From assembly GCA_045124955.1 (NCBI GenBank), contig JBGVMU010000003.1, forward strand, positions 85,247 to 149,246: a stretch of DNA of 64,000 nucleotides, written 5' to 3'. Position 1 is the stretch's first letter. The number at the start of each line of letters is the position of its first letter. Position numbers and translations under genes: made by a program. This document shows positions 1-64,000 of the stretch, piece by piece. The notes beneath the pieces were generated by a model that saw only the letters and a list, made by a program, of their open reading frames with translations, made no database searches and was not told where the DNA came from. The stretch is from Alistipes sp. Its GTDB lineage: Bacteria > Bacteroidota > Bacteroidia > Bacteroidales > Rikenellaceae.

Positions 1-915
1 GTAGCGACCATCCACACTCTCGATATATACGATACGCTGTGTGCCGGTGTAGTCGATACGCTGTGTGGTGATTGGAACATTTGGAGCTGCATTTCCCGAC
101 TGCGAGTCGCTGATGATGTAACCCTCGATACAGATATCCTCGGTGATATCACGCTCGCCCTTTTGACGCATCTCGGCAAACGAAACGATGTCGTCTGCAA
201 TGCTTATCTCCTTATCTTGTGTCACCAAGATGTCGGTCATAATGGTCTCGTTCCAATCGTCGGTATAGGAGAAGCGGATTGTCGCCTTACGCATACTCTT
301 GGCATTCGGGTTTGGCTCGACATCGAATTTAAGGGTGTTATTCACGCAAGTAATGTTCGAAATCCAATCCACCTTGTCGAAGATATCCTTGTCGAAGATA
401 TCAATCTGCAACTCATCGAACTCGATGCTACTTTTGAGCAGTGTAGAGAGCTGACCACCCTGGTAGCCGGCAAGCATTGCACGCTTCGACACTTCGAGGG
501 TGCTCGATTTGCGGCCCTTCTGCTTGATGAATACGGTGTCAATACGGTTCTCGGCTTCGAGTGTGATGAGTGCCATACGGCGCACACCATCGTTGCGATC
601 CACCATAGTGAAGATTGTGCCGTCGCCATTTAACGATAGGCCGGAGTAGGAGGCATCGGCCTTACTCTCGCCAATGCGTACCCAATCTGCACCCTTGGCA
701 ACCTTCGCAGTATAGGGTTGCGAGGCATATACTCCAAACTCCTTGATACCGCCCGTATACTCAACCGAGATGGTGTTGGTGTTGTTGGTATCACCCTCGA
801 TGTAGGCACCCAACTCGGGCGAAGGAACATAGTCCGCCTCATCTATCTGGCACGACACGAATAGAAGTGTCGTAGCCGAGAGTAATATAGTGAGAAATCC
901 TTTAATCTTGTTCAT
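1..915 (-). CDS. BACON + DUF5689-like surface lipoprotein, 3'-truncated by the window edge (absent from the ORF track)
   Basis: Hand translation from ATG at 915 is open to base 1: MNKIKGFLTILLSATTLLFVSCQID (lipobox Cys), two BACON-like segments (RRMALITLEAENRIDTVFIKQKG; MRKATIRFSYTDDW), then IEGYIISDSQSGNAAPN...IDYTGTQRIVYIESVDGRY, similar to the neighbouring gene. Confidence 0.85.
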   Translation of the reverse strand, partial: MNKIKGFLTILLSATTLLFVSCQIDEADYVPSPELGAYIEGDTNNTNTISVEYTGGIKEFGVYASQPYTAKVAKGADWVRIGESKADASYSGLSLNGDGTIFTMVDRNDGVRRMALITLEAENRIDTVFIKQKGRKSSTLEVSKRAMLAGYQGGQLSTLLKSSIEFDELQIDIFDKDIFDKVDWISNITCVNNTLKFDVEPNPNAKSMRKATIRFSYTDDWNETIMTDILVTQDKEISIADDIVSFAEMRQKGERDITEDICIEGYIISDSQSGNAAPNVPITTQRIDYTGTQRIVYIESVDGRY

Positions 916-930
916 AACAGATATTTTCGA

Positions 931-3090
931 TTACTTGTTATACTTGATTGTGATGGCTGCCAGATAGAGTGGCACAACCTTGCTTGCCGAGAAACTTCCA
1001 CCTTCCGGATGGGTTTTCGTAGCACAACGCAAGGTGTGAGGTACTATGCGGAGGTATGCCTTCTCGGCACCACAAATCTCTGCCGGCAGACGGAATGAGC
1101 GTTGCGCCAATCCGTGAGTACCGAACTTTATGCAGTCCGAAAGCCACCAAGCTGCAGGGTGGATGTCGAACTCCGAATTCTCGACTACGGTGTAGCTCTG
1201 GCCGTCGAGCGAATACTCGATGCGCCAATTAGCAGGGAAGTTCAGACCTGCTCCATTGGTAGACTGACCGCCTGCCCAATATGCGAGGTTGATAGATGCT
1301 CCTGCGCCAAGCGATGTGGCTGGGAACTCCACAACCAAGCCCTTGAAATCGCCTTTGTCGTCTACCCAAGAGGCATTGTAGCAACAAGCAGTCTTACGGG
1401 TCGTTACTTTTGCATCTGTTCCGGATATGAGCGTATTGAAGCAGGTGTTGATGGCAGGCACGGTGCCCAACTCGTGATAGAGCTTGCCTTCGCCATACTT
1501 TGGCACTACCTTATTCTCGGCATCGAGTGTTACCGCTTCGTCCAACCAATGCCACTCGACATAGGTCTTCGAGAAGTTGTCCTCCTCCGATGCGTTAAAC
1601 TGCAAGCAACTCTCGTCGTAAGGACGAATCACGAACTTGCCGAGCGAGCCACTGACATTGTTCTCCTCGCCGCTGTTATCGCCATACATAGGGGATGTCT
1701 CGTAGGTGAGGATACCCTTAACATTGCCCTTGCCGAGCGGTGCCTCTTGACCCTTGCGTACCCATTCGAGGGCCTGCTTGTGGGTGAACATCATATAGAT
1801 GGTGTTACCCTCGCTGTCACGAAGAAGTGTAGGATAGTAGTCGCAGTAGTAGCGATAACCATCGGTGGTGTTGTATAACGCACCCTTGTTGTAGACAAGC
1901 TCCACATCCTTGATTGTGACGATGCGGTAGTAGTCATCCGAGGTGAGCTCCGAGAGTTTGCGCTCACGAACAGGAACATCTCCCTCGGCGCCGGTTATGA
2001 GTGACACAACATTGCGAGAACGCACATTCGAGAGTTCGTAACGACCCTCGCCGAGCTTTGTGAGGGTGCAACCATCAATACGAATTTGGGCCGATGCATA
2101 CTGTGGAATGATGTTATCCTTACCTGTGAGCATCGAGACCTTCAATGAGTACTTCATATCGTGGCTGACGATGTATGTAGTGCCGTCGTTGATGTTTGTG
2201 TCGGTGGCAGAGAAGCTCGAACCCGACCAAGCGCTCTGTTTGTTCATCGCTGCGTTGGTGTTCTCGGGGAAAGAGAGGTTGATGCCACTAATCTTGATGC
2301 CGTTTATCTCCTCCTCGTTGGCGGCAATAGTCCAGCTATTTGTACCACTCTCGGTTGTGGCGGTGGTAAAGCGCTCGAAGAGCTCCTCCCAAGTAATCTC
2401 AACCGATGATGTTGTACCCTGAGTGATGTTCACATACGAAGGACCATATACAGCCTTCGTATAAGGGTCTGTGAAGGTTATACCCAAGCGTGCCGAACGC
2501 TCTGCCTCGGTATCGTTGAGTGCAACATCGAGAGCTAACTGCTCGCCCTGCATTCTAATGTTGCTAATCCAATTTTTGCTCTCGCCGAGATACTCCACCT
2601 CGTCGAGTATGATGTGCTTGTAGAGGTCGTTCGAGATGTTCGAGTCGAGAGCCAAGTAGTAGGTAGTTGCACTATTCTCGATGATCATCTCTCCATCCTC
2701 GGCACGGAAGCGGAATATGATATCCTTACCATCCTGAACAACCATTATGCGCTTGGTTGCGTTGCCACTATGCACAAGGATGTAGGCACGACGAATGGCA
2801 TCGTTGTTGGCCTTGTAGGTGAAGAGCATTCGTCCCGAACCGTTGCCCTGGGCATTGGTCAGGGTTGCCCAGTCGTAGTCGTCTTCGAGCTCTGCTGTCC
2901 AAGCCGAGTCGGAATAGACCGAAATGGGTGTTGAGCCCTCTTCGACTTTGAGCTTAATGCAGTTGGTCTCCGAGTCGTCGTTGTTTACACCGAAGCCCTC
3001 CCACTCGAAGTCCTTGTTGCACGACGGCACAAGCATTGCCAAAGCAACGACTGCCAAAATATATTTAATCATCTGTTTCATAACTTTCAT
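931..3090 (-). CDS. BACON + DUF5689-like surface lipoprotein (719 aa)
   Basis: Lipobox MLVPSC, BACON-like repeats (WTAELEDDYDWATL...RRAYILV), OB-like middle region (YRIVTIKDVEL, LLRDSEGN); directly downstream of susD. Confidence 0.75.
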   Translation of the reverse strand: MKVMKQMIKYILAVVALAMLVPSCNKDFEWEGFGVNNDDSETNCIKLKVEEGSTPISVYSDSAWTAELEDDYDWATLTNAQGNGSGRMLFTYKANNDAIRRAYILVHSGNATKRIMVVQDGKDIIFRFRAEDGEMIIENSATTYYLALDSNISNDLYKHIILDEVEYLGESKNWISNIRMQGEQLALDVALNDTEAERSARLGITFTDPYTKAVYGPSYVNITQGTTSSVEITWEELFERFTTATTESGTNSWTIAANEEEINGIKISGINLSFPENTNAAMNKQSAWSGSSFSATDTNINDGTTYIVSHDMKYSLKVSMLTGKDNIIPQYASAQIRIDGCTLTKLGEGRYELSNVRSRNVVSLITGAEGDVPVRERKLSELTSDDYYRIVTIKDVELVYNKGALYNTTDGYRYYCDYYPTLLRDSEGNTIYMMFTHKQALEWVRKGQEAPLGKGNVKGILTYETSPMYGDNSGEENNVSGSLGKFVIRPYDESCLQFNASEEDNFSKTYVEWHWLDEAVTLDAENKVVPKYGEGKLYHELGTVPAINTCFNTLISGTDAKVTTRKTACCYNASWVDDKGDFKGLVVEFPATSLGAGASINLAYWAGGQSTNGAGLNFPANWRIEYSLDGQSYTVVENSEFDIHPAAWWLSDCIKFGTHGLAQRSFRLPAEICGAEKAYLRIVPHTLRCATKTHPEGGSFSASKVVPLYLAAITIKYNK

Positions 3091-3102
3091 CTCAATTTTG
3101 CA

Positions 3103-4809
3103 TTACATACCGTACTTCTTGTACTCGTCGTTGGTGAGAACGCCACCCGAGAGGGCTACCTCCTTATCAGGAATAGGGTAGTACTCGTGACAAGGCAACA
3201 TATTGTTCTTCATTGTGCCATAATCCGAACAGTTCGATACCTGCTCGAACCATATGCCCCAACGAACCAACTCGAATTTACGCTGGAACTCACCTACAAG
3301 CTCTCGTCCGTGCTCCTTCTGAATCTCGTTCATCAGAGCAAGCTTGCTCTTGAAGTTCGCCTGGTTCAGGTCGCCCAAGCCGGCACGACGGCGCACCTTG
3401 TTCAGGTACTCGACAGCCTTGGTACGGTCGCCCAATTCGAGGTGGCACTCTGCTGCCATAATCAATGCTCCTGCATAGCGGAACACCTTCAAGTTATTTC
3501 CGTCGGCAGTAGATTGAATGTTCGGACACCAGAACTTATCTCCCATCCAAGGGCGAGATTGAGGGGTAAATTTAGTACCTCGTGGATTACCTCCCGATGC
3601 ATTCCAAAAGAATTGCCACTCCTTCTCTCCCTCATCGTTGTAGGTTTCGTATCCCCACGCCATATTTATCTTGGAGCGGTGGTCGAATACTCCGTTGATA
3701 AAGTCGGGATCATCAGCCGAGAGTTTGTCATACTCGGTGTATGGCTGCAACTGCTGGTAGAAGTATTGGTTAGGGCGGTACGCCGTATAGGTACGGGCGT
3801 TGTCGCCAATCAAATCGATTTTCAAACCGCTATACCAAATCTCAGGCTCTTTGCCTACAGGTACTTGGTCTTCGGGTTGCACGGCTCTGGTCGGCATAAA
3901 GAAGCAGGCAATCTGGCTGGTAACCTTCAAACCATCCTCGTCGTAGATGTTTGCCACCTCGAAGATAGACTCCTTGGTGTATTTGTTGCGGAAGCAGATG
4001 TCCGAGATAGGGTATTGCTTCAAGTCGCCATAGATAGCTTCGAGGTGCTCGATAGCCGTAAGAGCCTTCTTAAACCACATCTCACTATTTGGCGTATCCT
4101 TCGAGCCATTCCACATAGCCAACTTTGCGCAAACCATCCAGCCGAATGCTGCACCCATACGGTAGTCACGCTTCTCGGGGTTGTCGTAGGTGCGCTCCTG
4201 TACTACACCATCCTTAACGAGGAGGTCGAGCAACTCATCCACGATGTAGCCACGAGTCTCGATGGCCGACATACGAGGGAGTTTTGCAACTCGATCCTGA
4301 TCCTCTACGGTTTCGACAGGGTAGGTGTAGAACGGAACATCGCCGAATATGGAGGTGAGCAGATAGTAGTACATACCACGCAATGCCGCCGCCTCGGCCA
4401 TCAACTCGTTGTACTCGGTAGTCGATAGGTTGCCGTCGTTGTAGGCACGCTTCAATGCGGCGATGATGTTGTTGCAACGCATCACGCCACGATAGCCTTG
4501 GGTCCAACCTGTGCTACCATAACGAGGGTTGGCAGGCGAGATGTCGAGCTGCGCATCGAGTGTTCCCGACTGACAATAGAGAAGATCCGAAACCGACTCG
4601 GTGGCCAAGAGGAATGGGCCGTTATACATCGAGCGGAATGGAGGGTAGCAACCACGAAGACCCGTAACGCACTGCGAATAGTTCTTGTAGTAGGTTGCTG
4701 TCTGATAGTTCGACTGCATATTCTCCTCCAAAGAGCAGGCGGAGAGGAACATTGCCGATACGATGGCAATGATAGCAGAAGCGAATGTATATAGTTTTCT
4801 GTTTTTCAT
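3103..4809 (-). CDS. susD: RagB/SusD family outer-membrane lipoprotein
   Basis: Lipobox FLSAC; EAAALRGMYYYLLTSIFGDVPF, FRYAGALIMAAEC, EHGRELVGEFQRKFELVRWG motifs; follows susC. Confidence 0.95.
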   Translation of the reverse strand: MKNRKLYTFASAIIAIVSAMFLSACSLEENMQSNYQTATYYKNYSQCVTGLRGCYPPFRSMYNGPFLLATESVSDLLYCQSGTLDAQLDISPANPRYGSTGWTQGYRGVMRCNNIIAALKRAYNDGNLSTTEYNELMAEAAALRGMYYYLLTSIFGDVPFYTYPVETVEDQDRVAKLPRMSAIETRGYIVDELLDLLVKDGVVQERTYDNPEKRDYRMGAAFGWMVCAKLAMWNGSKDTPNSEMWFKKALTAIEHLEAIYGDLKQYPISDICFRNKYTKESIFEVANIYDEDGLKVTSQIACFFMPTRAVQPEDQVPVGKEPEIWYSGLKIDLIGDNARTYTAYRPNQYFYQQLQPYTEYDKLSADDPDFINGVFDHRSKINMAWGYETYNDEGEKEWQFFWNASGGNPRGTKFTPQSRPWMGDKFWCPNIQSTADGNNLKVFRYAGALIMAAECHLELGDRTKAVEYLNKVRRRAGLGDLNQANFKSKLALMNEIQKEHGRELVGEFQRKFELVRWGIWFEQVSNCSDYGTMKNNMLPCHEYYPIPDKEVALSGGVLTNDEYKKYGM

Positions 4810-4830
4810 CTTATGTGCATCTTTTGAGGG

Positions 4831-7800
4831 TTAGTAACGAATTTGAACACTGAATATGATGGTGCGAGCCTTCGGATAAGCACCATTATCCATACGACGA
4901 ATGGTCGAGCCGCTGGAATTTGTCGATACATCAGGGTCGTAGCCGTTGTAGTTCTTCCACAAGAAGAGGTTCTCGCCACTTGCGCTGACGGTGATGTCAC
5001 GCAGGTGCTTGGTCTTCTTGCGAAGGTCGAAGGTGTAACCCAAGGAGATGTTCTTCAAACGGATGTACGAAGCATCGTAGACCATACTCGAACTTGGCAA
5101 TTCGTCACTGCGATATGCGCCAGGGATGTTCGACTCAGGATTTCGTACCGGATGCCAAGCATCGAGCATATAGCGATATTGGTTGGTGTAGGAGCTACCC
5201 TTCATCCACAACTCCGAGAGATTGTAGATCTTACCTCCGAGCGAGTAGTTGAAATAGACGCTCAAACGGAACTTTCCGATGTGGAAGGTGTTCTGCAAAC
5301 CTCCGTAGAGGATAGGGTCTGCCGAACCGAGATATACGAGGTCATCCTCGTTGAGTGCTCCGTCGTGGTTGGTATCCACATAGTAGGCATAACCAGGCTT
5401 GTAGCGGCTCGAACTACTCGATACGTAGGCCTTTGTCTCGGTGTTGCGGTTAATCTGATCCTGAGTGTGCCATACGCCAGCCTGCTGGAAGCCCCACAAT
5501 GCATTGAGTGGATAGCCATTGACATATCCGTACATCATATAGGAGTTGTTTGTAGGCGAAGAGTAGGCTGCGATATAGTCGCTCGAACCTGTGTCGAGTA
5601 CCAATTGCGAGTTGTGCGCAATGGTGAAGGTTGTATCCCAACTAAACTTCTTGCGTGTGATGTTGTGCGAGGTGATGCTGAACTCTACACCCTTATTCTC
5701 GGTTGCACCAATATTGGTGTAGCGAGAGTCGAAACCGGTGCTTGTAGGGAGCTTCACCGAGAGCAACAAGTCGGTAGTGAGGGAGTAGTAAGCCTCCAAC
5801 GAGAACTCCAATCGCTTATCCAATACCGAGAAGTCGATACCTGCGTTATACATAGTGGTCTTCTCCCAAGTCAAATCCTTGCTCTCCAAGCGAGAAGGAT
5901 AGACCGCCAACGGCTGGTTATAGCCGAAGAGGTAACCACTTGTGCTGCTCGACAACGCCTCCATCGAACGATAGTACGAGATAGCATCGTTACCCGAAAC
6001 ACCCGCACTGAGTCGCAACGAGAGGTCGTCTAACCAATTCACCTGCTTCATAAACGGCTCCTTCGAAATCATCCACTTGAATGCTCCCGACGGGAAGAAG
6101 GCGTATTTGTTGTTGGCGGCAAAGTTCGACGAGCCATCGACACGAGCCGTAAAGGTGAAGTAGTAGCGCTTCTTGTAGTTGTAGTTGAAACGGCCAAGCA
6201 CCGAATTACGGGTACGCTCGTTGAACGAAGATGCCGGCGAGAGGTTATTCTTATCGGGAATAGCCTCCATATTGTTCCACTTGATATCGTCGCTCAAATA
6301 GCCCGTACCCTTCAACGAGAAGTTGTGCTGTTGGAACTTCTCCACGGTGAAGCCAACCATCAAATCCAAGTTGTGCAGACGGCGGATAGTGCGCTTATAG
6401 CTCAGCGTATTTTCGTTGGTGAGTCGATACTCGTCGGTCTCGGCACGATAGGCCACAGCACCCTGGTTGATAGCCTCGTAGGTCGGACGAGTCGATGGGT
6501 AGAACTCGTAGGTGTGACGCTGGAACACATAGTAGTTGAAACGAGAACGGAATGTCAAGCCCTTTGCCAAGTTGATAGTGATATTTGGCGAGAGGGTAAA
6601 CATCTTTCGTGTAGTCTCGTTGGTAATGAGGTGTGCGTCCAAGTATGGCGAGTTGTATGGCTGACCACCATCGAAACCTGTACCCCAGAGGATATTCACG
6701 GTGTCGGTAGGCGACTGCATAGGGTTGAGGAAGATGGCTCCATTCCAATAGTTAACGCCACCCACAGCAACCTTGTTGTTGTCGTTCATACGGTACTCGT
6801 AGTTCATATTGATGCCCAAGCGCAACCACTTGAAGAGCTGATACTGCGCATTCAGACGACCTGTCAAACGCTCCATACCCGAGCAGATGATGATACCGTC
6901 ATTCTTGTGGTAGCCAAACGAGGTGAAGTAGTTGTACTTCTTCGATCCGCCCGAAACGCTCAAATTGTAGTTCTGGTACATACCCGTGCGAGTGATGACA
7001 TCCTGCCAATCGGTACCCTTGCCATAGGCATTAGGGTCGAGGTACTTGTAGTCACTCTCCGGCTTTGTGCCAGGGCCTCCCGAGTTGTTGAGGTGCACAT
7101 CGTTGCGGTATTGAGCAAACTCCGATGCGTTCATCACATCGAGCTTGCGAGGCAACTGCGAGAATCCGAGGTCGGTCTTGAAGGTGATACGAGGCTTCGA
7201 GCCCGAGTCGGAACCACCCTTTGTGGTCACGATGATTACACCATTAGCACCTCTTGCTCCGTAGATAGCGGTCGACGAGGCATCCTTCAATACCGAGATA
7301 GACTTGATATCCGAAGGGTTGAGGTCGCCCAAGTCCGATACACCGTCCATCACGCCATCCACCACGATGAGTGGCTCGTTCGAGGCGGTGATTGAGCGAG
7401 TACCACGAATACGAATTGAGGTCGAAGCGCCAGGCTCACCTGTTGTCGACATAATATCGGCACCTGCAACACGACCCTGCAACGCCTGGTCGATTGACGA
7501 AACGGGAGCGTCGGCAATCTCCGACATCTTAACCGTAGAAACCGAGCCTGTCAAGTCGCTCTTCGCCACCGAGCCATAACCGATAACCACAACCTCATCC
7601 ACCTTGACATTGTCCTGCGCAAGGGCGATGTTGATGGTGGTGCGAGAGTTGATTTTAACCTTTTGCGAAGTGTAACCGAGGTACTGCACCTCCAACACTC
7701 CGTTTGCAGGCACTTGGAGGGTATATTTACCCTGCAAGTCTGAGGATGTTCCGATGGTTGTTCCCTCAACCGATACGGCAGCACCTACGAGTGCCTGCTT

Positions 7801-7944
7801 GTTCGAGGCGTCCGTAATCGTTCCGCTGACGGTAATCTTCTTATCCTGCGCCAATGCCGATGCCGGAAGGAGCAGTGTCGCCGCCATAAACATCAGGGCA
7901 ACGAAGCGTGCGGAGCCTGTGATATGTTTGAATATATGTTTCAT
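4831..7944 (-). CDS. susC: SusC/RagA TonB-dependent outer-membrane transporter
   Basis: CarboxypepD-like N-terminus, plug motifs IRIRGTRS and DIKSISVLKDASSTAIYGARGANGVIIVTTK, LTWEKT, YIRLKNISLGY, YPKART. Confidence 0.97.
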   Translation of the reverse strand: MKHIFKHITGSARFVALMFMAATLLLPASALAQDKKITVSGTITDASNKQALVGAAVSVEGTTIGTSSDLQGKYTLQVPANGVLEVQYLGYTSQKVKINSRTTINIALAQDNVKVDEVVVIGYGSVAKSDLTGSVSTVKMSEIADAPVSSIDQALQGRVAGADIMSTTGEPGASTSIRIRGTRSITASNEPLIVVDGVMDGVSDLGDLNPSDIKSISVLKDASSTAIYGARGANGVIIVTTKGGSDSGSKPRITFKTDLGFSQLPRKLDVMNASEFAQYRNDVHLNNSGGPGTKPESDYKYLDPNAYGKGTDWQDVITRTGMYQNYNLSVSGGSKKYNYFTSFGYHKNDGIIICSGMERLTGRLNAQYQLFKWLRLGINMNYEYRMNDNNKVAVGGVNYWNGAIFLNPMQSPTDTVNILWGTGFDGGQPYNSPYLDAHLITNETTRKMFTLSPNITINLAKGLTFRSRFNYYVFQRHTYEFYPSTRPTYEAINQGAVAYRAETDEYRLTNENTLSYKRTIRRLHNLDLMVGFTVEKFQQHNFSLKGTGYLSDDIKWNNMEAIPDKNNLSPASSFNERTRNSVLGRFNYNYKKRYYFTFTARVDGSSNFAANNKYAFFPSGAFKWMISKEPFMKQVNWLDDLSLRLSAGVSGNDAISYYRSMEALSSSTSGYLFGYNQPLAVYPSRLESKDLTWEKTTMYNAGIDFSVLDKRLEFSLEAYYSLTTDLLLSVKLPTSTGFDSRYTNIGATENKGVEFSITSHNITRKKFSWDTTFTIAHNSQLVLDTGSSDYIAAYSSPTNNSYMMYGYVNGYPLNALWGFQQAGVWHTQDQINRNTETKAYVSSSSSRYKPGYAYYVDTNHDGALNEDDLVYLGSADPILYGGLQNTFHIGKFRLSVYFNYSLGGKIYNLSELWMKGSSYTNQYRYMLDAWHPVRNPESNIPGAYRSDELPSSSMVYDASYIRLKNISLGYTFDLRKKTKHLRDITVSASGENLFLWKNYNGYDPDVSTNSSGSTIRRMDNGAYPKARTIIFSVQIRY

Positions 7945-7966
7945 AATCTCTTGCTATTTCGAAACC

Positions 7967-8950
7967 TTACTCATAGATGTTGAACTCGGCCAATACAGGG
8001 TAGTGATCCGAATACTTCCAAACACCCGAGCCATTGTTGATTGCCACACCATTTGGCGAGTACATAATCTTCTCCATATGGGCAAAGCCATAGAGGAAGT
8101 CGATGGATTTGAGAGACTTACGCATTGACTCTGTGCCGAAGATGTAGTCGATATACGACTTGGTGTAGTTGTTCATCTCTGCCCACAAATCGTAGTAGGA
8201 GTTCTTGCGCACCTCACGGTCAACATCGTCGCCCGAGCCATCGTTGAAGTCGCCCATCATCAACCAATTCTGCTCGGTGTAGTGAGCCTCCGAGTTGATG
8301 GTCTCGGCCATATAGAAATTCACCTCGTTCATACGAATGGTGTTTGCGTTGTTCACATTCGATGGTTGCAAGTGCAGATTTACCAAATTGACAACATAGC
8401 TATCCGAGAAGTGAACCTTGGCGTGAACAGCACCGTGCGAAACCTTCACCTGGCTGTTGCCACGCAAGCGTGAAACGAGCTCGATAGGGTACTTCGAGGT
8501 AATAACCACAGGGTAGTTGTCGAGGTATGGGCCCATAACCACATATTTGTGTCCCCAGCGCTCTGCCAACTCGACCCAGCCCGCAGGATTATCCCACTTC
8601 GCCTCTTTATCCTTCTGGTCGGCATAAGGGAGGTAGCGACCATAGTGTGAGAGGTTCTTGCCGTCGACATCCCAGTGGGTTGCCGCCTCCTGAATGCAGA
8701 ATACATCGGGATTAATCTCGTTGATGTAGGCTACGAAGTTGTTGTAGTTGTTGAATTGGTCACACCACATTCCATCCTGAATATTCCAACTGAGGAGTTT
8801 GAACGAGCCGTTGAATACTGCCGACTCGGACTCCACTGCAAGAGGTGTGTCGCCCGACACCTGCTTTGTTCCGCAGGATGCGAGCACAAGCGTAGCAACC
8901 ATCGCACAGATGATAGCTACTATGTTCTTAAATTTAGAATTCGTCATCAT
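7967..8950 (-). CDS. Endonuclease/exonuclease/phosphatase (EEP) family lipoprotein
   Basis: Start reassigned to ATG 8950 (MMTNSKFKNIVAIICAMVATLVLASC, lipobox), overlapping the upstream stop by 17 nt. Full motif set present: SWNIQDG, IQE, NLHL, GDFND, IDYIF, SDHYPV. Confidence 0.9.
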   Translation of the reverse strand: MMTNSKFKNIVAIICAMVATLVLASCGTKQVSGDTPLAVESESAVFNGSFKLLSWNIQDGMWCDQFNNYNNFVAYINEINPDVFCIQEAATHWDVDGKNLSHYGRYLPYADQKDKEAKWDNPAGWVELAERWGHKYVVMGPYLDNYPVVITSKYPIELVSRLRGNSQVKVSHGAVHAKVHFSDSYVVNLVNLHLQPSNVNNANTIRMNEVNFYMAETINSEAHYTEQNWLMMGDFNDGSGDDVDREVRKNSYYDLWAEMNNYTKSYIDYIFGTESMRKSLKSIDFLYGFAHMEKIMYSPNGVAINNGSGVWKYSDHYPVLAEFNIYE

Positions 8951-9653
8951 CTTCGCCAGGTTTAATAGGTTCAAACATCTCTGGAACGACCGGCTTTGCC
9001 ACCTGCAAAATCTCCGCCGTGGAGGTGAAGGTGTCGCCCCACGCATCGGTATAAGCGATTGTGGCGGTAGCCTTGCGGTCTGTATCCTCGCTCTCGTTCT
9101 TGCTGTGAGCAATCACGATTTCGGTTCCATTTGTACTGATTCGATGGCTTGTAATCCATTCGCAATCGCCCGTGATGGAGTACTCGATGTCGCCAGCCTC
9201 GTAGATCGAGAGGTTGGTGTTTATGGTCAAGACATTCTCCTCCGAGTTGTGGGTGAATACAAACTGCTTCTCACGGAACTCCAACTTCGGAGTGATACCG
9301 CTCTGGCGGAAGTAGATTGTCACCGAGGTGAATTGGTCGGCCGTGATGACGGTGAATACCGCCTGACGACGCAAGCCTCGACGCACACCATCGAACTTAT
9401 TCTCCTTGTACTTAACCGAGAATGCGCCGATGCCATCTCCGTGGTCAGGGCCTACGAATTCGCACCACTCCTTCGATGCCTCATCCATCGTTACGCTCCA
9501 CTTTCCCGTAGTAGTCACGCCGAACGAGTGAATACCCTCGTCGGCAGTAACAACGACAATCTGGTCGCTATTTTGTGTTATAATCTCCTCCTCTTGGCAG
9601 CCACACGCCACAATAAGCAGTGTGGCAAGGAGCAATTTCATCATCTTTTTCAT
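8934..9653 (-). CDS. BACON-domain lipoprotein (two domains)
   Basis: Lipobox IVACGC; KWSVTMDEASKEWC, RQAVFTV and WITS...DRKATATI BACON-like patterns; acidic C-terminus FEPIKPGEDDDEF. Confidence 0.8.
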   Translation of the reverse strand: MKKMMKLLLATLLIVACGCQEEEIITQNSDQIVVVTADEGIHSFGVTTTGKWSVTMDEASKEWCEFVGPDHGDGIGAFSVKYKENKFDGVRRGLRRQAVFTVITADQFTSVTIYFRQSGITPKLEFREKQFVFTHNSEENVLTINTNLSIYEAGDIEYSITGDCEWITSHRISTNGTEIVIAHSKNESEDTDRKATATIAYTDAWGDTFTSTAEILQVAKPVVPEMFEPIKPGEDDDEF

Positions 9654-9665
9654 ATTACGCTCCTC

Positions 9666-12600
9666 CTATTTTTTGATACAACGAACTCCCATTGCAGTTA
9701 CTGGTGCCCAAGAACCCGTGTTAACAGTGCGTGCTCCAGCACCCTTACCCCAATAGATGAACAACTGCTTCGAATCGTTAGTTGTAGCTCCTGCAATATT
9801 GGCATTAGGGCTATTCACAGTTGTCCACAAACCATAGTATTGGCGCAAACCGCTTACGGCGTGCCACAAGAACTCGCCTTCACGCTCGATGTAGTAACCA
9901 CCCTTGCAGTTGCCCTCGGCAGCCAAGTGCGCTGTAGGAGGTGTTGCTGTATTCAACGCCTTGAGGTCTTCAACGATGGTTGCAGTCAGTGGCAACTCAT
10001 AGCCATAAGGGCACGGATCGTACTGCTTGTGCTTCTCGTCGGAGTAGTTCCACGAAGCCTTTTCGTGTGAAGGGTCCATACTCCAGATTTTATTCCAATG
10101 GCGCTGTGTAGTATTGTTTGTCTGACAACCGATAAAGAGCGGTGACTTTGTAGCCGAAGCGTTTGTCTCCCAGAATGCCTGGGTAATGCTGCTGGTAAAT
10201 CTCTTCATAACAGATACCGGTATTGCACCTCCTGCACCTCCTGCACCACCTACGGTGATGAGATCGGCCGATGGGTAGTAGTAGGTTGGAGTATTCTCGC
10301 CCGACTGACCCAAACGATTTGCCCACGCCTCAGCGGTGTAGTTTATTGCGTAAGGGAATGGCGATGGACGACCCCACTGATAGAGCATACCGCCCGAAGC
10401 GAGAAAGTCGGCATCGGTCATAGCCTCCATCTCGGCCTTCGAGGTTGGCACCTTCAATGCACCAAGGTTACGGTCGTAGTAGGTGTTTGCGCCCAAGACC
10501 ACATCCTTTGGCTGACCTGCGCCAGGGCACCACAAGTGCCAAGCCCAGAGCACCATACCATTCTCTATGGTGACAATCGAAGCGTTACCCTCCGAGCCGT
10601 CGTAGTAGAACGACACACTCTGGCTATTGTTGCAGGTGTGAACATTCGAAATCATACCTTTGTTCAACTCGAAGAGTGTTCCTGCGATAGCGTTTTTGCT
10701 GATTACGGCAGTGCCATCCTCGTCATTGTCGTAGCCACCCTTAATCTTGGCATCGAACATATACCAGCCCTTCTTGTTAGGCATAACGAAGCAGTTTGCA
10801 TACTTGCCACCCTCGGTGAGGTTGGTGCATTTGATTGTCGAAATGGCTGTCTCGCTGCACACAGCACGCTCTGTGGTGAGTGCTGCCACGCTCTTGATGG
10901 TAGCACCCAAAGTGCCATCCACTGCAATCGACAACTCCTCCGCATCGTAAGTTGCAGCAGGAATAGCCACATAGAACACCTGGTTTGCTCCGTTGCTGAT
11001 TGCCACAGGGCTCTCCATAACAAGGCGGATGTTGTTTTTAGCCGAAGTAAAGAGCACGGTCGGCTCCTCCTCGTAGCTCATATCCACATCGGCAACGCCC
11101 GCCAAAGGCTTGCTCTTGCTGGTGATGTCGATACCCCAAATTTGGCAGTCGTAGTTTGCCACCACCTCGATTGCGAGGATAGAGGTGAGGAGGTTGAGCT
11201 GTGCCACACCCTCCTTGCTACGACCAACATATATCTGCGACTCCTTCGCCACAGCCTCCTCGGTGTAGAGCTGACTCTCGGGGAAGGTTATTGTAGCCTT
11301 GGTGCCAAGCGACTTAACGGCCGATGCAGGATATGCCACATTGAACGGCTCGTTAGGTGTTCCTACGGCAACAACTCGGTTTCTCTTGCTGCCCGCAGCA
11401 CCGAGTATCGTCGATACGATGCCCTTGCCTCGTGCCTCGTTGTAGATCGAGAGCTGGTCACCCTCGCTCCACGCCACCTTTCCGTACTCAACATCTTCGA
11501 GTACGATGTCGATAGTCTGGTAGGTGATATCCTCGGCGATAGTCGCCAAGTTCATTCGCTTGATTATGACCTTCTCGGCAACCGTAGCCGTGAGTGTCTC
11601 GCCATTGTCGGCGGTCACGGTCACTGCCAAGTCGTCGTACTCGCCTGCCGGCAACGAGATGTAGAACATCTTCGGAGCATCGAGCGAAGCCTCCGGTAAC
11701 TCGGCACTTGCATCCAAGGTGATAATCTGCTTTGCACCCGACTCCGCCTCCGAGCAGAGGTAGTCGTTTGCTGTGTCGAATACGAGTCTGCCCGCCAAAG
11801 GCTTCGACGAGCTGACTTCGATATGTCTGATTTTGAGATTTGCCTTAACATTTACCGCCAACACACCCATAACATACTCGAACGAGAGCTTCTCGCCTGT
11901 GGCAGCCTTTGCTACCATAAGTGGCGTATTCTCAATGAATTGTGAGAGCAACGATGGGTTGTAGGTCTGCTTGCTGTCGGTCGATATGGTGAGCTTACCC
12001 TCCGAAAGCGATGTTTGTGCATTGTATGGATAGTATGCCACGATGTCGCCGCTGGCTGTTGCGCCCACGAACTGCGCCTCGGCTTTGCCCACCGATGACG
12101 ACTCGATGGTGTAGAGGGTATTCTTCGAATCCTCGCTGAATACGCCTATTGTCGCATCCTTTGCCCAGGTGCGAGGGGTAGCCTCTACCAACTCGCCAAG
12201 CGTGAGCGACTCGAAGTCGGCAACGATAGTGCCACTCGACATCGCCTCGCCACACTGCAACGAGGTCACTCGCTTCACGGTGTATGCGCCATTGAGTTTT
12301 TTGGATATCTCGCCTTTGTCTGTCTTGACCGTGATTGCAAGGTCGGTGTAGGTTGCCGATGGAAGGAGTGCGTGGATGAGCGCAGGAGCCTCATCGGTTG
12401 CTACAACGCCCTCGCCACAATCTACGGTGAGCGAGTAGAGCGAACGAGCCACTGCCGAAGCCTCCATATCGTTCTCGAAGTCGAATGCTATGCGTCCTGC
12501 CAATGGTTGGCTACTGCTCGAAAGGGTTATGGAGCGAACAGTGAAGTTGCCCTTGACCTGAATGGCCAAAGAGCCGTAGAGATAGCCGAAATCGACAACG

Positions 12601-13052
12601 CCGTCGGTGGATTTTGCCACATAGAGGTTGTTGTGCTGCTCGAATTGAGCAACGAGGTCGGCATTGTAGTTTTGGGTATCGGGCAAGGTGAGCGAGATCT
12701 TCGAACCTTCGGCCGTAACATCCTTATCGTAAGGGTAGTAGGCGTAGATGTCGCCCTTGACCTCTGCTCCGTAGAAGAGTCCTTCGGCAGCTCCGTCGTA
12801 GGAGTTGAAGAGCGAATATTTGGCATTCTCGCCACCCTCTTTGCCGAATACTCCGATGTGGGTTAATGTGTTCCAGGTGTGGGATGTTTCGCTCTCCAAC
12901 AGAGCCTCCGCAGTCGTGATTTTCAGCTGCGAGGTTGTGGCTGTGAGCGTTGTACGACCATTGGTTGGCACTTCGTCCACACCATTGTCGGGTGTGACAC
13001 ACCCCGAAAGAGATAGAACCACACAAAGTATCGTGAAGTAAAATCTTTTCAT
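9666..13052 (-). CDS. Fimbrillin/type V pilin-like lipoprotein with three tandem pilin modules and a FISUMP/C-type-lectin-like head (1128 aa)
   Basis: Lipobox LSGC; three repeats of W...IGVF/WSEGDQLSIY, LAGR/LAGV and LP-A--Y-D motifs; head motifs ANCF, WAWHLW, YDRNLGA, YQWGRPSPF, DPCPYGY, GVRCIKK. Confidence 0.8.
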   Translation of the reverse strand: MKRFYFTILCVVLSLSGCVTPDNGVDEVPTNGRTTLTATTSQLKITTAEALLESETSHTWNTLTHIGVFGKEGGENAKYSLFNSYDGAAEGLFYGAEVKGDIYAYYPYDKDVTAEGSKISLTLPDTQNYNADLVAQFEQHNNLYVAKSTDGVVDFGYLYGSLAIQVKGNFTVRSITLSSSSQPLAGRIAFDFENDMEASAVARSLYSLTVDCGEGVVATDEAPALIHALLPSATYTDLAITVKTDKGEISKKLNGAYTVKRVTSLQCGEAMSSGTIVADFESLTLGELVEATPRTWAKDATIGVFSEDSKNTLYTIESSSVGKAEAQFVGATASGDIVAYYPYNAQTSLSEGKLTISTDSKQTYNPSLLSQFIENTPLMVAKAATGEKLSFEYVMGVLAVNVKANLKIRHIEVSSSKPLAGRLVFDTANDYLCSEAESGAKQIITLDASAELPEASLDAPKMFYISLPAGEYDDLAVTVTADNGETLTATVAEKVIIKRMNLATIAEDITYQTIDIVLEDVEYGKVAWSEGDQLSIYNEARGKGIVSTILGAAGSKRNRVVAVGTPNEPFNVAYPASAVKSLGTKATITFPESQLYTEEAVAKESQIYVGRSKEGVAQLNLLTSILAIEVVANYDCQIWGIDITSKSKPLAGVADVDMSYEEEPTVLFTSAKNNIRLVMESPVAISNGANQVFYVAIPAATYDAEELSIAVDGTLGATIKSVAALTTERAVCSETAISTIKCTNLTEGGKYANCFVMPNKKGWYMFDAKIKGGYDNDEDGTAVISKNAIAGTLFELNKGMISNVHTCNNSQSVSFYYDGSEGNASIVTIENGMVLWAWHLWCPGAGQPKDVVLGANTYYDRNLGALKVPTSKAEMEAMTDADFLASGGMLYQWGRPSPFPYAINYTAEAWANRLGQSGENTPTYYYPSADLITVGGAGGAGGAIPVSVMKRFTSSITQAFWETNASATKSPLFIGCQTNNTTQRHWNKIWSMDPSHEKASWNYSDEKHKQYDPCPYGYELPLTATIVEDLKALNTATPPTAHLAAEGNCKGGYYIEREGEFLWHAVSGLRQYYGLWTTVNSPNANIAGATTNDSKQLFIYWGKGAGARTVNTGSWAPVTAMGVRCIKK

Positions 13053-13175
13053 ACGAGTTAGTCTTTACTATATATATAATATAGGTATGGTTGGTTTTGT
13101 AGGTTGCTCTTGTTGGGTGCAGAGCCTTTGGGGCGGAGCACCTCGTCGAGCTTGCGACATAGTCGCAATGGGTAT

Positions 13176-13208
13176 AAAGACGGGGCGGGCGATCCTACGC
13201 CCCGTCTT
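13176..13208 (-). terminator. Stem-loop between the two fimbrillin-like genes (probable terminator/attenuator)
   Basis: AAGACGGG(GCGG)GCG...CGCCCGTCTT hairpin 15 nt after the stop at 13224; only a short T tail on the minus strand. A second perfect hairpin TTGCGAC-ATA-GTCGCAA lies at 13152-13168. Confidence 0.55.
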
Positions 13209-13223
13209 GAAAATCGTAGTATA

Positions 13224-15458
13224 TTAGAACTTACCTCTACGGCAACGAACATTGTAACCCTGAGCGTTTACAGTCTTACTTGCGTTTGGGTTGAGAAGAC
13301 CTGGTGCAGTATAGTTACTACCAACCTCACCGAATGCCATTGCACCACCATTACCAATGGTATAAGTCTTACCGCCATTTGCAACGGTGTAAGTATTGGT
13401 ATTGTTGGTGTTTACAACATAGATGTAACCGCAGTTAGAATACTGACCCGCAACACCTGTAATACCTGATGTTCTGTTACCTGCGCAAGGCCAATACATA
13501 GGAACAGCGTTATCATCCTTATCCTTGCAGCCATTGTAATACATACCATAGAACTTGTAGCCCGACTTGTAGGTAGCATCATCCTCGGCAGCACGAGCAT
13601 AGCCAAACTTAGCCTTCACGGCATCGCTTGTGGTAGCATACCAATAGAGGATAGAGTAGTTCTCCATAATATATCCCGGAGGGCACGGATCGTGAGCAGT
13701 CTTGTACTTCATCATCTCATCGTGGTTGTTATCGTTGATACTATTCCAAAGACGATAATTACCCTCTGAAACAACCACACTTATTGGTGAAGTTTTGCCT
13801 TGCTGGTTAATAATGTTTGACAAGTTCCAAGTATCCTTATTACCCTCATATGCTCGGTACTCGTAGTTTGGCAAGGTGATACCATTGTGAACATAGAGTG
13901 TCTGACCCTCCTCGGTAAATGTAGACTCGAAGATATTTGCCGCGCTTTGCGATGTTGCCCAATACTGGCTATACTGCGAGAAACCATACGCTACATCGCA
14001 ACGAGTGTTGTGGAGAGTTTCAATCTTCTCCTTAGTCTTGTCGCCCAAGCTCTTAATACGAGGGAGTGGATTGCAACTCTGATACTGGAAATAGACACCA
14101 CAAGCGTCGTTTGCGTTCTCCAAGGCAATTGTGTTGTTGAATGCCACATTCTGACTTGAAAGAGTCAAGGTAGAGGTTGTCTGGATATCAGAAGTAGGAG
14201 TCCAAGTAGCACCTATAACACGGTCCATCATGTAGTAAGCAACGTTCGCATTCTTACCCGAACCCATAATCTTCAAGGTCTTAGGTGCATCGGTAATCCA
14301 AATGTGCCAGTGCCAAATAATAGCATTATTAGCCTGACCACCATTGGTGAGTACAACCAAAGCATTACCCTTCTTACCGTTGGTCTTGAACGAAATCTTG
14401 TTGGTTGCTGGGTCGTAGTGCAAGTCGTAAACCATACCAGCCTCCTCAGCCCACTTAATCTCGGCAGTAACACCGCCCTTGAGAACAGCGCCGTCAGCCA
14501 AGATACAAGGGAACTCATACGAACCTGCTGTTGGAGGAACCATATAGCAACGAGCGTAGTCCTCGTATGCCTTGCCTGTTGTACCTGCCAACGAAACAGG
14601 GTTTGCAGGAGTATGAGCAGCCAAATTGATGTGAGATGCGCTAATAGGCTTGATAGCCGAACGAGTTACGGTGTGAGGCTTGGTTGCATAAACTGCTTGC
14701 GAGCCCTTGTCGGTGATGAATACAAGACCCATATTCTCGTACTCGCCCTCAGGCAATGCGATATAGAGCTCCTCGCCATTTGTGATATCCAATCCCTCCT
14801 TGTAGGTATACTTCAAGTAAGAGAAAGCAGCATTGTTGGTAGCCATTGCTACATTGCCATCCTTGCCAACCTCCTTCGAGAGGTTGAGAGTCGCCAACTG
14901 TGCGATTGGGTGGAACTCCGATGATGTACGGCAGGTTGAACGAACGATAACGCTCTGCAACTTACCCTCTCCCTTTACAGGAACCTTGATGTAGCCGAGC
15001 AAGTTCTTGAATGTGATGTACTCACCCTCAACAACGCCCTTCATAGGGTTCTGGTCGAAGATTGCCTCAGCGCTTGCAAGGTTTGTTACATTGTAAGGCA
15101 AGTTGAACTTTGCTGTTGTGCCGTCGAGAGTTGGCCTGTTCGACATATAGATGATATATGCAGTGTTCGACGGAATAGCTATGGTGCTATTGGTGTGATC
15201 TACGGTGTAGGTGTTTGCGTCGAGCGCAAGTGCGCCACCCTCGCCTTGGAGAACAGCATAAACCTTGTCGCCCTCGCTCCAAGCGAGCTTTCCGCTAACA
15301 TCGTCACGGTCGAGACGGGTATCCTCGAAGACGAGGTTCTTAACTACGAGCTCTCCTGCCTCGATACCGCCATTGTTTACTACATCATTTGTAAAATCTT
15401 TGGTACAGCCTGCAAACATTAGTGCCACGGCTGAAATTGCTAATAAAATCTTTTTCAT
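13224..15458 (-). CDS. Fimbrillin/type V pilin-like lipoprotein with FISUMP-like head (744 aa)
   Basis: Lipobox FAGC, EDTR|L propeptide-like site, WSEGDKVY motif; head motifs ARCYMV, WHWHIW, MDRVIGA, HDPCPPGY, WPCAGNR, YNVRCRR. Confidence 0.82.
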   Translation of the reverse strand: MKKILLAISAVALMFAGCTKDFTNDVVNNGGIEAGELVVKNLVFEDTRLDRDDVSGKLAWSEGDKVYAVLQGEGGALALDANTYTVDHTNSTIAIPSNTAYIIYMSNRPTLDGTTAKFNLPYNVTNLASAEAIFDQNPMKGVVEGEYITFKNLLGYIKVPVKGEGKLQSVIVRSTCRTSSEFHPIAQLATLNLSKEVGKDGNVAMATNNAAFSYLKYTYKEGLDITNGEELYIALPEGEYENMGLVFITDKGSQAVYATKPHTVTRSAIKPISASHINLAAHTPANPVSLAGTTGKAYEDYARCYMVPPTAGSYEFPCILADGAVLKGGVTAEIKWAEEAGMVYDLHYDPATNKISFKTNGKKGNALVVLTNGGQANNAIIWHWHIWITDAPKTLKIMGSGKNANVAYYMMDRVIGATWTPTSDIQTTSTLTLSSQNVAFNNTIALENANDACGVYFQYQSCNPLPRIKSLGDKTKEKIETLHNTRCDVAYGFSQYSQYWATSQSAANIFESTFTEEGQTLYVHNGITLPNYEYRAYEGNKDTWNLSNIINQQGKTSPISVVVSEGNYRLWNSINDNNHDEMMKYKTAHDPCPPGYIMENYSILYWYATTSDAVKAKFGYARAAEDDATYKSGYKFYGMYYNGCKDKDDNAVPMYWPCAGNRTSGITGVAGQYSNCGYIYVVNTNNTNTYTVANGGKTYTIGNGGAMAFGEVGSNYTAPGLLNPNASKTVNAQGYNVRCRRGKF

Positions 15459-15479
15459 AGTCTTAATGTTTTTAGGTTG

Positions 15480-15626
15480 TTAGAATTCGTTGTCGGCATC
15501 TTTCTCCGGAATATCTTCGAATGAAGAGGAAGAGGAGAGGGCAAAACCCGACTCTACTTTGACGGTTAATGCGTCCAATGCGGGGGCATCGTAGCAACCA
15601 TCCGATAGTAAATGCTTTTTGTTCAT
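15480..15626 (-). CDS. 48-aa small acidic peptide at the head of the operon (below the ORF-track cutoff)
   Basis: MNKKHLLSDGCYDAPALDALTVKVESGFALSSSSSFEDIPEKDADNEF*. Its leader AACCTAAAACATT-ATG matches the AACCTAAAAACATT upstream of the next gene. Confidence 0.75.
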   Translation of the reverse strand: MNKKHLLSDGCYDAPALDALTVKVESGFALSSSSSFEDIPEKDADNEF

Positions 15627-15723
15627 AATGTTTTAGGTTTAATAAGTTAAAATTTGATATTTTGTTGTATTTAATTTCTTGTCCTTGTAATTGATTGATA
15701 GTCAAGTTATTAAAGCCGAAATA

Positions 15724-15842
15724 CCCCCCCCCCCGAAAAATTTTCGGGGAGGGCATTTCTCCTATTGTGTTATTTTCTAATTCAAAGTAAACGATTTTTT
15801 GCGAGATTTCCAAATTTTTTTTTGTTTTTTTTCGGGGGGGGG
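15724..15842. repeat. Inverted homopolymer repeats C11-GAAAAA ... TTTTTC-G9 flanking the promoter
   Basis: 15726-15740 CCCCCCCCCGAAAAA is the exact reverse complement of 15828-15842 TTTTTCGGGGGGGGG; 87 bp lie between them. Confidence 0.85.
15783..15814 (-). promoter_or_regulatory. Candidate housekeeping-type promoter for the 15.6-kb surface-protein operon
   Basis: On the minus strand TTTG-N20-TTACTTTG, one mismatch from the Bacteroidota -33 TTTG / -7 TAnnTTTG consensus. Confidence 0.5.
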
Positions 15843-15954
15843 ATTATTGGGGGTTACTGGGGTTACTGGGGGCGCTCACTCTGTTCGCTTGTCGGGGTGC
15901 GCTGAAAGTTTCTCCCATTAGTCCCATTGGTCTTATTAGTCCCATTGGTCCCAT
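15843..15954 (-). repeat. Scaffold repeat copy (AAACTTTCAGCGC anchor + cargo) followed by a 9-mer CCCATTRGT array
   Basis: The reverse complement of 15843-15911 starts AAACTTTCAGCGCACCCC, like 55226 and 63711; 9-mer array at 15914-15954. Confidence 0.7.
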
Positions 15955-16006
15955 CCAGCTCTCAACTTTTTCCCTCCGCAAAATGCAGATAATCCCAAAA
16001 AATTCG

Positions 16007-16014
16007 TATATTTG
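16007..16014 (+). promoter_or_regulatory. -7 promoter box TATATTTG for the PHP gene
   Basis: Exact TAnnTTTG match 29 nt upstream of ATG 16044. Confidence 0.65.
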
Positions 16015-16043
16015 TAATTCGAGAAACCAAATAAACTAACAAT

Positions 16044-17243
16044 ATGAAGAGAATTTTCCTATTTATGGTTGCCGCAATGGCAGGAGTTGCTGCTTCGGCG
16101 CAGTACTATGTAGATGAGGTAAATAAGGACATACTCCATATCCGCCAACCTCGCAACGAGAATCGCACCGAGTTTGTGGTGCCGAGCGTGGATGGTTACA
16201 CCGCATACAAGGCGGATCTTCACACTCATACCATCTTCTCGGATGGTCACTTCTCGATGGAGGCCCGTGTTCGTGAGGCGTGGATGAATGGTCTGGATGT
16301 TATGGCTGTTACCGAGCATCTCGAACATCGCCCACACGAGAAGAACCTCGTGAAGTATCTCAAAGGTTACACCAAGGGTGCCGAGGCGAAGAACTACGCC
16401 TTTGTTTCGAGAAACCGTCCTGCATCGGGAGCCGATATTATGGTCGATTTGAATGCCCCTGTCGAGATAGCACGCAAGGAGGCAGAGAAGTATGGTTTGG
16501 CTATCATTCCGGGTATAGAGATTACCCGCAAAGAGGGTGGCGAGTATAGCCACTTCAATGCCCTCTTCACCACGGACAACAACACCATCTATGCACCCGA
16601 GACTATGCAGTCGTTGCGCAATGCCAAGGCGCAGAATGCGTTGGTTATGCACAACCATCCGGGTTGGACTCACAAGGATATGAAGCCTACTGCGTTCGAG
16701 AAAGAGGTCTATAAGGCGGGCTTGCTCGATGGTATCGAGGTTATGAATACCGCAGAGTTCTATCCTCAGGCTATTACCCGTGCCGAGAAATATGGCCTTT
16801 TCCTCTCGTCGAACTCCGATATTCACTACGCATCGGAAGGCTCATATCGTAACTTTGGCGAGCAACGCAATATGACCATTATCTTTGCGAAGGATATGTC
16901 GTTGGCATCGTTGCGTGAGGCTCTCGAAGCACACCGCACAATCGCCTACTCGTATGGTACGGTTGTGGGTAGCGAGGAGTTGCTCCGCAAGCTCTTCTTG
17001 GCGTCGGTTTCGGTTCGCAAGTCGGGCTTGGACTACAAGGGCCGCACCCACTACATCCTCACCAACAACAGTTCGATAAGTTGGTTGCTCCGTCGTGAGA
17101 ACAATGACCTGGTGGAGTTGAAGGGTAACTCGTCGATTCTTGTTCGTTTGAGCAGTTCGAAATCGAATGTCTATACCGTGGTCAATGCGTGGTACGGCGA
17201 GGATAAGCACCTCGTGGTAGACCTCTTTGGCGAGAAGAAGTAG
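16044..17243 (+). CDS. Secreted PHP-domain (polymerase/histidinol phosphatase-like) phosphoesterase
   Basis: Signal peptide ending ASA|Q; metal motifs DLHTHTIFSDG, VTEH, GIEIT, HFNAL, HNHP, SNSDIH. Confidence 0.88.
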   Translation: MKRIFLFMVAAMAGVAASAQYYVDEVNKDILHIRQPRNENRTEFVVPSVDGYTAYKADLHTHTIFSDGHFSMEARVREAWMNGLDVMAVTEHLEHRPHEKNLVKYLKGYTKGAEAKNYAFVSRNRPASGADIMVDLNAPVEIARKEAEKYGLAIIPGIEITRKEGGEYSHFNALFTTDNNTIYAPETMQSLRNAKAQNALVMHNHPGWTHKDMKPTAFEKEVYKAGLLDGIEVMNTAEFYPQAITRAEKYGLFLSSNSDIHYASEGSYRNFGEQRNMTIIFAKDMSLASLREALEAHRTIAYSYGTVVGSEELLRKLFLASVSVRKSGLDYKGRTHYILTNNSSISWLLRRENNDLVELKGNSSILVRLSSSKSNVYTVVNAWYGEDKHLVVDLFGEKK

Positions 17244-17344
17244 CGCAATTGCGCCTTAAATAGCGAGTTTTGCCCATTTCCTACTCGGCTTACGCACTTT
17301 TTTTGTATCTTTGCCCGTTGAATGTAGAGAAAAAGAGTGAAGAT

Positions 17345-17701
17345 ATGAATACAATTTGGGATATTATTAAGCAAAATATATTCACTATTATAATCATTGT
17401 AACGCTTATTGTTGCAATGCCGTGGTTGGGCTACCTCTTTCTGATACCGCTCATCTTGGTGGTGATTTTCGGAGCGATGTTGGCGTGGAAGGTGCATAAG
17501 TTGCGCAGCCAGATGTACGATGAAGCACAGCGCCAGCAGGGCTACCAGCAGGAGCAACAGCAGGGCTGGTGGGGTCGTAGCCACTCTCGCAACGAGGGCG
17601 ATGTTACGGTGGTGCAGACCGAGCAGACCGAGCAGCATGTGAGCGACGAGGTGGGCGAGTATGTCGACTTCAAGGAGATCAAGGAGGATAAATCGAAATA
17701 G
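17345..17701 (+). CDS. DUF4834-like small membrane protein
   Basis: Start reassigned to ATG 17345 (TATCTTTG box at 17306-17313); two hydrophobic segments and C-terminal GEYVDFKEIK. Confidence 0.7.
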   Translation: MNTIWDIIKQNIFTIIIIVTLIVAMPWLGYLFLIPLILVVIFGAMLAWKVHKLRSQMYDEAQRQQGYQQEQQQGWWGRSHSRNEGDVTVVQTEQTEQHVSDEVGEYVDFKEIKEDKSK

Positions 17702-17739
17702 TAACCGCTCGCCCGAAAGGGTGCAAAGTGGATAGAGAT

Positions 17740-18489
17740 ATGAAGATTTTAGGCAAATTTTTTGGTGCGATAGGTCGCTATGTGATGCTTTTGGGCAAGG
17801 TATTCTCTCGCCCGGAAAAGATGAACATATACTACCGCCGAACAATTAACGAGATTGAGGCTCTCGGTATCAACTCGATACCGTTGGTTGCTATTATTTC
17901 AATCTTTATCGGAGCAGTTATCACCCTGCAAATGGCCCTCACCTTGGAGTCGCCGTTTATTCCGAAGTTTATGATTGGCTATGCCACCCGTGAAACGATG
18001 TTCTTGGAGTTCTCGTCGACCGTCATCGCCATCATCTTGGCAGGTAAGGTCGGCTCGAATATCGCCTCGGAGATAGGTACAATGCGCATCACCGAACAGA
18101 TTGATGCATTGGAGATTATGGGCGTGAATTCGGCATCGTACCTGATTATGCCTAAGGTTATTGCTACGGTATTATCGTTTCCTTTATTGGCACTATTCAG
18201 TATGATAATCGGAACGGTCGGAGGATACATTATTGCGATGACAGGCGTAGTCTTGCCAGCGGAGTATATCGAGGGTCTACACTACTACTTCATCGTGGGC
18301 GAGATAACCTACTCGTTGATTAAAATGGCGGTATTCGCATTCCTTATCACCTCTATATCAGCCTTCTATGGCTACTACGCTGCGGGTAACTCGTTGGAGG
18401 TAGGTCGTGCTTCGACTCGTGCAGTAGTGACAAGTTCAATTGCGATTATGATTTCAAACCTCATCATTACTCAGTTAATGAGAGGATAG
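17740..18489 (+). CDS. mlaE: MlaE-family ABC transporter permease
   Basis: LAGKVGSNIASEIGTMRITEQIDALEIMG and VGRASTRAVV motifs; likely start ATG 17740. Confidence 0.92.
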   Translation: MKILGKFFGAIGRYVMLLGKVFSRPEKMNIYYRRTINEIEALGINSIPLVAIISIFIGAVITLQMALTLESPFIPKFMIGYATRETMFLEFSSTVIAIILAGKVGSNIASEIGTMRITEQIDALEIMGVNSASYLIMPKVIATVLSFPLLALFSMIIGTVGGYIIAMTGVVLPAEYIEGLHYYFIVGEITYSLIKMAVFAFLITSISAFYGYYAAGNSLEVGRASTRAVVTSSIAIMISNLIITQLMRG

Positions 18490-18504
18490 TATGGCTAAAA
18501 GAGT

Positions 18505-19257
18505 ATGATTAAGGGAGAACATATATACAAATCTTTCGATGGTCGCACCATCTTGGAGGATATCTCGGTTGAGTTCGAGGCGGGAAAGACAAACCTTATC
18601 ATTGGTCGTAGTGGCTCGGGTAAGACCGTGCTTCTGAAAACCCTTGTCGGACTCCACGAGCCCGATAGTGGCAGCATCTACTACGACGAGAAGAACTATA
18701 CAGCCCTCTCATTTGCCGAGCGAAAACTCGTGCGCCGTGAGGTGGGTATGATTTTCCAGGGCGGAGCACTTCTCGACTCATCGACCGTATATGAGAATGT
18801 GCGTTTGCCTCTCGATATGTTCACCGACAAATCCTCTGCCGAGAAGGATAAGCGAGTGAAGGAGTGTCTTGCTCGTGTGGAGCTCTCCCACGCAGGTCAC
18901 CTCTATCCATCCGAGCTCTCCGGTGGTATGATTAAGCGTGCCGCTATTGCCCGTGCAATCGTTCTCAATCCAAAATACCTCTTCTGCGACGAGCCTAACT
19001 CCGGTCTCGACCCGCAGACCTCAATCGTGATTGATAACCTCATCCACGACATCACAGTGGAGTATAATATCACCACAATCATCAACACCCACGATATGAA
19101 CTCCGTTATGGAGATTGGCGAGAAAATCGTCTATATCCATCAGGGTAAAAAGTGGTGGGAAGGCACCAAAGACGATATTCTCCACGCCGACAACAAAGAA
19201 CTTAATGACTTTGTGTTTGCTTCTGCAATGGCAAAACGAGCAAAACAAGTACTCTAA
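18505..19257 (+). CDS. mlaF: MlaF/Mkl-type ABC transporter ATP-binding protein
   Basis: Walker A GRSGSGKT, LSGGM, CDEPNSGLDP; adjacent to mlaE. Confidence 0.9.
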   Translation: MIKGEHIYKSFDGRTILEDISVEFEAGKTNLIIGRSGSGKTVLLKTLVGLHEPDSGSIYYDEKNYTALSFAERKLVRREVGMIFQGGALLDSSTVYENVRLPLDMFTDKSSAEKDKRVKECLARVELSHAGHLYPSELSGGMIKRAAIARAIVLNPKYLFCDEPNSGLDPQTSIVIDNLIHDITVEYNITTIINTHDMNSVMEIGEKIVYIHQGKKWWEGTKDDILHADNKELNDFVFASAMAKRAKQVL

Positions 19258-19360
19258 TAGGCTCTTTTTGCACAAACCTTCGGACAGCGAGTTCCTCACA
19301 TACGCCAAAGTATGCTGCGGACTCGCTGCCTTGTTTTGCGCAAAAATAGCTCTATTATAG
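19253..19360. repeat. ~120-bp palindromic element, copy A
   Basis: Core CTCACATAC-GCCAAA-GTATGCTGCG within an extended stem with imperfect terminal inverted repeats; overlaps the mlaF stop. Confidence 0.8.
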
Positions 19361-19428
19361 CACTTGTTTACATCTTGGGAGCTGCCTAAAAGCGATTTAA
19401 TCTTGCCGGTCGCCCGAAAACAATTTTC

Positions 19429-20856
19429 CTACTCTCGGATAGTCTGTGCATCGAAGGCGAAGGCGATGAAGATCATTATCGAGAAGGCGAGCAGTGACGA
19501 GCCTCCGTAGGATATCAGAGGAAGTGGAATTCCCATAACAGGCACAATGCCCATAGTCATACCTATATTTATAAGTGTATGGAACAGGAGTATCGAGGCG
19601 ACGATATAGCAATAGACTCGACCGAAGGTCTCTCGTTGTCGGTCGCCCATACGCATAAGGCGGAAGATGAAGAGCATAATCAGCGTAAGCACCGTGATCG
19701 CCCCCACAAAGCCGAACTCCTCGCCTATGGTGCAGAAGATAAAGTCGGTATGTTTCTCGGGCACCAAGCCGTAGCGGATATGTGAGCCTTGCAGATAGCC
19801 CTTACCGAAGAATCCGCCCGAGCCGATAGCAATCTTCGACTGGCGCACATTGTAGTTGAGCGATGCGTCGTCTGTTATGCCGAGGAAGGTCTTAATTCGG
19901 TTTTGCTGGTGCGGTTTCATCACATTGAACATCGCATTCGAGGTTGGTGTAATCATCACCGACACCACAAAGAGCAACACCATTATATATATATTGCGCA
20001 GGCGTGAGCGGTAGGCATATACACAGACACCCACCATCGACAATAGCGTGGTCGAGAGCAATACCGTATAGTAATCGACCGAGATTGTAGGCACTGCACT
20101 CAATAACAAAAAGAGCAGTGTGCTACCACCAAAGAGCGATGCGAGATAGATGATGCTGTTGCGCCAATTGCGGTTGGCGAAGCACTCCGATAGTGTAAAG
20201 ACCAATATCAACGCCACGAGCAACACCGTAGGCGAATAGAGGAACGACAACAAGAAGAGTGCTGCAATAAATATAATAGGTATGCAGAGCCACTTGTTCA
20301 GCCCCTCACGATAGAGCATAAAGACAAAGGAGCAGAGCACCAAGCCCGAGCCTGTATCGTTCTGCAAATAGGTTATCGCAAGCGGCACAAGCAGTAGCAG
20401 TGCCACATTTACAAGGCTGCGGAACGAGGATATCGAGAAGCTGAACTCACTCATCAGGCGTGCCGTTGCCAGAGCGATGGCAATCTTGGCAAACTCCATT
20501 GTTTGAAGGCGTATCGGGCCAAACTCAAACCACGCCTTTGCGCCATTTACGGTGCGACCAAAGAGGAGTGTCGCCACCAAAGCCAATATGGCAGCCGCAT
20601 AGAGGAAATAGGCAATCTTATGCCACAGACTGCGGTCGAGAAGCATAATGACTACGCCCATAACGAGCGATATGCCGAGCCAGACTATCTGCTTGATGTA
20701 GTTGTGCGAGAAGGCAAAGAAGTTTTCGCTACCCTCGACCCACGATGCCGAGAATACCGCCACGACACCCACCATAACGAGCAATAGGTAGAGGAGCAGT
20801 GCCACACTATCGACACTGCCGAACAACGACTCTCTCTTTCTCTGTCCGTACTGCAT
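19429..20856 (-). CDS. rodA: Rod shape-determining protein RodA (SEDS family)
   Basis: GAKAWF, QTMEFAK, QSKIAIGSGG, PEKHTDFIF, GIPLPLISYGGSS. Confidence 0.97.
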   Translation of the reverse strand: MQYGQRKRESLFGSVDSVALLLYLLLVMVGVVAVFSASWVEGSENFFAFSHNYIKQIVWLGISLVMGVVIMLLDRSLWHKIAYFLYAAAILALVATLLFGRTVNGAKAWFEFGPIRLQTMEFAKIAIALATARLMSEFSFSISSFRSLVNVALLLLVPLAITYLQNDTGSGLVLCSFVFMLYREGLNKWLCIPIIFIAALFLLSFLYSPTVLLVALILVFTLSECFANRNWRNSIIYLASLFGGSTLLFLLLSAVPTISVDYYTVLLSTTLLSMVGVCVYAYRSRLRNIYIMVLLFVVSVMITPTSNAMFNVMKPHQQNRIKTFLGITDDASLNYNVRQSKIAIGSGGFFGKGYLQGSHIRYGLVPEKHTDFIFCTIGEEFGFVGAITVLTLIMLFIFRLMRMGDRQRETFGRVYCYIVASILLFHTLINIGMTMGIVPVMGIPLPLISYGGSSLLAFSIMIFIAFAFDAQTIRE

Positions 20857-22673
20857 TACTTCTTTCTATACATCGGATAGGCAATCTTGCGCTTCTTGAC
20901 ATACTCGACCAAGTGTGGTCGGCAGATTGTATCCGTCAAATATTTCTCCTCTATAAGCGATGCGATAGGTACCGCCATCTCGGCACCGAAACCTCCGTGC
21001 TCGACATATACGGCGATAGCAATCTTCGGGTTGTTGCGTGGCGCAAACGAGATAAAGGTCGAGTGGTCCTCGCCCTTCGAGTTCTGCGCCGTACCCGTCT
21101 TACCACATACATTCAACCCTTTGAGGTATGCACCCTGGCAAGTACCATCCTTATTCACACCTCGCCACATACCCTCGACGATATGGTCGAAGTGCTTGGC
21201 ATCGACCTTCGTATATTGTTTCTGGTAGAATCGTGTATCGAGCGAGTCTTGACCCTCAATCTCACGCACGATATGCGGAATGTAGTAGTAGCCACGATTT
21301 GCCACTATCGCTGCCAAGTTTGCCATCTGCAAAGGCGTGCAGCCCAACTCTCCCTGACCAATCGAGAGCGAAAGCAGTGTCAGTGCATTCCACGACTTGC
21401 GATAGCGTTTGTCGTAGAACTCTCGTGTAGGGACATAGCCCGCACCCTCGCCCAAGAAGTCGGAGTCGAGTTTGCGACCAAAGCCAAACGAGAGGACATA
21501 ATCACGCCACGCCTCGAAGCCATCTTTGGCAATCTCGTACTCTCGCTTGTTTTCGAGGATATTTCTGAAAACATAGCAGAAGTAGGCGTTGCACGATGTA
21601 GCAATCGCATAACTCAACGCCAAAGGCGAGCGGTGTTCGTGGCAACCGATATGCTCGCCACCAAGGTGGTAACCCATATTGCACGAATATTGGTAGTGTG
21701 GGCGCAAAACACCCTCCTGCATACCTATCAAGCCCGTAACGAGTTTGAAGGTCGAGCCTGGCGGATAGCGAGATTTTACGGCACGATTCCACAACGGCAT
21801 TCGGGGGTTGTTTATCTCCTTGGCGTAGTTGTTTCCACGCTCCTTTCCAATCACAAGTTCGTCGGGGTTGAAGGTTGGCGAGGATACCATTGTCAAAATC
21901 TCGCCCGTCGATGGCTCGATAGCAACCACTGCACCCACCTTATCCTGCATCAACTCCTCGGCCAACTGTTGCAACTCGGCATCGATGGTGCAGACTATCG
22001 ACTTGCCAGCCACAGGCTCCTTCAAGACGGTATTTCGCTCGGCTTGTGGAGCATATATATCCTGCAAAACGACACCCTTCTCGCCACGCAATACCTCCTC
22101 GTAGGCGAGCTCCAAACCCTCCATACCGATGTAGTCGCCCACCGAGTAAGAGTCATCCTTCTCGATTTTCGCCTTTGTAACCTCGTTGATACTACCCAAG
22201 AGATTACCGCCAATCTTGCGAGGGTATTGGCGCACGGTGCGCTGCGAGGTGTAGAAGCCGCCAATATTCATCTCGTCGAGCAACAGTTTCTGCTCCACGG
22301 TGATAGGGTAACGAGTCAGACGATTCTCCCTTCGATATGGCGACTGCGAAATCTTCTTTACAAGAGCCTCCTTCGACATACCTACAAGGTGGCTGACACG
22401 CAGAGTATCGAAGCCCGACTTAGGCATATCCTTGCGCACAATGCTGACATCGTAGCAGAGTCTATTCTGCGCCAACAACTCGCCATTGCGGTCGTAAATC
22501 TCGCCACGAGGCGGATAGAGCACCACATTTCGGAGATAGTTGCGGTCGGACAACTCGTCGTAGCGGTCGTCGACGAGCTGGATGTAACCCACACGCAATC
22601 CGAGGATTGCAAATATTACAATTACGATAATTCTTGCCACAAGAGCTCGTGGCGACAATCCTCCCTCTCTCAT
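20856..22673 (-). CDS. mrdA: Penicillin-binding protein 2
   Basis: PPRGEIYDRNG, YPPGSTFK (SxxK), SCN (SxN), KTG motif; located in the mre operon. Confidence 0.96.
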   Translation of the reverse strand: MREGGLSPRALVARIIVIVIFAILGLRVGYIQLVDDRYDELSDRNYLRNVVLYPPRGEIYDRNGELLAQNRLCYDVSIVRKDMPKSGFDTLRVSHLVGMSKEALVKKISQSPYRRENRLTRYPITVEQKLLLDEMNIGGFYTSQRTVRQYPRKIGGNLLGSINEVTKAKIEKDDSYSVGDYIGMEGLELAYEEVLRGEKGVVLQDIYAPQAERNTVLKEPVAGKSIVCTIDAELQQLAEELMQDKVGAVVAIEPSTGEILTMVSSPTFNPDELVIGKERGNNYAKEINNPRMPLWNRAVKSRYPPGSTFKLVTGLIGMQEGVLRPHYQYSCNMGYHLGGEHIGCHEHRSPLALSYAIATSCNAYFCYVFRNILENKREYEIAKDGFEAWRDYVLSFGFGRKLDSDFLGEGAGYVPTREFYDKRYRKSWNALTLLSLSIGQGELGCTPLQMANLAAIVANRGYYYIPHIVREIEGQDSLDTRFYQKQYTKVDAKHFDHIVEGMWRGVNKDGTCQGAYLKGLNVCGKTGTAQNSKGEDHSTFISFAPRNNPKIAIAVYVEHGGFGAEMAVPIASLIEEKYLTDTICRPHLVEYVKKRKIAYPMYRKK

Positions 22674-22676
22674 AAC

Positions 22677-23186
22677 CTATGCCGACAAGCGTTTCATAAA
22701 GAGCGAAAGGATGATGTTGTCGAGTACCAACGAACAGAGCGTACTGCACACGATGCGCAATACGAGGGTACCGAAATTGTCGAATGATAACCACTCCACA
22801 AAGTAGAATAGCAGAGAATGAAGTGCTACCATCATTATGAAGTAGCGATGAAAGCGCACTCCGAGTCGCTTAACCGACGGCACACCCTCCTCCTTTGATA
22901 TGGAGGATAGACCACCCAGCGCAAAGAGCAGTGGGCGACGGAAGAAGGCTATCGGCAGAGTGACCATTGTGTTCAGACCTGCCGTACCCATTGTGATATC
23001 CATCAACACACCGAGCAACAGACCCACACCGAGCATCTTCCACTGCGACGACTCGATGGGCATAAGCAATATCAGCACGATATAGACCATAGGGGCTACG
23101 AGCGGCGACATCGAGAGGTTGTTCAGCACGAACACCTGCACGAAAAGCACCACCAAAGTAAGCATTATGTATACTCTTGCCCTCAT
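22677..23186 (-). CDS. mreD: Rod shape-determining protein MreD
   Basis: Hydrophobic 169-aa protein between mreC and mrdA. Confidence 0.85.
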   Translation of the reverse strand: MRARVYIMLTLVVLFVQVFVLNNLSMSPLVAPMVYIVLILLMPIESSQWKMLGVGLLLGVLMDITMGTAGLNTMVTLPIAFFRRPLLFALGGLSSISKEEGVPSVKRLGVRFHRYFIMMVALHSLLFYFVEWLSFDNFGTLVLRIVCSTLCSLVLDNIILSLFMKRLSA

Positions 23187-23194
23187 AGTTTTTT

Positions 23195-23323
23195 AATTGA
23201 CAATTGACAATTGATAATTGACAATTATAGGTATTTTTATTTTTAACTACTCACTACTCACTACTCACTGCTCACTGCTCACTACTCACTGCTCACTGCT
23301 CACTGCTCACTGCTCACTACTCA
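23195..23323. repeat. Two heptamer arrays between mreC and mreD: (AATTGAC)x5 and (CTRCTCA)x11
   Basis: Arrays at 23195-23229 and 23247-23323; the second runs in phase into the mreC stop codon. Confidence 0.95.
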
Positions 23324-24148
23324 CTAATGGTAGGTTTTTTCTTCGAGTGCTTGTGCCTCGCCGGCACCTGTGTTGCGCACCAATACCACATTGTAGAGTC
23401 GGTTCATATCTGCCGCAAGGCGCACCTTGCAGTTGTAGGATGTACCATTCTCGGCAAGCTCTATCTCTTCGATATTTCCGATTATCGCCTCCTTAGGGAA
23501 GTAGTGCGAGAAACCTGCGGCACGCACCAAGTTGTCTTTCTGCACCTTGGCATACTTGGACAACTCCACAAAGTCTATAATCTGCGTATCGCCACCACGC
23601 CACGCCACCGAGCCGTGACTACCATCCTCTGCCAACACTCCGCCAAGACGGAAATCGACATTCAAGAGCGTCTTTGCCACGGCGAAGTTCTCCGAGCAAT
23701 CGACCACCACACCTACGGCATAACCCTCGGGGGTCATCACTGCCATATCGGCAAATACTCCGTCTTGAAAGCCCTTGTCGAGGGTGATAAAGTTGCGACG
23801 ACGATTTGTGGTTGAGGATATCACACGGGCCGAGAGGTACTCATACCTCTGCAATACCCCCTCGACTGCCAATTTCTCCTCGGGTTGCATAGCTTCGAGG
23901 GTGCGAATGCGGTTTTCGAGCGTAGCGATATGCTCGGTCAAACGGGTATTCTCCTTGCGGAGCGCAAAGTAGTTCGATATTCCAGCAAAGGTTGATTGCA
24001 CCGCACCCACCACCGTATTTGACCACACAAGCAGGCGAGCCTGTGTATATGGCGTCGAATAGGCGTAACAGCGAATGGCGATAATCTCCAAAATGATAAA
24101 GACTATCGCCACTGCGGTTTTGCGTATGAAGTATATCAACTTCTGCAT
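23324..24148 (-). CDS. mreC: Rod shape-determining protein MreC
   Basis: Coiled coil LRKENTRL, ARVISST...FITLDKG, FPKEAIIG. Confidence 0.95.
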   Translation of the reverse strand: MQKLIYFIRKTAVAIVFIILEIIAIRCYAYSTPYTQARLLVWSNTVVGAVQSTFAGISNYFALRKENTRLTEHIATLENRIRTLEAMQPEEKLAVEGVLQRYEYLSARVISSTTNRRRNFITLDKGFQDGVFADMAVMTPEGYAVGVVVDCSENFAVAKTLLNVDFRLGGVLAEDGSHGSVAWRGGDTQIIDFVELSKYAKVQKDNLVRAAGFSHYFPKEAIIGNIEEIELAENGTSYNCKVRLAADMNRLYNVVLVRNTGAGEAQALEEKTYH

Positions 24149-24155
24149 CTTGAAA

Positions 24156-24279
24156 AAAATTATTCTGATTGGTAAATTTTGCGCTGCTCTTCGGTAAGCG
24201 AAATCCTCACATACCTCTTAGTATGCTGCGGTTTCGCTTCCTCGTTTATCGCAAAATTTCCTCAATCATCTCTAATTTT
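24156..24279. repeat. ~123-bp palindromic element, copy B (between mreB and mreC)
   Basis: AAAATTATTCTGATT...CTCACATAC-CTCTTA-GTATGCTGCG...AATCATCTCTAATTTT. Confidence 0.85.
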
Positions 24280-24297
24280 GTTTTTTGCTATCAGATT

Positions 24298-25317
24298 TTA
24301 TCGCATCAAGAACGAGAAGCGGTTAATATTTTTCAATGCGATGTTCGTACCTCGAACTACTGCACGCAACGGATCCTCTGCAATGTGGAACGGAATACCT
24401 GTCTTCTTCGAAAGACGGCGGTCGAGGCCCTTAATCAAAGCACCACCACCTGCGAGGTAGATACCATTGCGAACAACATCGGTATAGAGCTCGGCAGGCA
24501 TCTCCTGCAACACCTTCATAAGTGCTGCGTCGAGCTTTACGAGCGACTTGTCGAGTGCGTAGGCAATCTCGTTGTACGACAAGGTGATTGTCTGCGGAAG
24601 ACCTGTGAGCATACTTGGACCTGTAACTACGAAGTCCTCGGGAGCATCCTCCAACTCAGGTACTGCTGCACCAATCTTACACTTAATCTCCTCGGCAGTA
24701 CGCTCACCGATGCGCACGCTGTGCTGGTGGCGAACATACTCCATAATATCGGTTGTAAACTCATCACCCGCAACCTCGATGGACTCCGAACATACGATAC
24801 CGCCCAACGAGATACAAGCGATCTCAGAGGTACCACCACCTATGTCGATAATCATATTACCCTCTGGTGCCTCTACATCGATACCTGCACCGAGAGCAGC
24901 AGCCATAGGCTCGAAGATCATCGCAACCTCACGGCCACCGGCGTGCTCTGCCGAGTCACGCACGGCACGAATAGCAACATCGGTTGAACCCGAAGGGATG
25001 CAGATAACCATTTTGAGCGAAGGCGAGAAGAGCGAGCTTCTGGTCTTAATCTTGCGAATCATACCACGCAACATCAACTCCGTAGCGTTGAAGTCGGCGA
25101 TAACACCATCCTTCAACGGGCGGATGGTGCGAAGGTTAGGGTTGGTACGACCGATGAAGGCGTGAGCCTTGCGACCGAGCTCTACCAACTGGCCGGTCTG
25201 CACATTTACCGCAACGACAGATGGCTCATCAACTACCACCTCGTCGTTATAAACAATCAGAGTATTGGCTGTACCAAGGTCGATAGCCAACTCCTGTGTC
25301 AATGAAAAAAGTCCCAT
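24298..25317 (-). CDS. mreB: Rod shape-determining protein MreB
   Basis: AIDLGTANT, RPLKDGVIADF, IDIGGGT, LAGGGAL. Confidence 0.98.
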   Translation of the reverse strand: MGLFSLTQELAIDLGTANTLIVYNDEVVVDEPSVVAVNVQTGQLVELGRKAHAFIGRTNPNLRTIRPLKDGVIADFNATELMLRGMIRKIKTRSSLFSPSLKMVICIPSGSTDVAIRAVRDSAEHAGGREVAMIFEPMAAALGAGIDVEAPEGNMIIDIGGGTSEIACISLGGIVCSESIEVAGDEFTTDIMEYVRHQHSVRIGERTAEEIKCKIGAAVPELEDAPEDFVVTGPSMLTGLPQTITLSYNEIAYALDKSLVKLDAALMKVLQEMPAELYTDVVRNGIYLAGGGALIKGLDRRLSKKTGIPFHIAEDPLRAVVRGTNIALKNINRFSFLMR

Positions 25318-25365
25318 AAGTGTATCTATTTTTATCTAAATTTTATTCCAAACTCCAACTTTTGA

Positions 25366-25426
25366 CAAAGATAGTGAAAAGTTATATAACTTTTCCTAAT
25401 TTTATACGAATTTTTTACTATCTTTG
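25366..25426. promoter_or_regulatory. Back-to-back promoters of mreB and pgi with a central 20-bp perfect palindrome
   Basis: TATCTTTG on the minus strand (25366-25373) and on the plus strand (25419-25426); GAAAAGTTATATAACTTTTC at 25376-25395. Confidence 0.7.
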
Positions 25427-25476
25427 ACAATCATTTTTGAGCGAAGAATTATTTCAAACTAAAAAACAATAAAATT

Positions 25477-26808
25477 ATGGCACTTTTGAAGTTGAATACC
25501 GCAAAGAGCGGTGTCGCATTTTCGGAGGAGTTGAAGGCCTCGGCTTTGGCAGCAAACGCATTGCTCCACTCGGGCAAGGGCGCAGGCAACGACTTTCTCG
25601 GTTGGGTAAATCTCCCATCGTCGATTGATAAGGCGCAGATCGACGCCATCAACGCTTGCGCAGCATCGTTGCGTGCAAAGGCTGATGTTGTAATCTGCAT
25701 CGGTATCGGTGGCTCGTACCTCGGCGCAAAGGCTGTGCTCGACGCTATGAGCAACCCATTCGAGTTGCTTCACGCAAAGCACGAGAACCCAATCGTATTG
25801 TTCGCTGGTCAGAACATCTCGGAGGACTACACCGCAGAGTTGTTGGCAGCAGTTAAGGATCACTCGATCGCTACAATCGTAATCTCGAAGTCGGGTACTA
25901 CTACCGAGCCCGCTATCGCCTTCCGTATCATCAAGGAGGAGATCGAGAAGCGTTATGGCAAGGAGGAGGCAAAGTCACGCATCGTTGCTATCACCGACCA
26001 GGCTCGTGGCGCATTGAAGACCCTCGCAACCCAGGAGGGCTACCAGACTTTCGTTATTCCTGACAATGTAGGTGGTCGCTTCTCGGTACTTACCCCTGTG
26101 GGCTTGCTCCCACTCGCAGTAGGTGGCGTGGATATCGCAAAGTTGGTTGCAGGTGCTCAGGTTATGGAGGCAGCAACTGCCGAGGGCGTAGCATTCGAGG
26201 ATAACCTCGCAGCGCAGTATGCAGCAACCCGCAATGTGTTGTATAACGCTGGCAAGAAGATTGAGATTCTCGGTTCGTATGAGCCAAAGTTGCAGAACAT
26301 CAACGAGTGGTGGAAGCAGCTCTATGGCGAGAGCGAGGGTAAAGAGGGTAAGGGTATCTTCCCTGCATCGGTAACCTTCACCGCAGACCTTCACTCTATG
26401 GGTCAGTATATCCAGGAGGGTGAGCGCACCTTGTTCGAGACTATTATCTCGGTTGAGAAGCCTGCACACGAGGTTAAGGTTGAGGCTGATGAGGCTAACC
26501 TCGACGGCTTGAACTTCTTGGCTGGCAAGCGTTTGCACGAGATTAACAAGATGGCGGAGTTGGGCGTTCAGTTGGCTCATATCGACGGTGGCGTGCCTAA
26601 TATTTTGATTCAGATTCCTGCTATCGAGGAGGAGGCAATCGGCGCATTGCTCTACTTCTTCGAGAAGGCTTGTGGTATCAGCGGCTATATGATTGAGGTT
26701 AATCCGTTCAACCAGCCAGGCGTTGAGGCGTACAAGAAGAATATGTTTGCATTGCTCGACAAACCAGGCTACGAGGAGGAGAGCAAGGCGATTAAGGCGA
26801 GACTCTAA
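25477..26808 (+). CDS. pgi: Glucose-6-phosphate isomerase
   Basis: [45 protein letters not shown]. Confidence 0.98.
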
Positions 26809-26811
26809 TTT

Positions 26812-26971
26812 TGGAGTGGAGAGTTGAAAATGGAGAGTTGAGAGTTTTTCTCGACTCTCTTTTTTTAGGGCTATTAGCCATTGGCCATTAGCCATTAGCT
26901 TTTTAGGGGTGATAGGGATAATAGGGGTAATAGGGTTTTTCTAAACTCACTAAATTCCCTAAATTCTCTAA
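26812..26971. repeat. Heptamer arrays (GGAGAGT; CCATTAG) plus a composite 9-mer element
   Basis: 26812-26845, 26871-26899 and 26894-26971; the last is the near reverse complement of 33741-33826. Confidence 0.85.
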
Positions 26972-27001
26972 TCTCCATAAATTCCCTCTCTTCCTGACTT
27001 C

Positions 27002-27124
27002 AAAATCGTAAATGGTTGAGGGAATTTTGTGCAAGGCTAGGCGTTGAGTGCGGAGCATACTTGGCGTATGTGAGCAACTCAACGACCGACGACTTGTGCA
27101 AAATTCACCAACCAGAACGATTTT
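27002..27124. repeat. ~123-bp palindromic element, copy C (opposite orientation)
   Basis: CGGAGCATAC-TTGGC-GTATGTGAG core; termini AAAATCGT...ACGATTTT; closely similar to copy E at 62407. Confidence 0.88.
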
Positions 27125-27129
27125 CCTAC

Positions 27130-27167
27130 AAAAAAAGATAGACACTCGATTGAGTGTCTATCTTTTT
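27130..27167 (-). terminator. Rho-independent terminator after rpmE2
   Basis: AAAAAGATAGACACTC-GATT-GAGTGTCTATCTTTTT hairpin with A/T tails on both sides. Confidence 0.85.
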
Positions 27168-27183
27168 CCATAGAAGAGCAAAA

Positions 27184-27444
27184 TTACTTCTTCTTATCGT
27201 AGCGCTTTGCGTAACGGCTCATAAACTTATCCACACGACCGGCGGTATCTACCAACTTCATCTTACCAGTGTAGAATGGGTGAGATGTGTTAGAGATTTC
27301 CATCTTATACACGGGATAGGTTTCGCCGTTCACCTCGATGGTCTCCTTTGTCGAAACGGCGGACCTGCACAAAAACACGTGGTCATTCGACATATCCTTG
27401 AATGCCACCAAACGATAATTCTCTGGATGAATTCCCTTTTTCAT
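27184..27444 (-). CDS. rpmE2: 50S ribosomal protein L31 type B
   Basis: MKKGIHPENY, EISNTSHPFYTGK, GRVDKF; no zinc-binding cysteine pairs. Confidence 0.97.
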   Translation of the reverse strand: MKKGIHPENYRLVAFKDMSNDHVFLCRSAVSTKETIEVNGETYPVYKMEISNTSHPFYTGKMKLVDTAGRVDKFMSRYAKRYDKKK

Positions 27445-27493
27445 CTTGAATGTGTTTTTTGTTAATTAAGTACTTAATTGCAATAATGCGGTG

Positions 27494-27541
27494 CAAAGGT
27501 AGAATAAAAAATTCAGAATGCAAAATGCAAAATGCAAAATT
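27494..27541 (-). promoter_or_regulatory. rpmE2 promoter with a (CAAAATG)x4 heptamer array across the -33 region
   Basis: TACCTTTG on the minus strand at 27494-27501; a TTTG from the array at 27521-27524 gives 19-nt spacing. Confidence 0.7.
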
Positions 27542-27584
27542 TTCTACTTTTCCACCTTTTCATCCGAAAATTGGGGGGATTTCT

Positions 27585-27770
27585 CATAGGAGATGCACCT
27601 GCGATGCTTGATAAGAGGCGGAGCAGAGCTCCTTTATGGGAGATACCGACAAGTCGGCTTGATAGGAATTGTGTCCTGGCTTATCTTGTCAAGTAGTCGC
27701 AAGACTACGCCTCCTATCAAGCAATTCTTTGAATTGCACCTCCTATCAAGGGCGCAGCACGACTCTTATA
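27585..27770. repeat. Array of CNYCTCCT-ATCAAG units each followed by a different mini-hairpin; two halves in inverted orientation
   Basis: Three units on each strand; related units at 63730-63804. Confidence 0.85.
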
Positions 27771-27826
27771 TGCTAAACAAATAGCGGCTTGGATTTCCCA
27801 AGCCGCTGTTGTTTAGTTACTCTTTT

Positions 27827-29101
27827 TTAGTCAATCATTGTAATGCCACCCATATAAGGCACAAGCACCTCCGGAACCTTAATACCCTCAGGTGTCTGGT
27901 TGTTCTCCAACAACGCTGCTACGATACGAGGCAATGCCAACGACGAGCCGTTGAGCGTGTGAGCCAACTTGGTCTTCTTGTTCGAGTCCTTGTAGCGGAG
28001 CTTCAAGCGGTTAGCCTGGAACGACTCGAAGTTCGACACCGACGAAACCTCCAACCAACGCTTCTGCGCCTCCGAATAGACCTCGAAGTCGTAGGTGAGA
28101 GCCGAAGTGAAGGACATATCGCCACCACAAAGGCGCAAGATACGATATGGCAGGCCGAGCGACTTAACCAAGCCCTCAACATGGGCTACCATACCATCGA
28201 GAGCCTCGTAAGAGTTCTCTGGCAATGCCAACTGCACGATCTCGACCTTGTCGAATTGGTGCAAGCGGTTCAAACCACGAACATCCTTACCATACGAGCC
28301 AGCCTCACGACGGAAACAAGGGGTGTAGGCGGTCATCTTCACAGGGAACTCCTTCTCGTCGAGGATTACATCACGGAAGATGTTTGTTACAGGTACCTCT
28401 GCTGTTGGCACGAGGTAGAAGTTATCAACCGTAGCGTGGTACATCTGTCCCTCCTTATCTGGCAACTGACCTGTACCGAAGCCCGAAGCCTCATTTACCA
28501 TTACAGGTGGCTCAACCTCCTGATAACCTGCGGCTGTGTTGTAGTCGAGGAAGTAGTTGATGAGGGCACGCTGCAAGCGAGCACCCTTACCCTTATATAC
28601 AGGGAAACCTGCACCTGTCAACTTAACACCGAGGTCGAAGTCGATGATGTCGTACTTCTTCGCCAACTCCCAGTGTGGAAGTGGATTCTCAGGCAACTCC
28701 GAGTAGTTCTCGTCAATCTTCACAACGAGGTTATCCTCGGCGGTCTTACCCTCGGGAACGATGTCGGCAGGGAAGTTAGGGAGCAATACGATCTGCGCCT
28801 GCAACTCTGCCGAAGCCTCCTCGTGCTTTGCCGAGAGCTCAGCCGACTTCGCCTTCAAAGCCGCAACCTGCTGCTTGCGCTCCTCGGCCTCCTCACGCTT
28901 TCCTTGTCCCATAAGCATACCAATCTCCTTGGCAGCCTTGTTCTGCTCGGCAAGGCAGTTATCCAACTCTACCTGCAAGGCCTTACGAGCATCGTCCAAC
29001 TCCTCAATCTTTGCGATAATAGGGGCAGCATCCACACCCTTCTTGGCAAGCTTCTTAATTGCCAACTCCTTATCGCCACGCAATTGTTGTAATGTAAGCA
29101 T
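27827..29101 (-). CDS. serS: Serine--tRNA ligase
   Basis: YLVPTAEVP, FRREAGSYGKDVRGLNRLHQF, EVSSVSNF, TLNGSSLALPR. Confidence 0.98.
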   Translation of the reverse strand: MLTLQQLRGDKELAIKKLAKKGVDAAPIIAKIEELDDARKALQVELDNCLAEQNKAAKEIGMLMGQGKREEAEERKQQVAALKAKSAELSAKHEEASAELQAQIVLLPNFPADIVPEGKTAEDNLVVKIDENYSELPENPLPHWELAKKYDIIDFDLGVKLTGAGFPVYKGKGARLQRALINYFLDYNTAAGYQEVEPPVMVNEASGFGTGQLPDKEGQMYHATVDNFYLVPTAEVPVTNIFRDVILDEKEFPVKMTAYTPCFRREAGSYGKDVRGLNRLHQFDKVEIVQLALPENSYEALDGMVAHVEGLVKSLGLPYRILRLCGGDMSFTSALTYDFEVYSEAQKRWLEVSSVSNFESFQANRLKLRYKDSNKKTKLAHTLNGSSLALPRIVAALLENNQTPEGIKVPEVLVPYMGGITMID

Positions 29102-29205
29102 ATACTATATCCGTTTTTAATAATTTCTGCGAAACACTATTTCAATCTGCAAATTTACAAAAAAAGTATTAAAGTGTACCTATTTTATATAAGTTTATTA
29201 GCCAC

Positions 29206-29243
29206 AAGCAAAAACTGCCCCGAAATAGGAGCAGTTTTTGCTT
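29206..29243 (-). terminator. Terminator after the beta-helix lipoprotein gene
   Basis: AAGCAAAAACTGC...GCAGTTTTTGCTT hairpin. Confidence 0.75.
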
Positions 29244-29262
29244 ATTTGTTTGGCCCAACGAA

Positions 29263-31572
29263 CTACTCGGTAGGTGGAGCCGGATAGTAGCTGGTGCCAT
29301 TATTACCAAAGATGCCGAGGCTGACATTCTTGCTGTTGCCGCCGCACCACGACATATTATTGCCGCTACCGACAGCCTCGGTAAGGGTTGTTGTCTGGCC
29401 GTCAAGAGCATTGAAGTTAAGCGTTCCGGCGCAGTGGCTGACGTGGATATTTATAATCACAGAGACATCAACACCTGTATAGTATGCACAGCCCACAACC
29501 TCACAATACTTACCCGAGGCGTAGTTGTGATTAAATTCGTTCGTGCTCTCTGCCGCTACGCCATTATAGCTATTGCCCGATACGGTGTAGTTGCTGATTG
29601 TTGTGGTGTATTCGCCCGTACCGTTCTTCTGCTGAGTTTCGGTGCGCTGCGAACGGATATCGCCGATAAACTGATTTATGTGGCGACCTGCAATGGTTGT
29701 GGTAGCGTTACCTCTGATTGATACGCCCGACTTATAGGTGTTCGCCGTCCACTTCGACTCATCCCAAACATTGGCAATCACATCCTTATCCTCCTGTCCT
29801 GTACAATTGATTTGGGTATTTGTTACCGAGCAGTTACTAATAGTTGCACTCTTTGCACTCACAAAACCAATTAAACCACCACACTCACCGGCTGTATACC
29901 ACCACTGCACTCCGTCGATTACCATTCCCGACGAAGTCCCCTCAATCTTGTAGTAGTTTACAACCTTCGGATCGTAGTTCTCGACAATGGTATTATCCAC
30001 CGAACAACCATCTATGGTTATAGCGCCTGTGCCCGAATTGGTCATATTGCCTATCAAACCTCCGACTTTGCAGACTCCTCTCACTTTGCTATCCTTGACG
30101 TGGATATTTGAGACCGTATATGGCTCGTTCGACTTCAAAACTCTCGAAACCAACACTCCTGCATAGGCGTTACCTGCTCCACCATCGTCGGTGTCGCCAT
30201 AGGCGAGCGGTGCAATACTCTTGTCGTGCTTACAGCTGATATCTGCGCCCACAAATGTGAGATTTTTGTGAGTTGTAGGCTTAGACGAGGTGCAGACGAT
30301 GAAGCCTGCGCCATAGTTCTTCGACGCATCGTGAGTGATATCCACCTTGAAATTATGGAGAGAGTGGCCTCCTCCATCGAGATAGTCTACCCGCTTGAAC
30401 GGTTTGAGGGCGTATCCTCCCATATCGATATCGGCCATAAAGATAAGCTGTTTGCTCTCGTCGAAACTCTGGCCCTGCACCTTCGCCAAATCGTATGGCG
30501 AATAGATGAGGTAGCGGGTTACGCCTCCCTCCGCCTCGGTAAGGGTTGTGGTGGAGCGCACTCCGTCCCAAGCAGCCACAAATCGAGCATCGTCGAAATA
30601 GACTTCACCTCGGCCGTAGCGCTCACCTCCGAGCAAACAATCTGTTGCCGAGGTTAAGATTGCCTTGCTGAATGCAGCTTTGTGCTCCTCGCAATAGTCA
30701 AGTCGCACCGTCTCCGCATATTTCTTACCCTTGTCGGTCAATGGAACAAGTGTAGCATCTACACCATTGCAATTTACGAAACAGAGCTTTTCATCGCCCG
30801 TATATCCGCCAAGCTGACCCACCATCTTGCCGTAAAAGTTGTTCATATTCTCCATATAGGCCTTTACGGTGGCCGAGGTAGTGCAATTGGTGAATGTGGT
30901 GGTGCTGGAGGTCTCGCCCTCTCTATCTTTTGCTATGTAACCTACCAAGCCTCCTGCCAAACCCGAATATCCCGACTCGAATGCAGTCTCAACAACTCCG
31001 CCATTTGCGTTCACGTCGTTGATATCGAACACTCCCTCGCACAACACACCTGCCACCAAACCGATTTTGCACGGAGCTACAACCGAGCAGTTGTTAAATG
31101 TAACATTACTCACAGTCAGCCCCTTCGATGCTGAGCCCACCAAGATAGCCGCACCTGTGTTCAATGTGGTATTCACTGCACAATTCGAGAACACGATGTC
31201 GTGAATATGGAGGTTATCGGCATTACCGAAGATAGATGAGGCCTCGTCGTTCATCGTTACACCGGTAATCGTCTTGCCGTTGCCGTCAATCTCGGTGCCG
31301 TCATTGAGGTTCATCGACGGAAGCGCATTATCGCCATACTCGCCCATATCTATATCCGAGTTGATGCATATTTTGGAGAACTTCTTACCGTTCAGAGTTT
31401 GGCCATAGTAGCACAACCAGCGGAACTCCTCGGCGGAGTTAATCGCAAGGCAATCGCCCTCAACAACCGCAGGAGGTGTTGTACCCGCCACGAATTTGCC
31501 GTTGCCGCCATCGTGCGTACAACCTATGATAACCAACGAGAGTAGAAGTGTTAAAAAGTAGAGGTTTTTCAT
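29263..31572 (-). CDS. Surface lipoprotein with two GLUG-like/beta-helix modules (adhesin-like, 769 aa)
   Basis: Lipobox VIIGC; duplicated module (INSAEEF..DIDMG..IDGNGKTI and IYSPYDL..DIDMG..LDGGGHSL); GGLVGY/GGLIGN/GGLIGF repeats. Confidence 0.7.
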   Translation of the reverse strand: MKNLYFLTLLLSLVIIGCTHDGGNGKFVAGTTPPAVVEGDCLAINSAEEFRWLCYYGQTLNGKKFSKICINSDIDMGEYGDNALPSMNLNDGTEIDGNGKTITGVTMNDEASSIFGNADNLHIHDIVFSNCAVNTTLNTGAAILVGSASKGLTVSNVTFNNCSVVAPCKIGLVAGVLCEGVFDINDVNANGGVVETAFESGYSGLAGGLVGYIAKDREGETSSTTTFTNCTTSATVKAYMENMNNFYGKMVGQLGGYTGDEKLCFVNCNGVDATLVPLTDKGKKYAETVRLDYCEEHKAAFSKAILTSATDCLLGGERYGRGEVYFDDARFVAAWDGVRSTTTLTEAEGGVTRYLIYSPYDLAKVQGQSFDESKQLIFMADIDMGGYALKPFKRVDYLDGGGHSLHNFKVDITHDASKNYGAGFIVCTSSKPTTHKNLTFVGADISCKHDKSIAPLAYGDTDDGGAGNAYAGVLVSRVLKSNEPYTVSNIHVKDSKVRGVCKVGGLIGNMTNSGTGAITIDGCSVDNTIVENYDPKVVNYYKIEGTSSGMVIDGVQWWYTAGECGGLIGFVSAKSATISNCSVTNTQINCTGQEDKDVIANVWDESKWTANTYKSGVSIRGNATTTIAGRHINQFIGDIRSQRTETQQKNGTGEYTTTISNYTVSGNSYNGVAAESTNEFNHNYASGKYCEVVGCAYYTGVDVSVIINIHVSHCAGTLNFNALDGQTTTLTEAVGSGNNMSWCGGNSKNVSLGIFGNNGTSYYPAPPTE

Positions 31573-31738
31573 CTTATTTTTAAATTATATGGTGCAAAGT
31601 TATGCAAATAAGTGAAAATTTAGCAAATTAGGAGTGGAAATATTCCCCATTTCGTCCCATTCTTCGCCCCTTTTTTATCGAAACTATCCACTTTGGGCGT
31701 ATAGATAGTTCCGATTTTTTACTATCTTTGCAACTGTT

Positions 31739-33559
31739 ATGACAAAGATTGAACTTCTTGCTCCGGCAAAAGACTACGACACAGCGGTTGATGCTATCGA
31801 CTGCGGTGCCGATGCTGTATATATCGGTGCAGGAAAGTTTGGTGCTCGCCACTCGGCAACCAATGCCGTGGAGGATATTGCACGAGTTGCGGAGTATGCT
31901 CATCGCTATGGCGTGAAGGTCTATGCAACGCTCAACACTCTGCTCTTCGACCACGAGTTGGAGGAGGCTCGTGAACAGGCTCTCGCCTTGATTAAGGCGG
32001 GTGTCGATGCGCTTATTGTGCAGGATATGGCGTATTGGAAGATGAATCTGCCGATAGCACTGCACGCCTCAACGCAGACCAACTGCGCCTCACCCGAGAG
32101 GGTAAAATTCTTCGAGGAGATGGGCTTTGCAAGGGCGATTTTGGAGCGGTCGTTATCGAAAAACGATATTGCCGAGATTCGCAAGGCGACAAATATCGAG
32201 TTGGAAGCCTTTGTTCACGGAGCGATTTGCGTGTCGCAGAGTGGTCGTTGTTTCTTCTCTCGCTCGACATCGGAGCGCAGTGGCAATCGTGGCGAGTGCA
32301 GCCAGCCGTGCCGCTTGGAGTACGACCTCTGCAACGACAAGGGTGAAACAATCATCAAAAGCAAGCACCTTCTTTCGGTGCGTGACCTCGACCTCTCGGC
32401 TCGATTGGGCGAGATGATTGACTTGGGTATCTGCTCGTTCAAAATCGAGGGCAGATTGAAAGACCGCACCTATGTCCGCAATATAGTAAGCCTCTACCGC
32501 CAACTCCTCGACCGAGAGATTGCCAAGCGCAACGATGTCGAGCGCAGTTCGGTGGGGCGCAGTGTGGTGGAGTTCGAGCCTAACGCCTCACGCACCTTTA
32601 CCCGTGGTGCAGGCGAATACTTCTTCGATGGCAAGTGTCGTGGTGTAGCATCGTTCGATACCCCGAAGGCTATGGGCGAGCGAATTGGCAAAGTTGCGAG
32701 AGCAGACCGCCGAGGCATCGTTCTCGACCGCAAGCACGACCTTACGACGGGCGATGGCGTATGTTTTATCTCGAATGGCTCGTTGGTCGGCACAAATGTC
32801 GTAGGCATAGAGGGAGAGCGCATTCAACTCAACCGCTACGATGGCGTGGCTGTGGGTGTAGAGCTCTTCCGCAACTACAACCGATTGTTCTCGCAAGCGG
32901 TGGAGCGCAGCCGAGTGAAGCGCACGATTGCGGTAGATTTGAATTTGAAGTTCGAGCAAGATAAAATAACCCTTACTGCGACCGACGAAACGGGTTGCGA
33001 GGGCTCGGCTATGGTGGAGCACGCATTCGAGGCGGTGCGAGATGCGGCAAAGGGCGAGGAGGCTCTGCGCCGACAACTCTCCCGTTCGGGCGATACGATG
33101 TTCGAGGTGCGTGATATCGCAATCGAAAACCTCGGCTTTGTGCCTATGTCGGTGGTAGGAGAGTTGCGCCGTGAAGCGCTTAATAACCTCGAAATCAGCC
33201 GTTTGACAGACTATGAATTCGAGTTGCACTTGGCTTCGTTTATCGACTCGACAAATCGTTGGGAGCGCAAGGCGCAATATCCGTCGAAGTTGCTCACTCC
33301 GCAAGATAATGTAACAAACCACCTTGCGAGGGAGTTCTACGCCGAGTGTGGCGTGGAGGAGATTGCCGAGGGTTTGGATTGCCGACCTTCGACTGCCGGC
33401 GAGCAGGTCATAATCTCGGACTACTGCATCCGCCGAGAGATTGGCGAGTGCTTATTGGAGCGACCACGCTTGCGAGGCGACCTCTACCTGGTGCGAGGTA
33501 CGAAGAAGTATCGTTTGTGCTTCGACTGCAAGAAGTGCCAGATGAAAGTGATAGATTAG
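31739..33559 (+). CDS. rlhA: U32-family protein with C-terminal DUF3656-like region (RlhA-type rRNA hydroxylase)
   Basis: ELLAPA, GADAVY, HASTQ, FVHGAICVSQSGRC, NRGECSQPCR, KIEGR. The 606-aa length fits the RlhA subgroup; the symbol is inferred. Confidence 0.8.
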   Translation: MTKIELLAPAKDYDTAVDAIDCGADAVYIGAGKFGARHSATNAVEDIARVAEYAHRYGVKVYATLNTLLFDHELEEAREQALALIKAGVDALIVQDMAYWKMNLPIALHASTQTNCASPERVKFFEEMGFARAILERSLSKNDIAEIRKATNIELEAFVHGAICVSQSGRCFFSRSTSERSGNRGECSQPCRLEYDLCNDKGETIIKSKHLLSVRDLDLSARLGEMIDLGICSFKIEGRLKDRTYVRNIVSLYRQLLDREIAKRNDVERSSVGRSVVEFEPNASRTFTRGAGEYFFDGKCRGVASFDTPKAMGERIGKVARADRRGIVLDRKHDLTTGDGVCFISNGSLVGTNVVGIEGERIQLNRYDGVAVGVELFRNYNRLFSQAVERSRVKRTIAVDLNLKFEQDKITLTATDETGCEGSAMVEHAFEAVRDAAKGEEALRRQLSRSGDTMFEVRDIAIENLGFVPMSVVGELRREALNNLEISRLTDYEFELHLASFIDSTNRWERKAQYPSKLLTPQDNVTNHLAREFYAECGVEEIAEGLDCRPSTAGEQVIISDYCIRREIGECLLERPRLRGDLYLVRGTKKYRLCFDCKKCQMKVID

Positions 33560-33573
33560 ACGAGAGACGAGAG
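33559..33573 (+). repeat. (GACGAGA)x2 heptamer starting at the U32 stop codon
   Basis: TAG-ACGAGAG-ACGAGAG; reverse complement of the array at 34638-34667. Confidence 0.6.
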
Positions 33574-33610
33574 TTTTTCGTCTTTTCTTTTTGGGCTTTT
33601 AGCCATTGGC

Positions 33611-33713
33611 TTTTTACATACCCCCCTCCGCTACGCTCGTCCCCCTAACTTAGGGGGACAATACCTTATCTATTCCTCCCCTAACTTAGGGGAGGTGGCA
33701 AAGCCAGAGGGGG
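33611..33713. repeat. REP-like doublet, copy 1
   Basis: Hairpins GTCCCCCTAACTTAGGGGGAC (33639-33659) and CCTCCCCTAACTTAGGGGAGG (33675-33695); inverted copy at 40399-40505. Confidence 0.88.
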
Positions 33714-33740
33714 ATTTAGTTTTTGGGGCTTTTAGTGAGC

Positions 33741-33836
33741 TTAGAGGAATTAGGGAGTTTAGCGAGTTTAGAAAAACCCTATCACCCCTATTCCCCCTAT
33801 TATCCCTATCACCCCTAAAAAGCTAACGGCTAAAAG
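33741..33836. repeat. Composite 9-mer element (inverted copy of 26894-26971 with one extra unit)
   Basis: Direct alignment by eye. Confidence 0.85.
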
Positions 33837-33851
33837 CCAATAAAAAGGTAT

Positions 33852-34223
33852 TTACTTTACCACCCAATCAACAACTCCCAACTTATTTATACTCCTAATT
33901 GCGGCGGCGACAATGGATAGAGGTGAAAGATAGAAATTCTCTTGCCTATATATATCAACTCTTTCGACACCTCGGCTTGGTTGTTCTACCTCTAATGCTA
34001 TTGTGGGAGGAGTTGCAGAAAAGTTGTAAATAGCAGATATTAGCTTGCCGCCATTTACGATTAGGGGTGCTGTTTCGCCTTTGGAATTTAGAAATAGATA
34101 GTGTCGGCACGATGCATCGGTATGGCATTTGGCGAAGAATAGAATATGCTCAGAACGATGGTGCAACATCTCAAAGGTTGGCTTCATCTCTGTTGCTCCA
34201 TTTGTATATACAGCATAGAACAT
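33852..34223 (-). CDS. Hypothetical protein or pseudogene remnant in an AT-richer island
   Basis: 123-aa ORF; upstream minus-strand promoter-like TTTG-N19-TAAATTTG (34478-34508); stops interrupt all upstream frames; no recognisable motif. Confidence 0.35.
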   Translation of the reverse strand: MFYAVYTNGATEMKPTFEMLHHRSEHILFFAKCHTDASCRHYLFLNSKGETAPLIVNGGKLISAIYNFSATPPTIALEVEQPSRGVERVDIYRQENFYLSPLSIVAAAIRSINKLGVVDWVVK

Positions 34224-34520
34224 CGTAGCCTAAATTTTCATCTCCACCAACACCCAATGGGGAAACATAAAAAAGAAAGCGTGGTGCTGAAAACTTATTT
34301 TAACGATGGGGTTCTGGAAAACCTCTGGAATAAAACAAGCAACAATCCCACGCCATACCGAGTGGTATGACACAAGAAGTCTGCCTATTCTCTCCCAACT
34401 AAAATTTTCCAGATTTCATCGTGAGAATAAACTTACACTTTCTGCGTAATTATGTCTGCAATCCGACGACTGCACCACAAATTTAGAAATAATTTTCGAG
34501 AGTTGCAAAAATAAACAATC

Positions 34521-34616
34521 CGTCATTGCGAAGGAGTGAAACGACTGTGGCAATCTCCCACAGTTAATTTAATATAATGGAGATTCCCACGCTCATTACA
34601 TTCGCTCGGAATGACG
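34521..34616. repeat. CGTCATTGCGA...GCAATCTCC...GGAGATT...GAATGACG palindromic element
   Basis: Long imperfect hairpin; a 3'-half remnant (GAGATTTC...CGCAATGACG) lies at 35612-35658. Confidence 0.75.
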
Positions 34617-34637
34617 ATCTATTATTTTTTGAAATTT

Positions 34638-34727
34638 CTCTCGTCTCTCGTCTCTCGTCTCTCGTCTTTTTATTATCTTTGCAAAAGAAAAAGCTAATGG
34701 CTAATGGCCAATAGCTAAAAGCCAAAA
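34638..34727 (+). promoter_or_regulatory. Methyltransferase promoter flanked by heptamer arrays
   Basis: (CTCTCGT)x4 at 34638-34667, TATCTTTG at 34674-34681, (GCTAATG-like)x5 at 34693-34727. Confidence 0.75.
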
Positions 34728-34732
34728 AAGGT

Positions 34733-35611
34733 ATGAACTTAACACCAAACTTTAAGGATTACGAGTTGATTGACTCGGGCGAGGGCGAGAAGTTGGAGCG
34801 ATTTGGTCGCTATACCCTGCGCCGACCTGAGCCACAGGCGGTATGGCGCAAGTCGCTCGACGAAAAGGAGTGGCAACGCCTGGCAGATGCCTCATTCCTC
34901 CGCACCGACCGTAGCGAGGAGCGTGGCGAGTGGCGCAACAAGCCGCAGATGAAGGATCGCTGGAATATCCGCTACGACTATAAGGATATGCACCTTACGA
35001 TGCGCCTGGCTTGCACCGCATTCAAGCATATCGGCATATTCCCCGAGCAGGCGGCAAATTGGAACTTTATCTACGACACTTGCCGTGCGAAGTTGGAGCG
35101 CAAGGGGGCAAAACCAAAGGTTTTGAACTTGTTTGCCTACACGGGTGGTGCAACTCTCGCAGCAGCGGCTTCGGGCGCAGAGGTTACCCATGTCGACTCC
35201 GTAAAGCAGGTGGTGACTTGGTCACGAGAGAATATGGAGTCGAGCAACCTCGAAGGCATTCGTTGGATAGTGGAGGATGCGCTGAAATTTGTTCAGCGTG
35301 AGGTGCGCCGTGGCAACCGCTACGACGGTATTATCCTCGACCCTCCGGCATACGGCCGTGGTGCAAATGGCGAGAAGTGGGTGTTGGAGCAGAATATTGC
35401 CGAGATGTTGGAGGCGTGTTCGGAGTTGCTTGCCGAGGATGGCTTCTTGGTGCTGAATTTGTACTCTATGGGACTCTCCTCGACCATTGCGAGAACGCTT
35501 GTGCATCAGATGTTTGGCGCACCTGCAAAGGAGGAGTTTGGCGAGTTATACTTCACCGATAGAGCCGATAAGGAGTTGCCATTCGGCACATACTACCGAA
35601 TGAAGCGATAA
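34733..35611 (+). CDS. Class I SAM-dependent methyltransferase (RlmI/RlmK-like)
   Basis: VLNLFAYTGG, HVDS, EDA, ILDPPAYG motifs. Confidence 0.88.
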   Translation: MNLTPNFKDYELIDSGEGEKLERFGRYTLRRPEPQAVWRKSLDEKEWQRLADASFLRTDRSEERGEWRNKPQMKDRWNIRYDYKDMHLTMRLACTAFKHIGIFPEQAANWNFIYDTCRAKLERKGAKPKVLNLFAYTGGATLAAAASGAEVTHVDSVKQVVTWSRENMESSNLEGIRWIVEDALKFVQREVRRGNRYDGIILDPPAYGRGANGEKWVLEQNIAEMLEACSELLAEDGFLVLNLYSMGLSSTIARTLVHQMFGAPAKEEFGELYFTDRADKELPFGTYYRMKR

Positions 35612-35713
35612 GAGATTTCAAGTAATACAGCTACGAGCCTACGGCTCACGCAATGACGATATATTATTAAAAAAGCCAATGGCTAATGGCTAATGGCGAA
35701 AAGCTAATTTAAG

Positions 35714-37882
35714 ATGAAAGAGAGAAAGACAAAGCGAACAAACAAGAAGAGTAAGAAGATTGGATTTAGTGACCGTGCGGGCTTTATCGTGAATGCATTT
35801 CGAGAGATGCCCGAGAAGCGGTTCACACTCAAATATTTGGCTGCCGCATCGGGTGGTGCGGACAAGGAGGGGCGCAACCTCACAAAACATATCCTCGATA
35901 CCCTGCTCGAACAGGGCTACATCGAGGCAGAGGGCAAGGGCAAATATCACCTCAGCCGTAGCAAGATGCCTCACTACGAAGGCGTTGTTGATATGGCCGC
36001 TTCGGGTGCGATGTATGTGCAGTGCGAGGGGCTGGATAGCGATGTCTTTGTTCATCAGCGCAATACCCGCAACGCTCTGAATGGCGATAGGGTGGAGGTT
36101 ATCATAACCCACACCTCACGCAACGGAGCCAAGGAGGGCGAGATTTCGAAGGTGTTGGAGCGTTCGCCTCGTTGCTATGCAGGTCGTGTGGAGATTGCAT
36201 CAAAAACTATGGCGATTGTAGTTCCCGACTCTCGCAAAATGCCCGTTGATATTGCCATTTCACTCAAAAAATACCCCGACCTCAAACAAGACGACAAGGT
36301 GGCGGTGCGCATAGTCGATTGGCGAGATGGCGACCGCTTGCCACAGGGCGAATTGGTCGATATCTTGGGTGCTGCGGGCGATAACGATGCCGAGATGCAC
36401 GCCATTTTGCTCGAATACAACTTGCCTTACAAGTTCGAGGAGCAGGTCGAGCGAGCTGCAAATGCCATTGACGGTCGCATCACCGAGCGAGATATTGCCG
36501 AGCGTAGGGATATGCGAGCGGTGCCAACCCTCACGATTGACCCGGCAGATGCAAAGGACTTCGACGATGCTCTCTCGATACAAAAGATTGGCGAGGGTAA
36601 GTGGGAGGTCGGAGTTCATATTGCCGATGTTACGCACTATGTGCGTCCCGACTCAACTATTGATGACGAGGCGATAGAGCGAGGTACTTCGGTCTATCTG
36701 GTCGATAGAACAATTCCGATGTTACCCGAGAGGTTGTGCAACGACCTCTGTTCGTTGCGCCCACACGAGGATAAGCTCGCCTTTTCTGCCATTTTCCACA
36801 TCGACGAGAAGGGAAAAATCTCGCAAGAGTGGTTCGGTCGCACCGTTATTCACTCCGACCGTCGCTTCGCCTACGAGGAGGCTCAAAAAGTTATCGAGAC
36901 GGGCGAAGGCGATATGAAGGAGGAGATTTTGACTATGCACGACCTTGCACAGACCCTCCGCAAGGAGCGTTTCCGCAAGGGTGCGATTGCCTTCTCTCGC
37001 CGTGAGGCGAAGTTCCACCTCGACGAGAAGGGCAAGCCTACGGGGGTATATTTCAAGGTGCAGAAGGAGGCAAATCAACTTATCGAGGAGTTTATGCTCC
37101 TGGCAAATCGCCGTGTGGCGGAGTTCTGCGCAAAGGCGCACGGCAAGGAGCGCACGATGATTTTCCGTGTTCACGATGTGCCAAACAGCGACAAGTTCGA
37201 GCGTTTCCGCTCGTTTATCTTGCGCTTCGGTCATATCTTCAAGTCGCCAATCGACAAGGGCAATGCCGCAGCAAAGGAGTTGAACAAGTTGCTCGCCACA
37301 ATCAAGGGCAAGCCCGAGGAGAATGTCGTTTCGACACTCGCCATCCGTTCGATGGCAAAGGCGGTATATACCACCGACAACATCGGTCACTACGGCTTGG
37401 CGTTCCCATACTATACCCACTTTACATCGCCAATTCGACGCTATCCCGATATGATGGTGCATCGTCTGTTGCAGCGCTACCTCGACGGCAAGCGTTCGGC
37501 AGATAAGGATATGCACGAGTCGTTGTGCGTGCGTTGCTCGGAGCGAGAGGTTATCGCTGCCGATGCGGAGCGTGCTTCGATAAAGTACAAAATGGTGGAG
37601 TTTATGGCGGATAAGATTGGCGAGGAGTTCGACGGTCATATCTCGGGTATGAGCGAGTGGGGTATCTTCGTGGAGTTGGAGGATTCGATTGTCGAGGGTA
37701 TGATACTTATGCGTGATATCCCTGGCGACTACTACCAATTCGACGAGGAGCGCTACGAGGTCTTCGGCCACGCCACGGGCAAGGTCTTCACCATTGGCGA
37801 CAAGGTGCGTATCCGTGTCAGGAGTGCCGACCTACGCCGAAGATTGCTCGATTTTGAATATGTGAATTCAAAATCAAATTGA
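35714..37882 (+). CDS. rnr: Ribonuclease R
   Basis: TIDPADAKDFDDA, VHIADV, SVYLVDRTIPMLP, EEFMLLAN, YTHFTSPIRRYPD, C-terminal S1 domain. Confidence 0.97.
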   Translation: MKERKTKRTNKKSKKIGFSDRAGFIVNAFREMPEKRFTLKYLAAASGGADKEGRNLTKHILDTLLEQGYIEAEGKGKYHLSRSKMPHYEGVVDMAASGAMYVQCEGLDSDVFVHQRNTRNALNGDRVEVIITHTSRNGAKEGEISKVLERSPRCYAGRVEIASKTMAIVVPDSRKMPVDIAISLKKYPDLKQDDKVAVRIVDWRDGDRLPQGELVDILGAAGDNDAEMHAILLEYNLPYKFEEQVERAANAIDGRITERDIAERRDMRAVPTLTIDPADAKDFDDALSIQKIGEGKWEVGVHIADVTHYVRPDSTIDDEAIERGTSVYLVDRTIPMLPERLCNDLCSLRPHEDKLAFSAIFHIDEKGKISQEWFGRTVIHSDRRFAYEEAQKVIETGEGDMKEEILTMHDLAQTLRKERFRKGAIAFSRREAKFHLDEKGKPTGVYFKVQKEANQLIEEFMLLANRRVAEFCAKAHGKERTMIFRVHDVPNSDKFERFRSFILRFGHIFKSPIDKGNAAAKELNKLLATIKGKPEENVVSTLAIRSMAKAVYTTDNIGHYGLAFPYYTHFTSPIRRYPDMMVHRLLQRYLDGKRSADKDMHESLCVRCSEREVIAADAERASIKYKMVEFMADKIGEEFDGHISGMSEWGIFVELEDSIVEGMILMRDIPGDYYQFDEERYEVFGHATGKVFTIGDKVRIRVRSADLRRRLLDFEYVNSKSN

Positions 37883-38034
37883 CAATTGATAGTTGATAAT
37901 TGAGAATTATAGGTAAAAGCGATGCAAAACATCGCTTTTATTTTTTTATTTGTATATCAGATGTAAATTTTAATATAAAATACCACAAATTGTCAATTGT
38001 CAATTGTCAATTATCAATTAGATTTCTAACTTTG
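37877..38034. repeat. Inverted pair of AATTGAC/AATTGTC heptamer arrays enclosing the rnr terminator and ending at the mqnC promoter
   Basis: 37877-37911 (contains the rnr TGA), terminator AAAAGCGATG-CAAAA-CATCGCTTTT at 37915-37947, array at 37988-38020, TAACTTTG at 38027-38034. Confidence 0.88.
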
Positions 38035-38038
38035 CAAT

Positions 38039-39130
38039 ATGGAACTGCACTATATTTACGATAAGGCATTTGCCGGGGAGAGGATTTCGGCAGAGGAGGC
38101 TCTGCGCTTATGGCGTGAGGCTCCGTTGCACGAGTTGGCGGAGCAGGCCGACCGCTTGCGAGCCGAGAAGGTTGCCGACCCGACAGTTGTGACTTGGCAA
38201 ATCGACCGCAACATCAACACCACGAATGTCTGCGTGTCGGGGTGTCGCTTCTGCAACTTCCACTGCAAACCTCACCAAGTCGAGAAGCACTTTATAACCC
38301 CAATCGAGGAGTATATCCGCAAGACCGAGGAGATGTTCGCCCTCGGTGGCGACCAACTTCTCTTGCAGGGCGGTATGCACCCGAAACTCGGCATAGAGTA
38401 CTACGAGGAGCTGTTCTGCGCCCTCAAAGAGCACTTCCCAACGCTTCGCCTGAACGCCCTCGGAGCACCCGAGGTGGCACATATCGCAAAGATTAGCAAC
38501 ATATCTACGCAAGAGGTCTTGGAGCGACTCCGCAATGCCGGTTTATCGTCATTGCCAGGTGCCGGAGCCGAGATTTTGGTGGAGCGAGTGCGCAAGATTA
38601 TCTCACCCGCAAAGCCGAGTGCCGAGGAGTGGCTGCGAGTGATGCACGAGGCGCACGAGATGAATATCCCGACCACCGCAACGATGATGTATGGTCATAT
38701 CGAAACAATAGAGGAGCGTATCGAACACCTTGTTCGTCTGCGTGACTTGCAGGCGGAGTGTCCCGAAGGCAACTACGGCTTTACCGCCTTTATTCCGTGG
38801 ATATTCCGCTCGGAGGGTACGCAACTCGAACAGATGGGCTACTCAACCCACTTCTCGCCAACGGAGTATCTGCGCCTGATTGCGGTGGCACGACTTGTGC
38901 TGAACAATATCCGCAATATTCAGGCGTCGTGGCTTACCGTAGGCAAGCAGACGGCACAGATAGCACTCCACGGCGGAGCGAACGATATGGGCTCGATTAT
39001 GATTGAGGAGAATGTGGTGTCGTCGGCAGGCGCACACAACCGCTTCGACCGAGAGGGCATACAGCAAGCCATTTGTGAGGCGGGCTTTACGCCACGACTG
39101 AGAAATCAACTTTATGAGTACAGAGAATAA
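38039..39130 (+). CDS. mqnC: Cyclic dehypoxanthine futalosine synthase (radical SAM)
   Basis: IDRNINTTNVCVSGCRFCNF (CX3CX2C), LLQGG, SLPGAGAEIL, TATMMYGH, GANDMGSIMIEENVV. Confidence 0.88.
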   Translation: MELHYIYDKAFAGERISAEEALRLWREAPLHELAEQADRLRAEKVADPTVVTWQIDRNINTTNVCVSGCRFCNFHCKPHQVEKHFITPIEEYIRKTEEMFALGGDQLLLQGGMHPKLGIEYYEELFCALKEHFPTLRLNALGAPEVAHIAKISNISTQEVLERLRNAGLSSLPGAGAEILVERVRKIISPAKPSAEEWLRVMHEAHEMNIPTTATMMYGHIETIEERIEHLVRLRDLQAECPEGNYGFTAFIPWIFRSEGTQLEQMGYSTHFSPTEYLRLIAVARLVLNNIRNIQASWLTVGKQTAQIALHGGANDMGSIMIEENVVSSAGAHNRFDREGIQQAICEAGFTPRLRNQLYEYRE

Positions 39131-39180
39131 AAAAACGAGCAGATGCTCGTTTTTTTTGCTATTAGCCATTAGCCATTAGC
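39129..39180. terminator. Bidirectional terminator between mqnC and rimM, followed by a (CCATTAG) array
   Basis: AAAAAAACGAGC-AGAT-GCTCGTTTTTTT; array at 39158-39180. Confidence 0.8.
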
Positions 39181-39182
39181 TT

Positions 39183-39671
39183 TTACTCTATTAGACCGTC
39201 TGGCAAGACAAATTTGATAGTCTGCTTTTCGAAGTCGATTGCGGCGATAAACTCCTCGACCGCAGGGATAAGGTGGCGTTTGCCTTTGAGCTCAATCTCG
39301 AAGAGTGGGTTGAACTCGTTATCGTAGTAGTCGACAATCTCGCCCTTCGAGCGGCCAATGCGCACCTCGAAGCCGATCAAATCATCGAAATAGAACTCGT
39401 CGCTATCCTCCTCCTCGACTTCGAGCATAAGTTCGTGGTCGAGAATCATCTCGGCACGCTTCTCGGTGTCGATGTCGGCAAATGCTACGACCGCACTGCG
39501 CTGACCACGACGAGCGAATGAATCACAAAAAAGAGGAACTACCAACTCCTCCACTTTCGTGAAGAAGGGTTGTTCCTCCCAATTGAAGTTGTCGGGCAGG
39601 GTGTCGTAGAGGTTGATTACTACCTCTCCCTTTACTCCGAAGAGCTTGGTTATGCGCCCTACCGTCAACAT
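39183..39671 (-). CDS. rimM: 16S rRNA processing protein RimM
   Basis: VGRITKLFGVKGEV, FYFDDLIG, LIPAVEEFI; follows rpsP. Confidence 0.93.
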   Translation of the reverse strand: MLTVGRITKLFGVKGEVVINLYDTLPDNFNWEEQPFFTKVEELVVPLFCDSFARRGQRSAVVAFADIDTEKRAEMILDHELMLEVEEEDSDEFYFDDLIGFEVRIGRSKGEIVDYYDNEFNPLFEIELKGKRHLIPAVEEFIAAIDFEKQTIKFVLPDGLIE

Positions 39672-39679
39672 CTTTTGAC

Positions 39680-40222
39680 CTACTCCTCAGCAGGTGTCTC
39701 GGTTGCCTCCTCAGCAGGAGCCTCCTCTGCCTCAGCAGCTGCGGCAGCAGCCTCAGCCTCAGCAGCAGCCTTGCGCTCTGCGATAGCAGCAGCACGAGCC
39801 TCCTTGATTGCAGCCTCAGCAGTAAGGCGAGCCTTCTTGTCAGCCGACTTCTCAGCCTCCAACTTGTTAACCTTAGCGGTTACCTTGCCCTCCTTCTCAC
39901 CAAGCCACTTGTTGAACTTAGCCTCAGCATCGCTCTCAGAGAAAGCGCCCTTAGCTACGCCACCGAGCAGGTGTTTCTTGTACAATACGCCCTTGTACGA
40001 AAGAATCGCACGAGCAGTATCAGTAGGTTGTGCGCCCTTCATTAACCAACCCAAAGCTTGCTCGAAGTTGAGGTCGATTGTAGCAGGATTCGTGTTTGGG
40101 TTGTAAGTACCCAACTTCTCGATGAACTTACCATCACGTGGCGCTCTGCTATCTGCAACAACAATGTGATAGAAAGCATAACCCTTCTTACCATGTCGTG
40201 CCAAACGAATTTTAACAGCCAT
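39680..40222 (-). CDS. rpsP: 30S ribosomal protein S16 with Ala/Glu-rich C-terminal extension
   Basis: [43 protein letters not shown]. Confidence 0.98.
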
Positions 40223-40287
40223 AATGCTTGTAAAATTTTAATTGTTAATAAATGGTTTTCACTAACCCACAATAGGTTAATCGGCTG

Positions 40288-40334
40288 CAAAGGTACGAAT
40301 AAAATTCAAAATGCAAAATTCAAAATGCAAAATT
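40288..40334 (-). promoter_or_regulatory. rpsP promoter with (CAAAATK)x4 heptamer array
   Basis: TACCTTTG on the minus strand at 40288-40295; array at 40301-40334. Confidence 0.7.
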
Positions 40335-40350
40335 AAACTTAAAAATTAAA

Positions 40351-40537
40351 AATTATCGGAATTATATAGTTTAGTGTTGTCAAAAACATAAAGGAATACC
40401 CCTCTGGCTTTCAGCCACCTCCCCTAACTTAGGGGAGGAATATAAAATAAAGTATTGTCCCCCTAAATTAGGGGGACGAGCGTAGCGGAGGGGGTATGTA
40501 AAAAACTACAACACTAAACTGTATAATTCCGAAAATT
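40351..40537. mobile_element. 187-bp MITE-like element: 30-bp inverted ends enclosing REP-like doublet copy 2
   Basis: 40351-40380 and 40508-40537 are reverse complements with 2 mismatches; the doublet lies at 40399-40505; no transposase present. Confidence 0.55.
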
Positions 40538-40555
40538 ATTTACCTCTGCCATAGT

Positions 40556-41083
40556 CTATTCCGCTTGTCGCTTATATATCTTGCGAACATTTTTCTCGTT
40601 TACAGTATCATAATAGTCGAACACAAGGTATTCACCATTAAAACCTGACACCGTCATTCGGGAGTTCCAATCGCCACTAAACACGAGTTGATTGCTCTCT
40701 ATATCGTAGTGCCAATCGAAAACCAACGGAGTCTCATCTTCGTCTGGGAAATAGTGCCAAGGAGCTCTTGAACCTTTACCGTCAGCCGTAAAGGTGTATG
40801 TTGTACCACGCCAACCAACACAATCACTGTTGTATTCGCCTACCACCAAGCACCATTCAGTGATTTTTCCCCAATTGTCGTCATAACGAACATCGGTATC
40901 AAGCTTCCACACGCCAGGCAACTCTTGCGCAAAGGTCGTAGCATCGAAATTTTGGCATTGAGCCACGATATTTTCAACCGCTTGTTCGTGCTTACTCTTT
41001 TGCTGCCCATCATTTGGGCTCTCGCAGGCAACCGCCACTACCATTGCTATCAACGCAATCAATACTTTTGTCTTCATAGCCAA
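40556..41083 (-). CDS. Lipocalin-like lipoprotein
   Basis: Lipobox VAVAC; LPGVWKL (GxW), YTFTADGKG, WHYD. Confidence 0.7.
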   Translation of the reverse strand: MAMKTKVLIALIAMVVAVACESPNDGQQKSKHEQAVENIVAQCQNFDATTFAQELPGVWKLDTDVRYDDNWGKITEWCLVVGEYNSDCVGWRGTTYTFTADGKGSRAPWHYFPDEDETPLVFDWHYDIESNQLVFSGDWNSRMTVSGFNGEYLVFDYYDTVNEKNVRKIYKRQAE

Positions 41084-41207
41084 TAATTTTATTAAGATGT
41101 TTGCACTACAAATTTATAAAAAATCGGCTATTTGGTTTTTGAGAATTGATATTTTTTTGATTTTTCGATAGTTTTACGATTAAAAGGCGGTATATTTGCG
41201 GTAAGAA

Positions 41208-42008
41208 ATGAGAGCGTTTATGGCTTGGAGCGAAATTTTACCACTTTTGTTGATTCCCTTCGCAGGTACTGTGATTGGTGCTGCGACGGTGCTGTTTGTT
41301 GGAGAAAAATCGGCCGACAAAGTGCGTCGTGCCCTGCTCGGCTTCGCCTCGGGCGTGATGGTGGCGGCATCGGTATGGTCGTTGCTCATCCCTGCGATGA
41401 ACGAGTCGGCAGAGATGGGGCGATTTGCTTGGGTGCCGGCAACCGTAGGTCTCCTGCTCGGTGTTCTCTTTATGCTTGCGCTCGACACCTTTACTCCGCA
41501 CCTTCACCCAGATAGTGATAAACCCGAAGGCCCTCAATCGAAGTTGGGTCGCTCGTCGATGCTCGTCTTGGCGGTTACGCTCCACAACATCCCCGAGGGT
41601 ATGGCAGTGGGCGTTGTGGCGGCAGGCGTACTGACGGGCGAGGTGGGTATGACCTTTGCCGGAGCATTGGCTCTCGCCATAGGTCTTGCCATTCAAAATA
41701 TCCCCGAGGGGGCAATTATCTCGCTTCCGCTACGCTCCTCGGGCAACTCACGCAGTCGTGCCTTTGGCTATGGCGCATTGTCGGGCTTGGTAGAGCCAAT
41801 ATCCGCTGTCCTCACCATTCTCTGCATAGAGTATCTCTCGGGCGTATTCCCATATATGCTCGCCTTTGCCGCAGGTGCGATGATATATGTTGTGGTTGAG
41901 GAACTTATCCCCGAATCGCACGACGGTCATCACTCCAACACTCCGACCATCGCCTTTGCCATAGGCTTTGCTCTGATGATGGTGCTCGATGTGGCTTTGG
42001 GGCAATAG
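41208..42008 (+). CDS. ZIP-family metal transporter (ZupT-like)
   Basis: GFASGVM, AVTLHNIPEG, AIQNIPEG, AFAAGAMIYVVVEELIPE. Confidence 0.93.
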   Translation: MRAFMAWSEILPLLLIPFAGTVIGAATVLFVGEKSADKVRRALLGFASGVMVAASVWSLLIPAMNESAEMGRFAWVPATVGLLLGVLFMLALDTFTPHLHPDSDKPEGPQSKLGRSSMLVLAVTLHNIPEGMAVGVVAAGVLTGEVGMTFAGALALAIGLAIQNIPEGAIISLPLRSSGNSRSRAFGYGALSGLVEPISAVLTILCIEYLSGVFPYMLAFAAGAMIYVVVEELIPESHDGHHSNTPTIAFAIGFALMMVLDVALGQ

Positions 42009-42117
42009 GTATAAATACCTATTTTTTCTCTCACACTCTCCTTTTTTGTATAACATGGGGCTTTTTTGGTTATATTTGTCGCTGTAAAAAGAGAAAATAG
42101 ACCCAAATTATAACTCT

Positions 42118-43335
42118 ATGTTATTGACAATCTTCAACTATGTATGGCTCATAGCTATGTTCTGCGTAGTTCCGGCAGGCGTGCTATGGTTGTGCCGTAA
42201 GTATCCGATTTGCGACAAAATCGGTCCTGTGATGCTTCTCTACGCTATCGGACTCGTGATTGCGAATATCCCGATGCCGGCAGAGATTAAGACCTTGCAG
42301 GGAATTATCCCAACAATTATGATTCCGTTGGCTATTCCGATGATGCTCTTCGGTTGCACCTTCAAGACCAGCGAACTCTCGCTCCAAGTCAGATTGGTAG
42401 CGAGTGGTGTTATCTCGGTATGTTTGGCAGTCGTAGGTGGCTATCTGCTCTTTGGCGAAGACATACATCAGGGCGCAGAGATTGGAGGTATGTTGGCAGG
42501 AAAGTGCACGGGAGGTACGCTCAATGCTGCGGCAATCAAGGAGGGCTTGCGCATTAGCGACAGCACCTATATCTTGCTCACCACCTACGATATCGTAATC
42601 TGTTTCTTCTACTTCGTATTCCTCTTGGCAGGCGGTATTCGTCTGTTCCGTTGGCTCTATGGCGAGAAGACTCGACTCGATATCTCGGAGGAGGATGCCG
42701 AGGCTATCAAGGAGGAGATGAAGGCGGTGAAGGCCAACCCATACAAGGGTTTGTGGTCGAAGGCGGGATTTAAGCAGATTTTCAAAGTTCTTGCTACAAC
42801 GATTGTTGTGGTTATTGTTGCTGCGGGTATGTCCTACCTTATTGGTTGGATCTTCGATGCCGACCTTGCGAACTTTATGAACGAGAAGAAGGGTGGTTGG
42901 TTTATGGCTCCATTTATCCTTATGCTTACCACTATCGGTATCGGTCTTTCGTTCTGCAAGCCTATCCAGAAGTTCGACAAGAGCTACGACCTGGGAATGT
43001 ACCTTATATATATATTCTCTATGGCGATAGCCTCGATGGCAGACCTCTCGAACTTGCAGATTATGGAGAACTTGAATATGATTGCATTCCTCACATTCGC
43101 AATCTTCGTTTCGTTGTTCATCCACGCCATCATCTGCCGCTTCTTCAAGGTTAATGCCGACTCTATGGTAATCTCGTCGGTGGCATTTATCAACTCGCCA
43201 CCATTTGTGCCGATGATTGCCAACGCAATGAAGAATCGTGCCGCCCTCGTTACGGGTATCACAGCCGGACTTATGGGCTATGCCGTAGGTAACTACCTCG
43301 GTATCTTGATGGCCAAATTATTACATTTACTCTAA
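42118..43335 (+). CDS. DUF819-like multi-pass membrane protein
   Basis: Many TM segments; PLAIPMMLF, TGGTLN, INSPPFVP, GITAGLMGYAVGNYLG. Confidence 0.78.
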   Translation: MLLTIFNYVWLIAMFCVVPAGVLWLCRKYPICDKIGPVMLLYAIGLVIANIPMPAEIKTLQGIIPTIMIPLAIPMMLFGCTFKTSELSLQVRLVASGVISVCLAVVGGYLLFGEDIHQGAEIGGMLAGKCTGGTLNAAAIKEGLRISDSTYILLTTYDIVICFFYFVFLLAGGIRLFRWLYGEKTRLDISEEDAEAIKEEMKAVKANPYKGLWSKAGFKQIFKVLATTIVVVIVAAGMSYLIGWIFDADLANFMNEKKGGWFMAPFILMLTTIGIGLSFCKPIQKFDKSYDLGMYLIYIFSMAIASMADLSNLQIMENLNMIAFLTFAIFVSLFIHAIICRFFKVNADSMVISSVAFINSPPFVPMIANAMKNRAALVTGITAGLMGYAVGNYLGILMAKLLHLL

Positions 43336-43352
43336 TTTAATACGACACTATT

Positions 43353-44861
43353 ATGCGTAAAATTTTTGCTTTGGCAGTTAGTGCCATATTGCTTGTTTCG
43401 ACAACCGCCTCGGCAGAGCCGAAGATAGACGAAAGACGAGAGACGAAAGACGAGAGACAAGAGACGAAAGACGAAAGAAAAAGTACAACCGAAGCAGCCG
43501 ACACAAAGAAGCAGATTGTGAAGAAGGGTTGGAACTTTGCTCCATTCCCATCTATCGGCTACAATAGCGACACAGGTTTTCAGATTGGTGCTTTGTGCGA
43601 GATCTTCGACTATGGCGACGGCTCGACCTATCCGGGCTACCGCCACAAGTTCAATGTCGATTTGTCGTGGACAACAAAAAATCAGGTTAAGTTACACTTC
43701 TTCTACGACTCGAAATACCTTATCCCTAAGGTGCGTCTTACGGCGGCTGTGACCTATCTGAACTCGCAGATGTATCCGTTTATGGGCTTCAATGGCAGCG
43801 CTTCGCCCTACTACGACTTCCTCGCAAGTGGCAAGAAGCAGGACTATGGCGTTGCGATGTATAATGTAAAGCGCAATATGATGCGTGTTATGGCGGACTT
43901 CCAGGGTAATATCACCTCGCCAAAGTTCCGCTGGGCAGCAGGTATTTCGTATTGGTGGTACGATGTGCAGGATGTATCGTTGAAGAAGTATAAGTTCGGC
44001 GAGACCGCAGCAAACTACCTCGAATCGCAGGATATCCACTCGCAGTCGCTCTGGAAGTTGTACCAGAAGGCGGGTCTTATCCACGCAAACGAGGCAGACG
44101 GTGGTCACCACATCGAGTTGAAGGCGGGTTTGGTCTACGATAGCCGTGAGCACGAGGCTGACCCTACACGAGGTATCTGGGCAGAGGTTTATGCCTACGG
44201 CTCGCCAGATATCCTCAATGGTCGTGGCAAGGATGGTTACCACTACCTCAAATTGGCTGCTCACTTCCGCCACTATGTGCCTATTTGGAAGGATAAGATT
44301 GTATTTGCCTACCACCTCGCATATCAGGGCTTGTTGGCTGGTCGTGCGCCATACTACACCTTGCAGAATATCAATACCCTCTACCTCCGCCAGATTATCT
44401 CTGACGGTTTGGGAAGTATCAACACAGTGCGTGGTGTGCCATACAACAGCGTGATTGGCGATGGTTATGCGTGGGCAAACTTCGAGATGCGATTTAAGCT
44501 CGTGTCGTTCCGCTTTATCAAGCAGAACTTCTACCTCGCAACCAACCCATTCTTCGATATGGGTGCGTGCATTCAGCCTTATCGCCTCGACGAGATGCGC
44601 TCGGTGCTTACAAATAATGAGTTATCGCAAGCAGAGAAAGACCTCATCTACACAGGTCAGAAGGAGAAGTTGCATATGAGTGCGGGTGTTGGTTTGAAGT
44701 TGGCTATGAACCGCAACTTTATCCTCTCGGCAGAGGTTGCAGTACCACTCAACACCAAGATCTACACCTCTACCGATGTAAGCAAGGGTTTCAACGGAGA
44801 GATAAAGATGAAGAACTCCTACAAGCCGGGTGTGAATATTGGTTTGAATTATATATTCTAA
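43353..44861 (+). CDS. Omp85/BamA-TamA-like outer-membrane beta-barrel without obvious POTRA domains
   Basis: Signal peptide ASA|E; barrel begins at GWNFAPFP; YDSREHEADPTRG, TVRGVP loop motif, C-terminal NIGLNYIF. Confidence 0.75.
   Translation: MRKIFALAVSAILLVSTTASAEPKIDERRETKDERQETKDERKSTTEAADTKKQIVKKGWNFAPFPSIGYNSDTGFQIGALCEIFDYGDGSTYPGYRHKFNVDLSWTTKNQVKLHFFYDSKYLIPKVRLTAAVTYLNSQMYPFMGFNGSASPYYDFLASGKKQDYGVAMYNVKRNMMRVMADFQGNITSPKFRWAAGISYWWYDVQDVSLKKYKFGETAANYLESQDIHSQSLWKLYQKAGLIHANEADGGHHIELKAGLVYDSREHEADPTRGIWAEVYAYGSPDILNGRGKDGYHYLKLAAHFRHYVPIWKDKIVFAYHLAYQGLLAGRAPYYTLQNINTLYLRQIISDGLGSINTVRGVPYNSVIGDGYAWANFEMRFKLVSFRFIKQNFYLATNPFFDMGACIQPYRLDEMRSVLTNNELSQAEKDLIYTGQKEKLHMSAGVGLKLAMNRNFILSAEVAVPLNTKIYTSTDVSKGFNGEIKMKNSYKPGVNIGLNYIF
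43428..43476 (+). repeat. (GACGARA)x7 heptamer array inside the Omp85-like CDS
   Basis: gacgaaa-gacgaga-gacgaaa-gacgaga-gacaaga-gacgaaa-gacgaaa encodes DERRETKDERQETKDER. Confidence 0.92.
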
Positions 44862-44881
44862 ATCTGATAGTTGATATAGAT

Positions 44882-44921
44882 AGAGATGGCGACCAAGAAA
44901 TTGGTCGCCATCTCTGTTTTT
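44882..44921. terminator. Terminator between the convergent Omp85-like and MATE genes
   Basis: AGAGATGGCGACCAA-GAAA-TTGGTCGCCATCTCT followed by T residues. Confidence 0.85.
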
Positions 44922-44941
44922 ATCTGTCTTGATAGGGTAGT

Positions 44942-46369
44942 CTATTGCACCTTCAACTCCATACGCTTAATCTTGCGTATCTGCCATACAAAGAGGATGA
45001 ATGCCAAGAGGATAGATGCACTATCGGCAATAGGCATCGAGATCCATACGCCATAGGCTCCGAGGTGTCGAGGTAAGAGCCACAACATCGGCAAGAGGAA
45101 GAGCAACTGTCGGGTGAGCGACATAAAGATTGCCAACGGTGCCTTGCCGATATATTGGAAGAAACCACCTACAACAATCTGGAAGCCCACGAGCGGGAAC
45201 ATCATCAAGATGAGTCGCATACCCTGTGCCGACGCCTCGATGAGAAGGCTCTCGTCGCCACCTCGTGACGAATCGACAAAGGCACGAGCGATAATGTGCG
45301 GTATGCTCTCGCCCAAGGCAAAGCCGAGCGTGGCGATTGTCACTCCGCAACCGATAGTCATAAATACCGTCTTGCGCACTCGGGCAAAGTTCTTTGCTCC
45401 GTAGTTATAGCCCACGATAGGCTGCATACCCTGATTCAGACCCTGCACCACCATAATAAAGAGCAACGCCACACGATTGACAATGCCGTAGGCTCCGACA
45501 TACAAATCGGATGCACCTTGCTCTCTCGGTACTATGTCGTGTGCGCCCAAACCACCAAATTGCAACATCGCAGTATTGACAAATGCCGCAACCATCGAGG
45601 CGCAGATGTTCATCAAAAACGGAGCAAGTCCTATCGAGAGGATATTGCCTACAATCTTCCAATCGAAGTGAAACGCCTCACGCTTGAAGCGCAGGAACGA
45701 CTTCTTCGAGCAGAAGTGTGACAGAGCAAGCAGGAAGCAGACAAACTGCGAGATTACCGTAGCCGCAGCCGAGCCCTGAATGCCCCAATGGAATACGAAT
45801 ATAAAGAGCGGATTGAGAACGAGATTTATCGCCACCGAGGTGAGCATTATCGCCATCGACTTGCGAGGGTTGCCCGAGGCACGAATCATATCGTTCATAC
45901 CGAGGTAGAGGTGCTGGGTGATGTTTCCGAGCAGGATTATGCGCATAAACTGTCGGGCATACTCCAAGGTCTCGGCCGACGCCTTACCTCCGCTGAACAG
46001 CACCAAAATCTCGTTGAGGAAGGTGAGCATAAGCACCATTATCGTGAAGCCGATAACGATGTTTAGAAGTACGGCATTGCATAAGGTCTTCTCGGCAGCT
46101 CGTTTGTTGCCCTCGCCCAGACGCAACGATATGCGGGCACCTGCGCCCACACCAACCATCGCTCCGAAGGCTGCGCCGATATTCATAATCGGCATCGTAA
46201 TAGCCATACCTGCAATGGCGGCTCCTCCAACTCCGTGACCCACGAAGGCACTATCAATAAGGTGATATAGCGATGACGAAGCCATCGCTATAATCGCCGG
46301 CGTTGCGTAGTTGAATAGCAACTTGCCGATATTATCAGTACCTAACGAGAGTGTCGCTGACTTGTTCAT
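44942..46369 (-). CDS. MATE-family efflux transporter
   Basis: IDSAFVGHGVG, RASGNPRKSM, NLVLNPLFIFVFHWGIQGSAAATVISQ, QPIVGYNYGA. Confidence 0.95.
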   Translation of the reverse strand: MNKSATLSLGTDNIGKLLFNYATPAIIAMASSSLYHLIDSAFVGHGVGGAAIAGMAITMPIMNIGAAFGAMVGVGAGARISLRLGEGNKRAAEKTLCNAVLLNIVIGFTIMVLMLTFLNEILVLFSGGKASAETLEYARQFMRIILLGNITQHLYLGMNDMIRASGNPRKSMAIMLTSVAINLVLNPLFIFVFHWGIQGSAAATVISQFVCFLLALSHFCSKKSFLRFKREAFHFDWKIVGNILSIGLAPFLMNICASMVAAFVNTAMLQFGGLGAHDIVPREQGASDLYVGAYGIVNRVALLFIMVVQGLNQGMQPIVGYNYGAKNFARVRKTVFMTIGCGVTIATLGFALGESIPHIIARAFVDSSRGGDESLLIEASAQGMRLILMMFPLVGFQIVVGGFFQYIGKAPLAIFMSLTRQLLFLLPMLWLLPRHLGAYGVWISMPIADSASILLAFILFVWQIRKIKRMELKVQ

Positions 46370-46375
46370 AGCATA

Positions 46376-46498
46376 AAAATCGTTCTGATTGGCTCTTTTT
46401 GCACCTTACTTGCAGTGAAAATGCTCACATACGCCCAAGTATGCTCCGCTTCTCACTACTGCGTAACGCACAAAAATAGCCTAATCATCGACGATTTT
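46376..46498. repeat. ~123-bp palindromic element, copy D (between TolC and MATE)
   Basis: AAAATCGTTCTGATTGG...CTCACATAC-GCCCAA-GTATGCTCCG...ACGATTTT. Confidence 0.85.
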
Positions 46499-46518
46499 GG
46501 ATATTCTATAGATAAAAA

Positions 46519-47931
46519 CTATCGTTTTCCGTTTTCCGTCTTTAGCTTTCCGTTCTTCTTGCATTTGAAGATTGGGTTCTTCTCGGTAGCAGGCTCGATG
46601 CTTGTGTCGATACCGCCACCCAAAGCACGGTAGAGGTTGATAACACCCTGAATACCCTCAAAGCGGTCCGAAACCTGCTGCAATCGTGCCGAAAGCAACG
46701 ACTGCTGGGCGGTCAAAACCTCCAAGTAGGTAGCCTCCGAGTGGCTCATCAGCTGACGAGTACTATATACCGAACTCTCCAAAGTCTCGATCTGGCGAAT
46801 ACGCAAGTTGGTCTTGCTGCGAGCCGAACGGCACTGCGCCAATGCGGTATTCACCTCGCTACCAGCCTCCAATAACTTGTGTTCGAATTCGAGCAAAGCC
46901 TCCTTCTGCTGCGACTGTGCAATCTTGTAGTTTGCACGGTTTGCGCCAGCGTTGAAGATTGGTTGTACCAACTTACCCACGAACGAGAGTACCCAGGTTG
47001 CAGGGCTGCCCTCGAATGCGCCCTCGCCTGTGATGGTGAGCGAAGGGTAGAGCTTTGCGTGAGCGATGTTGGTGTTGTGGTATGCGATGCGGAGGTTATA
47101 CTCTGCCTGCTGAACATCGGGACGACGAGAGAGCAACTGCGCAGGTACGCCTACAAACAACTCCTGCTTGAAATCTACGCCATTCAACTCGCCACGAGGG
47201 AAGTCCTGTGGAGGAACACCCAACAAGAGTGCGAGAGAGTTTTGTGCCTTAACCAAGCTGTACTCCAAATCGTGCAACGATGCATCGATTGAGCAACTGT
47301 TAGCCTCGGTACGGGATACCGAAGCCTCGTTGGTCATACCCGCCTCCTTCATAGCCTTCATTGTGCGGACATTATCCTTCCACGAAGCCGAAGTTGCACG
47401 AGAGATGCGAAGCTGTGCATCGAGCATAAGGAGTGTATAGTAGTTGTTGGCGATAGCCGATACGAGTGCAGTCTGCACGCTACGACGATAGAGGCGGTTG
47501 TACTCCAATGTCGCCTCGGCCTTGCGCTTGGCGTTGATGTTGCGTGCCAAGATATCAATCTCCCAGCTCGCCTTTACAGGCAAGGTATAGGCGAATGATT
47601 GGTTCACGCCGGCACCAATCTGCGGCTCGAAGTTGAACGACGGAATAAACGCCAACTTTGCCGACTGCAATGCCAACTCCGCCTGCGAAACACGCTCTGC
47701 TGCCAACAGCATATCGATATTGTTCTTCAAGCCCTGCTCGATATAGCCCTGCAAGTACTTGTCGGTGAAGAACTCTCGCCACGAGATATCCGCAATGGTG
47801 GTGGTATCCGCCTTCTCGATGTTGCCATAGAGATTCTTGGTCGAGATCTCCTCGGGGCGGCTATATTTCTTGTAGATGGTGCAACTTGTGAAGAGAGTTG
47901 CAATACCCAATATTAAGAGAATCTTTTTCAT
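46519..47931 (-). CDS. TolC/OprM-family efflux outer-membrane lipoprotein
   Basis: Lipobox FTSC; SWEIDI, LLSRRPDV, YLEVLTAQ, LYRALGGG. The last ~12 codons are an ACGGAAA heptamer array. Confidence 0.95.
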   Translation of the reverse strand: MKKILLILGIATLFTSCTIYKKYSRPEEISTKNLYGNIEKADTTTIADISWREFFTDKYLQGYIEQGLKNNIDMLLAAERVSQAELALQSAKLAFIPSFNFEPQIGAGVNQSFAYTLPVKASWEIDILARNINAKRKAEATLEYNRLYRRSVQTALVSAIANNYYTLLMLDAQLRISRATSASWKDNVRTMKAMKEAGMTNEASVSRTEANSCSIDASLHDLEYSLVKAQNSLALLLGVPPQDFPRGELNGVDFKQELFVGVPAQLLSRRPDVQQAEYNLRIAYHNTNIAHAKLYPSLTITGEGAFEGSPATWVLSFVGKLVQPIFNAGANRANYKIAQSQQKEALLEFEHKLLEAGSEVNTALAQCRSARSKTNLRIRQIETLESSVYSTRQLMSHSEATYLEVLTAQQSLLSARLQQVSDRFEGIQGVINLYRALGGGIDTSIEPATEKNPIFKCKKNGKLKTENGKR

Positions 47932-50900
47932 TACTCTTTCTCCTCGTTTGTGTTAGTATCTTTCGCTTTAATAGGTTTAATCTTCTCCTGCAACCACTGG
48001 AAGATGATGAAGAGAGCCGGCAATATGAACAAGAGTGCCAAGGTTCCGATAACCATACCTCCCACGACGCCCGAGCCGATGGTGTTGTTTCCGTTTGCAC
48101 CTACACCGGTCGAGAACATCAACGGAATCATACCGATAACCATTGTCAATACGGTCATAAGGATAGGGCGGAAACGCTCCTTGGTTGCTGCGTATGTCGC
48201 CATTGCGAGCGACATACCCTGCTCACGCTTCTCGCTTGCGAACTCGGTAATCAGGATGGCGGTCTTAGACAACAAACCGATAAGCATAATCAAACCTGTT
48301 TGGAGGTAGATATTGTTCTCTACGCCCATCATTCGAGCAAAGAGGAACGAACCCATCAAGCCGAATGGAACCGAAAGGATAACCGCCAACGGAATCATAT
48401 AACTCTCGTACAGACCTGCCAAGATGAGGTAGATAAGCAAGATACAGATACCGAAGATGATGGCAGTATTGTTGCTTTCGGCCTGCTCCTCACGAGCAAT
48501 ACCGGCGTAGTCATAACCATATCCCACAGGCAAGACCTCTTTTGCAACCTCTGCAACGGCCTTCAATGCCTCACCTGACGAACGACCCTCGGCAGCACGA
48601 CCCGAAACACTGATTGCTGGGAACATATTGAATCGCTGCATACGCTCCGGAGCATAGATACGCTCGATGGTCACGAACTGACCGATTGGAGCCATCTCCT
48701 CGCCAATGCGCACGAAGATGTTGTTCAACGAGTGCTTGTCGGTACGGTAGTCAGGGTGAGCCTGAATACGCACCTGATAGAGCTTGGTAAATTTGTTGAA
48801 ACGGGTAGACATTGTACCTCCGTAGTAACCGCTCAATACCTGCAATACCTCCTTTGTCGAGGTGCCTGCTCGCTTACACTTCACGGCATCCACGGTGATC
48901 TGATACTGCGGATAGTTTGGCTTAAATGCGGTATAAACCGAGCCAATCTCATCACGCTCCTTCAATCCGTTAATCAGGCCCATTGTAACATCGTACAACT
49001 CCTCGATTGTACCACCCTTGCGATCCTGCAAGTAGAGTGTAAATCCTCCCGCAGCACCGAAGCCCGGAATCATCGCAGGGGTTGAGGTTGTTACTGTACC
49101 CTCGTTGAACTTACTTGCATACTGCTTGATGCGCTCCTGTACGGCACCTACGCTGTGCTCCTTGCCCTTACGCTCATCCCAATGTTTGAGTCGGAAGTTG
49201 AAGCTACCATACGAAGGACCTGTCGCATCACCGCTACCTGCCAGCTTACTATATGCACGCACCTCCTCCATATCTTTGAGGATGTCGTTGTCGATACGGT
49301 CGAGAATCTTCTTGGTTTGCAACAACGATGTTCCCGGAGGGGTGGTAATCTTCATATTGATTGTACCCATATCCTCACGAGGCACCAAACCTGTCTTGGT
49401 TGTGGTCATAAAGTAGTAGAGCAAACCGCAAGCGGAAACCAGCAAGAGCAATGCCAACCAACGATGACGCAAGAAGAAGGTTACACCACGCAAATATCTT
49501 CTACGAACAGCCTCGAATGAGCCATCCATAGCCATACCGATGCGGCGACCGAAGGATACCTCCTTGTCGTTGCCGTGCTCATCTTTTGGTCGAAGCAATA
49601 TTGCGCACAATGCCGGCGAGAGGGTCAAGGCGTTCAACGCCGAGATACCTACCGCTACCGCCATAGTAATACCGAACTGCGTGTAGAATACACCCGAGGT
49701 ACCGCCCATAAACGATGTTGGGATAAATACCGCCATAAATACGAGCGTACAGGTGATAATTGCCGATGTGATACCATCCATCGCATCGATAGTCGCTTTG
49801 TATGGCGACTTGTAGCCTGCGTCGAACTTGGTATGCACCGCCTCAACCACGATAATCGCATCATCCACAACCACACCAATCGAGAGCACCAATGCAAAGA
49901 GGGTGAGGAGGTTGATACTGAAATCGAAGAGGAAGAGGAACATAAATGTTCCGACAATCGACACGAGGGTGGCAATGAGTGGAATCATTGTCGAGCGGAA
50001 GTCACGCAAGAAGAGGAACACCACGAGTGTTACCAATACGATAGCCTCCAAGAGGGTGCGCACCACATTGTAGATAGAGGCGTAGAGGAAGTCGTTGGTA
50101 CTCTCCAAGATGACCATCTCCATATCGACAGGGAAGTCCTCTTTTGCCTGTTCGAGGAAGGCGTCGATAGCGTTAATAACCTCGGTTGCATTCGAGTCTG
50201 GAGTCTGATAGATTACGAACTCTGTTCCCGGACAACCATTAACCTCACATTGGTATTGGTATGATTGGTTTCCTAACTCGATAGTTGCAACATCTTTCAA
50301 ACGCAACACCTCACCATTCGAAAGCGCACGAATTACGATATTCTCGAACTCGCTGATATTCTCCAAACGACCCTTGTAACGCATCGAGTATTGGAAGGTC
50401 TGGTCGGAACTCTCACCGAGCGAACCTGCTGCCGATTCGAGGTTCTGCTCACCTACGGCAGTGGCGATATCCTTTGGCACGAGTTTGTACTGCGCCATAA
50501 TATCGGGCTTCAACCAGATACGCATCGAGTAGTCCGAACCACGCACCTCGACATCACCCACACCCGGAATACGGGAGATTGCAGGCACGAGGTTAATCTT
50601 GATGTAATTCACGATAAAGGTTCGGTCGTAGGAGCCATTCGGGCTGTAAATGGCCACACGCTCCAAGATACTTGTCTGACGCTTTCTTACGGTGATACCC
50701 GCCTCGACAGCCTCCGACGGAAGCTGCTTTGTTGCACGAGATACACAGTTCTGCACATTGACAGCCGCCATATCGGCACTTGTGCCGTGCTTGAAGTATA
50801 CATTCACACTACCGCTACCATTGTTCGAGCAGGTCGATGACATATAGGTCATATTCTCCACTCCGTTGATAGCCTCTTCGAGTGGTACGATAACACTCTT

Positions 50901-51077
50901 CTGGAAGGTCTCGGCGCTTGCTCCCGGGTAGGATGCCGATACGAAAATTGTTGGCGGAGCGATGTTTGGATATCGCTCGATAGGCAACGATGCCAATCCG
51001 ATAAGACCTCCGATGACGATAACGATCGAGATAACGGTCGAGAGTACCGGGCGGTCGATAAAGGTTTTAATATTCAT
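47931..51077 (-). CDS. RND efflux permease (HAE1 type)
   Basis: YPNIAPP, VVDDAIIVVE, IGLLSKTAILITE, RFRPILMT. Confidence 0.97.
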   Translation of the reverse strand: MNIKTFIDRPVLSTVISIVIVIGGLIGLASLPIERYPNIAPPTIFVSASYPGASAETFQKSVIVPLEEAINGVENMTYMSSTCSNNGSGSVNVYFKHGTSADMAAVNVQNCVSRATKQLPSEAVEAGITVRKRQTSILERVAIYSPNGSYDRTFIVNYIKINLVPAISRIPGVGDVEVRGSDYSMRIWLKPDIMAQYKLVPKDIATAVGEQNLESAAGSLGESSDQTFQYSMRYKGRLENISEFENIVIRALSNGEVLRLKDVATIELGNQSYQYQCEVNGCPGTEFVIYQTPDSNATEVINAIDAFLEQAKEDFPVDMEMVILESTNDFLYASIYNVVRTLLEAIVLVTLVVFLFLRDFRSTMIPLIATLVSIVGTFMFLFLFDFSINLLTLFALVLSIGVVVDDAIIVVEAVHTKFDAGYKSPYKATIDAMDGITSAIITCTLVFMAVFIPTSFMGGTSGVFYTQFGITMAVAVGISALNALTLSPALCAILLRPKDEHGNDKEVSFGRRIGMAMDGSFEAVRRRYLRGVTFFLRHRWLALLLLVSACGLLYYFMTTTKTGLVPREDMGTINMKITTPPGTSLLQTKKILDRIDNDILKDMEEVRAYSKLAGSGDATGPSYGSFNFRLKHWDERKGKEHSVGAVQERIKQYASKFNEGTVTTSTPAMIPGFGAAGGFTLYLQDRKGGTIEELYDVTMGLINGLKERDEIGSVYTAFKPNYPQYQITVDAVKCKRAGTSTKEVLQVLSGYYGGTMSTRFNKFTKLYQVRIQAHPDYRTDKHSLNNIFVRIGEEMAPIGQFVTIERIYAPERMQRFNMFPAISVSGRAAEGRSSGEALKAVAEVAKEVLPVGYGYDYAGIAREEQAESNNTAIIFGICILLIYLILAGLYESYMIPLAVILSVPFGLMGSFLFARMMGVENNIYLQTGLIMLIGLLSKTAILITEFASEKREQGMSLAMATYAATKERFRPILMTVLTMVIGMIPLMFSTGVGANGNNTIGSGVVGGMVIGTLALLFILPALFIIFQWLQEKIKPIKAKDTNTNEEKE

Positions 51078-51098
51078 CTTTTGAACTACTTTTCGGGG

Positions 51099-52229
51099 TT
51101 ATTTTTTCTTCGGAGCGATAATGTCCTTAATCTTAACCTTTGCACCGTCACGCAAGATTCCGATACCCTCGACTACGATTGTATCGCCCTCCATAAGGCC
51201 TGACTCTACGATAAACTCTTTACCGTTGCTAATCTCGAATACGCCGATAATCTTAGCCTTTGCGATGCCGTTCTCAACCTTGTAAGCATAGACCTTATCC
51301 TGTACCTCGTAGGTTGCGTGCTGCGGAATAACTACGCAACCCTCCTGGCGGTGAGGCAAGATGATTGTACCCGAACCTCCCGAGATGAGCAATCGCTTCT
51401 TGTTAGGGAACTTTGCACGGATAGTTACCGAACCGGTAGTTGGGTCGATGATACCTGAGATAGCCTCGATACGGCCCTTCTCCGAGTAGATTGTACCGTC
51501 GCTGAGCTGCAACTCTACATCAGGCATATCCTGCAAAGCGTTCTCGATAGCACCATATTGGCGTTTGAGTGAGAGCACCTGACTTTCGCTCAACGAGAAG
51601 TAGACATACATCTCCGAGTTGTCCGATACGGTGGTGATAGGTGTCGACTCCGAAGGTCTTACGAAGGTACCAACACGGAATGGAAGAGTACCTACAACGC
51701 CATCCACAGGACTCTTGATGAGAGTGTAGGCGAGGTTGTTGCTTGCGGTGAGCTCGTCAGCCTTTGCCTGAGCAAGCTCTGCCTTCGAAGCTGCAAGGTT
51801 TGTGCGAGCCATACGAAGATCGAACTCCGATACGATATCCTGCTCGAAGAGTACCTCTTTTGCTGCGGCAGAGAGCTGCGATGCCTCGACCAATGCCTGC
51901 TTTACCTCGACTTTTGCCTCTGCGGTTGCGAGAGCGGCCAAGTATTGAGCCTGGTCGATAACGAAAAGGGTCTGTCCCTGCTTAACAATCGAACCCTCCT
52001 TTACCTTGATGTCGGTGATGTATCCCTCGACTTTTGTACGGATATCGACATCCTGTTTACCTCGGATAGTTGCCGAGTAGGTTGAACTGAGTTTGCGAGA
52101 TGCAGTTTCGAGAATCATCGCATTGTACTCACGAGTCTGTTTGGTCTTGGTAGTCTCCTCCTTGCAACCTACGAAGAGGCTCGAAAGAGCGACACATACC
52201 ATCAAGCTGAATAGTAGTTTTTTTGTCAT
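51099..52229 (-). CDS. RND periplasmic adaptor subunit
   Basis: Start reassigned to MTKKLLF (52229), lipobox FVGC; IRTKVEGYI, IKSPVDG, IDPTTGS. Confidence 0.93.
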   Translation of the reverse strand: MTKKLLFSLMVCVALSSLFVGCKEETTKTKQTREYNAMILETASRKLSSTYSATIRGKQDVDIRTKVEGYITDIKVKEGSIVKQGQTLFVIDQAQYLAALATAEAKVEVKQALVEASQLSAAAKEVLFEQDIVSEFDLRMARTNLAASKAELAQAKADELTASNNLAYTLIKSPVDGVVGTLPFRVGTFVRPSESTPITTVSDNSEMYVYFSLSESQVLSLKRQYGAIENALQDMPDVELQLSDGTIYSEKGRIEAISGIIDPTTGSVTIRAKFPNKKRLLISGGSGTIILPHRQEGCVVIPQHATYEVQDKVYAYKVENGIAKAKIIGVFEISNGKEFIVESGLMEGDTIVVEGIGILRDGAKVKIKDIIAPKKK

Positions 52230-52365
52230 TTTGTATGTTTTTTTTAATTTTGAATTATCGTTTGTGGTTAAAATCACGCAAAAGTACGAAAAAAAATGCA
52301 TAAAACAAAGAGGAGCAATTATAAATAATTGCCCCTTCTCGAACTATGAATGTTTCGTTTTTATG

Positions 52366-53601
52366 CTATTTCAACTCCTCGTAGAGCATCGCTATGGCGT
52401 ATGCTGTTGCTCTCGAAATGATTTGTGAGCGGTCTGTGCCGCAGTTTTTAAGCACTGCATAACATCTGTTAGGCGTGGCCACGCCTATCCATACTGTGCC
52501 CACCGGCTTCTCCTTGCTACCGCCTGTCGGACCGGCTATGCCGGTGGTTGAAATGGCAAAATCTGCCCCCGAAATGGCTCTTGCACCCTGCGCCATTGCT
52601 TTGGCTACCTGCTCCGATACAGCTCCAAAATGCGTAATATCGGACATTTCAACACCCAAAACCTTATTTTTTGACTCGTTGCTGTACGACATCACTCCGC
52701 AGAGAAAATATGCCGAAGCCCCAGCTTGCGCAGTGAATTTTGATGCAATTGCTCCGCCTGTGCAACTCTCGGCAGTGGCGAGGGACAAGCCTTTGTTTAT
52801 TAGGATGTTATGCACTAACTCTTCGACCGAAGCCTCCTCGAAACCTGCGATATTGTCGGGGATTATCGAGCGCAACTCCTCGAACAAGTTGTCAATTTCG
52901 TGGCGCACCTCCTTGCCCTCGACCTCGTATGCCGAAAGGCGCAGTCGCACCACATTTGGAGCAGGGAGATAGGCGAGTCGGATATAGTCGGGTAGAGCCT
53001 CTTCCCACTTGGCGATGCGCTCCGCCAAAATCGACTCGGCAATGCCGAAGGTTATCATCGTGCGATGGACAATCTCACGCAACTCGAAACGAGCCTTCAA
53101 GCGTGGCATAACCTCCTCATCTATGAGGTGTTGCATCTCGAATGGAACGCCAGGAAGCGACACCACTACACGCCCATTCTGCTCAAACCACATACCCGGG
53201 GCAGTGCCGTGGGCATTGTGCAGTACGGTGCAACACTCGGGCACCATTGCCTGACCTCGGTTGAGGTCGTTGAAGGCGATATTTCGCACCGCCAGCAGTG
53301 TGCGGATATGTTCGGCTTCCGTTTCGTCGTAGCGGAGTGTCGAGCCGAAGTAGTCGCACAGCGTATGCTTGGTGATGTCATCTTTTGTAGGGCCCAAACC
53401 ACCCGTGATAATCACAACCTCGCTCTGCGAGAGTGCTCGGTCGAGTGTCTCGACAATTTGGGTGCGGTTGTCGCCTATCGATGTGCGCTCGGCAACCACA
53501 ATGCCGTGGGCATTCAGCGCACGAGAGATATAGCGGGAGTTGGTGTCGAGAATCTGTCCAATCAAAATCTCGTCACCTATGGTAATAATTGTTGCTTTCA
53601 T
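52366..53601 (-). CDS. cinA: CinA family protein (molybdopterin-binding + NMN deamidase domains)
   Basis: ITIGDEIL, GGLGPTKDD, LPGVP, TAESCTGG, TTGIAGPTGG. Confidence 0.95.
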   Translation of the reverse strand: MKATIITIGDEILIGQILDTNSRYISRALNAHGIVVAERTSIGDNRTQIVETLDRALSQSEVVIITGGLGPTKDDITKHTLCDYFGSTLRYDETEAEHIRTLLAVRNIAFNDLNRGQAMVPECCTVLHNAHGTAPGMWFEQNGRVVVSLPGVPFEMQHLIDEEVMPRLKARFELREIVHRTMITFGIAESILAERIAKWEEALPDYIRLAYLPAPNVVRLRLSAYEVEGKEVRHEIDNLFEELRSIIPDNIAGFEEASVEELVHNILINKGLSLATAESCTGGAIASKFTAQAGASAYFLCGVMSYSNESKNKVLGVEMSDITHFGAVSEQVAKAMAQGARAISGADFAISTTGIAGPTGGSKEKPVGTVWIGVATPNRCYAVLKNCGTDRSQIISRATAYAIAMLYEELK

Positions 53602-53604
53602 CCT

Positions 53605-54711
53605 TTATTGTTGATTTTCGGTCGTTTCCTCGGCTACGACTTCGGAGTTACTCTGCACTTCGGGTGTTGCTTCGGCAGTTGCTTCTGGGGCGATAAGGCT
53701 TCGGCAGAGGTCGCCGGCAAAGCCTGCTCCATTATAGACAAAACCCGTATAGACCTGTACGAGGGTTGCGCCTGCATCCATCATTCGCTTGACATCCTCG
53801 CCCGTCATCAAACCGCCTACTCCGATGATTGGGTAGGTGCCGTTGCAACGCTCATATACTCGGCGCACAACCTCTATTGCTCGCTCGGTCAGAGGCTCGC
53901 CACTCACCGCTCCGACGCCCCTTTTTCGCAGCTCCTCCTTCGAGGTTTTAAGCCCCTCGGGGTGGGTTGTGGCGTTGGTAGCGATAATTCCGTCGAGCGG
54001 AGTATCGACCATAATATCGGTCATCAAATCAATCTCCTCGTTGGTCAAATCGGGCGATATTTTCAGGAGTATCGGGCGATATTGAGTTTGTCCTCGGCGG
54101 AAGTCGAAGAGTGGTTCGAGAATCTTCATTATGCTCTCTCGGGTGCGAGGTACATACTGCTTGTGGGTGGTGTTGTAGCTCACATTCACGGCAAAGTAGT
54201 CGAGGTACTGATAGAGGTTGCGGAATACTCGCAGATAGTCCATTGCCGCCTCCTCGGGAGGTGTGACGGTGTTTTTGCCGATGTTGCAACCGAGAATTAT
54301 GCCTTCGTGTCCCTTGCGAACATTCTCTATTACCGCTTCGAAGCCCTTCGAAGCCAAACCTATGCGGTTGATAATGGCTTTATCCTCGGGGAGTTCGAAG
54401 ATTCTCGGCTTAGGGTTGCCCTGCTGTGGGCGAGGGGTGACCGTTCCAATCTCCACAAAGCCGAAGCCGAGTGCCGAGAGTGGGCGGAAAATCTCGCCAT
54501 TGCGGTCGTAGCCGGCGGCGATGCCTATCGGATTGCGGAAGTGAAGACCGAAGACTTCACGCTCCAAACGCTCATCCTCAACGGCATAAATCTTGTGCAT
54601 AAACCACTTTGCCAACGGCATTTTGTCGGCAATACGGAGCATCCAAACCGAGAGCGAATGGGCTCGTTCGGCTCCGAAAAAGCGGGATATGAAGTGTAAA
54701 ATCTTACGCAT
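53605..54711 (-). CDS. pyrD: Quinone-type dihydroorotate dehydrogenase-like protein with a non-canonical active-site loop
   Basis: Start reassigned to MRKILHF (54711); NPIGIAAG, GFGFVEIGTVTP, NIGKN, LKISPD, IIGVGG present; catalytic loop reads NVSYNT. Confidence 0.75.
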   Translation of the reverse strand: MRKILHFISRFFGAERAHSLSVWMLRIADKMPLAKWFMHKIYAVEDERLEREVFGLHFRNPIGIAAGYDRNGEIFRPLSALGFGFVEIGTVTPRPQQGNPKPRIFELPEDKAIINRIGLASKGFEAVIENVRKGHEGIILGCNIGKNTVTPPEEAAMDYLRVFRNLYQYLDYFAVNVSYNTTHKQYVPRTRESIMKILEPLFDFRRGQTQYRPILLKISPDLTNEEIDLMTDIMVDTPLDGIIATNATTHPEGLKTSKEELRKRGVGAVSGEPLTERAIEVVRRVYERCNGTYPIIGVGGLMTGEDVKRMMDAGATLVQVYTGFVYNGAGFAGDLCRSLIAPEATAEATPEVQSNSEVVAEETTENQQ

Positions 54712-54718
54712 AACGGCG

Positions 54719-54765
54719 CAAAGGTATGCAAATAAACGGAAAACTGAAAGCGGAAAACGGAAAAC
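54719..54765 (-). promoter_or_regulatory. pyrD-like promoter with (RCGGAAA)x4 array directly upstream
   Basis: TACCTTTG on the minus strand at 54719-54726, 7 nt from the ATG; array at 54736-54765. Confidence 0.7.
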
Positions 54766-54780
54766 TTTTGTTTTTCGTTT

Positions 54781-54947
54781 GGAGCGAAAAGCGGAACCGC
54801 TGCGATTAAGTCGAGCGCAGAGAGGGCTTGCACACTCTGCCGAGACGGAGCAGTGAAGCCCGAAGGGCAACCGACGCAGCGGAGCGAGAGCAGAGGGTGC
54901 TTGCACACTATGCCGAGCCGCAAGGAGGAAAAGCCTGCGAAGCAGGA
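54781..54947. repeat. Element with a 19-bp direct repeat GCTTGCACACTMTGCCGAG and GAA-loop mini-hairpins
   Basis: Repeats at 54826-54844 and 54899-54917; hairpins GCCC-GAA-GGGC and CCTGC-GAA-GCAGG. Confidence 0.7.
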
Positions 54948-54970
54948 TTAAAACGGAAAACTTTCAATTT

Positions 54971-55270
54971 AGTGAGTAGAGAGTAGAGAGTAGTGAGTAG
55001 TGAGAACGGAAAACGGAAAGCGGAAAGCGGAAAACCCTCAGCGCCCCCTTAATAGCCCTTAATAGCCTTTAACAGCCTTTAATTCGTTGCGCCGTGATAA
55101 GGGTAGGAGTCTGCACAACCCCAAAAACCCTCAGCGCCCCCTTAATAGCCCTTAATAGCCCTTAATAGCCTTTAACAGCCCTTAATTCGTTGCGCCGTGA
55201 TAAGGGTAGGAGTCCGCACAACCCCAAAAGCCTTTCAGCGCACCCTATTACCCCTATAATTCGTTGCGCC
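54971..55270 (+). repeat. Fused heptamer array (9 units) followed by three tandem scaffold copies with 10-mer/9-mer cargo
   Basis: 54971-55033; scaffolds at 55031-55122 (3 x TAAYAGCCYT), 55123-55225 (4 units) and 55226-55270 (one 9-mer). Confidence 0.9.
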
Positions 55271-55297
55271 TTTCCCACCATCAGAGTTCCGAAAACC

Positions 55298-56293
55298 CTA
55301 AAAATACTCCTCTCGGTAGTGGTAGTTGTTGCGCAGTTGCTCGAATTGTTCGGGGTTGTTGCGCAGGGCTTTGCTCTCGGTGGCGAGGTCGCAATAGTTG
55401 ACGATTGTAGCACACATCTCCTCCCACGAAATCGGTTTTGGCGTAACCGCTTCGACCTCGCTTGGTCGCCACTCTTTGAGTGGAAGGTCGAAGTGACGAG
55501 CCAACGCCTGCACTGCCAAAGCGGTGGCATTTGCCTTGCCCTGTGCCGAGTAGCCCGCAATATGGGGCGTTGCAACGAGCGACTTTGCGAGGTAGTCGCT
55601 GTCGATATTAGGCTCGTTTTCCCACACATCGGTGATGTAGGTGAGGTCGTTGCGCCTTGTCGCCTCGGTCGCCACGCACTCCCCTCGTGAGGCGTTTATA
55701 AGGGTTGCTCCCGAGTGCAAGAGCGATATATTTTCGGTATCTATCAGGTGCTCGGTTGTCGGGTCGAGCGGAGTGTGGATAGTTACTATGTCCGACTCTC
55801 GTAAAACCTCTTCGAGCGATACGAAATCGAGCTGCTCACGCTCCTGACGGGGAGGGTCCGAGCAGATGGTGCGAAACCCCCACGCTTCGGCATACTCCTT
55901 CACCAATTTGCCCACATTTCCTACGCCTACGATGCCCAAGGTGCGCTCTTGCGGAGCGAAATTATCTCGCTTGGCAACCATCGACAAAGCGGCTGCCACC
56001 CACTGCAAAACACCTCTTGCATTGCAACCTGCCGAGGTCGAAACGACGATGTTGTGCGCTCGACAATAGTCGAGGTCGATATGGTCGAAGCCGATTGTGG
56101 CGGTGGCGATAAACTGCACCTTCGAGCCTTCGAGCAGTGAGCCATCGCAACGGGTGCGGGTGCGCACAATCAGCGCATCGGCATCTCGTACCAACTCGCT
56201 CGTAAAGGCGTAGCCGTCGATATACTCCACCTCGGCAAAGGGCTCCAATACCCCCTTCAAAAATGGAATTGCCCGATCGATTAAAACTCTCAT
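55298..56293 (-). CDS. pdxB: Erythronate-4-phosphate dehydrogenase
   Basis: LIVRTRTRC, ATATIGFDHID, GCNA, GIVGVGNVG, IHTPL, INASRG, DVWENEP, TPHIAGYSAQGK. Confidence 0.93.
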   Translation of the reverse strand: MRVLIDRAIPFLKGVLEPFAEVEYIDGYAFTSELVRDADALIVRTRTRCDGSLLEGSKVQFIATATIGFDHIDLDYCRAHNIVVSTSAGCNARGVLQWVAAALSMVAKRDNFAPQERTLGIVGVGNVGKLVKEYAEAWGFRTICSDPPRQEREQLDFVSLEEVLRESDIVTIHTPLDPTTEHLIDTENISLLHSGATLINASRGECVATEATRRNDLTYITDVWENEPNIDSDYLAKSLVATPHIAGYSAQGKANATALAVQALARHFDLPLKEWRPSEVEAVTPKPISWEEMCATIVNYCDLATESKALRNNPEQFEQLRNNYHYREEYF

Positions 56294-56404
56294 ATCTATA
56301 CCTTATAGTGCAAATTCACCACAAATATAGCCCCATTGTGCAACTTTTCCAATAATTTTTGTAAATTTGCGCCCTATAATATAAAGATAGGTGTCGAAGA
56401 CTCT

Positions 56405-57079
56405 ATGAAAAAAATAGTTTCACTTATAGCGGTAGTTTTGCTTTTCGGTGCGATGTTCGTGTCGTGCCATCGCACTAGCACCAAATTTACGGGGGAGTCC
56501 GATACGCTCTCCTATGTTGTGGGTTTGAATGTCGGACACGCCCTTATGGAGATGGACTCGACACTCAATGTCGATGCCATTTGTGCCGCAATTCGAGATA
56601 CCTACAACGGCACCACGAAGATGACCTTGGAGGAGGCTCGTGACTACTACCTTGCCGAGAAGACCTACTTCGTTCACGAAAAGGCACAGGCTCACCAGGA
56701 GCGTTACCTCACCGATTTGAGCAAGCGTGACCGCAAGTATGTTCGCACTCGTAGTGGTGTGACCTACAAGATTTTGGAGCTTGGCGACCAGAGCCATGTG
56801 GGCTCGATGACCTCTCGTGATACGGTGAAGATTATCTACAAACTCACCGACGAGCAGGGTAGAGTAATTGTTGAGTCGGACACCCTGCGTGACTCGTACC
56901 GCAACCTGGTTAAGGGCTTGCAGGAGGTTGTGAAGTTGGCTGGCGAGGGCGCACACTTCAATGCGTGGTTGCCGTCAAAGACCGCATACGATGTCGAGGG
57001 AAACAAGGAGTTGGGTATCGAGGCAAATGTTCTGCTCAACTACGATGTTGAGATTGTCGACATAAAATACAACAGATAA
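56405..57079 (+). CDS. Degenerate FKBP-type PPIase-like lipoprotein
   Basis: Start MKKIVSL (56405), lipobox FVSC; DTLSYVVG (FKBP_N), RTRSGVTYKIL; lacks the FD and GW active-site residues. Confidence 0.8.
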   Translation: MKKIVSLIAVVLLFGAMFVSCHRTSTKFTGESDTLSYVVGLNVGHALMEMDSTLNVDAICAAIRDTYNGTTKMTLEEARDYYLAEKTYFVHEKAQAHQERYLTDLSKRDRKYVRTRSGVTYKILELGDQSHVGSMTSRDTVKIIYKLTDEQGRVIVESDTLRDSYRNLVKGLQEVVKLAGEGAHFNAWLPSKTAYDVEGNKELGIEANVLLNYDVEIVDIKYNR

Positions 57080-57141
57080 ATAAAAAATTCGTTATATTTG
57101 CACGATTTGCAAACACAAAAACAAAAAAATATAAAAAAATT

Positions 57142-58224
57142 ATGAAAAAGACTTTTATGGCAGTTGTAGCACTCGTATGTGCTGCATTGGTTTGCTCTTG
57201 CGGCAGCAAGGGTACAAAGATTACCGAGGGTAACAAGGGTGAGATGGATTCGTTGTCGTATTGCCTCGGTGCAAACATCGGTGGTGGTATCAAGCAGCAG
57301 CTTGGCGATATTCCATTCAACATCGAGGTTGTAAAGAAGGGTATGCAGGATGGCTTGACCGAGAAGGCAAAGCAGTCGCACGACGAGGCAGTAGATGTGC
57401 TCCGCACATTCTTCTCGCAGACTCTTGGCGAGCGTCGTCAGGCTTACGAGGAGGCTTACAAGGCAGACACTACCGCAGTATTCAATGTATTCGACACTGC
57501 TGAGGAGTGCGACGAGGTATCTTATGCTTTCGGTAACGATATCGGTAGCAATGTTCGCAGCAGCAACTTCGCTATCAAGTACTACTGGTTGTTGAAGGGC
57601 TTCCAAGATGCACACGAGGGTGCAACCGAGCTCTCGCAGGAGGCTATTATGGGCTTCTTGCAGCACTACTTTATGGTAACTCGTCCAACCGAGGCAGCTG
57701 AGCGTTCGGCAAAGTGGATCGAGAAGAAGGCTAAGGGCTTTGGTGCAAAGCAGACCGAGAGCGGTTTGGTTTACAAGGTTGTGAAGGCCGGCGATATGGA
57801 GAAGGCTGCAAAGAATGACGAGGATGTAGTTAAGGTACACTATGTTGGTAAGTTGCAGGATGGTACCGTATTCGATGCATCACGCTTCGAGTATCGCTCG
57901 AAGGAGCAGCAGGATATGATCCGTATGCAGCAGCCAAGCCTCTTTGACGAGAAGGGTAACCTCTTGGAGGAGGATGAGCCAATCGAGTTCCCACTCAACC
58001 GTGTAATCAAGGGTTGGACCGAGGGTATGAAGCTCGTAGGCCCAGGCGGTAAGATTAAGTTGTATATCCCTGCTGACCTTGCTTATGGTCGTCGTGGTGC
58101 AGGTCAGTTGATCGGCCCTAACGAGGCTTTGGAGTTCGAGGTTGAGCTTGTCGAGGTTACTCCTGCCGTAGTTGAGGAGGCACCAGCAGCAGAGGAGGTT
58201 ACCGCAACAGAGAATGCAAAATAG
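57142..58224 (+). CDS. FKBP-type peptidyl-prolyl isomerase lipoprotein with two FKBP_N segments
   Basis: DSLSYCLG and VSYAFG; TESGLVYKV, VHYVGKLQDGTVFDAS, VIKGWTEG, LAYG, LEFEVEL. Confidence 0.95.
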   Translation: MKKTFMAVVALVCAALVCSCGSKGTKITEGNKGEMDSLSYCLGANIGGGIKQQLGDIPFNIEVVKKGMQDGLTEKAKQSHDEAVDVLRTFFSQTLGERRQAYEEAYKADTTAVFNVFDTAEECDEVSYAFGNDIGSNVRSSNFAIKYYWLLKGFQDAHEGATELSQEAIMGFLQHYFMVTRPTEAAERSAKWIEKKAKGFGAKQTESGLVYKVVKAGDMEKAAKNDEDVVKVHYVGKLQDGTVFDASRFEYRSKEQQDMIRMQQPSLFDEKGNLLEEDEPIEFPLNRVIKGWTEGMKLVGPGGKIKLYIPADLAYGRRGAGQLIGPNEALEFEVELVEVTPAVVEEAPAAEEVTATENAK

Positions 58225-58243
58225 TAACAATTGGATAAAAAGA

Positions 58244-58284
58244 TGTGGGGGAGTGATTTTTGAGGTCGCTCCTCCACTTTTTTT
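58244..58284 (+). terminator. Terminator after the FKBP gene
   Basis: GTGGGGGAGTGAT...GTCGCTCCTCCAC followed by T7. Confidence 0.75.
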
Positions 58285-58342
58285 GATTTGCAGAGTTCTG
58301 ACGAAAAATATGGACCTAATAGGTGGTATTCTTGCGAATGCA

Positions 58343-58608
58343 CCTATTGGTCTTATTTGTCCCATTTGTCCCATAGGTCCCATTCTTCTTTCTGCGCCAT
58401 TACACCGTGCTGGGTATGATTTTTAATACCCGCCACTGTGTGTGGCAGTTCTCAACTCTCCACTCTCAACTCACTCTTGTTTTTGCACCATTACACCTTG
58501 CTGGGTATGATTTTTAATACCCGCCACTTTATGGGTATGATGTGCGATTCTTCACTCTCCACTCTCCACTCTCCACTCTCCACTCTCAACTCTCCACTCT
58601 CAACTCTT
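58343..58608. repeat. 9-mer array, 41-bp direct duplication and (CACTCTC) heptamer arrays
   Basis: 9-mers at 58343-58383; 58397-58437 matches 58488-58528 (1 mismatch); 8 heptamers at 58553-58608 overlap the downstream stop codon. Confidence 0.88.
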
Positions 58609-59200
58609 ATCTGTGGCGGTGTAGTTTCGGCAACTCGATATATTCCGTATAGACGATGTGGGTGTGAGGGTTTGACGAGGTTATCTCCTGTCGAATGGCT
58701 TTGGTGCCATAGCGGATAAACCACCAACGATGTGGCACACGATGTATCACTTGGTGCAGGGTGTCGATGCTCTCGACGAGGCATTCGACCTCGTTGTTGC
58801 GAATTGTTCCCTCGACCCTTGTCCAACTATCGCTCCACCGAAAGAGCGAGATGGTATCTCGCAAAATAATGGTGTCTGTGCGAGGTGCCACGAACTTCGT
58901 TTTGCTCTCGGTGGCGGTGGTTGCGACGCTCTCAACTCGTCGTAGTTTTATGTCGAGCGCACGAATGCGTCGTAAATCTTCGGCGTGCAGCTTGCGATAC
59001 TCGTTGAGCCGTAGTTGCAGGGCAACCACCGATGCGGCGGAGTTGTCAAGGCGTGTTTTGTAGAATTTTGTTTCGGAGGAGAGGGCCTTGCAGTTGTTGC
59101 GAAGTCGTGCAACCTCCTTGTTGTTGTGGTGCAGAATGGCCACACAAACCATAAGCAGTAGTGTCGCCACTACCGAGTAGTAGAATAGAATTTTTCTCAT
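58607..59200 (-). CDS. DUF6549-like single-TM coiled-coil protein
   Basis: Start MRKILF (59200); N-terminal TM, LRNN coiled coil, WSDSWTRVEG, DTLHQVIHRVPHRWWFIRYGTKAIRQEI. Confidence 0.65.
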   Translation of the reverse strand: MRKILFYYSVVATLLLMVCVAILHHNNKEVARLRNNCKALSSETKFYKTRLDNSAASVVALQLRLNEYRKLHAEDLRRIRALDIKLRRVESVATTATESKTKFVAPRTDTIILRDTISLFRWSDSWTRVEGTIRNNEVECLVESIDTLHQVIHRVPHRWWFIRYGTKAIRQEITSSNPHTHIVYTEYIELPKLHRHR

Positions 59201-59271
59201 ATATAAAAGGGATTTTGATGCAAATATAGTAGCACAAAATCCCTTTGTCAATATACAAAATGTAGAAAACT

Positions 59272-59976
59272 CTATCTCACCTCTCTCTCTGCTATCTTTT
59301 CGGCAATCTTCGATGCGACAAGATCCATCAGGTAGTGCGAGTCGAAAGCCTTCAACGCTACGATGCCACGATAGTCGATATAGAGCAACTCCTTTACCTT
59401 GGCGATGTCGGTCAAGAGAATCGGCTCCTTCGACACCTTTCGCCCCATACTCTTGATGACCTCGTAGGCGAGCTCCGCTTCTACACTCTCCGTCTGCGAA
59501 AAGCGTACCTCATCCTCGAATATGGCAATTGCGGTTGTGCCATCTATCGCCAAGACTTCGTCCTGCTCGTTTGCCCACAATGGCACGCCGTGATCCGTTG
59601 CCAAGGAGGTTGTGTGGTTGAGGTCGAGCAGAGCCCTCTTTGCCGAGGTGTTCTCGGTGAGTAACTCGCCCGAGATGCGACAAACAAAGGTCGAAGGGCG
59701 TATAGCACGAAGCGAAAATTCGTCGTATAGTATCGTTGCGCACACCACATCCAACTCTCCGTCGTGGTCGTATTGGATATATACGGCATTTCTCTTCTCT
59801 GCCGAGAAGTGGTTGCTATGCAATGTCTCGCCAATAACCTTGCGCAACTTGTCATGCTCCACCGAGAATGGCATAAAGAGGTGCTTGCGAGCAAGCGCAT
59901 CGAGGCGAGCATAGTGCTCCTCGAAGTGCATAGGCTCGAAGCCATTGGTGCGGATATATTCGTAAATATATGCCAT
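59272..59976 (-). CDS. Degenerate class IV aminotransferase/PabC-like protein
   Basis: Start ATG 59976 overlaps the holA stop (TAATG); HFEEHYARL and NEQDEVL patterns; no L-x-G-I-T-R motif. Confidence 0.55.
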   Translation of the reverse strand: MAYIYEYIRTNGFEPMHFEEHYARLDALARKHLFMPFSVEHDKLRKVIGETLHSNHFSAEKRNAVYIQYDHDGELDVVCATILYDEFSLRAIRPSTFVCRISGELLTENTSAKRALLDLNHTTSLATDHGVPLWANEQDEVLAIDGTTAIAIFEDEVRFSQTESVEAELAYEVIKSMGRKVSKEPILLTDIAKVKELLYIDYRGIVALKAFDSHYLMDLVASKIAEKIAEREVR

Positions 59977-61043
59977 TAGAGCATCATTATTTTGAGGATG
60001 AACTCTCGCAACAACTCTCCATTCGAGGCTCCGCCATCGTCGATACCCTTGCTCTTGGCATCGTACTCGGCACACAAACCGATAATCTTGAATACTTTGT
60101 TGTTTGGCCAGAGTGGCGCTCGTCGGCTAATCTCTTTCAGGAAATATGGCGAATTGAGTCGCATAGCACGGCACATCTCGCTCTGGTCGGGTAGTGCTAC
60201 GCCTCGACGACGGGCATCCCAACATATATAATTATAAGTAAAGAGTTGTCGGAACGAGTCGTACAACACCTTCACACTCAACAATAGCGGATAAGCCTTT
60301 GGGTTTTCGCCCATATATTGGGCTATGGTGAGAGCCTTATCTATCTGGCGGTCGAGCACAGCGTTGCTCAACTCGTAGTTGTTGAATTGGCGTGAAATGC
60401 CGATATATTGCTCGATATCCTTATCGGTAATGGTGGTCTGACCGCTCGGCAACGACACAATCATCTTCTCCAACTCGTTGCTTATCTTGGATATATCCAC
60501 GCCGAGGTGTGCCACCAAAATCTTACTCGATGAGTAGTCGAGTTTGAGTCCCTTTGTGGCAGCAAAGCCTGAGAGCCACTTCTCCGCCTCGTAATCTCGT
60601 GGCGAGATGGAGTCGAAGACCACGCCCTTAGCCTTGATGCTCTTGTAGAGCGGAGTGCGACGATCCATAGCCTTGCCCTTGTGGCACAAGACCAGAATGG
60701 TCGAGGGTTGTGGCGTTGCACAATAGGCGTTGAGCAGCTCTATTTTGTCGAGTTGCTGAGCCTCCTTCACGATTATAGCCTCGTACTCGCCCATCATAGG
60801 CAACTGACGGCAGTAGCTCGCTACCGTACCTCCGTCGGTGTCGTTTCCATAGACCACAATCTGGTTGAAGGCACGCATCGATTCATCCATAATCGACTCG
60901 GTCAAAGCATCGCACAAAGCGTCGATAAAGTAGAACTCCTCGCCCTGCAAAAGGTATATGGGAGCAAACTTTCGAGCCTTGATATCGCCCATTAAGCGGT
61001 GAAATTCGGCATCGCACGAAGCAAATGTAACTTTCTCGGCCAT
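59976..61043 (-). CDS. holA: DNA polymerase III subunit delta
   Basis: PIYLLQGEEFYFID, QLPMMGEYEAIIVKEAQ, ISNELEK, GISRQFNNYEL. Confidence 0.92.
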   Translation of the reverse strand: MAEKVTFASCDAEFHRLMGDIKARKFAPIYLLQGEEFYFIDALCDALTESIMDESMRAFNQIVVYGNDTDGGTVASYCRQLPMMGEYEAIIVKEAQQLDKIELLNAYCATPQPSTILVLCHKGKAMDRRTPLYKSIKAKGVVFDSISPRDYEAEKWLSGFAATKGLKLDYSSSKILVAHLGVDISKISNELEKMIVSLPSGQTTITDKDIEQYIGISRQFNNYELSNAVLDRQIDKALTIAQYMGENPKAYPLLLSVKVLYDSFRQLFTYNYICWDARRRGVALPDQSEMCRAMRLNSPYFLKEISRRAPLWPNNKVFKIIGLCAEYDAKSKGIDDGGASNGELLREFILKIMML

Positions 61044-61049
61044 ACTGTG

Positions 61050-62402
61050 CTATATAGAGTATTTTGTGATTTTGAGAATATTCTCGGTGTTGTTGCCTAC
61101 TCTGAAACGCTCGTCGGTGCGACGACCTACAATCCATACGATATCTTCGCCCGATACCAATACGAATTGTCGCTTGCGCTCCACGATTGGCACCTTCTGG
61201 TCGGTCAGGTAGTCGCCAACCTTCTTTCTGCCTGCCATTCCGAACGGAATAAACGAGTCGCCCTCACGCCAACGACGCAGACGAAGCGGATATTGCAACT
61301 TCGCCTCATCGAGCAGAGCCACATCGCTTGGCAGATGGTATTCATTTACATTGTCGATGTCGGTATGCTCGTAGTAGAGTACCGAATTTCCGCAGTAGGA
61401 GCGCATATCGCCACGCTCAACCACCACCTCGCAGTCGTCTTCATCCTCGATAGGAGCAATCATAATATTACCTCGGTCGAGGTATGCAACATAGTTGCGA
61501 GAGTAGAAGCGACGATCGGTAACTCCTCGCTTCAAAGCCTTGTTCAACTCCTCCACGACATCGCCCTTGAAGCCGTATGACGAGTTCAACAACTCGTAGA
61601 TGACAAAATCTCTCGGGTACATCGGGTCGATGGCTCCCACCTCGATGGTGTCTATTCCATTTTCGCTGTGCAGAGCAACCTCTCGGATGCGGTCGATTGC
61701 CACATCGATAAATCGCTGTGCGTCGTTCAGTCGGTAGAGGTTTCCACGCATCAGGGCGGTAAATCGAGGGTTTATCTCCTGTAACATTGGGAGCAAACCC
61801 AAGCGAATCTTGTTGCGCAGATACTTTGTCGAGCGATTTGACGAGTCCTCACGATAAGGTATGTTGTTTTGCAGGGCATACTCCAAGATATCCTTGCGTG
61901 TGGCGTAGAGCAGCGGGCGCACAACCCTGCCATATTGGCGATTTATGCCTGTAAGACCTCGCAAGCCCGTACCTCGCAGAAGGTTTATGAAAAATGTCTC
62001 GATAGAGTCGTTGGCGTGGTGAGCCACCGCAATTACGGCATACCCCTCCTCACGGCACAACTCGTTGAACCACTCGTAGCGCAGACGGCGAGCAGTCATC
62101 TCCATCGAGTCGCCCGTGCGTGCCATCTCGCCCTCGGTGTCGAAGCGCTTGTTGTGGCATACAATGCCCAACTTCTCGCACTCTTTCAATACCATCTCGG
62201 TGTCGGCATCGCTCTCCTCACCTCGCAAACCAAAGTTGCAGTGCGCAACACCGATATTGTAGCCCAAGCGGACAAATATCGAGAGCATAACCATCGAATC
62301 GACTCCACCCGATACGGTGAGCAGAATCTTATCCTCGTGCGAGAAGAGTTCGTGCCTCTCGACATATCTTTCGAATGCTTTTAGTAAAACCTCCGTCTGC
62401 AT
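61050..62402 (-). CDS. tilS: tRNA(Ile)-lysidine synthetase
   Basis: Start reassigned to MQTEVL (62402); VSGGVDSM, AHCNF, ARRLRY, AHHANDSIETF, RPLL, RNKIR, TilS_C region. Confidence 0.96.
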   Translation of the reverse strand: MQTEVLLKAFERYVERHELFSHEDKILLTVSGGVDSMVMLSIFVRLGYNIGVAHCNFGLRGEESDADTEMVLKECEKLGIVCHNKRFDTEGEMARTGDSMEMTARRLRYEWFNELCREEGYAVIAVAHHANDSIETFFINLLRGTGLRGLTGINRQYGRVVRPLLYATRKDILEYALQNNIPYREDSSNRSTKYLRNKIRLGLLPMLQEINPRFTALMRGNLYRLNDAQRFIDVAIDRIREVALHSENGIDTIEVGAIDPMYPRDFVIYELLNSSYGFKGDVVEELNKALKRGVTDRRFYSRNYVAYLDRGNIMIAPIEDEDDCEVVVERGDMRSYCGNSVLYYEHTDIDNVNEYHLPSDVALLDEAKLQYPLRLRRWREGDSFIPFGMAGRKKVGDYLTDQKVPIVERKRQFVLVSGEDIVWIVGRRTDERFRVGNNTENILKITKYSI

Positions 62403-62406
62403 AATA

Positions 62407-62529
62407 AAAATTATTCTGATTTGTAAATTTTGCACCTTGTGTCGGTCGTTGAGTTGCTCACATAGGCTTACTATGCTGCGCACTCATCGCCTAACAACGC
62501 ACAAAATTTCCTAAATCACCTCTAATTTT
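62407..62529. repeat. ~123-bp palindromic element, copy E (between murB and tilS)
   Basis: Core CTCACATAG-GCTTA-CTATGCTGCG, a compensatory C-G/G-C swap relative to the other copies. Confidence 0.88.
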
Positions 62530-62558
62530 TTAGTTTGTATCCAAGATACTTAATACAT

Positions 62559-62592
62559 CAATTGTCAATTGTCAATTATCAATTGTCAATTT
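62559..62592. repeat. (AATTGTC) heptamer array after the murB stop
   Basis: Four to five units ending 4 nt before the stop at 62597. Confidence 0.9.
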
Positions 62593-62596
62593 GTTT

Positions 62597-63607
62597 TTAT
62601 AAAACATTCACTTCTGGTGAAATCTCTATTCCGAACTTCTCTTTTACGGTTGCGACAACCTTGTGCGCAAAGGCGATAACCTCGCCACCCGTAGCACCTC
62701 CGAGATTTACCAAAACCAATGCCTGACGCTCGTGTACGCCGACATTACCTTCGTGGTAGCCCTTCAATCCCGACTTGTCGATAAGCCAACCTGCCGCAAG
62801 CTTCACCTTGCCCTCCTCGGCAGCAGGGTAGTGCGGCATTTCGGGGTACTCTGCCAGCAATCGCTCGGCAACCTCACGCTCTACGATGGGGTTTTTGAAG
62901 AAGCTTCCCGCATTGCCCAAAACGGCAGTGTCAGGCAACTTCGAGCGACGGATAGAGCAGATTGCATCACGAATATTTGCAAGAGTTGCGCCACCTCGTG
63001 CCTCGATTTCACGAACGACATCGCCATAGCCAAGACGAGGGTTTGCCACCTTCGACAACTCGATTTCGATGGCGGTGATGATGACACGACCCTTCAACGA
63101 GTGCTTGAATACGCTCTCTCGGTAGCCGAAACCGCAATGCTCGGCTGCGAGGGTTATGAAGTTGTTGCCCTCGACAAAGTACATATCGACGCTCTTGATT
63201 GCATCCTTCGCCTCTACGCCGTATGCACCAATATTCTGCACAGGTGCAGCACCCGCCTTGCCGGGGATAAGCGAGAGGTTTTCGATGCCCCAAAGGTTGC
63301 GCTCTACGCTCCACGCCACCAAGTCATCCCACTCGACACCTGCGCCCACCTTTACACGAACTGCCGTGTCGCTCTCGCCAATCACGGTTATGCTCTTGTC
63401 GCAAGGGGTGATAAGCAGTGCGTCGACATCCTGCGTGAAGAGGATGTTGTTGCCACCGCTCAACACATACCAACTCTCGGGTTGGTACTTCGCAAAGATT
63501 TCGGGCAACTCCTCGGCGTGGTCGAACTCCACAAGATGTTTTGCCGTTTGTCGAACATGGAACGAATTGCGCTCCGAGATGTCGATATTTTGGTAGTAGC
63601 GTATCAT
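62597..63607 (-). CDS. murB: UDP-N-acetylmuramate dehydrogenase
   Basis: LSGGNNILF, ENLSLIPG, APVQNIGAYG, FGYRESVFK, GNAGSFFKNP, QALVLVN, EVN. Confidence 0.97.
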   Translation of the reverse strand: MIRYYQNIDISERNSFHVRQTAKHLVEFDHAEELPEIFAKYQPESWYVLSGGNNILFTQDVDALLITPCDKSITVIGESDTAVRVKVGAGVEWDDLVAWSVERNLWGIENLSLIPGKAGAAPVQNIGAYGVEAKDAIKSVDMYFVEGNNFITLAAEHCGFGYRESVFKHSLKGRVIITAIEIELSKVANPRLGYGDVVREIEARGGATLANIRDAICSIRRSKLPDTAVLGNAGSFFKNPIVEREVAERLLAEYPEMPHYPAAEEGKVKLAAGWLIDKSGLKGYHEGNVGVHERQALVLVNLGGATGGEVIAFAHKVVATVKEKFGIEISPEVNVL

Positions 63608-63635
63608 TTTGTTATCGTAGCACTATTTTATAGTG

Positions 63636-63895
63636 CAAAGATAATAAAATGAGCGGAAAACGGAAAACGGAAAGCGGAAAACTTTTAATTTAGAGAGTAG
63701 TGAGTAGTTAAAAACTTTCAGCGCTCCCTATCAAGCAGTTGCAAACTGCGCCTCTTATCAAGGGCGTAGCCCGCCTCCTATCAAGCACCGTAGGTGCGCC
63801 TCCTATAATCGTTGCGCCGAGATAAGGGTAGGAGTTCGCAAGCCGCAAAAAAAAGGAGAGTCGATCTCTCAACTCTCCACTCTAAACTCTCAACT
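63636..63895. repeat. murB promoter followed by a composite repeat homologous to 54736-55270
   Basis: TATCTTTG on the minus strand at 63636-63643; (RCGGAAA)x4 at 63653-63682; AGWGAGT units; scaffold at 63710-63840 with three ATCAAG-hairpin units; (CTCTCMA) array at 63866-63895. Confidence 0.88.
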
Positions 63896-63901
63896 GCTCT
63901 A

Positions 63902-64000
63902 TTACTGTGCAGGTGCCTCTGGCGCAACCTCTGCCTGTGGGCAAGCCTGTGGGCAAGCCTTTGGGCACTCAGCCTTCTTCTCGCACTCTACGCACTCGGT
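63902..64000 (-). CDS. C-terminal 32 aa of a gene entering from the right edge (Cys-rich tail)
   Basis: TECVECEKKAECPKACPQACPQAEVAPEAPAQ*; codon usage matches the host genes. Confidence 0.65.
   Translation of the reverse strand, partial: TECVECEKKAECPKACPQACPQAEVAPEAPAQ

Follow-up and report, generated by a model that had tools for sequence, protein, structure and literature searches.

A 21-kb block of conserved genes in a ruminant-gut Alistipes, lying in a 64,000-nucleotide stretch of DNA (the window) and running past its left edge, probably encodes an uptake system for a phosphodiester polymer of some kind, a reading to which we give roughly three chances in four. More narrowly, and tentatively, at somewhat under even odds, we favour PUL-style capture, cutting and import of a phosphodiester-linked polyanion, namely extracellular nucleic acid (DNA and/or RNA). 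The presence in one block of phosphodiester-cutting enzymes, DNA-uptake-type binders and pilin-like stalks makes nucleic acid or a similar phosphate-linked polymer the material most likely to be captured. A preliminary description had proposed an uptake system coupled to an adhesive filament; the uptake half of this proposal is supported by phosphodiester-type enzymes, the lack of CAZymes and the co-conservation of the block, while the filament and the membership of a divergent PHP gene are not.

Extent and gene content of the locus

Every gene in the co-directional series of the preliminary description was recovered on the minus strand, in the order given there, from the ORF list, Pfam and NCBIfam (Table 1). 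Its suggestion that more genes might lie past the left edge was also borne out, by the remainder of the left-edge gene D9, a hydrolase of the metallo-beta-lactamase (MBL) fold and another endonuclease/exonuclease/phosphatase (EEP) enzyme, after which a convergent transketolase, a housekeeping gene, closes the locus 3.4 kb left of the window. No CAZyme occurs anywhere in the block up to this transketolase; the sequence left of the window, where glycoside hydrolases or lyases would have spoken against the original proposal, holds neither and carries two further phosphoester-type hydrolases instead. The only enzymes found, the EEPs, the MBL protein and the PHP protein, all have phosphoester hydrolase folds with intact motifs, as had been claimed for the surface EEP and the PHP protein.

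Table 1. Features of the locus, with positions and strand in the window
Feature	Position (strand)	Description
D9, BACON + DUF5689 surface lipoprotein	1..915 (-)	769 aa in full; gene end C3:83852
D1, BACON + DUF5689-like surface lipoprotein	931..3090 (-)	719 aa
SusD-family lipoprotein	3103..4809 (-)	Pfam SusD_RagB E 2e-32, SusD-like_3 E 2e-11; lipobox then CSLEEN
SusC-type TonB-dependent transporter	4831..7944 (-)	TIGR04056 861 bits; SusC signature 65 bits
Surface EEP phosphodiesterase	7967..8950 (-)	327-aa lipoprotein, lipobox LASC; Pfam Exo_endo_phos E 3e-10
BACON-type surface lipoprotein	8934..9653 (-)	239 aa; Pfam BACON_2 28 bits (cut-off 25)
1128-aa lipoprotein	9666..13052 (-)	Three pilin-like modules in tandem; head a paralogue of the 744-aa protein's head
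GC-rich hairpin	13177..13208 (-)	Between the 744 and 1128 genes, AAGACGGGGCG...CGCCCCGTCTT; read from sequence
744-aa lipoprotein	13224..15458 (-)	Type V pilin-like module at the N-terminus, beta domain in the middle, globular head at the C-terminus
Conserved small ORF	15480..15626 (-)	48 aa; lacks a signal peptide; C-terminus acidic (...DADNEF); called as gene
Conserved 5' leader	15683..15755 (-)	Two predicted hairpins; C-rich/G-rich stem, then UUUAAUA...UACAAG
Bacteroidota-type promoter-like pair	15783..15814 (-)	TTTG (15814-15811) and TTACTTTG (15790-15783); from sequence
PHP/CehA-McbA-type metallohydrolase	16044..17243 (+)	Divergent; signal peptide, predicted secreted; Pfam PHP, NCBIfam CehA_McbA
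Second EEP	left of base 1	311 aa, SPI signal
MBL-fold protein	left of base 1	351 aa, SPI signal, HxHxDH intact

Among Alistipes MAGs the block is found again in at least six genomic settings, as the small ORF, 744-like and 1128-like genes, BACON lipoprotein, surface EEP, SusC, SusD, two BACON-DUF5689 lipoproteins and MBL gene, with the second EEP usual but not universal; its genes are kept together as a unit in different species and different surroundings. The short BACON lipoprotein is 61-65% identical in relatives, carries a lipoprotein export signal-like CGCQEEE and a conserved acidic C-terminus, EDDDEF, and is homologous to the N-terminal region of D9 (E 3.5e-6). The window holds the N-terminal 305 aa of D9, from its start at 915; the full protein passes the Pfam cut-offs for both DUF5689 (52.4 bits, cut-off 28.6) and BACON (29.8 bits), and its lipobox is followed by CQIDEAD. 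D1 is a paralogue of D9 (E 9e-25), above cut-off for BACON (29 bits) and below it for DUF5689 (23.6 bits), and its orthologues at 57-63% identity carry precomputed PF18942.

Phosphoester-type enzymes

The surface EEP and the SPI-secreted EEP are paralogues (35% identity, E 1e-53), and both possess the full catalytic set N, E, H, D-N, D, D-H, which is invariant among 25 homologues. A longer, 381-aa call for the surface enzyme was over-extended; the lipoprotein start MMTNSKF...LASC at 8950 gives the shorter protein, which does not overlap the BACON gene. Against the PDB, the profile of the locus EEP family matched LINE-1 endonuclease (1e-12), ExoIII/Mth212 (1e-10), APE1 (1e-8 to 1e-5) and sphingomyelinase C (2e-6), so that at profile level the family appears closest to DNA-acting EEPs. 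Both enzymes match the generic PF03372, not the proven ddb nuclease families (PF19580, PF01223). The nearest solved relatives of the MBL protein are structures without known function. The PHP protein, which has an intact catalytic motif and matches PDB 3e38 (E 3.5e-51), had been counted as part of the locus and falls outside the conserved unit: it is absent at that position in the related loci L014, L016 and L035, and in relatives the position is taken by GcvP, an MFS transporter or other genes.

Pilin-like lipoproteins and the leader region

The pilin-like call made for the two large lipoproteins holds at fold level, since their AlphaFold models fall in the type V pilin superfamily. For the 744-aa protein (AF2 model, pLDDT 88.3), Foldseek against the PDB returned 4rdb, 3ufi, 3t2l, 3sy6, Mfa4 (5dhm) and Mfa3 (5nf4), with probabilities of 0.77-1.00 over a span of about 290 residues; no part of it, head included, matched Pfam. 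The 1128-aa protein (pLDDT 82.4) has a weak Mfa_like_1 match in Pfam, and its top specific Foldseek matches were 3ufi, 3t2l, 3sy6, 4h40 and 4dgu (probability 1.0), with single-module matches of about 290 aa covering three separate stretches. Alignment by hhalign of residues 55-473 of the smaller protein with residues 523-907 of the larger (probability 99.8) indicates that the two are paralogues.

Both proteins resemble type V pilins of the FimA/Mfa1 class in being lipoprotein precursors with a two-domain pilin fold, and in the 744-aa protein R48, conserved in at least 90% of 47 homologues, sits just behind the first strand (37-44), which is the pilin cleavage position. They differ in concatenating modules within one polypeptide, in ending in a 270-340-aa globular head and in having no free C-terminal donor strand. 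The proposed adhesive filament is not established, because the locus has no stalk or anchor pilin gene; the 1128-aa protein also lacks the post-strand arginine of the pilin-type site, and 744-type genes can also stand alone at other sites.

Upstream, TTACTTTG is one base short of a full match to TAnnTTTG, and TACATTTG occupies the equivalent position in two aligned relatives, L016 and L033; a sigma-70 scan is inapplicable to a promoter of this Bacteroidota type. The leader that follows is the best-conserved non-coding block in a three-locus alignment in which the 744-type genes are about 41-60% identical. RNAalifold predicted 27 pairs, two of them with compensatory change, which is only suggestive of a conserved RNA structure, as the alignment comprises three sequences, and a search of Rfam with the leader gave no match. 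The small ORF is 40-43% identical to its counterparts in L014 and L016, with 14 invariant residues, and also precedes the 744-type genes of L033 and L035; its 48-aa product had no match in Pfam. A 113-aa ORF at 15472-15813 was considered as the peptide and rejected, the conserved peptide being that of the 48-aa ORF.

Whether the 744-type gene belongs to the uptake operon bears on coupling, not on substrate, and either answer is compatible with either substrate hypothesis. It is possible, though we lean the other way, that the small ORF and the 744-type gene are partly juxtaposed to the block as a self-contained surface-adhesin module that has a promoter, leader and terminator of its own, the uptake operon starting at the 1128-type gene and the module merely lying upstream. 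Genes of the 744 type with about 41% identity are found elsewhere without a SusCD/EEP block, one of them with the same leader hairpin and small ORF, and their copy number varies, with two in L014 and none in L036. A 171-bp gap and the GC-rich hairpin, which may be a terminator or attenuator setting the 744 module apart, lie between the 744 and 1128 genes; from the 1128 gene to the next gene the distance is 12 bp. The 1128-type gene adjoins the uptake block in every case, in versions 33-97% identical. Against full autonomy, of the loci with a visible upstream flank, four (the window, L014, L016 and L035) have one or two co-oriented 744-type genes immediately upstream, the fifth, L036, has a second 1128-type gene in that place, and the two proteins are themselves paralogous.

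Comparison with known systems

The closest known systems are ddbABCDEF, the DNA-utilisation locus of Bacteroides thetaiotaomicron (Sharan et al., PNAS 2025, PMC12478041), together with related genes for natural transformation in Riemerella anatipestifer, and PusCD of the phosphate utilisation systems (PUS) of Flavobacterium johnsoniae (Lidbury et al., ISME J 2020, PMC8115612); the locus belongs to neither, because its SusC is unrelated to DdbC and its nucleases come from other families. The suggested comparison with DNA-degradation loci did reveal a tie, through DUF5689, to the studied ddb loci, without making this a ddb member. DUF5689 is a domain of DdbD and of a natural-transformation protein of Riemerella anatipestifer, in loci needed for DNA depletion or uptake (PMC12478041). 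Like ddb, the locus combines predicted surface lipoprotein enzymes, an SPI-secreted and presumably periplasmic enzyme, a TonB-dependent barrel and an adjoining DUF5689 lipoprotein; its enzymes are of phosphodiester-cutting type only, and the predicted surface/periplasm split of its EEPs mirrors DdbA/F versus DdbB (PMC12478041). Some ddb strain variants also carry BACON-domain proteins (PMC8851478). Its barrel, however, is a genuine SusC paired with a SusD and is not significantly similar to the DdbC-like barrel of the same genome, and its DUF5689 domains lie within two 720-770-aa BACON fusions, whereas DdbD is 300-490 aa. When the profile of the D9 family was compared directly with that of DdbD-type proteins, the probability was only 22%, which keeps the link at Pfam level. 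The locus further has PF03372 EEPs and an MBL-fold protein in place of Endonuclease_NS or Exo_endo_phos_3, and adds pilin-like stalk proteins and a leader ORF.

PusCD likewise places a SusCD-like pair beside phosphodiesterases and phosphomonoesterases in the stead of CAZymes, with nucleic acids and lipid head groups as proposed substrates, but PUS enzymes are of Metallophos, PhoA and similar types, and neither DUF5689/BACON binders nor pilin-like proteins have been reported in PUS (PMC8115612). PUS are defined by induction under phosphate limitation. The host of the present locus is a gut anaerobe, for which phosphate is seldom limiting. With canonical PULs of the Sus paradigm the locus shares neighbouring susC and susD genes, further surface lipoproteins for binding behind susD in the SusE/F position, a surface endo-enzyme with periplasmic finishing enzymes, and acidic, lipoprotein export signal-like residues behind the lipid cysteine; its block differs in lacking CAZymes and any regulator of the hybrid two-component sensor (HTCS), SusR or ECF/anti-sigma type, and carries a leader with predicted hairpins and a small ORF instead.

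Candidate substrates and proposed mechanism

From gene content, signal-peptide classes, intact motifs, the stalk fold class, co-conservation and the absence of CAZymes we infer binding and catalytic specificities, cellular locations and an order of events. Six lipoproteins would lie on the cell surface, where SusD, D1 and D9 would bind the polymer. The globular head of the 1128-aa protein, and perhaps that of the 744-aa protein, would be held clear of the membrane by a stalk made of pilin-like modules, giving longer reach or tethering the cell to source material. The lipoprotein EEP would cut the polymer at the surface, SusC would import the oligomers, and in the periplasm the EEP paralogue and MBL-fold hydrolase would reduce them to monomers. 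That phosphodiesters are imported is supported by the precedent of PusCD, CAZyme-free SusCD loci with phosphodiesterases (PMC8115612), and nucleic acid is supported by D9, which passes the cut-off for a domain shared with DdbD and the Riemerella transformation protein, and by the EEP profile.

The three substrates named in the preliminary description form the right short list, in which we rank nucleic acid above teichoic acid and lipid head groups last. In a survey of 79 named-genome loci anchored on D9, SusC-SusD with a tandem DUF5689 pair emerged as a widespread core, apparently undescribed so far; EEP enzymes are present in 61 of the 79 loci, CAZymes in 34. In sister loci the SusC-SusD-D1-D9 core and EEP family occur alongside GH97, a GH97-GDPD-GH13 fusion, GH3, GH20, GH43, GH5, CE2 and SGNH esterases and BNR proteins, which contradicts any implied rule that a DUF5689-type binder excludes a glycan. 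On the EEP tree the GH label switches at least seven times, so enzymes for decorations are gained and lost while the scaffold stays constant. These observations favour the main rival, which we consider rather unlikely: uptake of a polyol- or sugar-phosphate polymer of the teichoic-acid type, or of some other phosphoglycan, from Gram-positive walls or capsules. The EEPs would then cut backbone phosphodiesters, the MBL-fold enzyme would remove a phosphoester substituent or finish oligomers, and lectin-like heads on pilin stalks would tether the cell to wall debris; the CAZyme-free subgroup would take undecorated backbone and sister loci add enzymes such as the GDPD fusion, GH20, GH3 and SGNH/CE2 esterases, as expected for decorated teichoic acids. 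Glycosylated phosphodiester polymers fit these sister-locus enzymes better than nucleic acid does. BACON domains and lectin-like heads are typical glycan binders, and the MBL-fold teichoic acid phosphorylcholine esterase 1wra is among the weak PDB matches of the MBL protein (E 0.09, not significant). The same genome also holds a canonical ddb-like locus (C5:162-171 kb), in which Endonuclease_NS and Exo_endo_phos_3 accompany a DdbC-like barrel and a DUF5689 protein, and Bacteroides genomes that have sister loci contain such a locus as well, so a second DNA system would be partly redundant, which counts against nucleic acid. So do the low D9-DdbD profile probability, the generic family of the EEPs, the MBL protein's relatives without known function, and the 18 DUF5689 matches of one Alistipes genome, a number to be expected of a diversified family of binders. 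However, known teichoicases are of the GDPD (GlpQ) and PhoD types, we know of no EEP-family teichoicase, and the CAZyme-free subgroup has no GDPD. The EEP profile lies nearer to DNA nucleases than to EEPs acting on lipids or sugar phosphates, and the experimental links of DUF5689 have so far been to DNA-handling loci only (PMC12478041).

It is improbable that the locus is a glycan PUL whose glycan-cleaving enzymes go unrecognised in the 744-/1128-aa heads or the C-terminal domains of D1/D9, with EEP and MBL enzymes just trimming phosphate-linked decorations. Large parts of four lipoproteins do lack a Pfam or PDB sequence match, and the D1/D9 core occurs in many CAZyme-bearing loci, but the heads and C-terminal domains showed no catalytic motif or fold match to a hydrolase, and the presence in 14 related loci of three phosphoesterases and not one CAZyme is hard to square with trimming alone. 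Least probable is the harvest of phospholipid or sphingolipid head groups, with EEPs resembling sphingomyelinase or phospholipase C and SusCD importing phospho-head groups: the sphingomyelinase C match is significant, and lipid head groups are one class proposed by the PusCD authors (PMC8115612), yet DNA nuclease matches are better by six orders of magnitude, and small head groups would not require two large polymer-binder lipoproteins, SusD and stalked heads.

Gene content and conservation of the locus

All of the genes named in the preliminary description are present, in that order and on the minus strand, according to ORF calls and Pfam and NCBIfam searches; the observation was upheld with corrections, and the interpretation placed upon it is supported in part. 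Examination of the 20 kb left of the window revealed that the gene at the window edge encodes, in full, a 769-aa BACON and DUF5689 lipoprotein (here D9, the neighbour of the 719-aa lipoprotein D1) and that to its left come an MBL-fold protein (351 aa) in which the HxHxDH motif is intact and a second EEP protein (311 aa), beyond which lie a convergent transketolase gene, clpX/clpP and trigger factor. Because the MBL and second EEP genes are followed there by the convergent transketolase gene, the locus ends 3.4 kb left of base 1 without a glycoside hydrolase or lyase, enzymes whose presence immediately left of the window would, by the preliminary description, have refuted its reading. No CAZyme was detected by Pfam or NCBIfam among the 12 proteins of the block or the flanking genes as far as transketolase and the divergent PHP metallohydrolase, and no sensor or regulator of the HTCS, SusR or ECF/anti-sigma kinds lies within the block; FecR or DUF6377 proteins occur in some of the sister loci described below. 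The susC and susD genes are adjacent, 21 bp apart, with a TIGR04056 score of 861 bits and a SusD_RagB E value of 2e-32.

The source genome measures 2.1 Mb and is 97% complete. The closest match to D9 in a D9-anchored scan of named genomes came from a sheep-colon MAG (97% protein identity), and this Alistipes sp. is known from ruminant-gut MAGs only. Homologues of D1 are few, every one at least 55% identical, and their contigs hold the same block: a 45–48-aa ORF, one or two 744-type genes, a 1128-type gene, a BACON lipoprotein of about 240 aa, EEP, SusC, SusD, D1, D9, MBL and EEP. The flanks vary among these relatives, with GcvP or MFS genes upstream and PRK or tRNA methyltransferase genes downstream. 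Remoter relatives, whose 1128-type proteins are 33–52% identical, keep the unit with minor changes, viz. a single DUF5689 gene, the absence of the second EEP, or a second 1128-type gene replacing the 744 type. Lone 744-type genes also exist at about 41% identity, and the leader and small ORF accompany one of these too. In the window, the 744 and 1128 genes have a GC-rich hairpin between them. From this pattern of conservation, the lone 744-type genes and the hairpin, it follows that the genes from 1128 through MBL are a tight unit, and that the small ORF together with the 744 gene may form a partly independent module.

The PHP enzyme, previously counted as a member of the system, was rejected as such: it is not found at that position in three related loci, nor beside the block in any relative that could be viewed. 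PHP hits adjoining Bacteroides sister loci reach only 19 bits.

Coordinates of the features discussed (positions without a contig or locus prefix are those of the window)
Feature	Location	Strand	Remarks
Window	C3:85247-149246		C3, contig JBGVMU010000003.1
Surface EEP, true start	8950		not 9112
BACON lipoprotein, acidic tail	8934-8951	-	EDDDEF
Small ORF	15480-15626	-	
Small ORF, acidic tail	15480-15500	-	DADNEF
5' leader	15683-15755	-	predicted C-rich/G-rich hairpin and second hairpin
Small ORF, related locus L014	L014:1744-1890		
Small ORF, related locus L016	L016:4027-4164		
Small ORF, related locus L033	L033:9828-9923		broken by a stop; residues past the stop still conserved
Small ORF, related locus L035	about 7450-7600		
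Fimbrillin-like clusters, same genome	C17:27-62 kb; C5:28-33 kb; C5:226-231 kb		
ddb-like locus, same genome	C5:162259-170866		
Tandem DUF5689 lipoproteins, same genome	C4:5306-6818		255-259 aa
GH97-GDPD-GH13 frame, sister locus L096	L096:13132-17529		Bacteroides sp. CAG:709; 1465 aa
BNR-EEP fusion, sister locus L073	L073:14696-16564		622 aa

Export signals and enzymes

Inspection of N-termini identified lipoboxes on seven proteins: the 744-aa (MFAGC) and 1128-aa (LSGC) proteins, BACON_2, the surface EEP, SusD, D1 and D9. Several carry acidic residues directly past the lipid cysteine (CQEEE, CSLEE, CQIDE), a pattern treated as a surface-export signal in the work on ddbABCDEF, a DNA-utilisation locus (PMC12478041). 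Four proteins bear SPI-type signals: SusC, the second EEP and the MBL and PHP proteins. At 35% identity (E 1e-53) the two EEPs are paralogues, one predicted from these signals to lie at the surface and the other in the periplasm.

The catalytic residues of the EEPs are all invariant among 25 family members. In a PDB search with the family profile, DNA nucleases matched about a million-fold better than sphingomyelinase. Profiles outperformed single sequences for both EEP and MBL: single-sequence PDB searches gave no match for either EEP, and for MBL the sole match, to 3kl7, was not significant (E 0.079). The D9 profile found no match in the PDB. In a tree of the family each locus EEP lies in its own clade, which neither nests inside the clades from loci with CAZymes nor separates clearly from them. 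Acidity is common to D1, D9, true DdbD proteins and SusD (pI 4.4–5.2), which makes isoelectric point uninformative on polyanion binding; the substrates are told apart by neither this, the MBL profile nor the EEP tree.

Leader and small ORF

Upstream of every 744-type gene examined lies an ORF of 45–48 aa that encodes no signal peptide. Of its residues, 14 are invariant, in the pattern M..KK.L...Y..P...V..E.GF...FE..E...F, and the C-terminus is acidic, with EF at its end; a leader peptide, a chaperone-like partner and a regulator are candidate roles. A similar D-rich tail followed by EF closes the BACON lipoprotein of the block, and the acidic tail is kept in two homologues of that lipoprotein (EDDDEF and QDDDDL).

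Comparison of three loci identified the 5' leader as the best-conserved non-coding stretch; Rfam returned no match over 1–17.5 kb. An extra C9GA8 tract upstream in the window creates an inverted repeat (C9GA5/T5CG9) around the promoter. An invertible promoter was considered; the upstream arm is missing in relatives, and what they keep is a local C/G hairpin on the downstream side of the promoter rather than a promoter-flanking repeat, which makes a leader structure the better reading. A sigma-70 promoter and terminator scan, a model unsuited to Bacteroidota, gave no enrichment over shuffled sequences.

Pilin-like lipoproteins

AlphaFold2 models built with homologue alignments were confident for both the 744-aa and 1128-aa proteins (pLDDT 88 and 82), and Foldseek matched both to the type V pilin superfamily structures 3ufi, 3t2l and 3sy6 in the PDB at a probability of 1.0; the structures matched include BACOVA_04980, BF1858, BF1861 and PG0181. 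Further matches of the 744-aa model were 4rdb (1.0), Mfa4 5dhm (0.92–1.0) and Mfa3 5nf4 (0.77), and target-normalised TM-scores for the pilin matches were 0.3–0.5. The earlier designation of these proteins as type V pilin-like is therefore correct at the level of fold, but the adhesive filament proposed alongside it is not borne out, as the block contains no stalk or anchor pilin gene of the Mfa1/FimA or Mfa2 type.

The 1128-aa protein contains three pilin-like modules, and hhalign (probability 99.8%) shows homology to the 744-aa protein for its last module, its middle domain and the beginning of its head. Type V pilins are cleaved at an Arg or Lys past the first strand, which frees the acceptor groove. 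In the 744 family, R48 is a candidate for this site, following strand 37–44 and preceding a low-confidence loop, and is at least 90% conserved among 47 homologues; the model and homologues of the 1128-aa protein show no equivalent conserved Arg past the first strand. The globular heads, residues 410–744 of the 744-aa protein and 860–1128 of the 1128-aa protein, have no Pfam match; each C-terminus is buried in its head, and neither AlphaFold2 model has a C-terminal donor strand. Under the type V assembly model, the 744-type protein has features that a tip subunit would be expected to show, and the 1128-type one resembles a membrane-anchored, pre-built stalk. Genome-wide there are 21 Mfa_like_1 matches, among them some ten clustered fimbrillin-like genes on contig C17, and the fimbrillin-like proteins of C17 and C5 are possible stalk or anchor partners of a 744-type tip protein. 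A FISUMP or C-type-lectin identity for the heads was rejected: the likeness is at motif level only (DPCPxGY...VRCxxK), Pfam gave no match at E values up to 5, and whole-chain Foldseek results were dominated by the pilin modules.

Comparison with ddb and PusCD

The ddbABCDEF system, which is required for the depletion of exogenous DNA, comprises secreted nucleases, the DdbC barrel and, encoded beside the barrel, the DUF5689 lipoprotein DdbD, which is predicted to dock on it; membership is set by an identity above 50% to any of four DdbC query sequences (PMC12478041). When compared with the genome's own DdbC-like barrel, which stood in for the four reference sequences and scores 1111 bits against the Bacteroides caecimuris ddb barrel, the SusC of the window showed no significant similarity by BLASTP, the best alignment (E 0.19) being confined to the N-terminal domain. 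The DUF5689 domain of D9 scores over the cut-off (52 bits) and that of D1 is sub-threshold, both in 720–770-aa BACON fusions located after SusD, and hhalign gave the D9 family only 22% probability against DdbD-type proteins, so that the likeness comes via the Pfam model alone. The nuclease families differ also, ddb using Endonuclease_NS (PF01223) and Exo_endo_phos_3 (PF19580), whereas the locus EEPs match generic PF03372 only. The same genome has a canonical ddb-like locus, encoding a lipoprotein, Endonuclease_NS, Exo_endo_phos_3, a TonB-dependent barrel and a DUF5689 lipoprotein; on another contig, C4, two tandem small DUF5689 lipoproteins have no adjoining transporter gene.

A precedent for CAZyme-free SusCD loci is provided by the Flavobacterium PusCD system (PMC8115612), where a SusCD-like pair is accompanied by phosphodiesterases or phosphomonoesterases in place of CAZymes and phosphate depletion acts as inducer; the window operon matches this with two EEPs and an MBL-fold hydrolase. 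With polysaccharide utilisation loci it has in common adjacent susC and susD, but not CAZymes or a dedicated regulator.

A wider class of SusC–SusD–DUF5689 loci

A survey anchored on the D9 family alone, with one genome per species and neighbours classed by phmmer, clustering and Pfam on called ORFs, recovered 79 loci from Alistipes, Bacteroides (including B. caecimuris), Dysgonomonas, Sphingobacterium, Desertivirga, Cryptobacteroides and unnamed Bacteroidales. The order SusC–SusD–D1–D9 is found in 66, contig ends cutting most of the others; 61 contain an EEP of the same family and 63 some phosphoesterase. CAZymes, carbohydrate esterases or sialidase-like proteins are encoded in 34 loci (GH97, a GH97–GDPD–GH13 fusion, GH3 with or without SGNH, GH20, GH43, GH5, CE2 and BNR–EEP fusions), and a phosphoesterase without CAZyme, BNR protein or esterase in 37. 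Bacteroides carriers of sister loci have canonical ddb loci too. The class appears uncharacterised in the literature searched.

Directly after the SusC–SusD–D1–D9–EEP core of L096, a single open frame joins a GH97 domain to those of a GDPD glycerophosphodiesterase and a GH13 alpha-amylase, which together would suit alpha-glucosylated poly(glycerol phosphate). L073, together with L074, L085, L099, L105 and L109, encodes a fusion of BNR (a sialidase-like propeller) to EEP, and these loci also have GH43 and GLUG-motif proteins. The complete genome of Alistipes sp. i18-0019-D1 (sister locus L107) has 18 DUF5689 matches, mostly in 700–860-aa proteins. This suggests that a single cultivable strain has some nine or more of these SusCD loci, a number that makes it a good experimental system. 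Bacteroides caecimuris and Alistipes montrealensis kh20 are further cultivable carriers of sister loci.

Substrate of the locus

Gut Bacteroidota are known for glycan harvesting. The DNA-utilisation locus ddb (PMC12478041) and phosphate-scavenging SusCD systems (PMC8115612) have been described only recently, and the present locus falls within this known idea of non-glycan Sus-like uptake as a third architecture, in which a true SusCD pair is combined with DUF5689-type binders and the only enzymes are phosphodiesterases, within a much larger class. That it takes up a phosphodiester polymer of some kind has, in our estimate, a probability of about 0.75.

The chance that this polymer is nucleic acid we place just short of evens. 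DUF5689 has been linked by experiment only to DNA-handling loci (PMC12478041), the EEP profile favours DNA nucleases over sphingomyelinase, and this subgroup has zero CAZymes; on the other hand, the genome's ddb-like locus would make such a function partly redundant, sister loci carry glycan-trimming enzymes, the DUF5689 binder family is expanded and diversified, and the heads of the 744-aa and 1128-aa proteins are lectin-like in appearance. With CAZymes in sister loci, DUF5689 expanded and ddb loci coexisting, tandem DUF5689 binders alone are not evidence for DNA. The accessory enzymes of the sister loci match what a glycosylated and esterified phosphodiester polymer, for example teichoic acid, would require, and a teichoic-acid-like or phosphoglycan polymer is the next most probable substrate here, though less likely than nucleic acid; lipid head groups or an unrecognised glycan system take up the remaining probability.

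Less likely still, the window would hold the CAZyme-free end member of a widespread, as yet undescribed class of Bacteroidota loci that harvests the phosphodiester envelope polymers of other microbes, such as teichoic acids and phosphoglycans. The class signature would then be SusC–SusD, a tandem BACON–DUF5689 binder pair and a dedicated EEP phosphodiesterase family; the GDPD, GH97/GH13, GH20/GH3 and esterases of sister loci would handle decorations, and the lectin proteins on pilin stalks found in this subgroup would anchor the cell to prey wall or debris. Such a role would give the Sus paradigm a new substrate class and type V pilin modules a new use as built-in spacers. Whichever polymer is taken up, its identity would reveal how abundant non-glycan polymers, nucleic acids or teichoic-acid-like wall polymers, are recycled in the gut or rumen, and would assign a function to the DUF5689/BACON tandem lipoproteins. 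The heads borne on stalks of pilin modules are a separate structural curiosity.

Follow-up and report, generated by a model that had tools for sequence, protein, structure and literature searches.

Among the closest described relatives of the system considered here are the type V pilus proteins of the Bacteroidales (the FimA/Mfa superfamily, with Mfa3, Mfa4, PG0181, and BACOVA_04980), which share a lipoprotein signal, a two-domain pilin fold, and an N-terminal strand followed by an arginine-bearing loop, an arrangement that serves proteolytic activation and strand exchange in type V pilins. The Bacteroidales are not known to have SecB or to rely on Shine-Dalgarno-led initiation. Small proteins are systematically under-annotated, those with a clear genomic partner are rare, and in the literature that we searched no type V pilus locus has been described as having a conserved gene for a small cytoplasmic peptide. 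In the 64-kb window (the whole stretch of DNA that we analyzed), such a small gene directly precedes that of a large lipoprotein, and it is this partner, not the peptide, that shares the features of the type V pilus proteins. On sequence comparison, the short open reading frame (ORF) almost certainly encodes a translated, acidic protein of about 45 aa, a member of a large and so far undescribed family of the Bacteroidales; its gene comes first in a module of two, on one mRNA with that of its partner, a pilin-like lipoprotein with an exchangeable adhesin-type C-terminal domain. The features of the locus are as follows:

15480-15626, minus strand: small-protein gene, ATG at 15626 and stop TAA at 15482-15480, encoding 48 aa including M1
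15627-15639, minus strand: leader AACCTAAAACATT, directly 5' of the peptide ATG, A-rich and with no Shine-Dalgarno sequence
15459-15479, minus strand: A-rich spacer of 21 nt between the peptide stop and the lipoprotein ATG (15458)
15723-15752, minus strand: GC hairpin in the 5' leader, arms CCCTCCCCGAAAA and TTTTTCGGGGGGGGGGG, then UAUUU (z = -2.9)
15783-15814, minus strand: candidate Bacteroidetes-type promoter, TTTG at 15814-15811, 21 nt, and TACTTTG at 15789-15783
13224-15458, minus strand: partner lipoprotein of 744 aa, lipobox MKKILLAISAVALMFAGC, its N-terminal ~300 aa with a predicted type V pilin (FimA/Mfa) fold
9666-13052, minus strand: second lipoprotein of 1128 aa, Mfa_like_1, without a peptide gene of its own

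The ORF at 15480-15626 (minus strand) encodes MNKKHLLSDGCYDAPALDALTVKVESGFALSSSSSFEDIPEKDADNEF, in which a Y12-x2-P15-x9-E25-x-G27-F-A-L-S block is followed by a Ser run and an acidic tail with an EF end. The initial annotation of this DNA had noticed a short ORF ahead of the fimbrillin-like gene; it is indeed present, at 15626-15480 (minus strand, 48 aa), and all of the motifs named at that time (YDAPAL, VESGFALS, an S5 run, and an acidic tail) are in its translation. The peptide has a net charge of -6, a pI of 4.2, and a maximum 15-residue Kyte-Doolittle mean of 1.01, the last in agreement with the absence of a signal peptide that had also been noted: on the Kyte-Doolittle scale no hydrophobic segment of the signal or transmembrane type was found, nor is there a Sec or lipoprotein signal peptide. 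Cys11 lies within LLSDGC, which has no hydrophobic core and does not form a lipobox, and a double-glycine leader is likewise absent (the invariant G27 of the family precedes F, M, V, or S).

By length alone the ORF is unremarkable: the same window holds dozens of spurious ORFs of 30-100 aa. It stands above chance because of its syntenic conservation, its excess of third-codon-position variation, and a family of 424 small proteins; judged by comparison with other sequences, it is a genuine conserved gene. The description of the peptide as "unannotated" is correct only in part: in public MAG records (IKB90_06295, Alistipes sp.) it is listed as "hypothetical protein."

A four-sequence profile searched against 1.84 billion representative proteins gave 17 matches at E<=1e-3, 15 of them peptides of 42-55 aa, and a 20-sequence profile gave 424 proteins at E<=1 (90%-identity clusters); among the 120 matches listed, lengths run from 34 to 66 aa and any name given is "hypothetical protein." The family is found in Alistipes and Bacteroides from the guts of humans and ruminants, and in gut bacteria that have no assignment. 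The flanking proteins of one large subgroup ("YEAPQVEVIEVEVEQGFAVS...") cluster with those of Bacteroides intestinalis and Bacteroides sp., and the presence of this subgroup in Bacteroides-type loci means that the family spans at least the Rikenellaceae and the Bacteroidaceae. Applied to the window, the family profile matches exactly one ORF.

Only M1, Y12, P15, E25, and G27 (Y-x2-P-x9-E-x-G) are invariant in the alignment of 120 sequences, whose consensus is M-K-x-K-x(6)-Y-E-A-P-x-V-E-V-I-E-V-E-V-E-Q-G-F-A-x-S. A variable N-terminus of 6-12 aa leads into a block of fixed spacing, Y-x-x-P-x-h-x-h-h-x-h-x-h-E-x-G-F-A-x-S (h, hydrophobic), whose alternation of hydrophobic with acidic residues is that of an amphipathic beta-strand. 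The variable tail that follows has many D, S, G, E, and P residues, carries an aromatic residue within its last four positions in 95 of the 120 members, and is of types that group with partner clades. Family medians are 44.5 aa, a net charge of -7, a pI of 4.06, and a maximum 15-residue hydropathy of 0.76. Given 120 sequences, AlphaFold2 models the peptide as an extended, unfolded chain (mean pLDDT 69, with a peak of 81 at residues 11-20), as one would predict of a motif that is unfolded until bound.

No model with a significant match to the family was found in Pfam, NCBIfam, PDB sequences, PHROGs, PADLOC, or Rfam, and full-text literature searches gave no account of it. Three apparent leads were set aside: recurrent hits of 12-15 bits to phrog_1782 (a recombination directionality factor), which involve only the low-complexity VEVIEVEVE block and were judged to be compositional chance; matches of the first profile to proteins of 1847 and 5430 aa, which are unrelated and contain cadherin-like repeats with "...ITVQVESGSALD..."; and a carboxylase of 671 aa that was given as a "cluster member" and is a clustering artefact.

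A search for homologues and their neighborhoods and a comparison of the dN/dS type had been proposed as checks on the ORF, and both speak for a gene. Only three close relatives came up in a direct protein search (labelled Alistipes, or from unlabelled gut metagenome), all directly 5' of an orthologue of the 744-aa gene, and a genome scan found a 45-aa version of 50% identity (MVKKQLFSSDYAQPAIVEIAVRVEAGFAVSDQFENIEEKEADTEF) before the orthologous lipoprotein in another Alistipes MAG. The loci compared whose lipoprotein has 71, 64, 57, and 47% identity each have a family ORF of 48-49 aa in the same position, and one locus (L013) has two tandem paralogous lipoprotein genes with one peptide copy each; a family ORF thus occupies the equivalent position in every related locus, with a peptide identity of 50-98% for the syntenic ORF in the Alistipes relatives. 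The window and locus L014 differ at 11, 13, and 29 sites in codon positions 1, 2, and 3, respectively; pairwise codon comparison gives a pN/pS of ~0.3-0.5 for moderately diverged pairs; and in the conserved 19-codon block, of which all loci together supply 26 distinct nucleotide versions, the entropy per column averages 0.72, 0.53, and 1.44 bits at codon positions 1, 2, and 3. Such third-position-biased variation indicates selection on the amino acid sequence.

The same comparisons bear on the idea that the region is an RNA or DNA element (a structured 5' region or a recombination handle) in which the ORF is incidental. This would suit the 3' half of the ORF, which is ~96% identical in nucleotides between the window and locus L009, against 55-80% in the flanks. 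However, the three differences in that half are all synonymous third-position changes, variation across the family is concentrated at third positions, and the ORF keeps its length and frame through 50% amino acid divergence. An alignment fold of seven loci found no covarying structure in the ORF and spacer, and the only Rfam hit was sub-threshold (BTnc231, 21 bits against an 80-bit cut-off) and on the opposite strand. We therefore disfavor this explanation and regard it as very improbable.

We tabulated 34 distinct combinations of peptide and downstream gene, drawn from 44 loci. A lipoprotein gene is the next gene in 32 of the 34. The downstream ORF begins 9-60 nt past the peptide stop in 29 of them (21-22 nt in 12 of these 29, as measured automatically), and every one of these 29 close ORFs encodes a signal peptide with a lipobox Cys (two were recognized by eye, having been missed by the regular expression). 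In three more the lipoprotein gene is present and separated from the peptide gene by a frame disruption or a palindromic insertion of ~190 nt; the peptide gene stays intact despite the insertion before its partner (L025-L027). One locus (L032) has a solitary peptide gene followed by a terminator-like hairpin, and one further locus of the 34 is ambiguous.

The partners themselves range from 267 to 944 aa (one partner cluster has >14,000 member sequences) and are mostly mutually unalignable, apart from weak BLAST similarity over the first ~170-310 residues, a common N-terminal region that includes a W-S-x-G-D-type motif. Their C-terminal parts include Glug (L016) and BspA-type LRR/DUF285 (L044); the 267-aa partner in L036 has no such part, being simply a fimbrillin-like protein with an Mfa_like_1 match (E 2e-16). 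Conservation is far higher in the peptide core than in the partners, which points, on sequence grounds, to a conserved third-party target, probably a conserved cellular machine.

No neighbor besides the partner lipoprotein is conserved across the loci compared. In the window, the genes that follow the 744-aa partner on the same strand encode the 1128-aa Mfa_like_1 lipoprotein, a 239-aa lipoprotein (whose orthologue in related loci has a faint precomputed BACON_2 match), an endonuclease/exonuclease/phosphatase-like protein, SusC, SusD, and a 719-aa protein. Alistipes loci have PHP/Mla genes as neighbors, and the Bacteroides-type modules stand alone in unrelated neighborhoods (Tricorn protease/GH92; Fic/transposase/Abi; LepA/transglutaminase). 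Since the other neighbors vary from locus to locus, the SusCD cluster belongs to this lineage and not to the module. The peptide had been placed at the head of a "pilin-like/SusCD operon"; its link to the pilin-like lipoprotein stands, but the SusCD part is lineage-specific. As the initial annotation also had it, peptides of the YxxP...ExGFxxS kind stand ahead of fimbrillin-like genes elsewhere in the Bacteroidales, which both the family search and the locus table bear out.

These neighborhoods also weigh on the possibility that the peptide is a RiPP precursor. Its YxxPx(L/V/I) leader would then be read by an enzyme of the RRE type whose gene lies elsewhere in the genome, and its core would be the variable tail. 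The peptide does combine a conserved N-terminal region with a hypervariable C-terminal region, it carries Y12-x-x-P15-x-L17 (YxxPx(L/V/I/M/F) across the family), and one of 32 members has a sub-threshold match to the paeninodin lasso family NF033524 (E 0.15). The lack of RiPP enzymes remarked upon in the initial annotation extends, however, from the window flanks to more than 15 related, annotated loci, where we found no radical-SAM, RRE/PqqD, lasso cyclase/protease, or C39-ABC genes and where the lipoprotein is the sole constant neighbor. The window peptide matches no precursor model, and no NCBIfam or Pfam RiPP model is significant; the spacing from Y to G (15 residues here) differs from that of a lasso leader; and the length of the tail shifts by in-frame Ser-codon indels within a single species. 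A RiPP precursor is thus distinctly unlikely.

The peptide and lipoprotein genes share one mRNA. Public gut metatranscriptomes carry the peptide-gene sequence, and single metatranscriptome contigs (15261-15732, 15261-15714, 14730-15585, and 14662-15490) contain the ORF with the start of the lipoprotein gene. The RNA contigs terminate at 15680-15732, with an RNA depth of ~0 over 15755-15865, whereas DNA metagenome contigs continue uninterrupted past this region; the RNA ends coincide with the hairpin at 15752-15723, and the promoter candidate lies further upstream; the 5' end of the transcript may lie at the one or the other. The stretch at 15783-15814 is a putative promoter by its sequence, and the core of the candidate (TCTCGCAAAAAATnGnTTACTTTGA) is kept in L012 and L013, with a similar form in L014. 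Homopolymer length in the 15723-15752 hairpin differs among assemblies. We also considered an invertible promoter, in view of the inverted repeats (15713-15740 and 15828-15855) that flank the candidate, and rejected it when no strand-switch joints were found in contigs from six DNA runs.

Both genes are preceded by an A-rich start region with a repeated leader motif: AACCTAAAAACATT lies at 15478-15465 within the spacer, 6 nt 5' of the lipoprotein ATG. The shared AACCTAAAA(A)CATT leader to which attention had been drawn is therefore a real repeat before both genes, but it is restricted to the Alistipes clade and is not family-wide; no leader or spacer motif common to the whole family was found.

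This arrangement raises a tentative second reading, one nearly as likely as the accessory role that we favor below: a cis-acting regulatory leader peptide (uORF), in which translation of the small ORF would set the number of ribosomes that arrive at its stop and re-initiate ~21 nt downstream at the lipoprotein start. In its variants, the conserved block would arrest or pause in the exit tunnel, or the D/E/P-rich tail would destabilize the ribosome under some conditions, as the acidic, proline-containing type of tail does in MgtL. The position of the ORF 5' on its partner's mRNA, with RNA contigs that span both ORFs, suits such a role, as do the short spacer (most often 21-22 nt), a TAA stop in 19 of the 20 loci examined, the D/E/P-rich tail itself, and the invariant Y-2-P-9-E-1-G spacing, which recalls arrest motifs of the TnaC and SecM type; where initiation is not led by Shine-Dalgarno sequences, coupling of this kind could matter.

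Against it, no conserved RNA structure joins the ORF to the downstream start: RNAalifold gives -2.5 kcal/mol and 7 weak pairs for seven Alistipes-clade loci, and the single-sequence fold has a z-score of -1.26 and leaves the downstream start unpaired. The best-conserved part of the peptide is the amphipathic beta-strand pattern rather than the C-terminal end that peptides arresting at the stop would keep. Spacing ranges over 9-60 nt, insertions of ~190 nt are tolerated with the ORF intact, and the solitary L032 copy precedes a terminator-like hairpin instead of a partner. Fusion of the two products by read-through or bypass was rejected: the ORFs are in frame in the window, but relatives have spacers of 21, 22, 28, 43, and 50 nt, and the frame is not conserved.

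As to the partner, we modeled the 744-aa lipoprotein with AlphaFold2 (mean pLDDT 86, and >90 over most of the body); it has 89 homologues, down to 40% identity, and its C-terminal domain is beta-rich and ends in ...YNVRCRRGKF. A Pfam search with the 744-aa sequence gave no match. Foldseek with the N-terminal ~300 residues, by contrast, recovered PG0181, BACOVA_04980, BF1858, Mfa4, and Mfa3 (E 2e-6 to 5e-3), with probabilities of 0.9-1.0 to 4rdb, 3ufi, 3t2l, 5dhm (Mfa4), and 5nf4 (Mfa3) over ~300 columns; the N-terminus of the protein, as modeled, has a type V pilin fold. Assignment of the C-terminal domain to Fibrobacter FISUMP (TIGR02145) was considered, and this was dropped when no NCBIfam match was found. 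In the model the first strand (residues 37-44) is followed by a low-pLDDT loop with Arg48 and Arg51, a layout that is consistent with strand removal of the type V pilin kind.

A partner of this fold invites the thought that the peptide is itself an exported pilus component, its strand entering the pilin-like groove as a donor strand or cap that would control polymerization or stabilize a non-polymerizing adhesin. The strand and arginine loop of the partner and the beta-strand periodicity of the peptide core would both fit. For leaving the cell, however, the peptide is equipped with neither a signal peptide nor a lipobox, and a double-glycine leader and a hydrophobic segment are absent as well; no transporter gene (ABC-C39 included) is associated with it in the loci examined, and a family-profile search inside the partner proteins found no similar segment or strand.

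The initial annotation had suggested co-folding the peptide with the 744-aa pilin. We did so with a fusion model (peptide, natural spacer residues, signal peptide, and lipoprotein, in the AlphaFold2 monomer), and the peptide stayed undocked and unstructured, with a pLDDT of 24-28 over residues 1-80; with three peptide sequences and a monomer model, this is a weak test. The partner groove in the fusion model is already filled by the partner's own N-terminal strand. The undocked result mildly disfavors, at the level of prediction, binding of the peptide to a folded, self-capped partner, and we consider an exported component unlikely.

The explanation that we favor, tentatively, is that the peptide is a cytoplasmic accessory or adaptor that serves only the partner translated along with it. 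With no export signal, it would stay in the cytoplasm; its conserved strand would bind a conserved target through beta-strand addition, this target being either part of the host's apparatus for export or biogenesis or the pilin-like N-domain before it has folded, while the clade-specific acidic tail would supply specificity for the partner. Encoded on the same mRNA, the peptide would be made just before the partner, so that the two products could meet, and the outcome would be that a large, beta-rich prolipoprotein is kept export-competent, or is routed, before Sec translocation. A trans-acting product is in keeping with the copies that stay intact at a distance from the partner (L025-L027) or with no partner at all (L032). 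There are also points against a cytoplasmic accessory: a disordered peptide of 45 aa is small for a holdase, the peptide took up no structure in the (weak) fusion test, and some clustered pilin-like lipoproteins have no peptide gene (the 1128-aa gene here and, like it, a third lipoprotein gene in L013 and L014). We know of no precedent for a dedicated pre-export factor for Sec lipoproteins.

Put more broadly, it is possible, if far from assured, that the YxxP-ExGF peptides are a dedicated and previously unrecognized component with which gut Bacteroidales make or control their type V pilin-like adhesins, whether by escorting the prolipoprotein or by setting expression through the nascent chain. 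The peptide gene is tied to pilin-like surface adhesins, a class that shapes colonization, aggregation, and host interaction, and knowledge of its role could show by what means large surface lipoproteins are produced or regulated in the Bacteroidales. If the reading of biogenesis or control is true, hundreds of surface adhesins, in species abundant in the human and ruminant gut, could be manipulated through one shared genetic handle. The conserved core also marks fast-evolving adhesin modules in genomes, and the family merits a new family model in genome annotation.

Three known systems outside the type V pili help to place the peptide. The RiPP leaders recognized by an RRE (lasso YxxPxL leaders and PqqA) resemble it in being short, unstructured, and acidic, in having an aromatic-x-x-Pro-x-hydrophobic motif ahead of a strand-forming segment, and in joining a conserved N-terminal to a variable C-terminal part; they differ in the spacing of the motif, and here the neighbor is a pilin-like lipoprotein, with no RRE, maturase, protease, or exporter nearby. 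TnaC, SecM, MifM, and MgtL are likewise encoded by a small ORF just 5' on one mRNA and have invariant residues at fixed spacing, and MgtL-type sequences share the acidic, proline-rich tail; here, unlike in those cases, a conserved RNA switch is absent, conservation is lowest at the C-terminal end, and the ORF is retained ~190 nt away from its partner or on its own, so that of the features that define this group only the position is shared. Class I type III secretion chaperones, too, are small and acidic, are encoded beside a single client, and, as proposed for the peptide, have their role in the cytoplasm ahead of export, but those are folded dimers of ~130 aa with a dedicated secretion machine, whereas this is a disordered peptide of 45 aa beside a substrate of the Sec/lipoprotein pathway. 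Set beside these systems, the peptide represents an undescribed family of its own, whose arrangement is that of a small-protein or leader cistron coupled to the gene of a secreted protein.

In the Bacteroides-type modules, the peptide genes are preceded by a tract in which the tetranucleotide AGCA is repeated some 15-25 times (locus-internal coordinates):

L018, about 2555-2620: (AGCA)n tract
L020, about 5780-5860: (AGCA)n tract
L040, about 45-140: (AGCA)n tract

The tract begins at the expected position of the -7 promoter box, immediately 3' of a TTTGGAAATnTCGCAnAAAAT box that these modules have in common with the Alistipes promoter, and a terminator-like hairpin comes next after it. We regard the tract as a candidate site of slipped-strand phase variation for the Bacteroides-type adhesin modules.

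Repeats of other kinds occur upstream of the Alistipes module, which comprises the 48-aa peptide gene (15480-15626, minus strand) and the gene for its partner, a 744-aa lipoprotein (13224-15458, minus strand):

15713-15740 and 15828-15855: poly-C/poly-G inverted repeats (C11GA5 / T8CG9)
15850-15967: tandem 9-nt repeats, GGGGTTACT-type units and then four copies of CCCATTAGT/CCCATTGGT

The two inverted-repeat arms, with 87 nt between them, flank the putative module promoter (15783-15814, minus strand), and the first arm also pairs with 15741-15753 to give a hairpin in the 5' leader. Comparison of assemblies showed that the C/G run in these repeats varies in length by 1-3 nt. In metagenomes, the hairpin core reached 3-4 times the local depth and is therefore repeated at other loci. 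The tandem repeats sit between the module promoter and the divergent PHP gene; their metagenome depth rises to 200-1000, vs 25-65 in the flanks, so that they represent a multi-copy repeat family.

The peptide itself exists as an S5 or an S3 version across strains and RNA contigs, through an in-frame 6-nt indel (TCCTCT, 15523-15528) within its Ser run. Past the 744-aa gene (13053-13223), RNA depth is about tenfold lower, and one metatranscriptome contig fuses 13054 directly to 13224, with the 169-nt intergenic stretch missing; this suggests that strains differ here or that a partial terminator separates the two pilin-like genes.

The C-terminal ~350 aa of both lipoproteins (the second, of 1128 aa, encoded at 9666-13052, minus strand) form a Trp/Tyr/Cys-rich beta domain with the motifs …HDPCPPGY…, …WPCAGNR… and …VRCRRGKF / …VRCIKK. 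This domain is reminiscent of the Fibrobacter “FISUMP” domain, but it had no match in NCBIfam or Pfam; it may represent a divergent module, as yet undescribed, that binds carbohydrates or other ligands.

At two further loci, the peptide and lipoprotein genes are split by an inserted palindromic element of ~170-190 nt (GGGGTGTCAAAA...TTTTGACAC), with the peptide ORF left intact:

L025, 3685-3875: palindromic element
L033, 127-330: palindromic element

This element is like a miniature inverted-repeat transposable element (MITE).

Follow-up and report, generated by a model that had tools for sequence, protein, structure and literature searches.

Reading five intergenic hairpins of Alistipes sp. 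as members of a ~125-bp palindromic repeat family

A 64,000-nucleotide stretch of Alistipes sp. DNA (the window) contains five copies of a long imperfect palindrome, three of which lie directly before start codons inside operons. This raises the question of whether the palindrome is a regulatory RNA element that serves those operons or a repeated DNA element that settles at gene boundaries. The five copies are best read as members of a large, old, and undescribed family of ~125-bp palindromic intergenic repeats, which supports the proposal of an earlier note on this DNA that the element is MITE- or REP-like. Dense extragenic palindrome families have received much study in Proteobacteria but hardly any in Bacteroidota, a phylum that dominates gut communities.

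The five imperfect palindromes of ~125 nt were confirmed at the positions named by the earlier note. The pattern TTTTGCNC-N15-27-CTCACATA-N5-9-TATGCT has five matches in the window, which are the five copies (0.00 expected from 100 shuffles), and a profile built from 140 family members recovered the same five with E values of 1e-27 to 1e-32. Neither the pattern nor the profile detected further copies or fragments in the window. The refined limits used here take in the A-run and T-run of the outer stem. Copy A (19244-19368), which had been placed correctly but with slightly short limits (19253-19360), has its motif strand, of the type 5'-AAAATCG..CTCACATA..TATGCT..CGATTTT-3', on the plus strand and occupies the gap between the convergent ABC-ATPase (+) and FtsW/RodA-family (-) genes. 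Its outer stem is the variant AACAAGT/ACTTGTT, and the ABC-ATPase stop codon TAA (19255-19257) falls inside its left arm, at the TGA position of the consensus TTCTGAT. Copy C (27002-27125), the sole copy with the motif strand on the minus strand, also lies in a convergent gap, with pgi (+) on one side and a small ORF and serS (-) on the other. The A-run end of this copy adjoins a terminator-like hairpin with A and T tracts (~27133-27170), and its CGATTTT end is followed on the minus strand by a G-rich, C-poor tail (26978-27001; GAAGTCAGGAAGAGAGGG..). The other three copies, all with the motif strand on the plus strand, are each located between codirectional genes of the minus strand, including copy B (24155-24279) between mreB (24298-25317) and mreC (23324-24148), copy D (46375-46498) between an outer membrane efflux protein gene (46519-47931) and a MATE gene (44942-46369), and copy E (62406-62529) between murB (62597-63607) and tilS (ATG at 62402-62400). 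Their A-runs end 4, 5, and 3 nt from the ATG of mreC, MATE, and tilS, respectively, where the earlier coordinates had given 4 to 7 nt.

The same element was found in at least 37 species assemblies of ruminant-gut Alistipes, Tidjanibacter, and Rikenellaceae from cattle, sheep, and yak. These assemblies contain at least 150 copies and, among the matches listed, at least 114 loci, and the window itself holds 5 copies per 64 kb. As far as sampled, the family is confined to ruminant-gut Rikenellaceae (Alistipes- and Tidjanibacter-like species), and viral contigs gave no match to it. It could serve as a marker of a whole clade of uncultured ruminant Alistipes-like species, in which short-read assemblies break at every copy. 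No match to Rfam release 15 was obtained at the gathering score over the whole window, and permissive thresholds gave only chance-level matches for copy B (E > 3); the element fits no described RNA family. A literature search found no description of it either.

Each of the five copies folds into one long hairpin (z = -4.7 to -8.5 against shuffles), which is continuous over the whole length, with no subpalindromes in the arms in any of the folds. The compensatory stem pairs that had been noticed in the window proved to be real and recurrent across the family. CATAC/GTATG and CATAG/CTATG are equally common, with CG in 69 and GC in 69 of 140 copies, and the other exchanges are CAAG/CTTG versus TTGT/ACAA and AAGCGAAAT/GTTTCGCTT versus CAGCGAGTT/GACTCGCTG. 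In the 140 copies, 89% of the cells are paired, compared with 77% in shuffles and 36 to 47% with slid partners, and 687 cells are changed on both sides, compared with 253 in shuffles. The covariation score is 0.321 versus 0.128, and none of 500 shuffles reached 0.321, which indicates that pairing is maintained by compensatory changes family-wide. The apical stem-loop is almost invariant, and the element has two conserved boxes, TTTTGCAC and GCACAAAA; the exact apical motif is kept in 151 of 157 near-full-length profile matches, and the few variants are compensatory (GCATAC/GTATGT to GTTTAC/GTAAAT). A second hairpin seemed evident by eye, with CCTCC of the right arm opposite GGAGG of the G-rich tail, but it was rejected because the tails of the copies themselves did not exceed permuted tails in pairing (z = -0.2).

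The strong covariation over the full stem is consistent with a host-kept cis-acting RNA module at the 3' ends of coding regions and between cistrons, such as a REP-like mRNA stabilizer, a processing site (e.g., for RNase III), or a termination or attenuation signal, whose spread would be secondary. We consider this reading unlikely, although it is the most serious of the alternatives. In its favor, the strand transcribed in copies B, D, and E is the better-folding one (-44.8 versus -38.6 kcal/mol in copy B). In addition, the core of the element occurs in metatranscriptome contigs, some of which join it to the 3' end of mreB and the 5' end of mreC; however, these contigs carry no direction, ends, or processing sites. 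A joint inside copy B that skips 69 nt was dismissed as RNA processing since it also occurs in DNA, which indicates an origin in other family members or in assembly. In 143 of 152 copies, folding of the motif strand is 9 kcal/mol weaker than that of the opposite strand. This asymmetry rests on four conserved wobble positions only, and G-T and A-C cells elsewhere in the element are about equal in number (roughly 91 versus 98), so that the G-U pairs were judged to be weak evidence of strand-specific selection on RNA. A termination role also fits poorly. A terminator-consensus scan of 19000-27600 called the pgi terminator (26832-26860) but not copies A, B, and C, and instead of the short G+C-rich stem and subsequent U-run of an intrinsic terminator, the element has an A-U-rich stem base and a T-run that is paired with the A-run.

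The position of the element relative to genes was analyzed in 148 copies. The AAAATCG end docks on gene boundaries and is mostly flush with the stop codon of the gene on the motif strand, with the stop codon ending 1 to 4 nt before ATCG in 45 of 60 copies, compared with 4.1 expected from uniform placement in the gap. Such base-precise docking on stop codons is a point for an RNA module. In a smaller number of cases, exemplified by copies B, D, and E, the same end precedes an opposite-strand start codon by 3 to 19 nt. Placement before a start codon, which these three copies had suggested, is therefore not the rule of the family, since this end is most often at a stop codon. The two ends are asymmetric (consensus AAAATCGTTCTGAT .. 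ATCAnnnnCGATTTT): the left end is an A-run after a stop-like triplet, flush with the gene boundary, and the right end is a T-run followed, in most family members, by a G-rich, C-poor tail of ~12 to 14 nt. In 98 of 113 copies, and in 21 of the 22 start-adjacent ones, the boundary is formed by T(AA|AG|GA) and an A-run. This A-run is also the pairing partner of the T-run at the right end. Variability within the element is highest in AAAATCG-NNNN-TGAT, in which GTAG or CGTC is sometimes present. Arrays are head-to-tail, and the later copies in tandem arrays lack the AAAATCG end. No target site duplication was detected at any offset with k = 3 to 5 in comparison with permuted pairs, the best flank k-mer agreement being 7 to 11 of 102 copies, and the base before the A-run bears no relation to the base after the T-run.

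The shared orientation of copies B, D, and E had been taken as a link to transcription inside operons. Across the family, the orientations in codirectional gaps are 54:27 against the arrangement of these copies, which is thus the minority and not a rule. That both orientations relative to transcription occur, and that the majority places the weaker-folding strand in the mRNA, argues against an RNA module. In 27 of 29 multicopy loci, all copies are co-oriented whatever the gene direction. GC skew was used as a proxy for the direction of replication. The motif strand shows positive skew at 71 of 98 loci; after correction for the coding effect, it does so at 47 of 60 loci and in 35 of 41 orthology clusters (p = 5e-6), which were counted as independent loci. 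In the window, the plus strand is the G-rich strand after coding correction, and the motif is on it in four of the five copies. By this proxy, orientation follows the replication component of GC skew and not transcription, with the motif strand on the G-rich strand, which is a further point against an RNA module, and copies B, D, and E share an orientation because of this regional bias. The bias could reflect differential survival rather than the mechanism of insertion, since copies that present the weaker hairpin on the lagging-strand template may be deleted less often.

Most filled and empty genome loci were too diverged for comparison; the informative ones are L050 versus L015, the mreB-mreC series, and the alleles of copy D. 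At orthologous sites, the element is as conserved as its flanks or more so (99.3% versus 96% and 95.6% versus 73 to 80%). This is in keeping with an RNA module retained by the host, but gene conversion can explain the high identity as well, and inner modules are swapped whole between copies at orthologous sites. Copies also decay, by internal deletion and down to remnants, which does not favor retention by the host. Copies B and E are found in related strains too, whereas copy D is absent from them. In its place, a 209-bp block (46356-46564) that includes copy D, GTTTTCC heptamer repeats, and both gene ends corresponds to 39 bp, and the efflux gene stop codon TAA and the MATE GTG start are 10 nt apart. 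The operon is intact in these strains, which indicates that the element is dispensable for it.

Docking at gene ends and orientation with replication rather than transcription point to repeated DNA of the REP or MITE type and not to a dedicated regulatory RNA. With modest confidence, we favor repeated DNA of the REPIN or IS200/IS605 kind, which would act, spread, or be under selection in the form of a single-stranded hairpin at the replication fork. Both insertion and excision by Y1 transposases take place on the lagging-strand template, and subclass 2.6 of TnpA-REP is mostly from Bacteroidetes, where its genes lie between atypical secondary structures that are found repeatedly in the genome (PMC6006769). 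A Y1 HUH enzyme would mobilize the element, most obviously one of the Bacteroidota-specific subclass 2.6. On the lagging-strand template, the motif strand would be the active one, and the stop-like triplet with its A's would serve as the target or as the context of cleavage on the left. The exact position of more than half of the copies on a native stop codon is not accounted for by a short target motif alone, and the absence of the AAAATCG end from the later copies of tandem arrays also counts against this reading. A search of ~1 Mb around the copies (ORFs of ≥70 amino acids, HUH/Y-motif regular expressions, and phmmer with an approximate IS200 TnpA query) gave no match to a Y1/HUH gene. It is conceivable, though doubtful, that this is the first REPIN-like system to be worked out in Bacteroidota, with a phylum-specific Y1 HUH enzyme, the lagging-strand template, and a left end homing on stop codons, or else a host-fixed 3'-end or intercistronic hairpin whose modules are exchanged by gene conversion.

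The family resembles REP/REPIN-RAYT systems (TnpA-REP, Y1 HUH) in its high copy number, in an extragenic palindrome of ~100 nt that folds as a single long hairpin, often just after stop codons, and in having old, vertically persistent populations with subfamilies, clusters, arrays, and occupied orthologous sites. Moreover, the Bacteroidetes-specific RAYT subclass 2.6 is described with atypical cognate structures (PMC6006769). However, a REP unit is a 20- to 40-nt palindrome with a GTAG or CGTC foot, two of which are inverted in a REPIN, whereas the arms here are not REP palindromes and have no such conserved foot. In addition, the apex rather than the ends is most conserved, the arrays are head-to-tail whereas BIMEs alternate, and no RAYT gene is linked to the element in the ~1 Mb around the copies. 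With IS200/IS605 elements and PATEs, the family shares the lack of target duplication, the asymmetric ends, perhaps with a conserved short motif adjoining the left end only, the dependence on imperfect hairpins, and an orientation tied to the replication fork (lagging-strand template), here by the GC skew proxy. In contrast to the two separate 20- to 25-nt subterminal hairpins on one strand in IS200/IS605, the element is a single whole-length palindrome; no TnpA was found in the same ~1 Mb, and that family is not known to dock on stop codons. Integron attC sites (e.g., the 123- to 126-nt Vibrio cholerae repeats) are also imperfect palindromes of ~125 nt directly after stop codons that act as folded single strands with strand-specific mismatches. 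However, their RYYYAAC/GTTRRRY core sites are absent here, and the copies are dispersed between housekeeping genes (mreB/mreC, murB/tilS, and pgi) with neither cassette arrays nor an integrase context.

A length of ~125 bp, palindromic ends, intergenic location, and high copy number are also typical of a classical MITE derived from a DDE-transposase insertion sequence, as with ERIC/IRU and Correia elements, and moved as double-stranded DNA through its terminal inverted repeats. This reading is already disfavored, and we regard it as very improbable. The inverted ends are present, but no target site duplication accompanies them at any length or offset, the left and right flanks are asymmetric, complementarity and covariation extend over the whole element and not the termini alone, and no long element with the same ends was found. 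Furthermore, a symmetric double-stranded mechanism predicts no orientation bias, whereas the copies are oriented with GC skew and with their neighbors. Core-less left ends, considered as a possible long autonomous element, were instead truncated copies, internally deleted "solo" stems, or chance matches. The ERIC/IRU elements of enterobacteria and the Correia elements (CREE/NEMIS) of Neisseria are likewise palindromic repeats of ~100 to 150 bp in transcribed intergenic regions, which fold as RNA hairpins and affect neighboring genes in an orientation-dependent manner. However, theirs are TA target duplications with no reported replication-linked orientation, and they have no sequence in common with the present family and belong to another host phylum. 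A stand-alone small RNA gene family, or an outward promoter for the downstream gene of copies B, D, and E, is most improbable of all, since there is no Rfam match and since a perfect Bacteroidota -7 box (TAnnTTTG, as TATTTTTG), although present in ~43% of copies, including A and D, on the strand reading toward the A-run end, is absent from copies B, C, and E and not enriched in start-adjacent copies (9 of 22) over stop-adjacent ones (29 of 68).

The reading as REPIN- or IS200/IS605-like DNA leaves room for effects on expression. Judging from their position, copies B, D, and E may be transcribed as stable hairpins 3 to 5 nt before the next start codon and may lower or buffer downstream expression. 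Tuning of processing or translation between cistrons, as proposed in the earlier note, may occur, and we treat any such RNA effect in operons as a by-product and not as the reason for the existence of the family. The family puts stable hairpins into essential operons (mreBC and murB-tilS), and its docking on stop codons with single-base precision is a trait seldom combined with an orientation linked to replication. Discovery of a cognate HUH enzyme would make it a tractable single-strand DNA system in Bacteroidota and a natural experiment for the effect of long hairpins at gene boundaries on expression. The mreB-mreC gap is occupied in relatives by different subfamilies, partial copies, remnants, an inverted copy, or an empty site. 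At the mreB stop codon, full copies are present in L121, L126, L127, and L131 and 25-nt left-arm remnants in L124 and L128, and the site is empty in L132. In the window, an oppositely oriented older copy may, with low confidence, have left a remnant of its left end in the sequence TAAAATC-TGATAGC on the mreB stop codon (24287-24300, minus strand).

The palindromic repeat occurs five times in the window, with the motif strand (AAAATCG through the apex and TATGCT to CGATTTT) on the plus strand in copies A (19244 to 19368), B (24155 to 24279), D (46375 to 46498), and E (62406 to 62529) and on the minus strand in copy C (27002 to 27125). By reading, all five copies share one order of boxes, comprising an A-run followed by TCG (or TTA), TTCTGATKRG, TTTTGCRC, a variable stem, and the near-invariant apex CTCACATA(C/G)-loop-(G/C)TATGCTSCG, after which the complements of the left boxes follow in reverse order, with CGATTTT last. 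A three-box pattern matched these five places only (0.00 expected from 100 shuffles), and a profile of 140 family members retrieved the same five copies (E = 1e-27 to 1e-32) and detected no additional copy or fragment in the window. The coordinates in the earlier note were correct, with copy A being slightly longer than described there, and the compensatory pairs that it listed are present in the five copies, each of which forms a single long hairpin whichever strand is folded (z = -4.7 to -8.5).

Neighboring genes were assigned by Pfam. Copy A lies in a convergent gap between genes for an ABC ATPase (plus strand) and FtsW/RodA (minus strand), and the ATPase stop codon is inside its left arm, where TTCTGAT has its TGA. 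Copy C also lies in a convergent gap, between pgi (plus) and a small ORF and serS (minus). Its A-run end adjoins a hairpin at 27133 to 27170 with a perfect 11-bp stem and A7 and T5 flanks (AAAAAAAGATAGACACTCGATTGAGTGTCTATCTTTTT), which, judged by its sequence, is shaped like a bidirectional terminator and has no entry in the terminator consensus scan. Copies B, D, and E separate co-directional minus-strand genes (mreB and mreC, an outer-membrane efflux protein gene and a MATE gene, and murB and tilS, respectively), with 3 to 5 nt between the end of the A-run and the downstream ATG. The mRNA strand of these three copies is opposite to the CTCACATA motif strand and is the better folder.

An Rfam search, which had been proposed as a check, returned no family match for the element, and no published description of it was found in a literature search. 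The element represents a new family within a known general class, extragenic palindromic repeats, and the rules of its placement and orientation are unusual. Protein matches to MreC came only from cattle-gut metagenome assemblies. In a scan of one genome per species, a 21-base pattern matched at least 114 stretches, all but four of which belonged to 37 metagenome-assembled genomes of Alistipes, Tidjanibacter, or Rikenellaceae from the guts of yak, sheep, buffalo, cattle, and deer. The four outlying matches (Coxiellaceae, Cryptobacteroides, Acutalibacteraceae, and Rhodospirillales) aligned poorly to the family and were apparently due to chance. No copies were found in the viral contigs searched. 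The family consensus on the motif strand is aAAAATCGTTCTGATTGGTTCTTTTTGCACgAgtCtTCGGacgCCgAAATGCTCACATAgGCTTAGTATGCTGCGCTTTCGtCgCCTcGCaTCGCACAAAAATAcCcCAATCATcTaCGATTTTt. A diverged subfamily with an unchanged apex and different arms (..GGCTATTTCTGCGTTACGC.. and ..GCAAGCCTTGAAA..) was observed in related loci L122 (about 60 to 190) and L028 (4974 to 5097) and in the loose ends of DNA and RNA contigs at 24199 to 24235 and 46419 to 46451 of the window. It is abundant in cattle-gut DNA and in RNA contigs and was under-sampled because the search pattern demanded TTTTGCNC.

Base pairing was counted on an alignment of 140 copies (A2), in which the search pattern predetermined the apex and part of one box, using a 41-pair hairpin specified by hand. 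Standard pairs occupied 89.1% of the cells, compared with 77.0% with shuffled partners and 36 to 47% with slid partners, and both sides had changed in 687 cells, compared with 253 with shuffled partners. The covariation score was 0.321, versus 0.128 for shuffled partners (0 of 500 as high) and 0.089 or less for slid partners. Individual column pairs alternated between standard pairs, including 64/71 (CG 69, GC 69), 54/80 (GC 75, CG 56), 53/82 (AU 81, UA 41, CG 11), and 16/116 (UA 72, GC 45). The exact apex was kept in 151 of 157 near-full-length profile matches in the collected loci, and its rare variants are compensatory (GCATAC/GTATGT to GTTTAC/GTAAAT). These pair counts and apex variants bear out, at the family scale, the compensatory substitutions claimed in the earlier note, the structural inference of which holds.

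Some orthologous sites have identical outer arms around an inner module that comes entire, both arms together, from another subfamily (L044 versus L114 and L100; L050 versus L087), and element identity equals or exceeds flank identity. Such exchange of self-complementary modules carries much of the family-wide covariation, which therefore does not necessarily reflect compensatory change in place. In the mreB-mreC gap, most of 13 relatives, with MreCs 64 to 88% identical, have an element that sits directly on the mreB stop codon in the orientation opposite to that of copy B; these elements belong to different subfamilies, some with extra right-arm fragments. Two relatives retain only a 25-nt left-arm remnant, and one has an empty gap. 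In the window, a 14-nt stretch that resembles a remnant lies on the mreB stop codon (24287 to 24300). Other decay products include truncated copies and "solo" stems that have lost their interior (AAAATCG-TTC-CGATTTT with the tail). In head-to-tail tandem arrays, later copies lack AAAATCG and begin right behind the preceding tail (..GGNAGAG|TTCTGAT), and one array has three near-identical copies where the orthologous locus of another species has one (L087 versus L015). Copies B and E are present in the related strains sampled, whereas copy D is polymorphic: DNA contigs of related strains from three cattle-gut runs link 46355 to 46565 via 39 nt rather than 209 nt, leaving 10 nt between the efflux-gene stop codon and a GTG start of the MATE gene. 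In the copy-D allele (46356 to 46564), the efflux protein ends in ..FKCKKNGKLKTENGKR instead of ..FKCSKKKNK, with its C-terminal tail encoded by GGAAAAC heptamer repeats (46519 to 46560), and the MATE gene starts at a new ATG and is longer by two codons (MNKSATLSLG.. instead of GTG followed by SKTLSLG..).

The two ends of the element differ in their placement. Among 148 copies placed against crudely called genes (longest non-overlapping ORFs), the A-run end is near a gene boundary, and the opposite end is typically about 100 to 130 nt from the next gene. A stop codon ends 1 to 4 nt before ATCG in 45 of the 60 copies with a motif-strand gene on the left, compared with 4.1 expected under uniform placement in the gap, and the stop codon and the outer stem share A's wherever possible (TAA-AATCG, TGA-AAATCG, TAG-AAAATCG). 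The docked stop codon is native; the MreB C terminus is the same with and without the element, and the stop position is also identical in L050 and L015. In 98 of 113 copies, the A-run follows a stop-like triplet, even in places where no gene ends. Of the 22 copies that lie 3 to 19 nt from an opposite-strand start codon, 21 have this triplet. The T-run is followed by a G-rich, C-poor tail of about 12 to 14 nt, and the target-site duplications that the earlier note had proposed to look for were not found at the flanks. Stop-codon docking is the least explained feature of the family. Long-term compaction between two constrained features and selection favoring a hairpin where the reading frame ends are both options; a short target motif is too frequent in intergenic DNA to place more than 50% of the copies on a stop codon.

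Placement before start codons inside operons, as claimed from the window, does not extend to the family. Of the copies in co-directional gaps, 54 have the motif on the mRNA strand and 27 have it on the opposite strand, so the arrangement of copies B, D, and E is the minority; 28 further copies are in convergent and 8 in divergent gaps. Element orientation is instead regional. All copies have the same direction in 27 of 29 multi-copy loci, even when they are kilobases apart with intervening genes of either direction, and orientation also agrees between loci of one long contig. It follows GC skew, which is positive on the motif strand in 71 of 98 loci and, after removal of the coding-strand effect by averaging the skews of plus- and minus-strand genes, in 47 of 60 loci and 35 of 41 orthology clusters (p = 5e-6). 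Genes are only slightly more frequent on the motif strand (mean excess, 0.08). In the window, the corrected skew is +0.017 on the plus strand, although two-thirds of the coding bases are on the minus strand, and the motif is on the plus strand in four of five copies. We take the motif strand to be the leading-strand sequence and the lagging-strand template, according to the usual reading of skew.

The absence of duplication, the asymmetric ends, the conserved motif on one flank, the head-to-tail arrays, the imperfect hairpins with conserved mismatches, and the replication-linked orientation together fit single-strand DNA transactions at the replication fork. Such transactions are known for the Y1 HUH enzymes of IS200/IS605 and have been proposed for REP/RAYT; unlike both classical models, the element is palindromic over its whole length. 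A TnpA-REP subclass specific to Bacteroidetes has been described, the flanks of which carry atypical structures found repeatedly in the genome (PMC6006769). A Y1 HUH enzyme of this kind may move the element, and no HUH gene was found in about 1 Mb of sequence examined around copies. Alternatively, the orientation bias may arise from survival, with copies that place the more stable hairpin on the lagging-strand template being deleted faster. Of 152 copies, 143 fold better on the strand opposite the motif, with a mean difference of 9 kcal/mol. Four conserved wobbles account for this asymmetry: two form a tandem U-G/G-U in TTTTGTGC/GTGCAAAA, and the others lie in the middle stem and at the foot of the apical stem. 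In the remaining pairs, G-T and A-C cells are about equal (roughly 91 versus 98). The asymmetry is therefore treated as a real feature of the founder sequence of the family; as evidence that one strand in particular is the functional one, it is weak.

A role at the RNA level is plausible for some copies. Metatranscriptome contigs, which are directionless and may include DNA, contain the core, and some link it to the 5' end of mreC or the 3' end of mreB. The predicted hairpins of copies B, D, and E (-45 to -55 kcal/mol, with an A-U-rich outermost stem) end 3 to 5 nt before the start codon and could plausibly affect how the next cistron is translated or how stable it is. Several observations weigh against a dedicated regulatory RNA as the main explanation: orientation relative to transcription is mixed, copy D is polymorphic, the internal TAnnTTTG box is not enriched beside start codons, and the consensus scan did not call copies A, B, and C as terminators.

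Most intergenic regions of the window also contain short tandem arrays of 7-nt units (9-nt units in one), at 23195-23333, 26863-26990, 34638-34725, 35670-35707, 37877-38026, 39150-39194, 40303-40361, 43422-43480, 46514-46554, 54734-54765, 54970-55035, 58343-58613, 62560-62598, 63637-63682, and 63866-63896. Unit types such as AATTGAC, ACTCACT, GCCATTA, GGAAAAC, CTCTCCA, and GACGAGA are found repeatedly, in either orientation, throughout the window and in relatives, often right before start codons, and GTTTTCC repeats precede mreC in L122, L124, L130, and L132. A separate repeat at 55046 to 55251 and 63802 to 63851, with a 103-nt unit in tandem (86% identical) and a 50-nt core, CCTTAATTCGTTGCGCCGTGATAAGGGTAGGAGTCCGCACAACCCCAAAA, that occurs four times, had no Rfam match. 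Two near-perfect inverted-repeat pairs (48 nt at 96% and 34 nt at 91%) connect 33622 to 33699 with 40414 to 40494, 6.7 kb apart; each region contains a small perfect hairpin (GTCCCCCTAAnTTAGGGGGAC and CCTCCCCTAACTTAGGGGAGG), and they may represent another palindromic family or the ends of a 6.8-kb segment. A further conserved structured repeat (GATGGCATTTAATGGCATTCGGGCTTTCAGCCCTTAATGACATTTAATGGCAGCGCA..) occurs in L094 (221 to 400), upstream of an rpoD-like sigma factor gene, and in L010, L102, L036, and L067; in L010 and L094, it comes immediately after truncated copies of the 125-nt element.
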